Origin: Lytechinus pictus
Lineage: Eukaryota
NCBI RefSeq assembly: GCF_037042905.1
Contig: NC_087251.1
Span: 25,856,001-25,920,000, forward strand
Direction of reading: 5' to 3'
DNA: 64,000 bases
A program made the translations under genes and the position numbers. Shown one piece after another: positions 1-64,000 of this stretch (position 1 is the stretch's first letter; every line of letters starts with the position of its first letter). The notes below the pieces were generated by a model that did no database searches, had not been told where the DNA came from, and worked only from the letters and a program-made list of their open reading frames with translations.

Positions 1-500
1 TTAAGCCACCCCCTCCCCCTCTTCCATGGACACTATGCCACCGGAGAACCAAACTTATTTCCATTTGAGCTGTGAACTGCTGATTATGTGGAGTGCTAAT
101 CCATTTAACAAGTCATGACCGCCGCCGATTCGAGCGCACGTGAAAGTTCGGCTGGTTGATATTTTTCATGCAGAAATATGATTATCATATTGCCAGGGTG
201 CATGTATAATCGAACACGCACGCGCAATAGTTCGGCGGGACACCGAGTTTCCGAGCTGAGGTTACGGTCGGTATAATTTCATGTGTATCCACTGTATCAG
301 TTACAAACGATTCGGGATAGCTTGCGAATGGGAAGCCAAAACTGCTCGCTCTTCCGCCTCGGATTTTATACCCTTTTCTAATTTCTCGTCATATTTTTAC
401 AATTCAGACTCTCGTGTGGAGGGACAACCAAGGCGGCAGACAAAAGCTAGAATACTGGAATCATTTTTGGTGTGCGCTGCCGAGCTATCAAGATTGAGAA
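1..500 (+). promoter_or_regulatory. Probable promoter / 5' UTR region
   Basis: CpG-rich stretch directly upstream of the first coding exon. TSS not determinable. Confidence 0.35.
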
Positions 501-757
501 ATACCATCGGCAGTGAGTGATGGGAGAAAGTTTCAGTAAAAGTTGACATGCTCTTCAATCTTTGTTTGGAGTCCAATCTTGTGAAGCGGAGTCGGGCTAC
601 GAGGGGGAGGTGGTATTGGTAGCCTGTGCTGGTCGTGGTAGTGCTAGAGCCTAGATAGGCCCTAAAGTTTCTTCCAAATAACTTGGATAATTTGGACTCC
701 TTCAAGGAGAGGATAATAAAAACAATGTATGTGTTTGAGACTGAAATCGAATCGAAA

Positions 758-1130
758 ATGACTTCCTTATGTTGTTTTTCGCGTTGGAGCGGCAGAAGAA
801 CACAATCACAATTTCCATCACCTCTTCAATCAAAATCCACACACTCGTGTCATTACAGATTGCACATTTTTGTGGTGTTATATATTCTCATGAATGTACT
901 CGTTGGTTTCGGGCAACAAGCATGGGCCAGTGACACTTGTCCGACGGAGTACCATAATTGTGACTGGGAATGCCCAAGCTTGCCCGATAGATGTCCGGGC
1001 GAGAGGAACTTAGCAGACCCATGTGGATGTTGTACAGTATGTATGAGGCAAGCCGGTGAAATGTGCAGTATTCCAAAAAGACCGTGTGATGCTGGTTTTG
1101 AATTAAATTGTGTCAATGGAAGGTGCAAAG
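758..1130 (+). CDS. Exon 1: extended signal peptide + IGFBP N-terminal domain
   Basis: Hydrophobic LHIFVVLYILMNVLVGFG, then a likely AWA|SD cleavage site. 12-Cys domain with DPCGCCTVC (IGFBP GCGCCxxC-type motif). Donor AAG|GTATGT at 1131, phase 1. Start codon uncertain (725/758). Confidence 0.88.
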
Positions 1131-4100
1131 GTATGTTCATATTTAATTTTCCAATAATCAATTGGCTTTGTTTTATCACCTTTCAGGCCGACTGGCCGAG
1201 TCTGTCATTGAAAGTATTTGTCACTTTATGCCTTGATTTGTTATGTTTCCAATGCTTCAGTACAGCTTGCATGCCTTTACCAAGTTATGGATAATTATTG
1301 TTGTGTATGTGGTTTGATTCTTTTTCCCTTCAACTCTATAGGCCTATATACTAGTAGTTTCTATCCTCTGTTTTATACAATCATCCAGAGATTCCAGACG
1401 AACTGTGGATCCCGATGAATTTCTGCATCAGATCTATATATACATCAACATAATTGTGATATTTATTATGTAATTGACAGGCCAATTTGACCCATCAGTG
1501 AGAAAGCAAATCGAACTTATAAAACGACTGAATCATGATTATTCTTATGGTTTAGGCCCAAAATGTAAAGTAGTTCTCGAATGGGGCATTGTTATCAAAG
1601 CACATCGTGACCTCCATTCCCCCATTACGTTCCGAATCACCCGTCCCATGTGGAAATGTTTTTATTCCAGACCAGTTGAGCTGAGAAAATGTTCTCATCA
1701 CTATAACGTCTATCGCTTTGTGTATTGATGGTAGTGGGGAGTTCGGGTCCCCGTTGGTGGTGTTGGTGGTGTTGCAAGGTGGCGTTAATGGTGGTGGTAC
1801 TGGTGGGCGAGATGGTGGTACACAAGTAGTGGTATAACTTGTAATGAATAATATGGTGAGGAGGAGGAGAATGTTGACTAGTAATTTTTTTTTTCTTTCA
1901 CTCATAACAGAGGCATTAATAATATTTTCATCAAAATTAATTAATTAATAATATTGATGTCGATTAACATAGCATGTGTAATGTATTTTGAACAAGAGAT
2001 AAGACATGTCTATCTACATGGGTTACAGAAAATGAATCTCTGCGTTTCTTTTGGTAAAACATTCAATTCAGCCCCCAAATCAGCCCAAATTACATTTCAT
2101 AATTACATCCCACGCGTTCACACTGAAAGGGGTGAATTTAAATGAAGGTCAACCATTTATAATATGATTACATCTTGTAATATAAATGTACATGTCAATG
2201 TTATAACCTTTTCTGTTCATAACATGATCCGATTTCGCAAAAGTTTTCCAAAGCCGGCCCACAACTCATTTTTTGGAGGGACTGCAAAAGTCATGATGAA
2301 ATGGCTCTAAATTATTTTATTACACTAGTCGTGGTTGTGCAACTGTGGAATTTTAATCCCATTGCTGTTCACCCGAGCAATAACGTGTAATTGTCAAATA
2401 ACATTTGCACAAGTCGATCGTCGTTTATAAACTTTCCATTTAATATAAATGTTTTTTTTTAGTAAGAAGCAGTCATCGACTTTCTTTGAGCATAAATGAC
2501 AAATCTCAAAGCTTTCTTGGATATGCCTGAGTCACTGAGTGCAATGTAAACGTTTTTTTCCCCGAACATTACGTATGCAATTGATCCTTGTTTTCGTGAG
2601 GTTGTTAGGATCCTCGATATAATGACAAGGAATTCGGACGCAAGGATGAAATGATTATACTTTTTGCTATAGACGGAATGAAAAGCAAAAGGAAGACTTC
2701 AGTCCTATTGAAGTCCACTCATACAGATCAGTGGCTTAAAATACGTTATCCGATTTATCAAACCATTAAGGTTCTCATGTCTTCTTGCGTCTCACTCAAC
2801 ATGCAAAGTTTTACAACCACGATTTTCAGTGAGAAAAACTTCTGCTAAAAGGTGTTTTATTGGGGATTTCTCCAGTACTGGATATTAAAAAATCGCCAGT
2901 GATTTTAGTTAGGCCGAATTATAATCGGTAACTGATATGAATACATCCAGACTTAAATTAACTATGATATTGTTTTTTGTGGTGCATATATATTACTTTT
3001 TAAATCTTATTGTCAACGGCGTAGCCTACATTTTCCAAATTCCACTAGCGTAGCAAACATTGAAGTATAACCATGAAATCCAACATTCTTGTGCAGATAA
3101 TTCGTGTCATGAGCTCGGAATAGTCAAACTCCTAAATATTTTGGCTATTTTTTTTTCAGGCCTAACTTGTAAGATGCGAATGTGTACTTATGTACATCTT
3201 GTTTTCAACATCTGTTTCGGGATCTGTTTCCAGAATCCACTTGTAAAGGGGTCTTTATCGTCTACCTGCAGTTAGTAAATATTTTCCAATTATCAACAGG
3301 TATATAATTTGCCACGAATGTGTTTTCATTATGGGGTCCTCGATTCGACCCCTGTGGGCTAACCACACGATTTGTCTGTCGTTACTGCTATCGTGACCGC
3401 AATCCATTCGAACGCAATGTGTTATCCACATTGAAAATCTGGTGTCGTCTGCATCCTGCTGCGCGCTGGTGGTGGCAGAAATTACGTTACCATGACGACC
3501 AATTTTCATTTTTATTCCAATGTGTTGAAATTCCTTGAATTTGGATCAATATTTAGTGGGAAATGATTACGGTGATTATGTAGTTTGAAAGCTCTAGATA
3601 GGCCTATTTGTTGAACTGGCAACCTTGTATCTCCAATTGGTTGAGAAAGAGAGAAAGGTCGTTTGAAAATGTGCTGTTATAACTATAGATTGGGGATATC
3701 AATTTGAATTGAAGATCAATGGGCAAAATAACAATACAAAAAAAATGATGGAATTTCGACTGCGTACAGCCGAGACAGCCTCCGACATTGTCAGACTAAG
3801 AATATTCACACTTTTCAAACTTTTTCAAACGATTTCATGTCTGTGAACTTTGACCTCGTGTCACTAAAATCGTCATCCTACATGCAGAATTGAGCCAATC
3901 ACTCGAAAGGTTATGTGGTAATAGCAAGAACAAGATATTTTTATTTAACTAATGACACGACATAGGTTTACAGAAAATTAATTGGCGAACATAAGCGAAT
4001 CGGGATAAGCCATTCAGCCATTGGAGGAGCCGTGGTGTAGTGGTTCTGACTCTCGCCTTGTAAACAGAGGGTCGTGTGTTTGAATCCCACCGCGGTTTGG

Positions 4101-7100
4101 CGTCCTTTGGCAAGGCGTTAATCCACACTTTGCCACTCTCGACCCAGGTGCTAAATGGGTACCCGGTAGGATATGAAAGTCATTATAGCTTGTCCAGTAC
4201 TGTGTGCGCCTCACCGGCGACTGACTGGAATACTCCCCAGGAAGTGGAGGATGTGCACACAATGTGTGCGGGAATGACTGATTGAATCCGATGACCGGGG
4301 TGATGATAAATCTGTAAAGCGCTTAGACACGTCGTTCCGATGTATTACGCGCTTTATAAAGCGGATCATTATTATTATTGAATGAAAACAAGTAAAATTA
4401 GAGGTTTTAGAATCTTTTGACTTAAATTCAAGAAATTCAGGGGTAATTAAGTTGACCTCGGATTTCGGGGAAGTTCATGAACATTCTATTAAAGCGTGAT
4501 TCATCTGAGAATAGTAAAAGTTTCCCTGAACTAGATTTCACTAAACCTCTTCTTCTTCGAAGGGGCGTCGTGGTCTATTGGTTAAGACTCTTGTCTTTCA
4601 ATCTGAAAGACGTGGGTTCGATTCCAAGCCGTGACTTGTTTTCCTTCAGCAAGAAATTTACCCACACTGCTGCACTCGACCCAGGTGAGGAAATGGGTAC
4701 CGGCAGGATGTAATTCCTCAAAAAGCTGTGCGCACCGGAATCGTTAGACGAGCTTGGCTATAGGAGTGCCTTGAGCACCGAGCAAGGTGGATACGTGCGC
4801 TATATCCTATATTACTATTTTATTTTACTTATTGCACAAACCAGTATAGTTTTGCAGTACGCTTCGTTAGCGTTCACATCACCTCTCCCGATCTGTTGGT
4901 TTCCAAGACAAGTGCACATAAATGATCTTACCCATTAAGGCCTGTATTCTGCAATTCGATTGACTTCAGGCTGTTGTCTAACTCTGTATTAAAATTGTGG
5001 ATAGCCGAAGACGTTAAAATCATATTAGCATTGTTTGATTCTAATCTGGCTATAAAAAAAATATAAAAAATGGCGAAAAAATTGTAAATCAGTCATAATT
5101 CCCAGACATATCTGAGTAACAAATGAGCTGATAAATCGTATATATTTTTCTGTTAAAGATTTTGTGCCACAACTGGCTATCCCTAGGTAAACCACAACTT
5201 TAGACCGGAGTTTAAATGAAACCCGGGTTCAGAATAAGGGCCCTAAGTTTATGGAAAACTATGTAGGCCTAACTAACTGCCAATGTTGACTGCGATGCCG
5301 GATAGTGTATTTTCAATACACTGAATGTTCCCAAACATCACTGCAGTTATATTGTATCTCTAAATATTATTACAAGGGGGAACTTCCTCGGGTGCCACGC
5401 CCAGTTCTTTGACTCTTCGTTTGGAAACATGAAGGTTCCTTGACAGTTTTCACACGTCGTCGTACAAAGGGTTGGCGAACATGGTCGTTGATTTATCGCC
5501 GACAGTATTTATGTAGCTGTATTGTTCAGAACTGATGTACGACTGATGATGAACGGACTGGGATTTGTCATGATGTTTCAATATCAATACACATCCATGA
5601 ACATTTTGACAGGTATGACGAGTGTCATATCTTACGAAGTAGGTTTTTTTTTAAATAAATTTGGTCTATCTGATGGGTAAACTAGAAGTTCCCGGGGAGA
5701 AAGTAATATGGATGTCCTGGTTCGATCTTTGCACGACATCCAGATGATCCAGTCAACATTATTACACTGTTTTTGAATTTCTTTATTACATCCCTTCATT
5801 CCTCTGAAGTATGGACTAGTGGTGGAAGTGCCGACGCATTTTTCCCTCGTCGTTTTACAAAGGTACCACTGTGTCAATTATTGTCATTGAAACTTTGATT
5901 TTGATTTGATCTTGACTCGCTGAGCTCTATTTCCATGGCAGTTACATTTATCACAATCATGGCTATCACTAAGATATACATTTTATATGTATCACTTATG
6001 CACATTATATTTTGAACCTTGCAATTTTTAATGCAGTTTTGTGGATTTCATCAACACCATGATCGATTTGGATCCCTGAAAGTGTTTAGTCAGTATTGAC
6101 GTATTCGGACAAATGCATTTGAAGTACCAGCCAGGTATCAGTAGATGTGGAAATTCAGGAAGAGCATTGACAAGCTCTGTTGTGGGTGATATGGGCGTAA
6201 AGGTTTCGTATGAAAGTTCCAAAATTGATCAGTTATTGATGAATGAGGGATCCAGAGGGAAGGGAGGGGGGGGGGTGTTGCACCCACAAATGTAATAACG
6301 CCCACAAATGTAATAACACTTTACCCACAAATGTAATAACGCCCACAAATGTAATAACACTTTACCCACAAATGTAATAATTTTTGATCGCCCACAAATG
6401 TAATAATGACTTTACCCACAAATGTAATAAATTTGAAGGGATTTTTGCGAATCCGTTCTAAACTAAAATCCTATAGTAATGCGTTCATATAGCACAAAAG
6501 TACAAAGTTTTTTTTCCAGACCCGATTAATTCAAATATTATAATATAATTTAAAGTCTTTTTTCCAGACCCGGTTATTTCAAAAATTATAATATAAGTCC
6601 AAAGTAATTTTTTTCCAGACACGGTTATTGAAAAAAATATAAAAATAAATCCAAACTAGGATACGATAATGATATTCCAGTGGAATGAAAATGAGAATCG
6701 AGCTAAGTCTTTTCTCCAGACCCACTTAATTAAAACTGATGGAATTAATGTCTTTGTTGTTGTTTGAACTTACACGGTGCGTATTGTGAATATATGCGCT
6801 AAGAGTAAATTGAGAATCAAGCGTAGTCTTTCTCCACACCCGGTTACTTAAAACTAAGAACTAAATCCTTATAGTAATGTGTTCATATAGCACAAAAGTT
6901 AAAAGTCTTTTTTCCAGACCTGGTTAATTAAATATTTATGACATAAGTCTAAATTAAGTCTTTTTTTCCAGACCGGTTGTTTCAAACATTATAATATAAG
7001 TCCAAACTAAGATACCATAATGATATTCCAGTGGAATAAAAATAAAAATCGAGCTTAGTCTTTTCTCCAAACACTGTTATTCGAAAATTATAAATAACAA

Positions 7101-10100
7101 TACAACAACAACAAAAACAGTATAAAGACCCCATAATCTTATTAATGCTGGATACCATGGACATATAGCATAGTCTTTCAGCCAGACCCAGTTACTTTTT
7201 TTTCTTCAAAATAACGCTAACAGTAATAATAAGAGAATTCCAAATCTAAGACCAAACAATCCTTCAACCTAAGAACCTGTTTTAAAAAGAGGTTTAGAGC
7301 ATTGTCTTTATTCCAGACCTAATCATTAAAAAAAATTACCAAAAAAAAATCTTCTAACGTAAGACTATATCAAATTCTTATTCTTCTGGAATAACACGAG
7401 TTTTAAAACGTATTCTTTTCTCCAGACCCGGTTATAAAAAAAATGAATTAAAAAAACTTCAACAGTTCAAATCTAAGACCAATCTTCAAAAGTTACACCC
7501 TTAATGGGTGTAACTGGGTGTAAAAATATGTATTAGCCCCGCACCCAGTTTTTTTTTATAATACTAAGACCCCTACAAAACATTGTAATAATGCATGGGT
7601 AAAGCAAACATCCTTTCTCCAGACTTGGTTATTATTTGAAAAAAAAGATAGTTTTTACAAATATTCTAAAACGAATACCCAATAATCTAATTACTGTGGA
7701 ATAACATGAAGATCGATTGTAGACTTTCCTCCAGACACAGTTATTTCAAGAATAAAAAAGCAACAAAACCCAACCCCAACAACGAATCTAAGAACCAACA
7801 GTCCTCCCAATTAAGACCATGTAGAAAAGCACATGTTTAGAGCGTTGTCTTTATTCCAGACCCAGTCATTTAAAAAATAATTCAAACAGTCTTAAAAACA
7901 CAAGACTTTGTCATATTCTTATTCCTGTGGAATAACACGAGTATTATGCTTAGTCTTTCGTGTAGACCCGGTTTTTTTTAAAATAAAGAAATATTGAAAA
8001 AAAAAACTAAGACCAAATTTCAAAATTAAGCCCAGTTAAAATGCTTGGGTTTAGAGTTTTGTCTGTACCCCACATCCAGTTCTCTGAAAAATACAAATTA
8101 AGCGAAACTTTAAACTTTGAACTTACAGTATAATTTTTTAAACAACCGGGTCTGGAAAAAGACATTGGACTTATAATAATTTTTGAATTAACCGGGTCTG
8201 GAAAAAAGACTTTGCACATTTGTGCTATACGAACACATTACTATAGGGTTTTAGTTTTTAGTTACCGGGTCTGGAGAAAAGACTATGCTTGATTCTCAAT
8301 TTACTCTTACCGCATATATTCACAATATGCGCCGTATAAGTGAAAACAACAACAAAGACACTGATTCCACCAGTTTTAATTAACTGGGTCTGGAAAAAGA
8401 CTAAGCTCGATTCTCATTTTTATTCCACTGGAATATCATTATCATATCTTAGTTTGGACTTATATTATAATTTTTGAAATAACCGGGTCTGGAAGAAAAG
8501 ACTTTGGATTATATTGTACTTTCTTTATTAACCGGGTCTGGAAAAAAAGACTTTGCACTTTTGTGCTATATCATGGACCTATTACGAATCCATGGCTATA
8601 TGAACGTATTACTATAGGATTTCAGTTTAGAACGGATTCGCCAAAAATCCCTTCAAATTTATTACATTTGTGGGTAAAGTCATTATTACATTTGTGGGCG
8701 ATCAAAATTATTACATTTGTGGGTAAAGTGTTATTACATTTGTGGGCGTTATTACATTTGTGGGTAAAGTGTTATTACATTTGTGGGCGTTATTACATTT
8801 GTGGGCGATTATTACATTTGTGGGTGTAACAGGGGGTGGTTACATCATCAGTGAATTCTTCGTAAATCACCCTCTGAACGGTAGCCTAAACGAAGATTGA
8901 AGTATAGAATAACATGGAAATTCGATATACATTTCAGATTTTTAGACTGTAAACAGGAGTTTTTCATCTTGCATTTTTGAGAGACATCTGAACATTTCCT
9001 ACTTTATCTGCTTGTCTCACTTTTCTCGATACCACTGAATTTCATTCCCCTATTTGCAGATCTTTCGCGATTTTGATATCCTACACGCGATATGCGCGTT
9101 ACGCGACTGGTGACGAAAACGATTTTACGCGTAAGACGGATGATGTATGGGCCTCATTGAGACATACCCCCACCTCCCCCCCCCCTTCGAGAATACGGGG
9201 GTTAAATTTATCAGCCTCTCTAGAGCAGTGGACATTATGTATACCATATAGTAATTACGGATTCGGGATGAATATGATGATGGTGATTGCACTATTCTTT
9301 CTCTTGTTGGCTTGGCCTGGGTTGTTTAAGTATAGTCATTAGAACTAGAGTACCAGATGGCATCGTTTAATTCTGACGCCGGCTTATTAAAAGAAAGTTC
9401 GGCTCGCCTTTGGCCAGTACTGCATACTGTGCTGTGTCAACGGACGGGACGCGTAATATTTGACATGAAACACTGTCACTTTTAATATATTAAATACACA
9501 CAGATTTACAGAACCATGGAAATTAGGGAGGGGAGACGGGAGGGAACAAAAGGAGTCGTGGAGTAAATGGACTGGGGTAAAAGAGGGGGTAATGGAATGG
9601 CAAAGGGGTAGGCCTAATTTATATCGGGGGCAGATAAGGGGGTGATAATCCACGTAAAACACCAGGGGCCCGTAACACGGAGCTTAGTAATTATTTTTTT
9701 AACGTTCGATTGCATTGATTACAATGTACAATCAATCGTGAAAATCAAGTGTACAATTAATAGGTAACCTTTGTGTTACGGGACCCTGAAAAGCTTGTAA
9801 GTTAATAGCACTTAACCCTACTGTGTTCTGTTTTAACACTCTTCTCAAGAAATTCTTGAAATTTATAATAACTCTGCGAGTTAGGACATTTTAGAAGTTT
9901 TGTTTGTCCATTGAGCACAATTCGCGTGTTCGTAAATTTGTACCCATGAGTTAACAGTTTACATTGTAAAAAAAAATCTGTATTTATCATATTTATAGCA
10001 TCTATTTTGCTGAATGGCTTGCACGCTTCACATCGGTGATCAAGAGTCCCTTAATGACTATTGAGACCGGAAACATTTCAAAAATAGAAAATAACAACCT

Positions 10101-13100
10101 CAAACAAATTGCATGCTCCTTTCGCAAAATGCAGTTGATCTCTGACCCTTGGGTTATAAATCAAAACGTCGACGCAGTAAAATGCAGATATTTCGTTATT
10201 TCCCTGAAATGCGATGTTCCTTGTCAATGTCACTGCCAGCATACCGAAGTAATGTCCTTTTATGGCAAATCTGAAGTTGGAGGATTGTTATTCCGATATT
10301 GGATTAACGAAACTGAAAGTTGTTGTTGGATGGACAAGATACATTTATTGAAATATTTTCTGTCACGTCTGTTTTTGTGATGATAGACATTGACTTTTCC
10401 AGTTTGCTTAGGATCCAAGCAAAAATAAAAAGTGTTTAAAATTCGGACTCGTACATTTCGATCTCTTATGAAAATGACAGAAACATAATAGAAACATCAT
10501 TCTTTGACGAATTTCGCAAAATCATCAATGTAATTTTTCATAATGATTATTCATAATAGGCCAGTTTCAAATTGCCTATATTCGAATTAAGCGACGTATG
10601 ATAAATTCGATTTTGTTCAAAATTATATTTGTTTAACTTTAAACAATGTCAGCGTGATTTGTTGCATTTCTGCTATGAATGCATTAGCATGTTGTTATGT
10701 ACTTGGCAACTGTGAAATACCAGTCGCTAGACGCGTTGTTTTTGTGGATCTAATGAAAAACCCAATTCAAAAGAATATATTATGAACAATCAAGACATCA
10801 AAGTTGGTGCTTATCTCATTAAGTATTAAACCGCCATGTCACTTTAGTACAAATGATCTTCTTCTGATCATGCGCAGAATGGAACTCCAAATCGGCTTAT
10901 TAAGGTCGAATTGCCATTTGGAGGACGCTTTTCCTTTAAATTCTTAAAGCTTGGAAATTTAAATGGGCATATTATTTTTTAAGAAACACTTCACTATCCC
11001 TAACCATTTCCCAGTTCTCTAGACCATGCTTGAAGTTGAGTCCAGCGTCTCGGTGGTCTGTGAGACAACTGATCATCCCTCGAGGATTTTCTAGGTCAAT
11101 GTCACGGTGGGTTCACGGAGCTTAACACGTAAATCAAATTTGGCCAGAAGATATACGACTTGAGACACATCTTCATCTTGGTTGGAACAAGCTGGGAAGA
11201 GATACACCATGCAGCGTAAGAGGGGTCTTCAAGTCCGAATCTTGGTGGACTTGCTTGCTGCCATGTGTGACGAACTCTATAAACTCGTCACCCAGGTAAA
11301 CCCGGATAGCGCAAGTTTTTTTTTCCGATATGAAACTATAGGACCTTTGTGTTGCCAAGGGAAATTTGATAGTCAATTATTCTAGATGAAAATAGCACAA
11401 GATCACACTAACTGCCTCTTCTGCTTCTTGTCTGTAACTCATAATCTACACTAGTACCTACTATGCTAATAGTTATCAGCGACGAGAACATCGACTACAA
11501 CTTTGACGATGACGACGAGTACAAAATATGAGACATCACTTTTCTTTACCTAAATGGGTTTTATCGGTGTAAGAAGAGAAATGCATACGACTTCGCTTAT
11601 CCACATTAAATTCGTCATTAATATTCTTCCTTCTTCCACTTTTTTTCGGAAGGGGAGGGGGGCACTGGCGTACCTAGGATTTTCCAGAAGGGGGCACATT
11701 TTTTGGAGGAATTTGACAAGTAAAAAAAAAAAGGTCTTCAACCACAAATAAAGGATTTCTTACCAGAAAATAATTTTACAAGCAAAAAAAAAAAGGCTTC
11801 AGGTTCACCAAAAGAGGGGCACACGTCTGTTTTTAGTGCAATTTTACATTACAAATTATTAATTTGGCTTCTCAAACGGAGGGCACGTCCCCTGTATCAG
11901 TTGTGACTCGTCAGGGGGGCAGGGATACGTCCCCTGCATGAGTTGTGACTCGTCAGGTACGCTAGTGGAGGGAGGGGGGTCATTTAAAAAATCATAAGGT
12001 GGTCGGCGTAGGCCCCCCTTCTACCAACTTATACGATTTTTACTGTTTCTACTGATGATGGTGTAACACGAATCTGCATGGTTTCCTGATATCTAGAATA
12101 ATGAATTGTAGGTCTCTTTTGACCAGCTAGACATAATTATCCTCTACAGCCTTACCTATACTGAATACAACGACGACAGCGACGACTACTATTTCTTCTT
12201 CTATTATTATTACTACTGTCTACTACCATGACTACTGCTGCTGCTGATGCTGCTGCTGCTGATACTACTTCTACTACTACCACCACCGCCACGAATGCTA
12301 CTAGTACTACTACTACTACTACTACTTCTACTACTACTTCTACTACTACTATACTACTACTACTACAATTACACTCTAAAAACACTGAGTAAATTTTTTA
12401 CCCAATATTGGATAGAAAGGGAACATGCATGTTTGCTGGGTATTTTTTTGCCCCATATTGGGCTATTTCAACGCAACATATTTACAAAATATTGAGTATC
12501 TTTTTACCCAACCATCATGCATGTTCACATTTTACCCAATATTGGGTAAACCTTTTTTTAGAGTGTATATACTACTACTACTTCTATTACTTAACTACAA
12601 CTTTTTTATATTGCAATTACATCTGTGCAGTTCCACGACGTAGTTGATCACGATGCGAGTCCCAATGTCATTACCCTGTTCTATTCATTCACGCTGTTTT
12701 TGCTTTCCCACGACTCAAGGTTAAACTCCTGATTAATTTCACGTCCATATTTATAATTCACAAACTCCCATCACCACCCAACAACCATCATCATATCTCA
12801 TTGACTTCCTCTCCATACCAGTGACCATGTACCACTCTAAATTGCTTTTAGACAATCGACCTATTCCCACAAAAAATATGTGGAAAATACAGCCCTGGAA
12901 AACAAAACTTAGTGAATATAATGAGAAATCAATGCACAAGTTTATGTCTCCTGTGTCGAGAAATGAGGGAATTCCATTTGAGGTCTGCTTATACAATTGC
13001 CACAACAATATTCACCGGTATCTGTGGCGACGTCTGTATTTGTGTAGGAATCGTTGACACCAACCGGTGGCCAGCGAGAGGTCGGGCCGGTTGAATCGGC

Positions 13101-16100
13101 ATTGTCGACCGTCGATGGACCGTGGAACATTTCTTTCACTTGTCCACTGATGGACTTCACTTTAAGTGTTAATATTTAGAGAGACAAAACAGAAATATGT
13201 ACAATCAAATATTGTATTTCTGCCTGCAGCTACGGGCTGGTTTGGTTATCAATATTTATTAGTTTGACCTCATGACATGTTTTGGATGAGCTCCTCTTTC
13301 CGTTCTACCTTGTGTCGATCAAAATTGGAATTATTTTATTTTTCAGTGATTTATATTGCAGTATAACATATTTTGTATGAATGTAATGAATATTTCAAGC
13401 ATTAGCTTTGCATGGCCTTACACAGCTAGGCTCTTGCCCCTCCTTTGCCCGATATATATTTGCATCTGTTACGAAATTCTGTCAAAGGTGTGTAGGAGAT
13501 CCATGATCCATCAATATTAATTTGAAAGAATGAACACCCCCTGCGGTCGCATTGTATGTATTCTCGAACTCTTAACATAATTGCACCCCCACCCCGATAA
13601 ACGAATTTCTGTTTACTTTCATCTAACTTTGTCAACATTTTTTACCCATTATTTACATCTCCATTAATATATTTTGCATATAATGTGGAATAAGATGTCA
13701 TGTCGTTAATTTTCTTCAACTTTGTGTTAACAATTTTCGAATCTTTATCAATTTGCTTATTGAAGGCAATACTGGATCAGGGTGTGTCTGGGGTTGTACC
13801 TTTTCCTGTATACGGCTTGTAAGGTATTGTCCTATTTGGCCATTGTAATTTTGTTTTATTTCAAATAATGATTTAGTGATTTGCGTAGTATTGGAAAGGG
13901 GTTTTGCCAGGCTACTTTAAGGGGGGGGGGGGTTAAGACGACCTAAAAGCGGCCTAATTTTTCTATATAAATTCTAGGGACTATACTATACTAAGAGTTA
14001 CATGACACAAGTAGCTATGTTTTGTACTCATTTTTTCATTTTCTCTCTTTTTCTTCTGTTCCCTATGATTTTACTAAATGAAAAACGTTTTCTATTTCTT
14101 TCTTTTTACCTTATAAAGCTTAACGCGAAGATAGACCGGGAGATATTGTTAAATAGACAAAAAATGCAAAGCAGTCGCCAAATTATTATTTTTTATTGTT
14201 GTAAACAGATGGAATTCATATTCAGGCATGATTGTTTATTATCAAAAGTTCAAAAGTCCAGACACGATCGATTTCTTTCATTTTATGGAATTCATACAAG
14301 TTCAAAATCGCAGGTTTTCGGTATTGTCATTTACTTGTGATGACAGTCTGTCTATTATCTAGGAGCCTTTCTTGTCGGTGATCATCGGCATTCCATTGTA
14401 AGTCAGGTATGTCTATGTGTCGCTAACCTTCTCTGGTAAATCAACAGAAAGATCATGGAGTCATGAACTTCATGAACAATGACATTCGTATTTATTAGCA
14501 TTGTTGTGAAGTGAAGTGAATGAATGAATACATAACAACATGTCAAAAAGTGACAAACGACAAAGTGACGGAAAGTGTATACGATATTTCTTTGAAAGAC
14601 TTTCGAGTATAATGAATTATTTTACACCTGTAACAGGGGCCGCGGAACGGTTTTCAAAGTGGGGGGGGGGGAGCTGGGCCAAAAGTGGGGGGCTGACCAT
14701 GCAAAAAATCATAATCGTATGGTCATTTTTACGTTTTTGTGTTATGGTTTTGGAAAAAAGTGTCGGGGGCTGAAGCCCCCCAGCCCCCCGCTTCCGCGGC
14801 CCCTGTGTAAGTTTTTGTTCTGCTTCTTCACGGACTTTACGAGCTATCAGCTTTTCAGTCCTGTCTTTATTTTAATATAAGCAAGATCCTTTTCACCTCT
14901 CTACTCTCGAGTCACTTTATATCATATGCATGAGTAGAAATATATCTTCTCCTGGCCCTGATAAACCATGCATTGGCTTACCACTCGGAAGTGAAAACTT
15001 GTGATGATTATGTATGCAAATCCGGTCGTACTTAGTGGAATACTTTTCCAATAACGTCATTCTTTTCACCTGCCCTATATAATCTCACCTGGCCTTAATC
15101 CTGCAGTAAGGGAATTTCTTTGGACTGGAAAATATGTACGGCTTCGTCATGGCCAATGAGTTATTGCCCCCTGAAATCCACCCCCCCCCCCCCGGCGTCC
15201 ACCCCTCCTCCCCTATTCACAGTCAGTAGAATATGAGACATGTTATATGCTTTTCGGTGGATAAACGTAATACAACTTTTAAATATTAGCGATTAGAGAG
15301 CTTTCGATAAATGACGGAAAAGTAAATCTGATCAACAAAATCGATTCCCCTTCCAATGCTCAACGATTATTTTACTTTTTCATGGCGTAAATTTAGATAA
15401 AATAGCCTTTCTGTTTGTGTGGGACGAGGCAACACAACCTTTGTTTACATTGCGTGTGAAAATTACCTGTGTGTAAATGCTTGAATAAATTCTATTGTAG
15501 TCGCAGACGTCGTCGAGGCGTCTCGTCAGTTGCAGCAACGTCTCGGAGACGTCAAATCAGTTGCGGCGAAGTCTCTGAGATGTCTCCTGTAGTTACAGCA
15601 TCGTCTCCGTGATATTTCAGAAACAGAATAATCTCCCCAATCGGTGGAGACGTTTCCTCGGGTCCAGCGACGTCTCGGGGACGTCAGGTCAGTTGCGGTG
15701 AAGTCTCTGAGACGTCTCCTTTATAGTTATAGAATCGTCTTGGCGGGATTCAAAAACAGAATAATCTCCCAAGTCCCAACTGATGGAGACGTCGCGAAAG
15801 CGTCTCTGAAACTGGAAGCAAAGTCCAAAGTCTTCAAAAGATCGAACGTTTTAAATCTCTTGAAGCTGCTTAAACATGTTAAAGACTTTTAATTTTTGAG
15901 GGGACTTTATCGAAGACATCGCAGAGTAGTAGTTTCAAGCCTAGTCAGATACGGTCCTTTTGGAATAATATGATAAACATAAATTATCACAAAAATGATG
16001 GATTTTATTTTGTTTTCATTGTTTAAAAATAAATAAATACACACAAAAAAACCAATTTCTCTTTGTTTGACCAACATGCATAAAGCTGTTTATCTAAGAC

Positions 16101-19100
16101 TGGGGATTGAAAAAAAGATCAGCTGAAGCTGGGTCCTTAATGGGTCGCCATCAACCACCCATAACCTACATCCCTATCCACTAACATCCGGCTTTGGACT
16201 GATGTATATACCCTTTCGTCAAAGCATGGACCTATTACCAGATTACGCATGTTGCTTTAAGGTCATTTTATATACTTCACTTTTTGGGCACTTTGAATTG
16301 CATCCCACCTAAATCGGTATGTCTCAAAAAGTCGAGGATGATATCCAGGGGCGGCGTGACAGGGGACAAGGGTGACTTTCCCCAATGATTTTTTAAGTAT
16401 TGGAAAGGGGTGGGGAAAAGGAGGTTGAAAAGAGGTATATAGAAAACGAAGGAAGAATGAATCATTTTCACATTAAAAAAGAACTGTTTTGTTACTCTAC
16501 GTTTTTGCTTGATAAAAATGTCGTCAGCTTACGTTGTCTTGTTCCGCTATCAATATACCTTTGACCCTGTTTAGCTTAGGACAAATACAATAATTTTTAG
16601 TTTCAATAATCGGCATGTTTACAGCATGAATAAACAGACTTTAAGTTTAATATAAAAATGACAATGTTTGTCAGTTTTGTGAATCTTGCACATAACTGTA
16701 AAAATCTGGGAAGAATGTGCAGAATGAAATGAGGATAACAAAGCAATGAAACCACTGTTATTGAGATACTTCATGCAAGCCGGACGTTGACCGAGTTTGC
16801 GGCGAGTAACATGGAAACATTATTTTCTGTTTTTGCGGTAATATTTTTAAGAGTTTATTTTTCACGCTGAGTTTATTTGCGTGGAAATGTGAATGACATG
16901 TTAAATTGTTGATAGATGTGATCGTCTTCTTTGTAAGTGGCTGATAGATAGATGAGAATATGCGAGGTTTGCACATTGCAATAAGAGTATAAAGACGACT
17001 GTGGTTCATATACTCGATTGTGATATCTCTTAAAAATATTAAAAGTCCAATTGTTTTGCCCTAATAAAGAGGGAGCAACTTCTAGGCGTGAATGGAGGAA
17101 GGAGGAGGGAAGTGAAGTGAAGCGATTTAAGTCCGCTCCCCAGCTTCTAAATGGGTCCACTTTAAATATTTGAGCCCTTTTAAATAATTGCAAAGCATCA
17201 GTGTATCCATGGACCTGAGTAGTAGGTCCATCATGTCCATGGTGTGTGTATCATAGTGGCATTTCCAACTCGGAAAGAGATAATTTCATCTTGGCATATA
17301 TTGGAATATTATTCTACCGGAGTAGTATTTATCAGGAGATGAAGTTGAGTGATTCCGTGTTATAAGGTCGCGAGGAGTGATATTCACTGAAATAGGAATC
17401 AGGGCGTGGCCACATCAACTATAATGAAATCTAATTGGCACCCGGTGTTGAAGAAGCTAGAAGCAAGCGATGATAATTCGAAGCCAGTTAGAGAAACCAC
17501 TTCGTTTTGGTGAAGATACACACCCATAAAGGGAAACGAGATTCGTTTGCGACGACAAGTGACAATTTTGCCAGAGCTTTGACGGAATATACTTTGTAGG
17601 AATCTGATTACTTGGAGTGGTTTAAAGAAACAAAAGATGATGGATCATGATTATAGAAAACGGTCATAATTAGGCTTGCTGTACGCACCACATTTGCAAT
17701 TCATATACAGTTTCACCATTATACAATAACACGCCGTCGTCATCATCGTAGTTGTTGTTTTTGTTGTTGAAAATTTGAAATGAAAATGAAATTGGTAAAT
17801 TTTTAAAAACACTTTAAAAAAATAAATGGTTAGATGTCCTGGTCTAAATAAGATCTCAGAGGAACAGAGTTGTTCGAAATCATGAATCTCATTGGAGTGG
17901 AAAGTTGGTTAGAATTATTTTTTGTTTAAAGAATAAAATAATTATATTCAGACAATTTGCTTTGTGCTCAGTTTGATTTTTAAAACAAATTTTAAAGAGT
18001 CACGTAATCGAAAAAGTATTGTGTACAGTGGCGTACCGTGGGTCACGGCATTGGGGGGGGGGGCACCTGCAAAATTTTTGAGTCTCTTGGGCGCACTAAG
18101 TGCGCTCAATAGCCAGGTATACTGACCTAATAGGGATATCTTAAGGACTGTGCCTTTAGACGAATATGTATCTCACTGATCAAATAATGCGAGCGCGAAG
18201 CACGAGCTGAAAATTTTTGATATTCAAACCTAAAAAGGGCACCATATAAGCAAATTTTTGTAATCATGATACGTACCTGTCTCACTAATCAAATATTGCG
18301 AGCGCCAGATCTAAAGAGGGGCATTCTAAGGCTTGTTTGTAGGAATTCACTGAGACCATACGTATTGCACTAATCAAATGATGCGAGCGCGAAGCGCGAG
18401 CTGAAAATTTTTGATAGTCAGACCAAAAAGGGACATTTTAAAGACTGTTTTTAGGAATTCTTGAAAAGCAGATATATCTCCCCAATCCACTAATGCGAAC
18501 GTAAGCACGGAATGGAAGTGCTTTCTATTCAGGCCTTAAAAGAAGGAAAGCGCTTTAAGTCGTGAAAATGAAGCATATGTCACTACATAAAACAATCACT
18601 CGAAGTGCGAGGAAATATATTTGGTAAACATATTGACTTGAAAACGGGATTTTTTAGCACGACAGGATTATATATCTCATTAAACAGACAATGCGAGCAC
18701 AAAAAATGATGAACACATAGGCCCTAAGCAAATTATGTTTCATAAAGTTCTGAAAAAAATATTTCTTGTGTAATACGCCTACAATAAAATAATATAATAT
18801 ACGATACAATAATTTATTTGTCCCCCACTACGTCTTTCTTTCTTTCTCTTTTCTCCCCTGTTTTTTTTTTTGCCAGCCGATGGGGGGTCCCCGTGCCCCC
18901 TCCCCGTAGTTACGCCACTGATTGTGTATATTATGATTTATTCTTCATACATTAAACCCCATAACAAGTTACGAGGGCCCATTTATTCTTTATTTAATTT
19001 TGGGGTGGATTACCATGCAGTTTGTTCCTTGTATTTGTAATGGGATGGCCACATCACATTATTGTTCAATTTTCCCCACCCCAGTTTTCCCTATGTTGAT

Positions 19101-22100
19101 CGATTGGTCGCCATTTAGGCCTACATGACTTATAGTTGGCTTAAAAATCCAAAGAAACAAAGATAAATCAGTATATCATTAAAACAATTCATACAAGCAG
19201 CCATAAAGCAAGACATATTGTTAATAAGAGCCGAAAGAAGAAACAAAGAGGCTCGTAGTAACATCAATAATAATGATAGCCCCCCCCCCCCCCCCGACGA
19301 CACACACGCTGCCACACACCTTACACAAGCTTAATTAAGTAAACATTAAAATATTAAGAAGACAAAAGTACATTTGCAAGAAAATGTATTTTCACTTTTC
19401 CGGTATAATTTTCGGTATCCTTATTTTGGGGGTGCCCCCATGTCTCTATATACCTTCACCGATAGACCTCCCTCAGAGCACGGGAGAGTGTCGGATAGCA
19501 GCAGACTGAGCGCGTAATGCACCATGAGATCACCTGAGAAGGTTCTTACAATAGATCTTTTCCGAAATAAAAACAATGAAGACGAGCTAGAGACCCGTGA
19601 GTGAAATTTTGTTGGGAGAGTGATTTTGAGAAAGGGAAGACGGTATCGGGAGAAAGAAAATAGGGGAAGAAGAGAAGTAGGATAAACGAGAAGATCAACA
19701 GCAGCATTAAACATAATTTCACGGGTAACACCAGCGGAGCCCCCCCCCCCTTCCTCTGGCAAGACGGGGAGGTAATGGAATTTTGTTAGGAGGTTGATTT
19801 TGAGAAAAGGGAAGCGATATCAGGAGAAAAAAAAGCAGGTGAAAAAGAGAAAGTGGAGAAACACGAAGATCAACCGCATCCTTAAAGGAATTAATACTTC
19901 GGGCTGAAAATATTTATATCTAAATAAATAGAGTAAAATTCACATAGCAAATTGCTGAAAATTTCATCAAAATCGGATTACAAATTACAAAGTTATTGAA
20001 TTTTAAAATTTAGCAATATTTTGTGAAAATAGTTATATGCACGTCATCATGAAAATTAATTAGTTCTACTGATGAAGTCACATCCCCACTTTCCCTTTTC
20101 TTATGTTATTACATGAAATCATAATAATTGTTTAATTTTTTCATACATGTGTGAATAATGTGTCTCCTTATAATGAAATAAGTTGCAGCAATGAATATCC
20201 AAATCACTTGTCAATCCAATATTTTCAGTTCTTGGTAGAAAAAAATTGAATAAACATAATTTCATATAATAAAATACAGAAGAAGAAGTGGGGATATGAT
20301 ATCATCAATTTGCTCATTGAATATTCATGAAGACATGCCGAGAACTGTTTCACCGGAATAATGCAAGTCTTTAAAATGCCATAACTTTGTTATTTCTTGT
20401 CCGATTTTGATCAAATTTTCAGTGTTTTATTTGTCTGATTTTTCGTTATCTGTTTAAACCATATTATTTTCAGCCCAGAGCATCCCTTTGAACATATTTA
20501 GGGGAGGGGGTAATGCCAATGGAGGGAGTCCACCTCCCGCTATTAAGAAATTATAGAGCGAAAAGAGGGCGAAGGGGAATATAAATAGTTGCAAAAAAAA
20601 TAAACGATGAGAAACGGAATGATATCCCCCTTCCAAGAATATACCCCCTGCCAGGATCACTTTAAATAAACCATTTAAAGAGCTTAAATATATTTTAGTT
20701 TCATATGAATTGCGTTCACTCTTTTGGACAATTCACAATTGCGATACAATTACCAATTTCAGTTGATTCATATAATGATCAACAAGGTAATTTTTAACCA
20801 ACTATTCCTACATAAAGAAGGGATCATGGGTTCACAGAAGAATTAAGAAAAAAAAATCTACCCGATACCTTGGAATTAATAACAGCCAAAATGATAACTT
20901 CATTGATTCATAACTAAAATAAATTCTAAGAAAGACGAAACCTATTCTTTAGATCTGATTGTTAGACGGAACCCAATATTGATTTTAGCTGTAAGGGAAT
21001 CACCTTCCTGAATGTAAATCAGAGTCAGATGGGAAGTAGAATTTAATTTTCTGATACAGAATGTTTCAGCACCCTGTATTCCCCAAATGAATTGAAAGGC
21101 TCTACGGGGAGAGTGGATAGCATACCGAACATTCTGGCAATTTAAAGGAACTGTTTTGAACATGAATGTATATAGAATATGGTATATCCCACGTGTAAGA
21201 TTGACGTATTTATGAAAATATAGTAATTTGAAAATCAGTATTCCATTAAAGAATTGTTCATATACATTTTACCATAACAGGCCCTTTCTGACACTTCACG
21301 ACACTTAACTTCACCATTGTAATCACGACACGTCACTTTGATAACAAAGTTTTTGTTTCATTAGTAAGATATTAATATAATTCCGATCATACATGCAGAG
21401 GATATGAAAAATTAATGATATCTATAATATTGAATTAAGACTAAAACGTAAATATTCTTTTAGAATACAAACGCCGTTAAAATAAACACCAATCAACCAA
21501 TCAATGATAATTCATCTTAGCCTTTTAATTCCCATGCAGGATCCCCTCTGTTTTTTCTCGTCTTGTTACGAAAACCAGTGGAGGAAAGAGTGAGGAAGAA
21601 ATAAACGTAGTGGGGCAGAAGGAATTATGGTATATTAAATTTCATTTTGTTATATCATATATTAAATTATATTATATTGTATATCATATTATATTGTATT
21701 ATATTCTATTATATTATATAAGAAATTTTGTTCATAACTTTATGAAACATAATTTGCTTAGGGCCTATGTGTTCATCATTCTTGGTGCTCGCATTGTCTG
21801 TTTAAGGAGATATACAATCTTGTTGTACTAGACCATCCCGTTTTCAAGTAAATATATATCATTTTTTATGTAGTGACATATGCTTCTTTTTCATGACTAC
21901 TTAAAGTGATTGCCCCTTTTTAAGGTCTGAATATGAAACATTTGCAGTCCATGCTTACGTTCGCATTAGTGGATTGGTGAGATATGTCTGCTATTCATGA
22001 ATTCCTCAAAACAATCCTTAAAATGTCCCCTTTTCTGGTCTGAATATAAAAAAATTTCAGCTCGCTCTTCGCTCTCGTAATATATGATAAGTGAGATACG

Positions 22101-25100
22101 TATCTTGTTCATGATTACAATTACTACAAAAAGTGTTTCATGTGTTTAGGTGTAATTCTAACAAAATCAGCAAGCACTTGGTGATCGCATTAGATGACTA
22201 AGATGAGATATGTATGTTCTTCGTGAATTCCTTTTCAAAAAATAATCCTTAAATTGTTCCTGTTTGGGGTCAATATATACAAAAATTCCAGCTTGCGCTT
22301 CGTGTTCACATTGTTTAGTGAGACAGGTAAGTATCATGATTACAGAAAATTGCTTACAATGTCACTTTACTAGGCCTGAATATAAAAAAAATCAGCTCGC
22401 GCTTCGCACTCGCATTATTTGATAAGTGATATACATTTCCGTTTAATGGCACAGCCCTTAAAATATCTCTATTGGCATGATTGGGTCAGTACCTGGCAAT
22501 TGAGCGCGCTTCGCTCGTAAGTGACTCAAAATGTTTGCTGGTGCCCCCAATGCACCCACGGTAGGCCACTGACGAAAACTGTGTATTTATAAATGTACAA
22601 TGAGTATTGATATTGGACGCAAAGGTGTATTCTCCAAATATTTTCAGATAAGTGATAAACTTGGCCATGGTGTTAAGTGGTTTCACATGTATGCCGTATG
22701 ATATGGCTACCTGCCAGTTATAGAGTTCCCTCTCGTTTTGTTCCTTGTAAACATGACAATGGTATTGGTAATCTTAATCCGAGTTATAATTTTGTTTTTT
22801 GTTGGGAATTACTTATAATCAGAGATGTGATGCACAGGCTCATATTTGATACCGTCTTCCTGTAAAATATATTGAATAATGTTGACTAAAGTATTCATTA
22901 AACTAAGATTCATGTGGGATTTGTAATTAACATTTGAAATAATCTGGAATTGACTCAAATAGTCAAGATCATATAATGTCGATTATTTTGCCCTTTTTCC
23001 ATTAAAGGATGTTAAGAGGTTTAAACCAGTTCCTTCTATCTATTCATGATCTTAAACACGTTTAAGGCTTGGATTACGTCCAATTGTATCTGGTCATCAT
23101 TGTAAATGCAGTGGAATGGAGATCAGGTGGCAGGGGCTGCAGCCCGTCCCTCATCACTGCCTGATTTTAAAGAATGAAATCAAAATGTTAATATTTTACA
23201 TAGATGTTCAAAATTCACTGAAGTCCAACAGTATGTCTTCAGTGGACAACACCCCTGGCCCTGTGCTTATCCTGTCCCTACCCTACATCCATAAAGATAT
23301 CTTTTTCCCTCGCAATATACCGCAATCTAGAAATAAAATGCGCTGCATATGGCTCCTTTAACGTTTTGTTGAGGTTTCTCTGAAGTAATGTTCGTATTAG
23401 AATCAAGCTGAGAAAATAATTGCATTTTGCTCTTTTAGAACGAGTCGTTCAGCTAACCTCTGGCATTGACCTCGTCAACAAAAGCCATATGCAATATCGC
23501 ACTTTGCAATATTTTCTTCATTATCATGTCTTTTTTCTACACAAGGGCCTATTATGTCTACTGCTTCGTTAAATTTCCTTTTATACGCAATACAGACTCA
23601 ACTCAGGAGCAGAAAATTCTAATTCAGTTAAATGGTGTTAAAGTTGCGATGTGTTAAAATTTATTGTCGACATTTTGGTACAGATATCCTTTAGGGTTTT
23701 GTAACACACAAGTATACTGATCAATCGTGAAACTGGCAGAGCTCAATCAAGAGAATTACACTGAAATAAAAAAACAACGGTGTTAAAATTACACCACCAA
23801 AATGACCAATGTATAAGGGAACTGCTTCCTCAGTTTCCGCCCAATACTCACGAAACTTGGCACACACATTGGTCTTGGATGGAGGACGTGCAAAAGAGAA
23901 TCCCATCAAGCATTTTGCACCAGTGTTAAATTCGTTATACAATACCTATTGGTGTCATCATAATTATTATTCTAACAGTATTCGGTGTTGTGAATTTGTG
24001 ATCAGTCTCCATGTTGCGTTTGTGATCCTCTCATAACTAACACCATATTTTGCAGTGTATACATGGTATGTGTAGTTTGTTCACAGGTGTGGCTAGGATC
24101 CAATAAACTTTGTTGTTTAATAAGCAATTGATCTGGACACTTTGTGTCACACGGGGCCAATGAGGAACTAAATCGTATATTTTCCGCATTCTGCATTAGG
24201 GCAACGATATAATGAATAATTTCACGCTTTGTCGAATTTAGTAAAATGAATAATTTCTCTAAACTTTGGGATTACGCATAATTTAATATTCAATAAATCA
24301 TGATAGACAAGCATATTATTTTGTAATTTCACACATGACCTCTTTTTCAATGTAGTTTGTTGGAGGGAACGCTAACAGTTCATCACTTAAGCCTATAATA
24401 CAGTGTAATATGAAATAGCAGCTGCAGTAATGTTGATAACTTTTCAATAATAAATTAACATGAGAAGTGTATTTGGGATATATATGTGGCATTTATTTAA
24501 TTTTTAACGTCAGGGAAAACCTGGTTAGGGAATATATTTTTCATAATTTGTGAGCATTAGTTATGAATGCTGTTTCATCAAGAGTAGTCATGGTAGGAGG
24601 CAACTTCAGCGTTGGTATAATACGGTAATAAAAGACGAATAAATAAATGTTTAAAAATTGTTTTGAAGATAATGATAATAATGTCATGATATTAAATGAA
24701 TTATGATATACAACTGATAGATCGTCAACAATATTGAAATCAAAATGAGTCATTTTTATTCTTGCACCATTTGTCACCCGATCATGTCGCCCCAGACCCG
24801 CTATCATGCATGACAATGCTAAATACACCACCTTCCATCGTCTGCTAGATTGATTTGCTTCCTCGCTTGCACATGATGTTCTTCAACACTTTTCCCCTCA
24901 TTCATAACCCATGGCCGTCACCTGGGGGGGGGGGGTGCGGACGGTGCGAACGCACCCCCCCCTATCAGACCTTAATTTTATTTTTTTTATTTTTTTTTGC
25001 TGTCAAATTTCTTGGAACCAAAATGACCTTCGTGTTGGTAGTGAACCCCCTTTTTTTCTTGTCAAATTATTTAAACCAGCACACCCTGCTAAAAAGTAGT

Positions 25101-28100
25101 TCCAATGGCCACCAGCAGCACTGCCTGACATCGGACTTAGTAATTTTTGTCTCTTCCCTCCCAAAGCACCCCCTTATAAAAAGCTGATGACGGCCATACA
25201 TACCCCCCCCCCGAAATCTTCCGTACTTCAATCGAAATACCCTCTAACTGATTTTCACTCGGAATTTTTTTTTTAGAATTGATAAAACATTGTAGGAGCA
25301 AACTACGACTGTCTTGCTCTTTGCATATCGATAGGCCTGTAATGAGGTAGGTAGGTCTATAATGTTACGAATCGGCAAATAACATTGATAGTCAATCATC
25401 AAACTCCCCTTTAATGATAAAAAATCACCGTGGCTTTAATACATGTAGAATTCCAATTTCTACGAATCATTTCGTGATAATGAATGAGCTGATAGTACAT
25501 GGCATCATTTTGACAGGGCTTATCACCGATTGTCATTTTATCATCGCTAGCTTTTAGATCACTGTCGAGCCATTTCCTTTCCTTTAAACATTCCCATTTG
25601 GTTTCTTTTCCCCACTTTTTTTTAAAACGTGTCGAGGCATAAGTGTTATTTTCTGTCTTTGATCAGTCTTGATTAGCTCATTTTTATTGGCGCCATGGTC
25701 TTCGTTCCAAAATCATGAAAGACCACGTGCTATATACAGTGCGGATAAAAAAAAAAGGTTTACACTTTGAAAAAGACCTGGGAATTGAAAAATATACAAC
25801 ATGTGGGTAATTTTTTCACATATATTCTTGGGTTTGGGTCTCATCTATCCAATGGAAGTAAAAGTTTTGACAGAATGTTACACTTGAGTGAGCACTGTCC
25901 ATTTTTGTAAAGCTCGCAGAAATCTGTTTGCGCAGAAATGCTCGTTTTCACGCTGTGTCAAGGGGAAAGGGCGAAATCAAACTTACCCTGCGAAACATTT
26001 CTCATACGTTTCCCTTGCCCCTTTAGTCAATTGAAATAAAACGAATACATTCAAGCATTTTATAACAATTTTGCCACCCAAACTGAAATTTCAACACTTA
26101 GTAAGCACAACCTTTACCCTTTTTGTGCCAGCTGGATCTGATGGCCTCGGTGTGTGGGGGAGCGGGGTGGGGCGCAATGCACTCTTCAAAGTGTTTTGAG
26201 CAACGAAACAAGTTAAACAGGTAAAAGATATCTTCAAATCAATTTTACTAGCTAAATTCCACGTGTTCTTCCTGATTAAGGTCTACTTTTATTCGCATAA
26301 CTATTTCAAAGTTCTGCGCAAATCATTTTTCACTAACTTTTCAAAAGTAAGTGGTGCTCACTCAAGCGGAAATATTTTTCGACAGTTATATCGTCATTTG
26401 CTTAAATTGATGTCTACCAATAATGTTAAAATGTGAAAATATCACCAGGATATTACCAATGTATAATTTTACAGGATTTTTTCTAAGTGTAAACTTTTTT
26501 TGATACGCACTGTATAGCGTGGCGCTCTTTATAAAAGTGGCGCCTCTAACCATGCTTGTGGAGCGTTGTGGCCCAGTGGATTAGTCTTCGGACTTTGAAA
26601 CAGAGGGTCGTGGGTTCGAATCCCAGCCATGGCGTAATTTCCTTCGGCAAGAAATTTATCCACATTGTGCTGCACTCGACCCAGGTGAGGTGAATGGGTA
26701 CCCGGTAGGATTTATTCCTTGAATGCTTTAGCGCCTATATGGCCGCTCAGCTACAGCCGGGGTAATAATAATATACCAAGTATATTTCAGCGCCTTGAGC
26801 ACATAATCAATGTGGATTTGGCGCTTTATAAATACTCTATATTATTATTATTATGCTTACTGCAACATGCAACGTAAAGCAGGCAGATAGAAAGAGGTAA
26901 AAGTCTATAAACTTCCTTGTTTTTGCTCTCTTCAAACTGGGTAAAAATGAAAATGCATGTTTGTTTAGTGGGATGTATATTAAATAAAAAGCATGCTTTA
27001 TATAGGCAAAAAGTAAACAACATTATAAGATTCATGAAATACAGAGTGTTTGGTGATATTTTAACTAACAAAACTGCATGTTCCACCCTACATAATAAAC
27101 CTTATTAGATTGTGTGTATTGTCAGGTTTTCCATCTTTTATAACGTCTCTCATTCATAAGGATGAAAATAGTATTAGATTGTTATTTATGATATTATTCA
27201 ATTTAAATAAACTCATGTCGACCATAAACATCTGATAAGAAACAACATCCCCTTGAAGTCACTGGAATTAATGTGTAATGGTCAAATAAAAGCAAGTACA
27301 TTTTTAACCTCCATGATTATAACTGACCCATTATCATTGCCCCTCATGAGATTTATTATTTTGATGGGGGTAATCCTTCAAAACATTATATGCTATTCGT
27401 GCACTGGCTAGCCTTACCTCAGTCACATTTCCCCTATACGGCGGCCGCACGTCGAGTCGAAAAGAGCCGTTTTAACATTTTTTTGTACCAGCTACATAAT
27501 GTGTGGTTTGAATAAAGATGAATAAAACGACTGTTTCCGAATCGTACGGCCGCCGTAGGATAAATGTGACTGAGGTATGAAGAAGAAAATGTGACCAAAC
27601 GTTTTTGATGTCTACGGAAACCGCCGTATAAATTTCGCGCCAGTACCCATACTGAGAAGCATTCATTTCATATAAATTGAATTGTTTTCAGAGGTCGTTA
27701 GGACGGTCACCATGATCGTGATCATTATGGCACCAAAATGAACGCAAATTGCTTTTTACCGGAAACCATTAAGGACATTCAACACCCACACGTCGCCAAT
27801 ATACCAAGACCACATCAAAACACCGAACATCCACATCATCTTCTCTCATTGTCCACTTCAAAGTTATTGTCACGCTTAAAAAGTTTCTTGTCACCGATCT
27901 CGAAGACGTGAACGGCGCGGAGGTCGACCACGAAACATGCATGGTGGAATATAGAGGTCGCGTGGTAGACGATAGTGTCTGACTGGCGAGATGCATTGCT
28001 GCAGTAACGTCTCAAGATCTATTCGAAGAATTTTCAGGTCATTTTCAGTATATTCTAGTCAATATTCTAGATACAATTCATATGAGCCTGTGGTTTATAG

Positions 28101-31100
28101 TAGAAGATCTTGTGTTTTGATGAATGGAATATAATTAGAATAAAATTTATACTTCATCATGTTAATATAATTATATAGGTATTGACACATTCATATAGGG
28201 GAGGGGTTTTTGAATATTCCACCAGATAAGTTTCGGCTATAAGCCCCCATCACACTTATTCGGAATCAGCAGGAATCAAGCAGAAGCTGGAAAGAAAAAA
28301 ATATTTAAAAAATCTAGAAATTTTTTGGAGTAACTTATGAATTCACCAAACTGGAGTTGAAATTCAGTAAATTGACCAGGTGTATCATCATACACCAGTC
28401 AAAATGAACCGCAATGGAGTCAGATTGATAATTCGTGCTACGTTCTTGGACATTCTAAATATCCTGACTGCATTCTGAGTGCATTCGAAATATTTTTGTC
28501 ATTTCTTTTGGCCGTCCCGAAGGTTTTGATCATGTTCAAAACATTCGAGGGATATTTTCGAACGGTGTTCGAAGTAGATTTAAATGACCAACTGGTGGTC
28601 AAACAAAAGTCCTTTCATTCAGGCCAATTCTGCTTGATTCGGAATAAGTGTGATGGGGGCTTTAAGTATTGTTTGTAGTCAATGAAAACTTTAAAAACAA
28701 AAAAAGGTGTTTTGATGAAATACGCAGAGACCAAAACAAATGTCATGAATTGTCTTTTAATATTGTGGTTTGTGGTGTTTTCTTGATCAAACGTCAGTTA
28801 TTAACGACCTTGGATATTGGTTATCTTTAAGAAACATCAAGTTCTCGGTTACTCATCAGTAATCTAAAGACAGATGAGTCATGGACTTCTAGATTTTACT
28901 TCCAAATTAGAAATAATGGCTTATCCAGATATTCTGAGCTACCCGTCAAATTAGAAGCATGGAAATCATTTCTTCTTAAAGTGAAAATTATGTTTCTTTG
29001 CTTATTTTCCGCTCGACCTTTCACACAAAGCGACCGTCTTTAGAGAAGGCGGACCAAGACCTTTGTTTTGTCTTCATTTCGGTTTTATCATGTTATGTCC
29101 AATTTTGAATGTGGTCGCAATTTCTTGTTTATTCTTCTTTCTTTCCTTCTTTGAATTGTATGTAAATATCATATTGATAGTGGAAATAAAGGATTTTGTA
29201 ATATCATATTGATAGCGGGAATAAAGGATCTTGATTATAAAAAGAACTAGAATGTGTACATTAGCATTTAAAAGATATGGGTAAACAAAGACATGGCTCC
29301 AAAGTCACAAAAGAGGGGGGGGGGGGTGTTAAGCCGAATCGGACCATTAAGTTGATTTCATTTTTCCCCATACAGTTTCTGTATGTTTATGCTCTCAAGC
29401 ATGTTTGTCTTAAAATTTATGGGAGAAAATGTATGCACACTCCCTTCCTCGTCAGACGAAAAACATTTTAATGCCCCCTCCCCCACCCGATTCACCTCCA
29501 TTTTTTATAAGAAAATGATAGGTCTGTCTGTGCCTAAAGATCAACATTGTGGTATGTTGTTGACGAGGCTGTTTCATTTCCGATGTTTAAATGCACATCA
29601 ATCAGCAAAGAAAAGGGGTGTATTATGGAACGCCGCACATTCTCTCACGAAGCAACAAAGGGGCATGTGTGTTTATGACTTACGTGATCGCGGTGGCGTA
29701 AAATTTGCCCGTTTTAAGGGGAAATTCATGGATGATTTCGGCATCGATGGAGCGGGCGGTGGATCCACTACATCCAGCATTTTCCGCAGGAGGGTTGGAT
29801 ATTTTTGACGGGCTGAAAAGTCAGCAGTGACATTATTTGTGTTAGCAATTAAATATTATCAGAATTTTAGATTTCTTCGATACCAGATCTTCGCCAAATA
29901 GGCAAACCCTCTTCCTTTCAGGGGAAACATATTCAAATTCCGCAATGACTTTAATCAAGAATATAGTTGTTGAAGCACAATAACAATTATGTATCATGTT
30001 GCACTGCGCCCTTCCCTCGACCCCAATATGAACAGGTATAACTATTATTTTTTCTTTATCACCCTTTTTTCTTTTTCCTCCTTTTTTCCTTGTTCCCGTC
30101 CTTCTTTTCTTTTTTTTTCTTCTACTCATCTCCTTCTCCCGCTGCCTCTTCTGGAATTGAAATTTTAAATAAAACCATACTTTAATCATCTCTTCCCGTT
30201 GGTATGATGTTAATTCTACGAAAGAACACATGGGATTTGATTAATCAATACGAGTTATGGTTTCCATGTCTTCGTAATGTTTTGGACAAACGTGTGTGGT
30301 TCTTGAATGTTCTAATGTGTTTCCTATTCCCAAACTCGATTTCCCACACCAATCTCTGCATGCATGCAACCAGGAGGAACTGATGGCGTAAAGGAGCGGC
30401 GACTCAGGGTGTGGGGGTCAGGGGCGAGCACCCTTTATGATTTTCAAGTATGAAATGATTAAATAGGAGTAAAGGGGAAAGAGGAAGAAAAGAAAAAAAA
30501 AGGATCATACAATGAGCTTGATGAGAGGTTGGGACTTCCAACTCTATAATACTCCTGATATGAATGAGAGAGAGAAAAAAAAATCATCTTTATAATTGTC
30601 TTGCTCAAAACTAACAAAATGTCATCTCTTGGCATTCAGAACTTAGGGATGTTCGAGATGAAACCACAAATGTGTGTCTTTTCGTTTATCTATCGGGTTT
30701 TTGCAGTATTTATTTTTCTATGATTTTTAATTAATGCTCTCAGACAATCGAATCAGGTTCTTTGTAAGAAAAATATGATCCAACGTCATAATATATACCA
30801 TTTAAATTTATCTATCATGATTTTAAGAAGTGTTTTCTTCACCTTGAGAAATATTTTGGACCGTCCACCCATGCACCTCCTCTCATTTCTGGTCTTCTGC
30901 CCACCTAGCTACCAAGGCAATGGCCAGATCATCAACATATCACACAGTTCTGAATAGAACGCGTCATCATCTTCAGAGCAGCGCGACAAAGGGCGGCAGG
31001 GAGAACTGGCCCTCATTTTTTCTGATAAAACAGAAAATAAGGGAAAGGGAAGAAAAATGAGAAGAGGGCTAAAAGAGAGGAATTAGTTATTAAGGTCTTA

Positions 31101-34100
31101 AACCTCTACTTCATTTTTATTTAGACAAAAAAAGAAACACACCACCTTTAGGTCATTTTGGTCCCCTCTCTTGCCCCACTTCTGTCTTTTTCTTCTTTTT
31201 CTGGCTCGTCTACCACACCCCGCCCTGCGCCACCGCCACCGCTACGTACACCACACAGATGAAAGGGATTTCTCAATGGAGTTATGATGGGCAAGGCACA
31301 AACGGCAACCGGAAATGCTCCACGCGTGCCTGCGTTCCTCGACCAAGCCTGCCCAATTAGTCTCCCCCACCCACTCCTTGTCGGTATCGAACTCGATCGG
31401 TTTTAGATGAAGGGGATGTGGTTTTATGACGTCATTGGTAAAAGGAGGAGTTTAAATAGTTTGATCGATCTGTCGATGGTGATTTACCTCACGCCATAGA
31501 CCTACTAAGTCAAATATTTAGTTGACTGTACCAAAAACGGACAGTGCTATGGTCTTGGTGAGGGATAGGGGAGGGGGGGGGGGGGGTTAGACACATTTTT
31601 TCCCCTTAATGATAAATTTAGATATCATGGTTTTCAACCCTCTCATATCATTCACTCTTCCTTCTTTTAATCCACCTTTATTTAATTTCTTTTATGTTTG
31701 TTTATATTACTATGGATGCCCCTCCTTTGGGGCCACCCATGGCAGCGAAGTAATGATTTCTGTACTAACGAAATAGTAAAAAAACAAATTCAAAGACCGT
31801 TTTCACTCAAACGATGCCTTTTTAGTCGTATTGACTTTCTCGCTTTCCATTCTCTAACTCTATCTAAATACGAACAATATTTATGTTGGCACCACGGATG
31901 TAATGGTGGAATATCTTTTTGTTTTTTAGCTGCACTTAACACGAGCAGAAAATTGAATTCCTCTCGGCGGGGGCCATTTTTCTATTTTACTAGAGTCAAT
32001 AAAAGGACGCAAGAATTTGGAATTTTGTTGTGTATTGGGTTTTAAACTTGCAGTCGATGTAGCCACTAATATTTCTTTTAGTGAAAGGACCCACCCGATC
32101 CCTAATATGTATTATTTCATGGACTGTATTTTAGTTGACAAATTTTTGATATCATGAATACTTGATCATGTTATACAAATATTAACATGCAATCGTACAT
32201 TCGAAGTTGAGTATTTAAATAAACTACACTGGGACTCTAAATCTCATATCTTTCACAGTGATGATTTCCAAAGTGTCAAGGTTTCGCAGGAATTGTCTGA
32301 AAACAAAAGCGTTTAGACTATTCATAGTTTAGCTATAAAAAGAAACATAAAATATGTTACATCCATCAAACAATCTTTTTATTCCACCCATCAATCAGGG
32401 TAAAAACAAATTTGGAAGCGATTTGCAAGGAAAGAGAAGACTTGTAATTCTTTGGCGGTAAACTTGTAAAGAATCGTTAAGAATGATAATCTTCAGATAT
32501 ACACCCAATGCGTGGGTTTTGGTGACAACAAATCCCTTTTCCATCTGGCTTTTTATTCAATCAATTACAGCAAGCTTTATGTATTGTGATTTTATAAATA
32601 CTCTCGATTACGAGTCGACCGCAACGAGAAAAGAAGGTGTTTATAAATTAATGTATAAGATATGACATTTGCCCCTGTGCATGGCTCTAGAAGAGGGGCG
32701 GTTGGCCCTGATACGTCCCCCAATTTTTTTTTTAAGTTACCACATTTCCACCCATTGTGTTCAGCAAGTTGCTCAACATTCAGTTTGAAGTTGCCACATT
32801 TTTCTCGCTCGGTCGTTTTGCTCTCTTACTGAGCTATTAGGAAAAAAGAATGTGATAAACCTATTTGATAAGGATCATCACACCTGATTATGATAATCTG
32901 ATCAGACCTAGGGAAAAAAAATCGGCGGAGAATCCGCAAAACCGTCTCGTCACACATTCGTAACTATCAAGCACGGAATATTCATTGGGAGTTAAAAAGG
33001 TTAATCATTTCTATTTTAGGTTCAACCCCAACCATCCATAGGAATTACTAGGATCTATAAATATCCTGGTCTGGTCTCTGTCGGGTGCAATGATGCCGTC
33101 CCGTTGGTTACTGGTATGCCAGATATGGGGCATGTTATGTTATTTCTTTCTCTTTAGGTTTACATCTTAAAGCCAACTCGAGTGGTCATGTGCTGAGCAA
33201 TACAGTAGTTCGAAATGTATACATGGTATAGCGTAAACGAAGAAGGACGAATACTAAGTAGTACAAGACACGATGTAAGCAAGACAAACGTATGAATACA
33301 TTGAACTCTTAAAATTGCTAACACGATGTTATATGATTTGTGTTGGTGCATTGATCATCATGTTGAGCTTGTTGAAAAAGACCTGTCTAAATTCTTGCCT
33401 AATTTGGTGCAATTGACCAGTTACTCTTCCCAGCACCATTTCGAATATAATCATACGCGTTTAGAGGCCATTCTATTTGATCTTGTAAGAATCGATTTTG
33501 TGATATAGTTACCACGTGAAGCTTGTCTTTATACATGTATACGATAAACCTATCTGGAGTTAAGATGGATCCTCGCTGTAAAAAATGAGATGCCTCTATA
33601 GACGGAACAGATGTGCCAAAGATCGGCGGCACTTATTATTTATTCCTTATAGGCTTAGTATAATTTAAAATACATTCCTCGATTTTAAATCACCTCAGCA
33701 AACGATTAAAGACGATCCATCATGATTCATTTCCAGATTGCAAATCTTCTATCGTCCACTGGTATAAAAAATTGCTATAACATTTCAATTTCATTGACCA
33801 TCATAATCATTGCATAATTGATCAAGTTTGCACTTATGGAATTCATATCAAATAAAAAAAAACTTATTGAAATAATTAAATTATGAATTGAAAAACGAGC
33901 CAAGTGCATTTTCAAATTGGACTTGAGTCGATTTTTTAAATATCATTCCGTTTGTTCATAAAGCACATGGCACTTTGTATTTATAAACATGTCATTAGAG
34001 GTGGTTTATCGATCGAAATATACCCTCCAAACGTGAAAATGGTGTGTGGTTGCAGAAGATCACTGTACTCCTTGTGCCCTTGTCTGTGGCGCCGAATACA

Positions 34101-37100
34101 TGCCCACAGGCCACGAAAAGCTGGGATGATCCTAGCATGTTGTGCGAAATAATGACTATAAGAAGACGTCTGTGTTCGGTACTGTGAGTTGTACACCTTC
34201 TCCCGTTACGACTGTGAATGAAGCTCTCGTGTGAAGAAAACTTTTAAGATACTATCGTCATAATCTTATCCACAGTGTGATATAAATGAAGAAAATATGT
34301 ATAATAATGAGATTTGGATGCAAATTATGTGAAAGGCACATATCGACCAGAATCTCTTTCACTTGACATACCCCGCCCCTTTTTTTTTCATATTCATTCT
34401 AATCACCTTTTTTTATTGTAGTTTCATATCTTATGCTGATTTCGAACTCAAAATTTGATTTCTGAATCTTTACAGATACTCAGCATTTTTTTTCCACTAA
34501 GACATCGTCACGTGTAAGGTTGTCATTGATTCGTTTTCACTGCATGTTCACCTGTCTGCATGTTCCATCGATTTAACATCTCTAAATATGTATCCCCTCA
34601 TTCAATCAGTTGCAAGGTTTCTTCGCGTCAAGTTCGCGGGGCTGCGCCACGCCTACGCCTTAACCCTCGCCCCCTCGGCATGTACCCCCAAATTAGCCCT
34701 GATTGGCCCCGCGTCATGGACCAACATAACCATCATGACTTCAACAAAGCTAATCGAATCAATTTGGCTCTAATCCGCATCACAAGGGGGTCGCGATCCC
34801 TGGTATCCAACCAAACTCCTTCCACAGATGCCACACCAAGTAAACCCTGTGATATGTTTGGTACTGCGTCACAGCCGGGTCTGTCTATAATTCAAATCAT
34901 ATGGACAATGCGGCCAAGTGGAAATACGGGCCGGTTTCTGGATCGAGGGATAAGGTTCCATGTGTGTGTATTGAATTGATCAAATGTTTGGAGAAGGTGG
35001 TATAATGAGGGGAAAATGTAAAAAACAGATCGTAAATGGTTACGTCCATTGAGCTACAACCATCGCGTGATGTTGCGAAGTAGGGATTCAAGTTGTTGAG
35101 TTCATTCCCATTCTTCTTTGTACTTGCATTGTTAAATATTTCATTTATCACATGTTGCAGTCATCATAGTAATAATTTTCAAAAGTTATACGTGAGTGAG
35201 CAAAGCGGCTTAGCTGACCATTGGGGCCTTTTTCATAATTTAAAAGTGACAATTATCTAATTCTATTTTGGTGGATCCTTTGTTTTTGAAATTCTGTTAT
35301 TGAAAAAATACATTATGAAAATTTATGCGTGGGACATTGAAAATGCCCACCAGACCCTGTAAATGGGGGGGGGGGGGAGGGTTGCACCACAATGGAAGCA
35401 TCCTCTCCCCAAACATAGGTTAACATTCTTATAAGAATGTGGTTTTCATTTATATGTTACTGTCTAAAACACAACTTTTGTTTGAGGTACACTCTTAAAA
35501 CGTTCGGCAACATACTGTCCACACAACCATTGGTAAAAAAATTCATCCAAACTCTGGGTAGATTTCACCCAAAGCACACATTGGTTTAAAACTACCCAGA
35601 ATTTGATAAATTTTAACCATTATTGTTGTGTGATGTGTGGACAGTATGTTGCCCAACATTTTCAAGAGTGTAATTTTTACTATGAAGGCGAGCCTACTTC
35701 AGGGTTGGACATTTAAAAATCTGTTACTTTCTTTGAAAACTATGCATATTATCTCAATTTTAATTCAAAAGCCAACACCCCCTCTCATTACGAAGAGGCA
35801 CGACCCCCTGTGCTCCGGGCACCTGGGCTCTAGAAGGACGACAACATCAGCTCCCTGCTCTCCCATAATAAAGGTGATTTTCTCCTTTTTGCACTAAACG
35901 AGAGTCAAATCAAGGATCTCTATCAATGAGGATATAGACATATTTTGTCTTTAAAAAGACTATAGTGAATTTTATCTGTATATGCTACAGAAAAGTCCCT
36001 TCAGTGATCAGTTGATTCTAATGGTATTAATTGCAAAACAGATAGGGGTGAAGCCCTCGAAATTTTGAAAATTAAAAAGAAATGAGAGTATAAAAACGAT
36101 AGATCCAATTCGTCTAACTCTACATCACCACTGTTATTCGTCGTCTACCCCTCTCTTGGCGCCTCTTCTGATAGTGAGTACCATTAACCTCTCATGGGAG
36201 TGGGTGGGGTACCAGACTACGCCATTTGGGTTCTACTATAAACTATTACTCGGCAGTCACAATTAGTAATCATTGTTTGTATCATATTACTTAGTGTATA
36301 CCTAAGAATAAACAACGAGTCTACTTTGTTGAATGGATATATATATATGTATTTTTATAAATGTCTCTAAGAGCAGATTAAAATTCATCCTTTCTGTCGA
36401 TATAATATCTTATCTAAGTTAAGAGATCATCTACTCATTTTTGGGAGAATTCCAAATACACTATCAGCCGTTTCGTCACCCCTCCCATTCTGTTCTCCTC
36501 TACTACTCTTCCCCCGTGCCTTTGCTAAACCATGGCAGTGGGACATAGATTAATCACGATTCTATCCCAATCTCAAGAAGCTTTTGATGACAAGGCTTGT
36601 CATGCTCGACTCGGTCCTTGAGACATGGACGGATGTACCCCGGTATATCCAGGGTCCTCTTTCATAAAACTGTTTGTGACGTTACGAATGATTTTAACTT
36701 TGAGTATAAAAATAAATACATGAATTTGGAGTTCCAAAATATTAACCCTTTTTTCCCCAACTGTCATCTAACAAAATGTGCTTTTATTTCTCATAATTTC
36801 GTGGACGTAATGACAGTTTACAATTTCCATGATCTAATTAGATTTGATCAGATTTGTGGCAAAGAGTACATTTTAACCAAGCATGTGTCAAGGATTGCAT
36901 GTTGATGACATCAGGGCTCTGTCATACGAAGAGTTGCGACAAATTCAAATCAATCTCAAACTGCCATTGATCTTAAATCGTCTAGGTAAGAGATGGGAAT
37001 TTGAGATCAATCTCATTTGAATCTATCGCAAAGACGGGAGTGTTCCAGCAAATGGAATAAAATGATTACAGAAACCCGTTGTGTATATTCCAGTCTGGTC

Positions 37101-39109
37101 ACAGTTCCCGGGATAGTTCCAGTCGTTCATAAATTAATATGGAACTGCTTGAAGAGCTTTCATGAAACACAAGAAAAGGGTCACTACCAACCTCGGAGTG
37201 ATAATATTCCTTGACCCGTTTTCTCTTGACACTGCCCATAGATGGTAACGAGCAAAGATCCGAGATTCATGGTCAAACTTGTGACGTCATAAAAACTTAC
37301 ATTGAAGAGGATTATTGTGGTGATGAGAAAGTAGATGTTTGAAATGTCTTTCAAGATGAAATATTATATTGCGATGTATCTTACAAATTTACCAAATTTT
37401 CATTGTGATAACTGACATGAAAACCTTGAGTAAGTTGTTTAGCTGCAGAGCCATCTTGCTGATGTTCGTACTTACCATATTCGCAAAGTAACAGCAAGTT
37501 TTATGCGACGGGACTGAGGATCGTGAGGTCGTTACTATGCATTTTCTGGTATGCACGATGTCCCTAAAATGTCTCAATAAAGATTGAGGGGCAATTATTA
37601 TGCATTCAGTAATTGATTGACCATTACGATGAAACCACATAGGATTGATTGACCTCTAACGTTAAGTGGTACGTGTTCTTGTAGCTTGTTTGGAATGCAC
37701 TAATAGGCCTATAAACCGCAGATAAAGAGAAATTCATGATATTGTATGAATATTATCTCGAGGCTGCCCTTGCTCAATTTTTCGCGCCATTATTGGCTCC
37801 TTAAACATTGCATTATCGATAGCGCATGGTGGCTTTAACGTCTGTCGACTGCGGAGCGGAACGCCCGAATGTGAGGTTAGAAGACAGCGTTCAAGGCTGC
37901 CCACCGTAGGCCAACCATGACGTAGTCGATGGCGAACAGTCAATTAAATCATTCTCTTGGTTGCATGAGCCATGGTCGGTGTGATATGTTTGATGGAGAA
38001 GCAAAATTAGCATAAACCGCTTCGGCGTGAAAATGTGTATTGATTTAATAAGATAACTTACCTTAAAATATTTTCTCGCGATGATTTTGGGGGAAATTGA
38101 GTAAAGTCCTTCACCGATGCTGCCATCATTACGACTGTCATCATAACGATTCTTGTCGATCATAAGTATCTCCCCTTTGGGAAAATGTATTTTTGAAATA
38201 CGACAATACCTGCGTTTCATTTATTTTATTATGAACAGTATGTCAATTAATGTATTTGCGCTCTAGAAAATTTTTGCCCATGCAGAGAGTGAAAATATTT
38301 AGTAAGGTGAAGTTTATTCCAAGTTTTTACATTTTTAACACTCCATTCCCCCTTCCCCCTCCCCTCTCTCCCCCTCTCTCTCTACCCCCCCCCCTCTCTC
38401 TACCCCCTCTCACTCTTCTGGTCTCTGTCTCTGTGTCTCCATGTGACTTTAATTATCTCTCTAGTATTAAATATATTTCAAAAAAATTCCTCCATGTTTT
38501 CTAACATGTCCGCTCTTTGTTTTCTTTTTAAATTGTAGGTAAAATGAATCTGCAAGTTCGGAGTTCAACGGCCAATTCCATCAATCTGAGCTGGAACTCA
38601 TTTCTTCCGATGGTTGGATCATCCACACAAGGCCATTATGTGGTCTATTATACGACAACATTCTCAAATCATATCCAGAGTTGGCCGGGCCAAATAGAGG
38701 TTTGTTGAAACAATGTCAATATTTTTCTTATTCTTGAAACTAAAGCATTAAGTTTAAGTAAAGCAGTGATCGATTGAAGTAGTAGTAGTAGTAGTAGAAG
38801 TAGTAGTAGTAGTAGTAGAAGTAGTAGAAGTAGTAGTAGTAGTAGTAGAAGTAGCAGTGGCGTACCTGGGATTTTTCACAGGGGGGGGGCAAAACCGTCC
38901 GCCAAAAAAATTTGACAAGCAAAAAAAAAAGGTCTTCAATCACAAATGAAGGATTTCGTACCAGAAAAAAATTTGACAAGCAAAAAAAAAAAAAAAAAAA
39001 AAGTCTTCAAGCTCGTCAGGGGGTCAGGGATACGTCCTTTGCATGGTTTGTGGCTCGTCAGGGGGGGGGGGGCAGACTGCCCCCTCTGCCCCCCCCGTAG
39101 GTACGCTAG

Positions 39110-39144
<35 letters not shown>

Positions 39145-39236
39145 CGTTGTCGTCGTAGTGGCTGTAGTCATCGCCGCCGCTGTATAGTAGTAGTAGTAGT
39201 AGTAGTAGAAGCAGTAGTAGAAGAAGAAGAAGTAGA

Positions 39237-39279
<43 letters not shown>

Positions 39280-39412
39280 ATAGTAGTAGTAGTAGTAGTA
39301 GTCGTTGTCGTCGTAGTGGCTGTAGTCATCGCCGCCGCTGTATAGTAGTAGTAGTAGTAGTAGTAGAAGCAGTAGTAGAAGAAGAAGAAGTAGTAGTAGT
39401 AGTAGTAGTAGA

Positions 39413-39468
<56 letters not shown>

Positions 39469-42400
39469 CAGTAGTAGAGGTACAGGTAGTAGTAGTCGTT
39501 GTAGTATTAGTAGTAGCTGCAGTATAGAGGTAGAAGTACTAGTAGTCGTTGTAGTAGTAGTAGTAGTCGCAGTACTAGAAATAGTTGCAAGCATTATGTG
39601 GCTGTATCATCTTGCTTATGGTTAAAACGTTTCATTAATTTTTATAAAGATAATATCAATGAATATACCCAGGGAAAAACATGTTTGGTCACACCCCTTA
39701 ATTTTGGACGATTGACTAAAAATATAGGCCTTCGTTTTCAAGCAAAAAAGCCTAGCACCGGCGATTTGAAACAAGATTGAGTTGCCGCATACCAGGCACC
39801 CAATGTGGGTTTCACATGAAATAAGGGTCATTGCGAGCATGCAGAGGTCGCGACAAAATGGAGAATCAACGACGAGAGAGTTAATTTTTCAATCATCGTC
39901 AATACACCCTGTTGGTACTCTTATTTCATCCAGCGTGTCCCAGTCCATGCGTTCTGTGTTAATTTTCCTCCCTAAGGTGTCGGGATATGTGAGCCTTCAA
40001 AGTATCCCAAAGAATTGTCTCTTCCCATGCCACTTGAAGTGTCGATCTCTACTCTCTTACCACATTTCTGCTTATTGCTTCCACGGTGCGCGCTGTCGTA
40101 CTTTCAGAAATGCGATCGTGATTGACGAGATGAAAGCGCGCGAATGATAAGCGTGTGATGGTCACTTGATTCTATTCACCATCCCGATGTTAAAAGAACC
40201 AACAGGTGACACATAATAATAATTGTTTGCCAGTTTCATATTTATCTATTCACATTACCTCTCAGATTATTTCCTTCTCTGTACTCTATAAAGTTAGGCT
40301 ACCCCCTCCCAATCCTCACGACTGATCATGACGTCATTAAAACGGTATTGATATAAAATTGTGACTGCGACTGCTTAATACATTGTACCCGACGTATAGG
40401 GCCGAGGTATCTTAGGAAGCATGTGAATCTCTAACAATGTCATAATCACTAAAAATTGAATTTTTCTACGCAAACCAAATTACTATAGAAATGTATTGAT
40501 TTATGGGCATTACTATATATATATATATACATATTGCCCCTCCCACCCCTCCATACCCGCTCGCACACTCACAAACAAACACACACACCCACACTGTTCA
40601 CTGCGAAAACTTCGGTGTTAATTTAAGACCAGTCCGGAATCTATATATATGACCACACCAGAGAAGTGTTAAAACAACACCGATTTGAAATTAAATCGAT
40701 GCTGTTTTAACACAAATTGGTGTTGTATAAACGACTATCTGGAATTAGTCCAAAACCAAACCGATGTTGTTTTAACACTTCTCTGATGTGGTCATACATA
40801 GATTCCGGACTGGTGTTAAATTAACACAGCAGTTTTTGAAGTGTTCACCCACACTGTTTACCTTTGGAAGGCACTGTCTTGTGAAACTGGCTATCTTTCG
40901 GATATGACATTGACCCCCCCCCCCCCCCTCCTTCATTTTAACTCCTGCACTGGTTGGGTATGGGCATGGTTTGTAAAAGTCATGATAATTATGTTCCTAT
41001 TCTTTGACTATCTCTTAAAATATTAATGGATTTTATAGATCAAAATACCTCTTTTGATTTTTATATTCTAAAAAAAAAAAAAAAAAATCTTTTTTTCCTG
41101 ATCCAGGCTGGAAACAAGACACAGACATCCATCAGAAATTTGAAAGAGAGCACAGACTATTATTTCCGGGTGAGCTATCACATTCCAGGGCGTGGTGTAA
41201 GATTCGAAGGGCATCTTTCGGAAGTAGCATTACATCGGACAGGAACACCTGGTGAGATATTATTGGGTCAATCTTCGGGTTATTTCACCTATGCCTTTAC
41301 TATCTATGCCGTATTTATAGATCTTGAAATTGTCGCTATACAGTAAAATACAAAATATGACAAAAGGTAATTAGAATTTACGGCCAGTTTTGGCCTTGGC
41401 GTTCCCTTTCAGTGCCTTTCCAAGAAATACCGCCTGTACACACAGAAGAGCCCCAAATCATCCTTTTCCGAAGTGCAAAAGGGAATTTTCTTTTCTTTTG
41501 AGTATTTATCAGATGCATTCTTCAAATCTCATGAGTATCTTTTGGAAGATGAAATATTCGAAAAATGCTGCATGGGTAAATGAATAAATAGACAAAAAAA
41601 AAGCTTGTCTTATTTAGATATGAAGTTTGGCTAACGTAATTACAATAATTATGACCATCTAGTTAGAGAATACGCAAGTTTTACTTAGGATATATCTTAA
41701 TCCTCATTATTGTTAGGATATATCTTAATTCTCATTATAGTAGTCTGACAGAGTAAATAAGGTTTCCATAAAATCGGAAATTATGGCAGGAGTGGTTTCT
41801 AAAAGTATCTTTAATTATAAGTCTGGATTATTGGTAAAGGTAAGTGCATTTTTAGGTTCTTTATTCTTCTTCTGTTTTTGTGGATGTATTTTGTAGTGTC
41901 CGGCGATTAGGCACGTATTGGACCGATGTAACACGATAAGTAGATACTCCGTTGGTTTACATCGTTTTGCTCTTAAAAAACCTTGTTATTAATTTTGGTT
42001 TCTGCTCATTGATAGGCCTTCTTAATCTTCATCTTAGTCACTAGTGTACCTACGGGGGGCAGAGGGGGCAGACTGCCCCCCCCTGACGAATCACAACCCA
42101 TGCAAGGGACATATCCCTGCCCCCCTTACGATTTTTGAAGACCTTTTTTTTATTTTTATTTTTTTGCTTGCTTGTCAATTTTTTTCTGGTACGAAATCCT
42201 TTATTTGTGATTAAAGACCTTTTTTTTCTCTCTTTTTTTTTGCTTGTTAAATTTTTTGGCGGACGAGATCCTTTATTTGTGGTTGAAGACCTTTTTTTTT
42301 TTTTGCTTGTCAAATTTTTGGGCGGACGAATTTGCCCCCCCTGTGGAAAATCCTAGGTACGCCACTGATCTTAGCATAATGTATACATTCTAACATGATT

Positions 42401-45400
42401 ATTCACTGGTGAAGTTATTCCCCCATAAATCATTCTCAACAATCACACGATGCTTTTGACTGTTGTAATAATACTTAGACCCAAGCTTAGACCATTTATT
42501 TTAAAACTTGGTCTATCCATCGATTGTCAAGATCATCAGAATAAGTGGTAGGCATAATCACGACGAGTTTGAGAAACAAGGCTGCAAAAACTTTTTGGGA
42601 TGAGCTGTCAAGTATTTTTTTGCGTATTGGCGTGGTTGTTTGTGTATGGGTGTGTGCGTGCGGATGTGGGTGTGTGTTTGTGTCGGGAGGGGGGTTGTGG
42701 GTGTATTATAACGTCTTTGGATGTGTGGCATGTGTGCGCGCGCGAAATAACCAAGGTGTACAATCAATTTTATTTATACTGCTATATTACCCCTGCTGAA
42801 AAAAAAATACAGTATACGATGTTAACTGGTATCAACATGATCAATGTCAGTCTAGAAAGAGGTAAGTGTAGATTAATCTTGCCAATCATTGATAGCAGTG
42901 ATTCTGGATTACGAAGCAATTCAAGCAGTTTGGTATTTGTTGTAACTGTCATCTGGGTAAGGCAAGGTATACCTCAAGCGGGTCAACTTTCGAATCCTGT
43001 AATTTTTTGACCCAGAATGCGTGGTCTTTACGTTTTTCCATCCCCAAATCCTAATAATACCCTTAAGACATTTATTGCTTGATGGGTGCTAAACTTAATC
43101 TTTTCGATGGAGAGCAGGGCCAACACACGATACGAATGGGCAGGTGCATTTCATTCCTGAAAAAAAAAAAGTTTCGATTATTTTTGTTTTCTTTACAATA
43201 TGTCAATCCTGAATTATGATGGGGGCATGTGTCATAGGCCAGATGAGGCAACAGGGGCTTGTGTTAAAGGTTGTTCTTAGTTTTTGTTACACTGACCATG
43301 GCTTGCTCTCAACCAGTTGAGATTTGAATAGTTAATTATTATTTGTAAGTAATTGTAATTAATTGGGGAAAGAGTTTGCGTTTAAACGCAACTCAGGAAA
43401 TAATAATAATTACTAATACGCGTGTTTCATAAGTTGAAAATCAAGTTTTCAATTGATTTGTATTTTTCAGTTTTTATCTGGACTCTCTTTTCAACGGGCC
43501 ATTTTTTGGTGTAAGATTGGTTCTTTGACAGGCATAGCACCATTTCATTTAGGCCTTCTATTTTGTCCATATTCAATTTTGGTATGAAAAAATTGTATGA
43601 CTGAGGATGATTAAAAATATTGGACAGGGCATATAATATTGCAAAAAAACGTACCTATACGATTCATTACGTCTGTTAATTTTGCCTTTACTATAAATTT
43701 AAAAAATGTAACCATGATAGATTGGAGCTTTGAAGCCAATTTGAATCGAGATTTCCGTCATAACTACCATTAGGTCAAAGTTAGAATAATTGAAGCTGTT
43801 CCCAGAAAGAACTTACTATCGATACTCCTAAGGTATGTAGGTAACAGGTCTTTGCAGCCAATCAAAATCAAGATTTCCAAAATATATAGGTACAATGAAA
43901 GTAAGTGTGAAACTGGGCCCAGGTATGGGATTGGCAAGAATGCCTATACTTTAAACAAGAAATATACCCCACAAAATTGACCCAGGTTACGCCACTTTGT
44001 GACCAAGATGCTGTCAGTGGTCGAGACAGGTTCATTAAAAAGTTATGACAGGAAAAGTCGTGACCTACATCGGTCAAGTTATACCCTCTGAGAGTCTTGG
44101 GATTTGCGTTCAAGATCAAAAAGCTCTTGATATGTAATTCGTACCCATGGCCGTTATGGCGAGCGATACATGCCATACTTACGCGAAGAATTGACCTCAT
44201 TTTGAAGAATCGGGAAAAGAATTGGGAAAAGTTCGAAAATGATAAGTAATGTTGGAAGAAATAAATATATTATTTACTTTTGTTTTGGTGATTTGTTGAT
44301 TTTCATTTTTTTTCAAAAAAGAATTAAAGGGGATACAGAAGAAGAAAGTATAGTCAAAGTTGAAAGGAAAGTAGGAAGATGAAGACATACAAGTAGTAGA
44401 CTTGTTAACTGCAAAAAAAGGGGTGAACGCTGCATTTTTGAGTACAAATGTCCCACTTGGCACAAATGTTCCTTGAGTCAAAAGAAAAAGATTCATCCAA
44501 AGAGACACGCTGTATCTATGCAAATAAGCAATTAATTTGCATAAATTTGCATATTATGTCGATATAGTGAAAACAAGTATTTAAGAATATATATTTGACC
44601 AGAACTGCCCTAAAATTGGAAATAAACACTCAGGGTAAGAAAAGGAAGAAAACTGACATAAAATGATTGGGATATCCTTGTTTATTATTACCTAATTTAC
44701 ATAAATTATACAAATTATAATTTAAAACAGAGTATTTTTTCATGAATCCTGAACTGTTTTATAAATAACAGCAATTAAGACACAATGTCAACATTCTACA
44801 TGAAAGAGAATATATTAGCGAAAACATCGATATGCTTCATGACAGTATCAGTGTCTTAATTTGCTTAGAAAGAGGGCAAATATGTCAAAATGTATGACGC
44901 GATATTGCGCTAAAACGAGACCAAAACAACCTCTATGTCACAGTCACACTCACGAATCGGACAATAAAGCGATCAATGGTATGTCATTCGAGATATCACA
45001 ATCTCAACACTATAGCTTCCATCGTTTTCTCGTATCGCTTTTGTTGGTGTGTCTGCCACACCGTAATGGTATATACGGGCAAAATGCATTTCGGTATCGG
45101 TAAAACACTATTAATTTTGTTTTATTTGTTTCTAATTTGTGTCTCTTGGAAAATTTACAGGAGACATTTCTTTGCAGGTTACTGCTTTAATGAAGCTCTG
45201 GCACATGAATCATGACGAATGTACCCCACTTCAATCCATATTTTAACTTTATTAAAATATATTTCTTTTGGAGACCCCGAAGTGGCAAAACTGCATTCCC
45301 CGCGGCATTCCCGCTACTTTACAAAACCAGTTTGACTTGTACTATCGACTTCGAAAAGACAGATGTATGAGACATCAGTTAACATGTTTCCTGAAGATAG

Positions 45401-47067
45401 TTTTTTTTTTATTTCATTTAAGCCTACGTCCACGGGAGCCCTCCGAATTTACCCCATCCCTCTCTGTATTTCGGCACTAAATAAAACTATATCTTGTTTT
45501 ATTGCCACCGGCAAGGCAAATTGCGATTTTGGTATAATAAAGCAACTTTTATATCTATATTTCATATTTATCTATATTAATATTTTTATCATTATTATTA
45601 TATTTATTATTATTATTATTATTATTATTGTCATTGTTCTGCAGTTTGTAAAAATGTTCTAGCACAGTAAAGGCTATAACCCAACAGGAGCATGCCTAGG
45701 ATACCCTTTCCCCTTTTGGTTTTATGTATTCAAAAATAGTTTATTGTCTTTAGAACTCTTAAAAGATTACTTTTGTTTGTATTGATATCTTGGAATAAAT
45801 TGAGGAGAAAATACTCTACAATTGACATGTAGAAGAGCTGTGGTACATAGAAGAAAAGCCACACGTAAGCTCTAAAATACTCAAACCCCTTTATTGATTC
45901 CACTCTATGTTAAATTTAAATAATTTTAGAGCCCATTTGGAAGAAAGATACATTTTTACTACACACAGTAAAGCCTCTATACTTTCTCCACTTTAAAAAA
46001 AACCAAAGAAGGCATTGTTTTATATCGCATAAAATAAGTTCGTGTACATTCATTCATTTCGTTTATTTCCATTTTCAACAAATACAGTTTGCATTGTACA
46101 TTTTGACATATAAAAAATAAGTTCGTGTACATGGTGATGGCCTGTCGAAGTTGCCCAACCCTTTATTTTGTTTTGACAATATATATTTAGAATATCGTCT
46201 AAATGAAGCCCTCATCTGGAAAAGGGCACTTATCAAAGGCAGCATCTACATTATATAGAAGAGGCCCTGGTACTTGGAAGCGGGGGCTGAAGCACCCGCA
46301 AGATTTTCCGGAAGGGGGGGTGTGCTGCGTGTGTTATTCTCCATAGACAGCACCCCCTGGAATTCCGGCAGATGTGACAAAACGAAAAAAAGAAACGTTA
46401 CCAAAAACAAAATCATTTTGTTTATTTGCTTGTTAAATTTCTTGATGTAAATTTGAAAAGCAAAAAAGGTTCAATGTAAAATTTTGGTCCCAAGAAATTT
46501 AACAAGCTTCAGCCCCCTCTTCCCAGTGCCAGGGCCTCCTCTATATAATGTAGATGCTGCCTTTAATAAGTGCCCTTTTTCCAGATGAGGGCTTCATTTA
46601 GACGATATTCTAAATATATATTGTCGTAAAAAATGAACGATTGGGCAACTTCGACAAGCCACCGTCACGTACATGAACTTATTTTATGAGATATAAAACA
46701 ATGCATTCTATGTTTGTTTGGGTTTTTTTCAAGAGGAGAACGCAAAGATGCTTTACTGTGTGTAGTAGAAATACATCTTTCTTCCGATTGGGTTCTAAAA
46801 ATATTTAAATTTAACATGGAGTGGAATCAATAAAGGGCTGTGTGGCTGTTCTCCAATGTACCACAACTCCTCTACATGTCAGTTGTAGAGTATTTTCTCC
46901 TCAATCTATTCCAAGATATCAATACAAACAAAAGTAATCTTTTAAGAGTTCTAAAGACAATAAACTATTTTTAATACATTAAACCAAAAAGGGAAAGGGT
47001 ATCCTAGGCATGCTCCTGTTGGGTTATAGCCTTTACTGTGCTAGAGCACTACTACAAACGGCAGAAC

Positions 47068-47098
<31 letters not shown>

Positions 47099-50000
47099 GC
47101 AATAATAATAATAATATTCATAATAATATCAATAATGATGAATGTAAATATAAAAATATAGATATAAAAGTTGCTTTATTACACCAAAAACGCAATTTGC
47201 CTTGCCGATGGCTTTAAAACACGATATTTTTTTATTTAAAGTCGAAATACGGAGATGGGATAGGGTAAATTCGGAGGGCTCCCGTGGGCGTAGGCTTAAA
47301 TAAACAAAAAAAAAATTCTTCAGGAAACATGTTAACCGATGTCTCATACATCTGTCTTTTCCAAGTCGATTATACAAGTCAAACTGGTTTTGTAAAGTGG
47401 CGGGAATGCCGGGGGATGCAGTTTTGCCACTTCGGGGTCTCCAAAAGATATATATTTTAATAAAGTTAAAATATGGATTGAGGTAGGATACATTCGTCAT
47501 GATTCATGTGCCAGAGTTTCATTAAAGCAGTAACCTGCAAAATAATGTCTCCTGTAAATTTTCCAAGAGAAACAAATTAGAAACAAATAAAAAAAAATTA
47601 ATAGTGTTTTACCGATACCGAAATGCATTTTGTCCATATGTATCATAGATTACATGGATTACGGTGTGGCAGACACACCAACAAAAGCGATACGAGAAAA
47701 CGATGGAAGGTATTGTGTTATCTCGAATGACATACCATTGATCGCTTTATTGTCCGATTCGTGAGTGTGACTGTGACATAGAGGTTGTTTTGGTCTCGTT
47801 TTAGCGCAATATCACGTCATACATTTTGACATATTTGCCCTCTTTCTAAGCAAATTAAGACGCTAATACTGTCATGAAGCATATCGATGTTTTCGCTAAT
47901 ATATTCTCTTTCATGTAGAATGTTGACATTGCGTATTAATTGCTGTTATTTATAAAACAGTTCAGAATTCATGAAAAAATACTCTGTTTTAAATTATAAT
48001 TTGCATAATTTATGTAAATTAGGTAATAATAAACAATGATATCCCAATCATTTTATGTCAGTTTTCTTCCTTTTCTTACCCTGAGTGTTTATTTCCAATT
48101 TTAGGGCAGTTCTGGTTAAATATATATTCTTAAATACCTGTTTTCACTATATCGACATAATATGCAAATTTATGCAAATTAATTGCTTATTTGCATAGAT
48201 ACAGCGTGTCTCTTTGGATGAATCTTTTTCTTTTGACTCAAGGAACATTTGTGCCAAGTGGGACATTTGTACTAAAAAATGCAGCGTTTAACCTCTTAAC
48301 AAGTCTACTAAAGTAGTAGATGAGGAAGGAGAAAAGCAGTAGAAGAAGACGGAAAAGAAAAAGAAGAATAGATGAATAATGATAAAGTGAGGACTAACAA
48401 CGAGAAGGAGAATATAGAGGAACAAAAGGGAGAGGAAGAAGGAGGAGAAGAAGAAGAAAATGAAGAAGAAGAAAAGAAAAAGAGGAGGAGGAAGAGGGAT
48501 AAGAAGAAAGAAAGAAAACTTTGAGAAAAGAGGAACAAAAGGGAAAAGGGAGAAAGGGGAAAAAATGGGGAAATAGAAGAATATGAAGAAAAAAAGAGGA
48601 AGAGATGAGATGAAAAGGGCGAGAAGGGGGTACATCGGAATAGGAAAGATCATTGTGAGATGGGTATAAACGTTGTTCTAAAATGTTAGAGGGCTAGGGA
48701 ACTCCCTTTCTTTTGTGAATAAGTTCGACCTGTTCCAATTCATGACTTTGACACATGTATATATCTTAAAATTTATGTCATCGACTGCTTGCCATAGAGA
48801 AACCAATCATCTTGCGTTCTTGTGTGTCTGTCTCGAGGCTGTAGGATCATGGTCAATGATTGGACGTTCTCACTGACCTCAAGTCCAGGGCTAAAATCTG
48901 AAACGTTTGGGTCAGTTATTCCTGCTGTGAATGCCTCTGGTGGTCTGTCAATGGGGCTAGCCTGGCATGTGGGTCTGCTTACCGACCGGCAAATGTGGTG
49001 CAAATGGTGACTACTGGTCATTGGTGCGATGAAGATGATCATTATTTTCAAGACTTGTACTGATTGAGGCACCCTAGTTTTCTTTTCTTAAGTTATGCCT
49101 TGTGATATCAGAGCGATGTGTAAAATTATTTTAACGATTATAGGCCCACGGTGCGATATCCCATGCAATCTTGTAAAGAATTGATGTGGTTTTTTTTTTG
49201 CGTTTTATTATGTTTATTGTTGCCTTACTCATGTAAGCCCTCACTCCCTTAGACATTTTTATCTTTACTACTATTTTTTGGTTACATCAACACGTCAAGC
49301 AAATTTAAAGTTGTATTTTGGTTTCACCAAAAATCTCCAGCAAATTGACTCTTAATTCTATACCACCTTAAACAAACTTTCCGATCTTGTTTCTTCTCTT
49401 TTTTTTGCAATGATTGTTCAGACAATGTAGAAATTGTGCTTAAAGTCACTCACAGACTTTGAACACTGTAATTATTTTTTAAGTTGAGCTAGTATCAATA
49501 CACATTCTTGCAATTATCACAACTACTCATTTTATTTTATTTTGTATGTTTTATGTCTGCATTTCATGTCATATATCTCAATCATTTACCATTACAGTTT
49601 TGGTATTGATATGTTGCTCAGAAAAACATAGACATAAAGTCTTGACAGAACTCCAGAAGACAGCCATCTTGAGCTAAAAGTTTCGATTGATAGATGTTTT
49701 AAATTGAAATGAAAGCTACCAGAGCATTGAACTAAAATATTCACCAAAAAACATGATATTATGTTTTTAAAAAGTAATTCAGGTTGCTTTATACACTCCT
49801 TTCGGTTTACTATTATGACCACTTGATATTCCCAAAGGTTCATATGACCAAATGTCATTGGTGTTTACCTCACTGCTCTTGATTTGGCAATTAAGAGGTT
49901 CATTGATTAAGCACACCAGAGAGACCAACAGTTATCTTCAGAAAGATGTTATAGGATAATGCCTTTTAAAAGAATACTGAGTGCATCCGATGACTTTATT

Positions 50001-53000
50001 CCCAATCCATGTCATCCAGTTATGAGATCAATGTTTTCCAATGAGCCAACTTAGTTTAAATCAGAAAACCGACATTTTTTTTACCCTTGGTCTGGTCCAC
50101 CCTTTTCACAATACACATCCAGCTCCTCTTGGTGGCTGTGAACATGACAACAGACACTATGATGAAGGTATGACCATCCATCAATCCTGTGACTCGGTCT
50201 GTGATTGTCTTCTGGGTTCATGGATCTGCAGACCAAGGGGTTGTCCTCCTGCACCCGATGTACGTATCAGCCCTGTTAACTGCAGAGAGGAACCCCACCC
50301 AGACGACCCAGAGTGTTGCACCATGATCAAGTGTGATGAGGGTTCAAACGACTCCATACAACCAGGTAGGAAATTAGCAAGTTCATGCTGCACACATTTA
50401 AACAATCAACTGATAAATAAAGAAGATTTTCTCTTTCCCTGAAAGTTGGCTAAAAGTTTCATAAGTGGAACTACAAAGATATTGTACATGAAATGATTGT
50501 GTCTGATATGGATTGAACAATTTTACTAAGTTCAATGCTCTTTAACAAAAATGTCAGAGAAGCGATACCTATAAACATAAGAATACTTTATTTTACAATA
50601 TATCACCCATTGCATTAGTATATCTTTTTTTTTCAAGTACAGAATTCATTACTGGTTTCTGTACCACTGAGGTCATGGAATATGTAAGAATGCTTTTTCT
50701 CTAGATAGCTTCATTATTTGGCCAAAAATGAAACTTTGGTCTTGTCTGATTTACTTGTGGGTGAACATCTACCCAGCTAGGATGGAGGCAATGATATTAA
50801 CTTTGCACACTTGATAATCCATCTATCTTTCATCTCTGATGATTCCTTATGTTTCTGAACATTCATAATCGTATGTATGGCATCACTCATGTACATTTCA
50901 TTTCAATGTTTCCCAATTAATTCAACCCACCAGCTGACTGCATTGATGGTGGTGTGCTCCGAGTCCATGGGGAGACCTACTACCGTGGCTGTGACGAAGT
51001 GTGCTTCTGTGACAATGGGGTATCAGACTGCACCCGTAGGTGCCCTGACCCAGGCCAGATGATTCCAGACCTCCAGACATGCCCACACCCTACACTCCTG
51101 GAACCACCAGAGGGAGAATGCTGCCCCCATTGGTCATGTCCACCTCCTCGTAAGTAGAACAGAAAGTACATTCCTTGACTGAAAGCTCCATGGGAAAATA
51201 AAGCTTGAAGTTAGATTACAAATAGATGTGATAATCTATAGCTTCTTATCTAAAAAATAAGTCAAATCTAAAATTCTTTTAGGATTGATTTAATTTTGTC
51301 CAAATCTGTAAATTCATCAATTAAAGGATTACTTGTAAAACTATCTCATAAAGTTTTTCCAAAGTGTATATCAGCATCATTTAAAGTAATTATGAATAAG
51401 TATGCTATTTTTACATTTCGAAACCACTGCACGTAGATCCAAAGATGCCTTTGAAAACTTGTACTGCACTAGAGTCTTTTTGAATGAAAAATTTAGGTAA
51501 ATTTCCATGCTTGATTATGTAGCAATATGACATTACTTATCTAATGCTCCATTGATGCATTTGATGAAATATTTCAGTAGCTATAATTGAGAAAAAATAA
51601 TATGTTTTCCTTTTAAAAATTTAGCAAACTCATGTGAACTGAACGGCAACACCTATGAAGATGGCGAGTTTTTTGACGTCGATTGCAGCATGCGATGTCA
51701 ATGTCTTAGCGGTAGTGTTCGATGTGTCCCTCGATGTCCGGTCAGCTTTGCTGTTTCCACATTGAACTGTCCGAATCCAAAGATGGTTCAGCTACCAGGG
51801 GAGTGCTGTCTGCAGTGGGAATGTGAACAGCCAGGTAGTAATGAATTACTTTAAAAGATTAATCAATTTTTTGTTTGACCGATCAAATACCATGGCATGT
51901 TGTGTATGCTTGAGTTGTTATTACCAACAACATGTAATCACTACATCAAAGATATGGTATTCTTAATACCCTTTTGTATTTCATGGTGGCAGCGGTGGGA
52001 TTCATATATATTTATATACGGCAGACCGGATAAAATGTGTGATTACTTCTTAATCACACAAAGCTATGCGCACCAGAATCGGTAGACTAGCTTATCCGGG
52101 GTAATATAGGAGCGCCTTGAGCACCTAGCAAGGTGGATACGTGCGCTATACAAATCCTTTATTATAATGTTATGCTCTTGAAAATTGAATTAAATTCATT
52201 GTCATTCTAAAGTATCAGAGCCATTTATTACATTGATAGTTTATGAATGTCTTAGGAATTCAACTTCAATATGTTTATTTCACTACAACACTTACTCTTT
52301 ATAGGCCTACTTGGTAGATTAGGCCTCAACTCCAAAGGAAAGAGCTCTCAGAAGTTTCTCAAAAGTTGCAACTGTAGGTGCAGACACAACTAAATCTTGA
52401 AAATATTCAATGTAAGGGTTTATTTATGGATCAGTGTTAAGCAATAAAATTTAAATGGTTTGTGATGGATATTGTTAGTCATATTATATTGATGGTTTGA
52501 TCATGGAGCTATTGGTTTGATGAGTTGAATTTCAGGGTTTGAATAGAATAATTGCTCAATTGATTTCCTCTCTGTATTTGAATATTGTTTTCTTTTCTGT
52601 GGCTTTTGAATGTCCTCATTCGGAAATCAGCGGCTCCTGGATGCCTGTACCATGGTGCCTCAGGGAACATCAGCATGGTCGATGGTGACTGGATAAATGA
52701 AGACTGTGACAGCCGTTGCCTCTGTGACCGAGGTACCCTGATGTGTATGCCAATGTGTGCTGAACCATCACCACCATCACCAACTCCACTTTGTCCTCAT
52801 CCTGTAGTTACCAAGCTGAGAGAAACAGACTGCTGTCGGGTGATTGCTTGTCATGACCCAAAAGGAGGTATGTTTCAGGCCCCATATCTTTGGCAAGCCG
52901 TGCCTCAAATATAAGGTGTTGCTTTGCAAACAACCTCTAAGTCCATTGTGAATTAGTAGTTATCGATTCAAGCATTTCCAATGCAGCAAATTGTTTTGAA

Positions 53001-56000
53001 TCAACAAATTGTTGTTTGGTTTTGTTTTTTAATGTATCAAATATTCTTCTCCCTGCAGAGAGTCCTAATGTGGTCCAGGATGTCTCAGTTCTGGCCTTCA
53101 ACATGACAGCCATTACAGTTGGGTTCACACCACCTGCCAACACTGACCTGAGGGCAATGACTGATGGATACATCATCTACTACACCAATAGATCAGAAAA
53201 TGTCACGCTTGATGATTGGACAGCACTGAGAAAGGTACGTTAAGGTGAAATTGTCTGTTAAATGGACACTCTCCTTATTAACTTAACATCAATGATTATC
53301 AGGGGCATTAGAGATTATGGCAACCATATTAGTAGTGAAAGGACCTAGTCATTTAGATGTTCAGGTTGTATCCCACCACTGCCACCATATTAGTAATGAA
53401 AGGATCTCTAGTCATTCAAATGGTTTGTGTAAGTATCCCTCCACTGCCATCATATGAGGAAAGGATCTCCAGTCATTTAGATGGTTTGTGTTAGTATCCC
53501 ACTGCTGCCACCATATTAGTAATGAAAGGTTCTTTAGTCATTTAGATGATTTGGGTTGTATCCAACTGTTGCCACCATATGAATGAAAGCACCTCTAGTC
53601 ATTTAGATGGTTTGGGTTGTATCACACTGCTGCCATCATATTAGTAATGAAAGGATCTCTATTATTTAGATGATTTGGGTTGTATCCCACTGCTGCCACC
53701 ATATTAATGAAAGCATCTCTAGTCATTTAGATGGTTTGTGTTAGTATCCCACTGCTGCAACCATATTAATGAAAGCATCTCTTGTCATTTAGATGATTTG
53801 GGTTGTATCCCACTGCTGCCACCATATTAATGAAAGCATCTCTAGTCATTTAGATGGTTTGGGTTGTATCACACTGCTGCCATCATATTAGTAATGAAAG
53901 GATCTCTATTATTTAGATGATTTGGGTTGTATCCCACTGCTGCCACCATATTAATGAAAGCATCTCTAGTCATTTAGATGGTTTTGGGTTGTATCACACT
54001 GCTGCCACCATATTAATGAAAGCATCTCTAGTCATTTAGATGATTTTGGGTTGTAACCCACTGCTGCCACCATATTAGTAATTAAAGGATCTCTGGTATT
54101 TAGATGGTTTGGGTTGTATCCCGCTGCTGCCACCATATTAGTAATGAAAGGATCTCTATTATTAAGATGATTTGGGTTGTATTCCTCTGCTGCCTCCATA
54201 TTAGTAATGAAAGGATCTCTATTCATTTAGATTGTTTGGGTTGTATCCCACTGCTGCCACAATATTAATAAAAGCATATCTAGTCATTTAGATGGTTTGG
54301 ATTGTATCCCACTGCTGCCACCATATAATGAAAGGATTTCTATTATTTAGATGTTTTGGGTTGTATCCCACCACTGCCACCATATTAGTAATGAAAGGAT
54401 CTCTAGTCATTTAGATGGTTTGTTTTAGTATTCACATCTGCCAACCTATTAGTAATGAAAGGATATCTCATTTAGATGGTTTGGATTGTATCCCACTGCT
54501 GCCACCATATTAGTAATGAAAGGATCTCTATCATTTAGATGTTTGGGTTGTATCCCACTGCTGCCACCATATTTATGAAAGCATCTTTAGTCATTCAAAT
54601 GGTTTGTGTAAGTATCCCACTGCTGCCACCATATTAGTAATGAAAGGATCTCTGGTATATAGATGATTTGGGTTGTATTCCTCTGCTGCCACCATATTAG
54701 TAATGAAAGGATCTCTATTATTTAGATGGTTTGGATTGTATCCCACTGCTGCCACCATATAATGAAAGGATCTCTATTATTTAGATGTTTTGGGTTGTAT
54801 CCCACCACTGCCACCATATTAGTAATGAAGGGATCTCTAGTCATTTAGATGGTTTGTTTTAGTATTCACATCTGCCACCCTATTAGTAATGAAAGGATCT
54901 CTCATTTAGATGATTTGGGTTGTATCCCACTGCTGCCACCATATTAGTAATGAAAGGATCTCTATCGTTTAGATGGTTTAGATTGTATCCCACTGCTGCC
55001 ACCATATAATGAAAGGATCTCTATTATTTAGATGTTTTGGGTTGTATCCCACCACTGCCACCATATTAGGAATGAAGGGATCTCTAGTCATTTAGATGGT
55101 TTGTTTTAGTATTCACATCTGCCACCCTATTAGTAATGAAAGGATCTCTCATTTAGATGGTTGGGTTGTATCCCACTGCTGCCACCATATTAGTAATGAA
55201 AGGATCTCTATCGTTTAGATGTTTGGGTTGTATCCCACTGCTGCCACCATATTAGTAATGAATATATGGATCTCTGTTATTTAGATGGTGATTGTTGTAT
55301 CCCACCACTGCCACCATAATAGTATTGAAAGGATCTCTAGTCATTTCGATGGTTTGAGTTCTATCCCACTTCTGCAACCATATTAGTAATAAAAGGATCA
55401 GTTAAGGTGATAAAATATATCATACATTATAGTAATGAAATGAAGTGATGTCCAACTGTTAAATGTGGTTATAAAGGCCCTGTCACATCATTCCGTGCAA
55501 GTCTTGCATGTGACTTGCGGGTAACTATATTTGCTGGTACCCGCAAGTCGCCCGCAGGTCACCTGCATTGTCAGTATCTCGCACGTATCTCAAATGCAGT
55601 TTCCCACAGAAGCGCACAGAATCTGATTTGCATGCAGGAAAGGTTTGAACATGCTCAAAACTTTGTTAAGGATGAATTGCGTGCAATCACCCATAACTCA
55701 CTCACAAGGATTGCATGGAACGATGTGACAACTCCTTAGCATACATTTTCAATTTCAAAATGCATTCAACATATCAGTAGGATACCTGTTTAGGAGGTAC
55801 TGAAATGAATGTTTTATTTGTTCTTTTTCTTCTCAGGATTTTCCCCTCGGTGTTGAGATTCGTGGCCACATCATGATGGAGATAAATAACCTGTTGCAAG
55901 AGACAACATATTACCTAAAGATCAGAGTTAGTATACCGGATAATATGGACTCCCAGCCGGCCCCACGATGGCCCAACACTCTACCAAGTACTGATATCTT

Positions 56001-59000
56001 CCTTGTCACTACATCTGAAAATGCACGTAAGTATACTCACATCTGGCAATGAGGAGATATGGTCACAAACCAGTATGGCACTGCAAATCACAGAGTGGTA
56101 AAAGCTGTCTTATGAGCATAATTTACATATAAATTGTCACTAAAATCAGAATACTTATGAAAAACTGTCATATTCAAGGTGGTATTTGATGTAATGATCT
56201 GTTTTCCTCTTCCTCCAATGCTTTAAATGTTGCATTGTATTTACATCAACATTAATATACAGTCATTGGCCCATCAATTGTCATTCATTCCTGCATATAG
56301 AATCACTTTGTTTAATCTGAAATGACTTTATCTTTGTCTAACCATGCTTGAAAATTTGAAATAACATACTTTGCTTTCCTATTCTTATTACAGCTCAACC
56401 ATGTACTTATAAGGGTATTGTTTACCAACATGGTGAGCATTTTAACGATGGATGTGAGTCTGCCTGTGAGTGCCGAGCTGGAAGAACTATCTGCCGTGAA
56501 CTCTGCCCCAAGACAGAAGTAATTGCATCTGAACTATGCCCAAACCCTAGACAGGTTATCATCAAGGGTGAATGCTGTCCAGAGTGGCAATGTTTTCCAA
56601 ATGGTAGGTAGTTCATATTTTCTGGTACTGTTTCAGTAAAAAATTGAAATTAACACTTATTCAAATCAGAGTAATCATATGCCAAGTGAAAGAAAGTTTT
56701 GCTATAAGGCTATTAAAACTTTTCAAAATGTAAACCCCAAAAACGAATTATTTCAGATTGAAAGCAAAAAGGGGGAAATATCATATTTAGGCATGTGATT
56801 AAATTCCTCTCATCTGAGCACCCATTAATTAATTTTCTTGGTTGAAATTTTAGCTGATAAAGATGTAATACAATAAAATGCCTTAGTTGTGCGGGTTATA
56901 ACTTATCCTGACAAGTGACTTCTAGTATAAGAGTTTAAAGATAAGAGATGATGTTGACTCTTTAAAGTTAACTTGTTCTATCAATGTATAGCACCTGGGA
57001 TTTAAAATGGAAATTCTATATGAGAAAGAGTGTAACGTCATATTAATAGTGAAAACAATCATATTGATAGAATACCAATATCATTGGAATATACATAGTT
57101 AATATGAATAGAAATTATGTCATAAGAGCCAGTATTGGTATAAAGCAAGTCTTACTTTTTAAGACATTTTTGTTTTGTGGAAATTACACTGGTAATTCCG
57201 GTAATTTCCCTTGTAATTCCATTACTTATTATATCCTGCATGTAAGTTGTTTTTTAATGAAAGATTTATAAAGCAGATATATTTTCGAGCATAAAATGGT
57301 AAGGGAGAAAAGCTGGGTACAAACAGCATACAAACACTAAAAAAGTTTGTAACTGACTTATATTACCATGCAAATATACAATTACCCAAAAGTACATCTT
57401 AATCATAATCCTGCATTTTTTTAGATGGTGATTGCAGCCATAGCAACAAGATCTATCAGAATGGAATGGAATGGAGGGAAGGATGCGACCTCAGATGTCG
57501 CTGTCATGATGGGACAGTTTCGTGTCGCAACGTGTGTAACAGCACAACAACCATGCCCAAACAGCTTGAGTGTCCATACCCTGTACAGGTCCGTGTAGCA
57601 GATACCTGTTGCCTGGAATGGGTGTGCTATGATTGTGAGTAAATTCAAAGAATTGTCCCAAAAAATTATCCTATATATTTGCCAATACACTTTTTTATAG
57701 ATTTTTCAATCGTATTTGAAAATTGCTTGCATTCTGGCATACCAGCCAGAAAATCACTTGTGTTTAGAAAGTTGCAGAAATTGATTTTGAACTACACAGC
57801 CACCCATCATTTCTTGTTCCAAATCTATTATTCTTTTAACTGGTATCATTCATATTACAGTTCCTCCAAGCAACAACTTAGCCAGCAAGCCTCTCCCTCT
57901 GCCACTTTCGTTTTTCCTAATCAACATTTCTGTAACCAACACATCAGCTAGAAGTGCGACTATTAGGTGGCCTGGACTGACAGATCTGCAGAGACAGTAT
58001 ATCGGACAGTTCCGACTCAAGTACAGAGAGCTTACCTATGGTGGCAAACCATGGAACAGTACAGTGTCTTTCAGGTAAAGTATGGGTTTTGCAACCTTAC
58101 GCTCTAGGATAGTTTGCACATCAAAACACAAAAGAATTTAAAGAGAATATTGAGCGAAAATGCTGTTGAACAAAAATATTACATCAACCACATATCACAG
58201 ACGTGAATAAGTTTTTTCACATTCTTTACAACCTCAAAATCTCAATCATGGATTAATCCAAGAAATGTTAATTTGACTGGATCGTCTTGGATGGTTAATT
58301 AGTACATGTTTTATTTCATGATGCCCTCCACAAATTGTTCCAGTGACAATTTTACTGTAAAAAAAAATTGCATCAAGTCTAGTGTCTGCAGCCACAACAT
58401 TTTGCCATCAATTGCTCCCATCCTAGCTGCTCTTATGGCAAATGCCATGAACTTAATTTGCTACAATAACATTTTACTGTGAACAAACATTCTTTGACAT
58501 CAAATGCTTTGACCCTTATATTATCTGACCACATAGTATCAGACACTGGCTGCCATGAGCACCAACATATAGATTATTGTTGCTGCTACCACAATAGGTT
58601 GAGCACCAAGTGCTCTTACCACTGTTACTAAAGCCACAATATCTTGCTGGTCAAATGTTCTGGCCATAGAAACTTCACCACACAAGTTTGCAGACAGTCA
58701 GTGCTCTGACCACTGTTGCTTTTATTGTGTCATTCAGGCACTAGCTGTATCACCAGTTACCTTGATATCATGATCTTGAAAGCTATTGCTTCACTAACAG
58801 CAGCTTCGACCACAAGTTTTGGACACCCTTTACTTTGACCACTGATTGCATAATCTCAGATACTAATTATTATGAGGATTGAGGAGCACCAAGAATACTG
58901 TTTTATGGGGAAATGAAGGCTGGGTGATTTTCAGGTTGAATGAAAGTTGCATTCTGTCTTAAAGTAATGGTAAGTGAAATATGGTGCATTAATGACAAGA

Positions 59001-62000
59001 AAAGAAATTTCAATGAAATCCAATAAATTTTAAAAAAATTATTGCCTCAATTTTGTTTAGGCCTGAGCTGCGAAAGTATACCATCTTAGACTTACGTCCA
59101 GCTAGGAGCTATGTTGTACAGCTTGTTGTTTTGGTTGGCTCATCAAGTGCTCAGGTCGGCATCCATCTACAGACGAGTAAAATTGAAGTCGATACACTCT
59201 GGCTACCATGTAAGTGATCACTACTACTTCAGCATTAAAAGGGGAAAACTGTATTTTGTCAAGATTTTATAAAAGTAGGATAGTCAACTCTCCTAACATT
59301 GTTCTACTCATTTAATACTAATGTATTTATACCCTATTTGTGAACAAGGGGATAGACCTTTTGACTTGATGATATTTTATATGTGTTACTCATTTTATAA
59401 TGTTGTTATTGTAAATAAATAGGTATTGTAACTGTTTTCACTATACTTTATACACAGTTTATGGAACCACTCAATGTTAATATTTTAAATTGAAGGATAA
59501 TAATATTTGTTAATTCAAAAATGTATGTAACAAAATATTCAAGATTCAGATTATTATTGCATACTACATGTATTATCGTAAAGATTTTAAAGATTAAAAA
59601 GCTATTATAATAATAATTCAATCCAATATATGCACCATTTTATGTATTCATACAGTAATACACTACAGTTTTAATCGTAAGATAATGTTCAAATGATGGG
59701 ACAAATTTCCTTGTTTCCACCATTTTTCCCAGATTCATTTATTTTAGATCTAAATTCATTCTTATTCTTTCCTCAGCCATCCCATACCCAGGAGATGCAT
59801 TTGACATTGAGATCTATGAAGTCACAATGACCACAGCATCCATTAGGTGGTCGGCATTACCAAGGGAAATCATTTCTCACATAGTTGGCTGGCGACTCAT
59901 GGTTGTATCAAAGGTAATTGGAATATTCAAGTGTATAACAATATTATGGATACATTCATTTCAATAGGTGTGGGATACTGTTGAGGTTTTTAGTTTGATA
60001 CAGTTTTTACTTCAGCTGTGTCTATACATGAATGCATATATCCATTTAATATTTGTTTCCATCTTCTGATTTATTTTGCTTTTCATATGTTTTTGTGACT
60101 TGAAAATAAGAAAACTGTGCCATAATCATTTTCTTATTTCTTTTAAAAAATATTTTATTGCATTTTATAAGTTTCTCATCTCTTTCCACCCTTTATTAAA
60201 CATCTTTGATTCGTAGTATCACATTAGTATGAAAGAGTAAGACACATTTTAAAGTTTTGGATCATATATGTTTTATCTTTTGGTGGTTTAAGGATCGATC
60301 TCTCACATTAAGTAATGTATTATATTTATTGTATTTATATTCTGTAATACATGATAGTTTAATATTATTTATCCACCAATTTCAAATGTATTTTTTATAT
60401 TGATTAGTACAAGTTCTCTTCAAAATGTGTGAGTGGGTGAGGGTGTGGTTTTTTTTTGTAAATCGTCTGTCATCAATCACTCAATGAGCAGTGGAACTGC
60501 CATGGTCAGGTGGTCTTTATACCTGATCCATCACATGAAAGTCCAGGGTTCAGTCCCCAAAACTAGGGCCCTTGAACAAGGCTTTTCATCTACAATACTC
60601 TTTTATAATAAATTGCATCATATGAAACTGTACGTTTGGCATTGTGAATGGTAGTAACAAGTGTATGAATATATGGAGTGTGTGAGGGTGGTTAATAGTC
60701 ATTAGGGATGGTGTTTATGGGTGTGAATAAATCGAGTGTGAGCATGCATGAGTGCATGAATGTCAGTGGGGGTACATGTGTGGGTGTGGGTGTGTGAGTA
60801 AGTTTTAATTGGATAACAATCCTGTTACACCAGAATGTCATCATCTTCAACCAAATGGTTACCAAAGAAAAAGAAAAGTGTATTTTATCTTGTGATATAT
60901 TGGAAATATAACCTGAACTTGAAACCACATATTTCTTTCCCACACTAGGACGAAAGCCGAGTATTGGAATCTGAGATAGTAGAACGTTCAGCTCTGTCAT
61001 ACATAATTCGCAACTTGACAGAGGGCGAAACATATCACATACAGCTCCTTGGTCTTTGGGACAATGACACTGTCACTCGAGAAGTACGATCCAAGACTGT
61101 ATCAATTACCACCCACAAACTGTTTAATAGTAAGTCATTTGATATCATTTATTTGTAGCATTCACATATGAGCAGCAACTGAATTTCAAGTTGTTTGTTC
61201 TTTCTTTTTTCTTTGCCTATGCCTTGTGAAATTATCTAAGTTTGTTTCCTCACTTTTATAAATTTTTGCTTTTCTTTGATGATGCAAAAATCATTTGACG
61301 TTTTCCAAAAGATAATAATAATTTTCATTCCCAAGTAAAAGTACAGATTTTTTTTTTTTTTACAAACAAACCCTATGTACGGGAATCAATATCTGGTTCA
61401 TACATAGTCAAGTCTAATTTTCTCCCACCATTATTAACATTTTTCTGCAGCTCAGCATAAACGAGGACTATCATCGCCCATGTCAGCGATTATCGGTACG
61501 ATCATCGCCCTCTGTGTCTTCCTGGTGGTCGTTATTGCTTTCATCTATATGAGGATTAAGAAGAGACATTCAGAGAGGTATGATGTGTATGGCAGAAATG
61601 CAACGATTAACTTCAGACCATCCAACTATGAACACGTCTATGAAGGGACACACGAAAATGATGTAAGTCTCTATGTTAGTTTTAATATTTCTCTTTAAAG
61701 GGGGAATTCACCCCAACATTAAGTTGGTAATTATAAAAGGAGATAAACATAAACATATTAACAAATATTTGGCAAAAATCCATCAAAGAATTACTAATTT
61801 ATCAATGGATCAGAATTAGAGTTCTAGTATTTTGAGGTCAGCTGCTTATTATTTGGTTAAAAAAGGAACATGAATTGGTCCAAATTCTTAATTCAGTTGA
61901 GTTGTTATCATTCATTCTCCCCTCCGATTACATTTGTTTACTACAATTATTAATATTTTTTTCAGATGGGCTGCAATATTCTGTTTCAAATCATTCTCAA

Positions 62001-62350
62001 TGCTGCATGAGGCATTGTATATTTATGAAAATTGATGGTAAGGTATTGAAGAATTCTAATGAAAAAATATATACTTTAAGTCTAGTAAAGTCAAGTTAGA
62101 TAACAGTTGTCTTCTTTCTTTTCTTATAATTAATTGAGGTATAAACCTTGGATATTTCTGTTTATCGATCACATATTCCATATGTTATTTCTGGGCCTTA
62201 TAAATTCATGATTTTGATTAATCATTTATCACATTTCTCTCTTATGTTTCATTTCTCATTCAGGAACAGCACAGCGAAAGACGGTTCAGCGATGCAGGTC
62301 TGTTAGAAAGTGGTAGAAGAGACAGTGAAGCTGAACTATTGGACATTTGA
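758..62350 (+). CDS. Spliced 17-exon gene for a type I membrane protein, SP-IGFBP-FN3-(VWC)4-FN3-(VWC)2-FN3-FN3-TM-tail, ~1116 aa (Sas-like / CCN-module-bearing receptor)
   Basis: Exons joined manually. All 16 introns are GT..AG with matching phases. Summed CDS is 3351 nt (1117 codons including TGA) with no internal stop. An alternative in-frame ATG lies at 725. Extra exons hidden in the 37-kb intron 1 cannot be excluded. Confidence 0.88.
4023..4379 (+). mobile_element. tRNA-derived SINE
   Basis: A box (TGGTGTAGTGG) and B-box-like GTTTGAATCCC. Central block CTCGACCCAGGTG..AATGGGTACC shared with other copies. (ATT)n tail. Confidence 0.85.
4561..4820 (+). mobile_element. tRNA-derived SINE
   Basis: A box TGGTCTATTGG, B box GGTTCGATTCC, same central block, AT-rich tail. 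Confidence 0.85.
4939..5242. mobile_element. MITE, PIF/Harbinger-like
   Basis: Imperfect TIR GGCCTGTATTCTG / CAGAATAAGGGCC with TAA-like flanks. Confidence 0.55.
6276..8831. mobile_element. Foldback-type non-autonomous DNA transposon with ~700-bp modular TIRs (TGT..ACA ends)
   Basis: Ends TGTTGCACCCACAAATGTAATAA / TTATTACATTTGTGGGTGTAACA. About 7 copies of CCCACAAATGTAATAA per end. Inner repeats of TTTTCCAGACCCGGTTA. Inserted in a G-run. Confidence 0.85.
9663..9788. mobile_element. Short MITE
   Basis: TIR CAGGGGCCCGTAACAC / GTGTTACGGGACCCTG. Confidence 0.65.
11663..11967 (+). mobile_element. hAT-like MITE, family A (internally rearranged copy)
   Basis: Ends CACTGGCGTACC / GGTACGCTAGTG. Flanks GAGGGGGG / GAGGGAGG (8 bp, 1 mismatch). 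Homologous to the copies at 38855 and 42039. Confidence 0.75.
12170..12366. repeat. (CTA)n / (CTG)n compound microsatellite
   Basis: Directly visible trinucleotide runs. Confidence 0.9.
12372..12565. mobile_element. MITE with CAC..GTG ends and TA flanks (CACTA/EnSpm-like)
   Basis: TA|CACTCTAAAAA ... TTTTTAGAGTG|TA, with internal inverted TTTACCCAATATTGG motifs. Confidence 0.7.
14634..14805. mobile_element. MITE with 5-bp TSD
   Basis: TIR CAGGGGCCGCGGAA / TTCCGCGGCCCCTG, flanked by TGTAA on both sides. Confidence 0.78.
15495..15958. repeat. CpG-rich repeat with an internal ~132-bp tandem duplication (probable DNA transposon remnant)
   Basis: Two diverged copies of a unit rich in GAGACGTC/GACGTCTC starting ~15532 and ~15664. 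Confidence 0.55.
18026..18920 (+). mobile_element. Non-autonomous hAT element, family B
   Basis: Ends CAGTGGCGTA / TACGCCACTG. Perfect 8-bp TSD ATTGTGTA. Internal GCGAGCGCGAAGCGCGAGCTG repeats. Confidence 0.88.
19886..20487. mobile_element. Non-autonomous TTAA-targeting element with AGG..CCT ends (Kolobok-like)
   Basis: TTAA|AGG...CTTCGGGCTGAAAAT ... ATTTTCAGCCCAGAG...CCT|TTGA, plus subterminal inverted GAAAATTTCATCAAAATCGGA. Confidence 0.72.
21576..22571 (-). mobile_element. Non-autonomous hAT element, family B (opposite orientation)
   Basis: Reverse-complement homology to 18026-18920. Perfect 8-bp TSD ACGAAAAC. Ends CAGTGG / CCACTG, with a deletion just inside the left end. Confidence 0.85.
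23759..24057. mobile_element. MITE with CAC..GTG ends and TA flanks
   Basis: TA|CACTGAAA...GGTGTTA ... TAACACC...TTTGCAGTG|TA. Confidence 0.55.
24910..25198. mobile_element. MITE (hAT-like ends)
   Basis: TIR ATGGCCGTCA / TGACGGCCAT with G-run/C-run subterminal tracts. TSD imperfect. Confidence 0.55.
25737..26512 (+). mobile_element. Non-autonomous Tc1/mariner-like element
   Basis: TA|CAGTGCGGATAAAAAAA..TTTACACTT ... AAGTGTAAACTTTTTTTGATACGCACTG|TA. Second copy at 63377. Confidence 0.85.
26558..26852 (+). mobile_element. tRNA-derived SINE, apparently full length
   Basis: A box TGGCCCAGTGG, B box GGTTCGAATCCC, shared central block, (ATT)n tail, possible TSD ATGCTT. Confidence 0.88.
27415..27577. 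mobile_element. Palindromic MITE (Harbinger-like)
   Basis: TACCTCAGTCACATTT...TACGGCGGCCG / CGGCCGCCGTA...AAATGTGACTGAGGTA. Confidence 0.75.
28242..28661. mobile_element. MITE (Harbinger-like)
   Basis: TIR AGCCCCCATCACACTTATTC / GAATAAGTGTGATGGGGGCT with ATA/TTA flanks. Confidence 0.78.
35490..35670. mobile_element. MITE with CAC..GTG ends and TA flanks
   Basis: TA|CACTCTTAAAACGTTCGGCAACATACTGTCCACAC / GTGTGGACAGTATGTTGCCCAACATTTTCAAGAGTG|TA. Confidence 0.78.
38539..38699 (+). CDS. Exon 2: FN3 domain 1, first half
   Basis: Pyrimidine tract + TAG acceptor. KMNLQVRSSTANSINLSWNSF...GHYVVYYTT...SWPGQIE. Donor GAG|GTTTGT; phase 1 to 0. Not in the ORF track. Confidence 0.88.
38778..39580. repeat. 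(TAG)n microsatellite tract interrupted by a MITE, with an internal duplicated block
   Basis: Long GTA/GAA runs. The block GTCGTTGTCGTCGTAGTGGCTGTAGTCATCGCCGCCGCTGTA occurs twice. Confidence 0.9.
38855..39111 (+). mobile_element. hAT-like MITE, family A
   Basis: CAGTGGCGTACCT / AGGTACGCTAGTG, inserted into the (TAG)n tract. Confidence 0.82.
40599..40843. mobile_element. Near-palindromic MITE with CAC..GTG ends
   Basis: Long TIR including GTGTTAATTTAA-ACCAGTCCGGAATCTAT...ATGACCACA and its reverse complement. TT flanks. Confidence 0.75.
41107..41251 (+). CDS. Exon 3: FN3 domain 1, second half
   Basis: CAG acceptor. AGNKTQTSIRNLKESTDYYFRVSY (FN3 L-x-x-x-T-x-Y-x-F-R-V motif). Donor G|GTGAGA; phase 0 to 1. 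Confidence 0.92.
42039..42367 (-). mobile_element. hAT-like MITE, family A (reverse orientation)
   Basis: Reverse complement of the 38855 copy with an extra internal unit. TSD ATCTTAGT / ATCTTAGC. Confidence 0.85.
44394..48310. mobile_element. 3.9-kb near-palindromic non-autonomous DNA transposon, TAG..CTA ends, 3-bp TSD AAG (Academ-like)
   Basis: AAG|TAGTAGACTTGTTAA ... TTAACAAGTCTACTA|AAG. Arms ~44394-46293 and ~46506-48310 are reverse complements along their length. Spacer ~210 bp. No transposase ORF. Confidence 0.85.
48314..48650. repeat. GA-rich low-complexity polypurine tract
   Basis: Almost only A/G on the + strand. Continues the purine tract left of the 44394 element. Confidence 0.85.
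50123..50365 (+). CDS. Exon 4: VWC domain 1
   Basis: 10 Cys: CEHDNRHYDEG...CDSVCDCLLGSWICRPRGCP...NC...ECCTMIKC. 243 nt, phase 1-1, donor CAG|GTAGGA. Confidence 0.93.
50934..51149 (+). CDS. Exon 5: VWC domain 2
   Basis: 10 Cys: CIDGGVLRVHGETYYRGCDEVCFC...TCPHP...GECCPHWSC. 216 nt, phase 1-1, donor GTAAGT. Confidence 0.93.
51625..51834 (+). CDS. Exon 6: VWC domain 3 (strongly CCN-like)
   Basis: CELNGNTYEDGEFFDVDCSMRCQCLSGSVRCVPRCP...NCPNPKMVQLPGECCLQWECEQP. 210 nt, phase 1-1. Not in the ORF track. Confidence 0.93.
52061..52168 (+). mobile_element. 5'-truncated SINE (3' part only)
   Basis: Matches the 3' end of the 4561 SINE (GCGCACC.GAATCG.TAGAC..AGCAAGGTGGATACGTGCGCTATA). Confidence 0.75.
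52631..52867 (+). CDS. Exon 7: VWC domain 4
   Basis: 10 Cys: CLYHG...DCDSRCLCDRGTLMCMPMC...LCPHP...DCCRVIAC. 237 nt, phase 1-1, donor GAG|GTATGT. Confidence 0.92.
53059..53234 (+). CDS. Exon 8: FN3 domain 2, first half
   Basis: SPNVVQDVSVLAFNMTAITVGFTPP...DGYIIYYT. CTGCAG acceptor, donor AAG|GTACGT; phase 1 to 0. Confidence 0.92.
53320..55399. repeat. Intronic minisatellite, ~61-64-bp unit, roughly 33 copies
   Basis: Unit consensus CCACCATATTAGTAATGAAAGGATCTCTAGTCATTTAGATGGTTTGGGTTGTATCCCACTGCTG, head-to-tail with no unique spacers. Confidence 0.95.
55475..55737. mobile_element. MITE (Harbinger-like), degenerate
   Basis: AGGCCCTGTCACATCATTCCGTGCAA / TTGCATGGAACGATGTGACAACTCCT. Internal TTTGAACATGCTCAAAA motif similar to the 28242 element. 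Confidence 0.6.
55837..56026 (+). CDS. Exon 9: FN3 domain 2, second half
   Basis: DFPLGVEIRGHIMMEINNLLQETTYYLKIRVS. Strong pyrimidine tract + CAG, donor GTAAGT; phase 0 to 1. Confidence 0.91.
56394..56603 (+). CDS. Exon 10: VWC domain 5
   Basis: CTYKGIVYQHGEHFNDGCESACECRAGRTICRELCP...LCPNPRQVIIKGECCPEWQC. 210 nt, phase 1-1. Confidence 0.93.
57425..57634 (+). CDS. Exon 11: VWC domain 6
   Basis: CSHSNKIYQNGMEWREGCDLRCRCHDGTVSCRNVC...ECPYPVQVRVADTCCLEWVC. 210 nt, phase 1-1, donor GTGAGT. Confidence 0.93.
57861..58074 (+). CDS. Exon 12: FN3 domain 3, first half
   Basis: ...NISVTNTSARSATIRWPGL...IGQFRLKYREL...W. Donor CAG|GTAAAG; phase 1 to 2. Confidence 0.9.
59061..59209 (+). CDS. Exon 13: FN3 domain 3, second half
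   Basis: PELRKYTILDLRPARSYVVQLVV (FN3 L-x-P-x-x-x-Y motif). TTTAG acceptor, GTAAGT donor; phase 2 to 1. Confidence 0.91.
59777..59913 (+). CDS. Exon 14: FN3 domain 4, first half
   Basis: IPYPGDAFDIEIYEVTMTTASIRWSAL...IVGWRLMVVSK. Donor AAG|GTAATT; phase 1 to 0. Confidence 0.9.
60490..60595 (+). mobile_element. Highly degenerate SINE head
   Basis: TGGTCAGGTGG ... GGGTTCAGTCCC ... CCCTTGAACAAGGC resembles A box, B box and the start of the core. Confidence 0.35.
60949..61129 (+). CDS. Exon 15: FN3 domain 4, second half
   Basis: SALSYIIRNLTEGETYHIQLLGLW...SKTVSITT. Donor GTAAGT; phase 0 to 1. Confidence 0.91.
61451..61662 (+). CDS. Exon 16: transmembrane helix + proximal cytoplasmic tail
   Basis: AIIGTIIALCVFLVVVIAFIYM followed by the basic stop-transfer RIKKR and a tyrosine-rich tail. 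Donor GAT|GTAAGT; phase 1 to 0. Confidence 0.92.
62264..62350 (+). CDS. Exon 17: C-terminal cytoplasmic tail and stop
   Basis: Long pyrimidine tract + CAG. EQHSERRFSDAGLLESGRRDSEAELLDI*. Phase 0 matches exon 16. Confidence 0.85.
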   Translation, partial: EQHSERRFSDAGLLESGRRDSEAELLDI

Positions 62351-62366
62351 ATGGATCTTCACCACA

Positions 62367-62790
62367 GGGGGCGTTTCATAAAGCTGTTCCTAATACGTTA
62401 AGCATGACTATGTTGACCTGTGTGCCATTGCATAACAATTACTATAATGGTAATTATGAGGGTGATGGTGCTCATTATATAGCCAATTAAAATTAAAGAT
62501 GCCTTGGAAGTAACCATATTAGTAACTTGTATATAATGTGGCCCTCTTCTTATGATACATGAACTTCTTAAAATGTGTCCTGTCTAATGAAATGTGAGTG
62601 ATTTTCCTAATCAAATATTGACTGATGATAAACTTTGCATTGAAACTGTGCTTGTTTACAAGAATTTGAAGAGATGAAGACCGAATTTCATGCTATTTCA
62701 TGGGAATCAAATAAATTGAGAATCTGATTTGATAGCCCAAAATGTCACCAGTCATGGGTCTCTTATGAACAGCTTTATGAAATACCACCC
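62367..62790. mobile_element. MITE-like TIR pair in the 3' UTR
   Basis: GGGGGCGTTTCATAAAGCTGTTC / GAACAGCTTTATGAAATACCACCC. Confidence 0.65.
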
Positions 62791-62795
62791 TTGAA

Positions 62796-62801
62796 AATAA
62801 A
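62796..62801 (+). promoter_or_regulatory. Candidate polyadenylation signal AATAAA (another at 62710)
   Basis: AATAAA downstream of the stop, followed by the GT-rich TGTCTGTTT. AATAAA is common in AT-rich DNA. Confidence 0.3.
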
Positions 62802-63376
62802 TGTCTGTTTGGGATGATATGATTGCCAAATAACAATTCAGAAGGACATAATAGAATTCACATATTATAAATATCTTTGTTTATTTATTTATTTCCAACA
62901 CTGCTTAACTGCAGCAGATTGATTCATTTCTATTTTTAAGGCAATTTCTAAAGTAAAACAAGTGTAATTGATTAATGAAAAAAAGCAAAGAAAATTCATT
63001 GATAGCGATGACCAACATGAAATGTATATATGCAACGTTTTATTCATATCAAAGGCTTTGGATTTTTGCATACCTTGGGTTATCATTTTGGCAAAGGATG
63101 CCCCCTGGCTACTGTCAGATGGAGTGCAATAAAGGCTTGTTTAAAAAGAAAAACACTTAAAAACAGACCCTCCAAAGTAGAAACTACTGGCAAAGAAACT
63201 TGGGATGGGATGTGATTGAAATACTTTCTACAATGTTAGGTATTCAAGGGGGGTGCTGTCTGAAGGGAGTGCCAATCTGCCCTTGCCCGTGTAATGTTTT
63301 TCCTAGATGTCTTGCTAATATGAATTGAAATAATCATTGACTTTTGTCCTGGAGCCATGTAAAAATCTTTAGTATA

Positions 63377-64000
63377 CAGTGCGTATCAAAAAAAAGTTTA
63401 CACTTAGAAAAAATCCTGTAAAATTATACATTTGTATTATCCTGAAGATTTTTCCACATTTTAACATTGGTACAGATCCATTTAAGCAAATAACGAAAAA
63501 TATTTCCACTTGAGTGAGCAACACTTACTTCTGATAAGTTAGTGAAAAATGATTTGCGCAGAACTTTGAAATAGTTATTCGAATAAAAGTAGACCTTAAT
63601 CATGAAGAACATGTGGGATTTAGCTAGTGCAATTGATTTGAAGATATCCTTTACCTTTTTTAACTTGTTTCCTTGCCCAAAACACTTCGCAGAGTGCATT
63701 GTGCCCCACCCTACTCCCCCACACACCGAGGCCATCGTGACGATATTTGCTTTACACTGAGCTGTGATTTACATGAAATGACTTAGGCTTGATTTTCATT
63801 TTGTTAATCATTGTCAAGCTTGGAAGAAGTGTGGAGAAACAAGTAATAAATGAAAAATGTAAACCCACTTTAAATGATAAAAACTTAGTGACAAAATGCA
63901 GGAGATGTCTGATATAAACTTTTGTTCAGATTCAGTTGTCCTCAGATCCAGCTGGCACAAAAAGGGTACGTGCTTACTATGTGTTGAAATTTCAATTCGG
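63377..64000 (-). mobile_element. Tc1/mariner-like non-autonomous element (second copy, runs off the window)
   Basis: TA|CAGTGCGTATCAAAAAAAAGTTACACTT. Reverse-complement homology to 25737-26512. Confidence 0.85.

Follow-up and report, generated by a model that had tools for sequence, protein, structure and literature searches.

In this work, the plus strand of a 64,000-nucleotide stretch of Lytechinus pictus DNA (the window) was found to carry what is very probably one gene for a type I membrane glycoprotein of about 1116 amino acids, an ambulacrarian member of the Stranded at second (Sas) family for which we propose a role as a surface ligand or co-receptor. As judged from sequence comparison, what is new here is a deuterostome relative of a known receptor ligand, Sas, that carries an IGFBP-like head. 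In the fly, Sas serves the R3-type receptor tyrosine phosphatase Ptp10D as a ligand, both during axon guidance and in tumour-suppressive cell competition, and also targets extracellular vesicles (PMC10289811). It consists of an N-terminal region that is unique, four VWFC domains, an optional 345-amino-acid EVT region, three FN-III domains and a 37-amino-acid intracellular domain, whose YDNPSY sequence, of the NPxY type, is the binding site of the Numb PTB domain and of dArc1 (PMC10289811). The same article, published in eLife in 2023, remarks that no ortholog of Sas is obvious in mammals (PMC10289811). Judged by titles, the literature on 'stranded at second' contained no non-arthropod orthologue, and a literature search returned nothing that paired 'epidermal cell surface receptor' with 'sea urchin'. 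When 'stranded at second' was combined with 'ortholog' or 'IGFBP', the matches listed held no mention of 'stranded at second'.

The gene extends from 758 to 62350 in 17 exons. Each of its introns is bounded by GT..AG, phases are consistent throughout (trailing plus leading bases give 0 or 3), and the spliced coding sequence of 3351 nt has one stop codon, at its end, giving 1116 amino acids. The product contains, in this order, a signal peptide, an IGFBP-type domain, one FN3 domain, four VWC, one FN3, two VWC, two FN3, a transmembrane segment (TM) and a tail of 66 amino acids. Both the 17-exon gene and this domain order had been proposed in the original prediction; splice sites, phases and the single open coding sequence bear out the former, and Pfam, hydropathy, the cysteine pattern and a model of VWC4 the latter. 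The predicted tail is likewise present, with 66 instead of the 65 residues given for it. The features are as follows.

356..757, plus strand: transcribed 5' leader, seen in contigs X15 record 9 (356-1133) and X1 record 1 (403-1133); alternative ATG at 725-727.
758..1130, plus strand: exon 1, start codon, long signal peptide and 12-Cys IGFBP-type N-domain; phase 1 donor AAAG/gtatgt; Pfam IGFBP 34.3 bits, hydropathy, AF2.
38539..38699, plus strand: exon 2, first half of FN3a, holding the start Met of the public model; 2 leading bases fit the 1 trailing base of exon 1; own-genome match, query residues 1-54.
41107..41251, plus strand: exon 3, second half of FN3a; fn3 17.2 bits (sub-threshold), splice sites and phases; full FN3 on P0001 residues 2-75.
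50123..50365, plus strand: exon 4, VWC1; VWC 19.7 bits (below cut-off); 10 Cys in family spacing; 68% identity across echinoderm classes.
50934..51149, plus strand: exon 5, VWC2; VWC 29.3 bits; 10 Cys; own-genome match of D. melanogaster Sas, E 0.0017.
51625..51834, plus strand: exon 6, VWC3, CCN-like; VWC 36.2 bits; short matches of proteins with CCN architecture at profile positions 348-420.
52631..52867, plus strand: exon 7, VWC4; 10 Cys; AF2 pLDDT 86.4, CCN3 VWC 5nb8; best own-genome match of D. melanogaster Sas, E 4.4e-5.
53059..53234, plus strand: exon 8, first half of FN3b; fn3 16.6 bits; splice sites and phases.
55837..56026, plus strand: exon 9, second half of FN3b; splice sites and phases; collinear with P0001.
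56394..56603, plus strand: exon 10, VWC5; VWC 34.4 bits; 10 Cys; best own-genome match of the Aplysia family member, E 1.1e-8.
57425..57634, plus strand: exon 11, VWC6; VWC 30.7 bits; 10 Cys.
57861..58074, plus strand: exon 12, linker and first half of FN3c; splice sites and phases; collinear with P0001.
59061..59209, plus strand: exon 13, second half of FN3c; splice sites and phases; FN3c module 189 bits on P0001.
59777..59913, plus strand: exon 14, first half of FN3d; splice sites and phases.
60949..61129, plus strand: exon 15, second half of FN3d; splice sites and phases; FN3c-FN3d aligns with D. melanogaster Sas residues 1068-1315, E 6e-10.
61451..61662, plus strand: exon 16, stalk, TM (aa 1030-1050) and proximal tail (YDVY, NFRPSNYEHVY); hydropathy 3.26; 100% identity to P0001.
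62264..62350, plus strand: exon 17, distal tail (RRDSEAELLDI) and stop (62348-62350); acceptor ttctcattcag/GAACAG, 0 leading bases.

Residues 127-1116 of the product are 99.5% identical over 990 amino acids to 'uncharacterized protein LOC129264662 [Lytechinus pictus]' from nr (P0001). With P0001 as query, all 16 matches in the animal's own genome fell within the window, and hence no second copy was seen. Neither tRNA genes (0) nor Rfam families (0) were found when the window was scanned. A prokaryotic or viral source was ruled out, since the gene is a spliced animal one. At 725, 11 codons 5' of the start at 758, lies an in-frame ATG that is conserved with the model of another urchin (P0012/P0047). 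Both ATG codons share one open frame, and the residues encoded between them are similar to the N-terminus of P0012/P0047; the upstream ATG may be the true start, and the product would then have 1127 amino acids.

Domain assignment relied on a Pfam run on 15 stop-to-stop frames, with cut-offs of 28 bits for IGFBP and 27.6 bits for VWC. IGFBP was called in exon 1 and VWC in four frames (exons 5, 6, 10 and 11), at the scores listed above; the VWC score of exon 4 stayed under the cut-off, and exon 7 gave no VWC call, with TILa at 22.1 bits also below cut-off. Exactly 10 cysteines with near-identical spacing are found in each of the six VWC exons. Two half-domain exons reached sub-threshold fn3 scores, in exon 3 because that exon holds only half a domain, and the five of 15 frames in which Pfam found nothing were all FN3 halves. 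On full-length P0001, Pfam gave VWC with 91.6 bits in four stretches and fn3 with 83.5 bits in four stretches.

Structural models were built for two modules. The AF2 model of the exon-7 module (pLDDT 86.4) matched the CCN3 VWC domain 5nb8 with a probability of 1.00 and TM 0.60/0.65. The exon-1 domain has 12 cysteines and the CGCCxxC motif (PCGCCTVC), and the nearest structures to its AF2 model (pLDDT 78.7) were the HtrA1 N-domain (probability 0.99), spider SIBD-1 and IGFBP4, 7, 1 and 3; nine of its ten top PDB rows are IGFBP-type, all of them weak with E of at least 0.014. Compared by sequence with the PDB, the head matched the HtrA1 N-domain only (E 0.014). Since Foldseek E-values were at least 0.0014 for both models, the fold assignments depend on ranking and cysteine pattern rather than on significance.

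Hydropathy places an N-terminal h-region at about residues 31-55, ending in AWA/SD, behind an n-region that is unusually long for a signal peptide at 30-45 amino acids, and a single TM peak of 3.26 at residues 1031-1049. The layout is that of a type I protein, with a hydropathy-based signal peptide, a large ectodomain of 11 modules with 13 extracellular sequons, one TM and the 66-residue tail. VWC domains are combined with membrane-proximal FN3 repeats, as the last two of the four FN3 domains lie next to the TM.

The public 990-residue model P0001 starts at the exon 2 methionine (MNLQVRSS) and is without exon 1, which would have to be joined to exon 2 across an intron of 37.4 kb. Both points speak for exon 1 lying outside the gene, either as a separate small secreted IGFBP-like gene or because the receptor has another first exon and starts near exon 2. 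A 155-residue unspliced read-through product of the homologous exon, deposited for the other urchin (P0047), points the same way. We nevertheless consider this arrangement very unlikely. The 990-residue model has no signal peptide despite 60 cysteines in its six VWC domains and 13 extracellular N-glycosylation sequons. The phase 1 donor of exon 1 fits the two leading bases of exon 2, and the junction C-[KR]-G-K-MNLQV is identical in Diadema. The IGFBP module precedes FN3a in seven of nine aligned echinoderm proteins, being absent from the other two because these are N-terminally short models. The same join is found in hemichordate P0011 and in P0012, the exon 1-6 product of the other urchin (87% identical), and in reduced form in arthropod, tardigrade and mollusc relatives.

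Transcript contigs bear on the same junction. Four runs (X1, X15, X19 and X20), none of them on record as RNA, were compared with positions 1-12000 of the window only, a range that does not reach exon 2. Contig X1 record 1, from a run whose type is only guessed ('RNA?'), follows the plus strand from 403 to 1133 and then continues with 27 letters off-genome; X15 record 9 (type guessed as '?') covers 356-1133 of the plus strand. The contig letters GTA at 1131-1133 are ambiguous, being also the first three letters of exon 2. X1 departs from the genomic sequence right at the donor site, with the GTA that also opens exon 2 coming next; its overrun beyond that is known by its length of 27 letters. 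Depth of X1 was 6.3 and 5.3 over 401-1200 and 0 over 1201-4000. X15 also covers intron 1 at a depth of 3.9, and the raw RNA runs were nearly empty on exon 1 (X19 depth 0.59, X20 depth 0). We hence regard the link between exons 1 and 2 as supported, by the conserved junction, by the transcript contigs and by the need for a signal peptide.

Relatives outside the echinoderms were collected with a profile of nine echinoderm proteins, which gave 877 matches at E <= 0.001 among 1.84 billion representatives. Names were looked up for 30 of the 150 listed representatives, namely 1 hemichordate, 1 tardigrade, 3 chelicerates, 1 myriapod, 10 insects, 9 molluscs, 4 unnamed and 1 teleost CYR61-like protein. 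Eight of the ten insect proteins are named '(putative) epidermal cell surface receptor' in NCBI/UniRef and the tardigrade protein is 'Epidermal cell surface receptor' in UniRef; among the listed matches, proteins called 'putative epidermal cell surface receptor' are the best outside Ambulacraria. This name can be equated with Sas, because the relatives of the Musca protein include D. melanogaster 'Stranded at second, isoform C', whose tail holds YDNPSY.

The original prediction had proposed a reciprocal search against Sas, and its outcome favours homology in both directions. By BLASTP, the product matched D. melanogaster Sas collinearly with E-values of 1.35e-20 (residues 460-990 against 536-1136) and 6e-10 (813-1056 against 1068-1315). 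The last two VWCs and the last two FN3s of fly Sas best match echinoderm VWC5/6 and FN3c/d, in the same order. Similarity to insect Sas amounts to 22-29% identity and runs over VWC and FN3 modules, which are promiscuous. In the reverse direction, D. melanogaster Sas was compared with the urchin's own genome of 812 Mb, in a search that scores only its best candidates. Both of its matches at E <= 0.01 fell here, in exons 7 (4.4e-5) and 5 (0.0017), and both are weak. The Aplysia family member likewise had its best own-genome match in this gene, at exon 10 (E 1.1e-8). A tick Sas-family protein gave no own-genome match at E <= 0.01, which is uninformative, since a distant protein is matched here exon by exon. 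The urchin product and the characterised D. melanogaster Sas are thus reciprocal best matches, at weak E-values and over promiscuous modules, and we take the gene as an ambulacrarian Sas-family member and probable orthologue.

Like fly Sas, the urchin protein is a type I membrane protein with several 10-Cys VWC domains, after which come FN3 repeats, a single TM and a short tail. Unlike it, the urchin protein has an IGFBP-type head, an extra FN3 domain and six VWC interleaved with FN3, and no EVT-like insert; its tail is 66 residues long without NPxY, in contrast to the 37-residue intracellular domain with YDNPSY of the fly. The two forms are bridged by non-insect Sas relatives from tick, horseshoe crab, spider, myriapod and tardigrade, which combine an IGFBP-like head with an NPxY tail. 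An HMM of the echinoderm IGFBP module matched tardigrade, spider, horseshoe crab and tick proteins near their N-termini with 17-23 bits, the Tachypleus protein has Pfam IGFBP at 20.7 bits, and the tick protein is collinear over IGFBP and FN3a (E 6e-14). As the head followed by FN3 occurs in chelicerate, myriapod and tardigrade members, the IGFBP-FN3 head looks ancestral in the Sas family and lost in insects. The original prediction, which knew of no IGFBP domain in Sas, had to be revised on this point.

Alternatively, the protein could belong with CRIM1 or the kielin/chordin/CCN group of BMP regulators and have gained FN3 domains, its likeness to Sas then reflecting shared domain types. CRIM1 has an IGFBP-type head, six VWC domains, antistasin-type repeats between VWC2 and VWC3, and a TM, but no FN3. 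The CCN proteins (CCN1-6, IGFBP-VWC-TSP1-CT) are secreted, with one VWC, TSP1 and a cystine knot. By this description, head, six VWC and single TM are common to CRIM1 and the urchin protein. Some mollusc relatives are automatically named 'cysteine-rich motor neuron 1 protein-like', 'Kielin/chordin protein' or 'connective tissue growth factor'. Ten CCN-like proteins also match the echinoderm IGFBP HMM, at 15.8-35.3 bits; Pfam finds IGFBP (40.1-49.1 bits) and above-cut-off VWC in all of them, and TSP1_CCN and/or Cys_knot in four. In the full echinoderm profile, CCN-like proteins match positions of about 348-420, corresponding to VWC3. Together with the VWC4 model, which is closest to a CCN3 domain, this agrees with the CCN-like modules of the original prediction, as head, VWC3 and VWC4 all resemble CCN proteins.

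Against such an origin, the urchin protein has four FN3 domains and, unlike CRIM1, no antistasin-type repeats. CRIM1 was rejected because no antistasin family turned up when Pfam was run on the exons, P0001 and P0003, and CCN because Pfam found no TSP1_CCN or Cys_knot and a TM is present. The top listed full-length collinear matches outside Ambulacraria are of the Sas family and have in common with the urchin protein the junction of head and FN3, the pair of FN3s at the end and a related motif in the juxtamembrane tail. In the urchin genome, fly Sas has no match outside this gene (E <= 0.01). We hence hold a CRIM1- or CCN-type origin to be very improbable. The earlier view that the protein fits none of CRIM1, CCN and Sas is right for the first two and does not stand for Sas, with which the gene is homologous.

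With classical IGFBPs the urchin head shares the 12-Cys N-domain with a GCGCC-type motif, the Pfam IGFBP call and the IGFBP-type fold neighbours. Unlike HtrA1, IGFBP7 and the classical IGFBPs, the protein has no Kazal, Ig or thyroglobulin-1 partner domain; for thyroglobulin-1, Pfam found none in the exons or P0001. Classical IGFBPs have their IGF-binding loop between the last cysteines. In the urchin head this segment is short, and IGF binding by the head therefore appears doubtful.

Proteins of the same architecture, all uncharacterised, are found in all five echinoderm classes and in a hemichordate. Between the echinoderm classes, mean pairwise identity is 51-68% for each ectodomain module, highest in VWC1, and 45% for the cytoplasmic tail, where YDVY-type tyrosines are invariant. 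The L. pictus tail (...NFRPSNYEHVY...) is without NPxY and without the YDNPSY of the fly; tails of other echinoderms read NYD-x3-[ST]YE. Among 50 Sas-like representatives, [YF][DE]NP[ST]Y occurs in 28 and FENK in 7. The echinoderm tail features a conserved Y-E-[HQ]-[VIM], of the YxxPhi type, and R-R-x-S followed by LL, with R-R-x-S and the following L invariant in all nine echinoderm proteins. YxxPhi and R-R-x-S/LL, in the absence of NPxY, suggest that the tail might serve clathrin-adaptor sorting under a basophilic kinase rather than Numb or Arc binding.

A correct gene model for a protein with a chiefly structural or adhesive part in the apical matrix, and with no signalling partner, is in our estimate very unlikely. 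Such a role would suit the long extracellular rod with its 11 modules and 13 sequons, and what fly Sas is best known for is marking the apical surface and its tracheal phenotypes (PMC10289811), but the fly protein has defined partners in Ptp10D, Numb and dArc1 (PMC10289811), and the conservation of the tail across echinoderm classes, with its invariant tyrosines and R-R-x-S...L, argues for regulated trafficking or signalling.

Returning to the Sas-family receptor that we favour, the urchin protein would, like Sas with its apical position in fly epithelia, be displayed on the cell surface; through the rod that its Cys-rich and FN3 modules form, it could act in trans or in cis as a ligand or co-receptor. 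By analogy with the fly, the most likely candidate partner is an R3-type receptor tyrosine phosphatase, an assignment that we make tentatively. BMP/TGF-beta-type ligands, bound via the CCN/chordin-type VWC modules, come next as a conceivable choice. The short head, similar to HtrA1 and IGFBP7, seems a less likely candidate for high-affinity binding of insulin-like peptides, which would be rather unexpected. Literature searches turned up neither binding nor expression-pattern data on deuterostome members.

In its layout, the urchin protein looks like one that keeps the ancestral bilaterian form of the Sas family, and insects appear to have replaced the IGFBP-FN3 head by a low-complexity N-terminal region. 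We may go further and speculate, with little confidence, that Sas did not arise in arthropods but is an ancient bilaterian receptor, originally with a CCN/IGFBP-type growth-factor-binding head on a VWC/FN3 body, as kept in urchins and hemichordates. The Sas-R3 phosphatase axis would then have been coupled at first to the capture of insulin-like or BMP-type ligands; insects would have lost the head and chordates the gene, and the same IGFBP-VWC cassette could also have given rise to the secreted CCN proteins.

For L. pictus, the analysis corrects a public gene model from which the exon for signal peptide and IGFBP domain is missing. For the family, it adds a clear Sas relative in deuterostomes, found in five echinoderm classes and a hemichordate, and points to an older layout with an IGFBP-like head. 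Lytechinus is a genetically tractable deuterostome in which one may now ask whether the pairing of Sas with receptor tyrosine phosphatases is ancient, and what the head binds.

Splice sites listed around every open frame of the window, AT-rich animal DNA (31-42% G+C) whose plus-strand open frames encode Cys-rich and FN3-like peptides, were chained into a gene of 17 exons.

Exons of the gene (window coordinates)
Exon 1, 758-1130, plus strand
Exon 2, 38539-38699, plus strand
Exon 3, 41107-41251, plus strand
Exon 4, 50123-50365, plus strand
Exon 5, 50934-51149, plus strand
Exon 6, 51625-51834, plus strand
Exon 7, 52631-52867, plus strand
Exon 8, 53059-53234, plus strand
Exon 9, 55837-56026, plus strand
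Exon 10, 56394-56603, plus strand
Exon 11, 57425-57634, plus strand
Exon 12, 57861-58074, plus strand
Exon 13, 59061-59209, plus strand
Exon 14, 59777-59913, plus strand
Exon 15, 60949-61129, plus strand
Exon 16, 61451-61662, plus strand
Exon 17, 62264-62350, plus strand

All introns are bounded by GT..AG and the frame is kept across every junction, giving a CDS of 3351 nt with a single stop at its end (1116 aa). Introns between modules are of phase 1; each VWC module occupies one exon and each FN3 module two. This is the usual layout of shuffled extracellular modules. The true start may be an in-frame ATG at 725-727, 11 codons 5' of 758 (1127 aa), since the 11 residues that this would add are conserved at the N-terminus of a model from another urchin (P0012/P0047).

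Repeats were noticed in introns 1, 2 and 8. In intron 1, a repeat at 4020-4700 reaches RNA-run depths in the thousands versus 5-11 on exon 1, with internal joints that go back or skip and loose ends of tRNA-like appearance. ARAGORN found no tRNA gene in the window, and the repeat is probably a dispersed SINE-type element. The same intron holds a foldback-type element (6282-8805) with further inverted pairs inside; 41-50-bp sub-repeats make up its outer arms, 6283-6447 and 8642-8805, which show 100% complementarity. Long low-complexity TAG-type trinucleotide arrays (12152-12400 in intron 1, 39107-39578 in intron 2; about 158 copies, with a 158-bp higher-order unit at 97%) give rise, on both strands, to long open frames that are spurious. 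Intron 8 contains a 2.1-kb minisatellite (53323-55399) in which a 61-bp unit recurs about 33 times with 82% matches; higher-order periods are also present, at 247 and 434 bp.

The original prediction of a signal peptide followed by IGFBP-FN3-(VWC)4-FN3-(VWC)2-FN3-FN3, a transmembrane segment and a short tail was borne out by Pfam, Cys spacing, predicted folds and hydropathy. When 15 stop-to-stop frames were scanned singly with Pfam, exon 1 scored 34.3 bits for IGFBP (cut-off 28) and four frames exceeded the VWC cut-off of 27.6 bits (29.3, 36.2, 34.4 and 30.7). Exon 4 remained under it (VWC, 19.7 bits), the sole match of exon 7 was TILa (22.1 bits), fn3 was sub-threshold in two half-domain exons, and five frames with FN3 halves had no Pfam match. 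Scanned at full length, the public 990-aa model P0001 ('uncharacterized protein LOC129264662 [Lytechinus pictus]') gave VWC at 91.6 bits and fn3 at 83.5 bits, each over four stretches. All six VWC exons encode exactly 10 Cys, spaced 16(20)-3-1-6-3(4)-10..12-10..12-0-4. Hydropathy showed an N-terminal h-region ending AWA|SD, a single transmembrane peak at aa 1031-1049 and a tail of 66 aa.

The two least certain modules, exon 7 and the mature exon-1 domain, were folded from an alignment of echinoderm and hemichordate rows. The exon-7 model (pLDDT 86.4) matched best the VWC domain of CCN3 (5nb8; probability 1.00, TM 0.60/0.65, E 0.0014), followed by the collagen IIA VWC. For the exon-1 model (pLDDT 78.7), the best structures were the HtrA1 N-domain, spider SIBD-1 and IGFBP4, 7, 1 and 3; nine of the ten top rows were IGFBP-type, every one at E >= 0.014. 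By sequence, too, the HtrA1 N-domain is the nearest solved chain to this head (E 0.014), which has 12 Cys and contains PCGCCTVC. The proposed likeness to CCN modules also held, as CCN-type proteins match the IGFBP module and VWC3: ten proteins matched the echinoderm IGFBP-module HMM at 15.8-35.3 bits, each of them exceeding the Pfam cut-offs for IGFBP and VWC and four also having TSP1_CCN and/or Cys_knot, and the same ten align to echinoderm profile positions about 348-420, i.e., VWC3.

Over residues 127-1116, our model and P0001 are 99.5% identical, differing at 5 of 990 positions; P0001 was one of three nr proteins at E <= 0.01 (8 candidates) for the exon 16 product, to which it is 100% identical. 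All 16 of its matches in the urchin's own assembly (812 Mb) fall within the window. As P0001 starts at the Met of exon 2 (38539), without signal peptide and IGFBP domain, it looks N-terminally truncated, missing exon 1 (758-1130). We consider it very likely that exon 1 belongs to the gene continuing at exon 2. The phases are compatible (1 + 2), and the Diadema orthologue, used as query of a word-indexed search, gave nine proteins at E <= 0.001 (3886 candidates; itself included) from all five echinoderm classes. The IGFBP module directly precedes FN3a in seven of the nine, with a C-[KR]-G|K-MNLQV-type junction; in the remaining two the model is short at the N-terminus. The hemichordate Glandiceps protein shows the same order, and P0012 (471 aa, another urchin) is 87% identical over aa 1-450, with exons 1 to 6 joined likewise. 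Among sequencing runs X1 and X15, whose type is a guess, a contig of X15 (record 9) aligns to 356-1133 on the plus strand, covering exon 1, and one of X1 (record 1) to 403-1133 (plus strand), followed by 27 letters off the genome. That the alignments end at 1133, not 1130, fits a next exon starting GTA, as exon 2 does. Over 401-1200, X1 has depths of 6.3 and 5.3, against 0 from 1201 to 4000. Speaking against the link, X15 also covers intron 1 at depth 3.9, and raw RNA runs were nearly absent from exon 1 (depth 0.59 and 0 in two runs).

A profile of nine echinoderm proteins, scored against 1.84 billion representatives, gave 877 matches at E <= 0.001, of which 265 reached <= 1e-10 and 36 reached <= 1e-30. 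Names were looked up for 30 of 150 listed matches.

Looked-up matches to the echinoderm profile
Hemichordate, 1: 858 bits, nearly full length
Tardigrade, 1: UniRef 'Epidermal cell surface receptor'
Chelicerates, 3: one cluster called 'putative epidermal cell surface receptor'
Myriapod, 1
Insects, 10: eight carry the name '(putative) epidermal cell surface receptor' in NCBI or UniRef
Molluscs, 9: auto-names vary, one cluster member being 'Epidermal cell surface receptor'
Teleost, 1: CYR61-like protein
Without name, 4

'Epidermal cell surface receptor' is Sas (Stranded at second): among the relatives of the Musca protein are entries called 'stranded at second transmembrane protein' as well as D. 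melanogaster 'Stranded at second, isoform C'. The tail of isoform C ends ...AAYDNPSYKVEIQQETMNL, in agreement with the 37-aa ICD and its YDNPSY motif described for Sas in passages of PMC10289811. The window product matched fly Sas at 1.35e-20 (aa 460-990 versus 536-1136), and FN3c-FN3d-TM matched residues 1068-1315 at 6e-10. In the reverse search, two places in the urchin genome matched fly Sas at E <= 0.01, and each is an exon of this gene (exon 7, 4.4e-5; exon 5, 0.0017). An Aplysia family member hit exon 10 best (1.1e-8), and the tick protein had no match at E <= 0.01 in the urchin's own genome. Two weaker FN3 matches of the Aplysia protein on another contig outside the window (G000:C1:19358467-19392710; 1.7e-4 and 0.009) presumably mark an unrelated FN3 gene. 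Judged from sequence, the urchin gene is a probable orthologue of Sas, with low similarity that lies on common module types.

The original prediction knew of no IGFBP domain in Sas; this did not hold for its relatives. The echinoderm IGFBP-module HMM matched N-terminal segments of the tardigrade and spider proteins at 23.5 and 23.2 bits, of the hemichordate protein at 22.1, and of the horseshoe crab and tick proteins at 19.4 and 17.3. Pfam IGFBP scored 24.7 bits in the hemichordate and 20.7 bits, below cut-off, in Tachypleus, and the tick 'putative epidermal cell surface receptor' is collinear with Diadema across head and FN3a (E 6e-14). By eye, mollusc members seem to show a reduced head (..GCCP...G..C...CD.ELGF.C...G.C.G) with FN3 immediately after; also by eye, myriapod and tardigrade proteins share C.CC..C...PCD..FGL.C, and three insect N-termini are of low complexity and lack any head-like Cys pattern. 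Because the head is present in non-insect relatives and its pattern missing in these insect N-termini, the head-FN3 unit looks ancestral for the Sas family and lost in insects. Such a loss would account for the 'unique N-terminal region' described for fly Sas in the fly literature.

In 50 listed representatives that have two or more VWC-type and 1-5 FN3-type modules, the tail carried [YF][DE]NP[ST]Y in 28, FENK in seven (molluscs and hemichordate) and other sequences in seven, several being near-variants, e.g., FENRIF and YDNPAF; eight were fragments without TM. Whereas fly Sas has NPxY in its tail, the urchin tail lacks it. Echinoderms instead share N-[YF]-D-x3-[ST]-Y-E-[HQ]-[VIM] (NFRPSNYEHVY in the urchin), with YDVY, a YxxPhi-type YE[HQ][VIM] and a terminal R-R-x-S...LL conserved. 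Mean identity between echinoderm classes is 45% in the tail versus 51-68% in ectodomain modules. Judged by its motifs, the tail may serve adaptor-mediated sorting, with a basophilic-kinase site.

The gene is conserved, single-copy and expressed, and its product is a type I glycoprotein belonging to the Sas family. The presumed role of the protein is that of a cell-surface ligand or co-receptor. Since fly Sas binds Ptp10D, according to passages of PMC10289811, PMC13385740 and PMC10628440, an R3 RPTP would by homology be the first candidate partner; by module type, BMP-class ligands would be the second, and IGF-type binding by the short head ranks as the least likely candidate role. A passage of PMC10289811 links the EVT region of fly Sas to apical and vesicle targeting; judging by its linker lengths, the urchin protein lacks such a region.

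We found no paper joining 'epidermal cell surface receptor' with 'sea urchin', and among the matches listed none tying 'stranded at second' to 'ortholog' or 'IGFBP'; by title, the listed 'stranded at second' literature was all Drosophila or general reviews. The gene is already annotated, though uncharacterised and with a truncated public model. What is new is a deuterostome member of the Sas family that bears what looks to be its ancestral IGFBP head.
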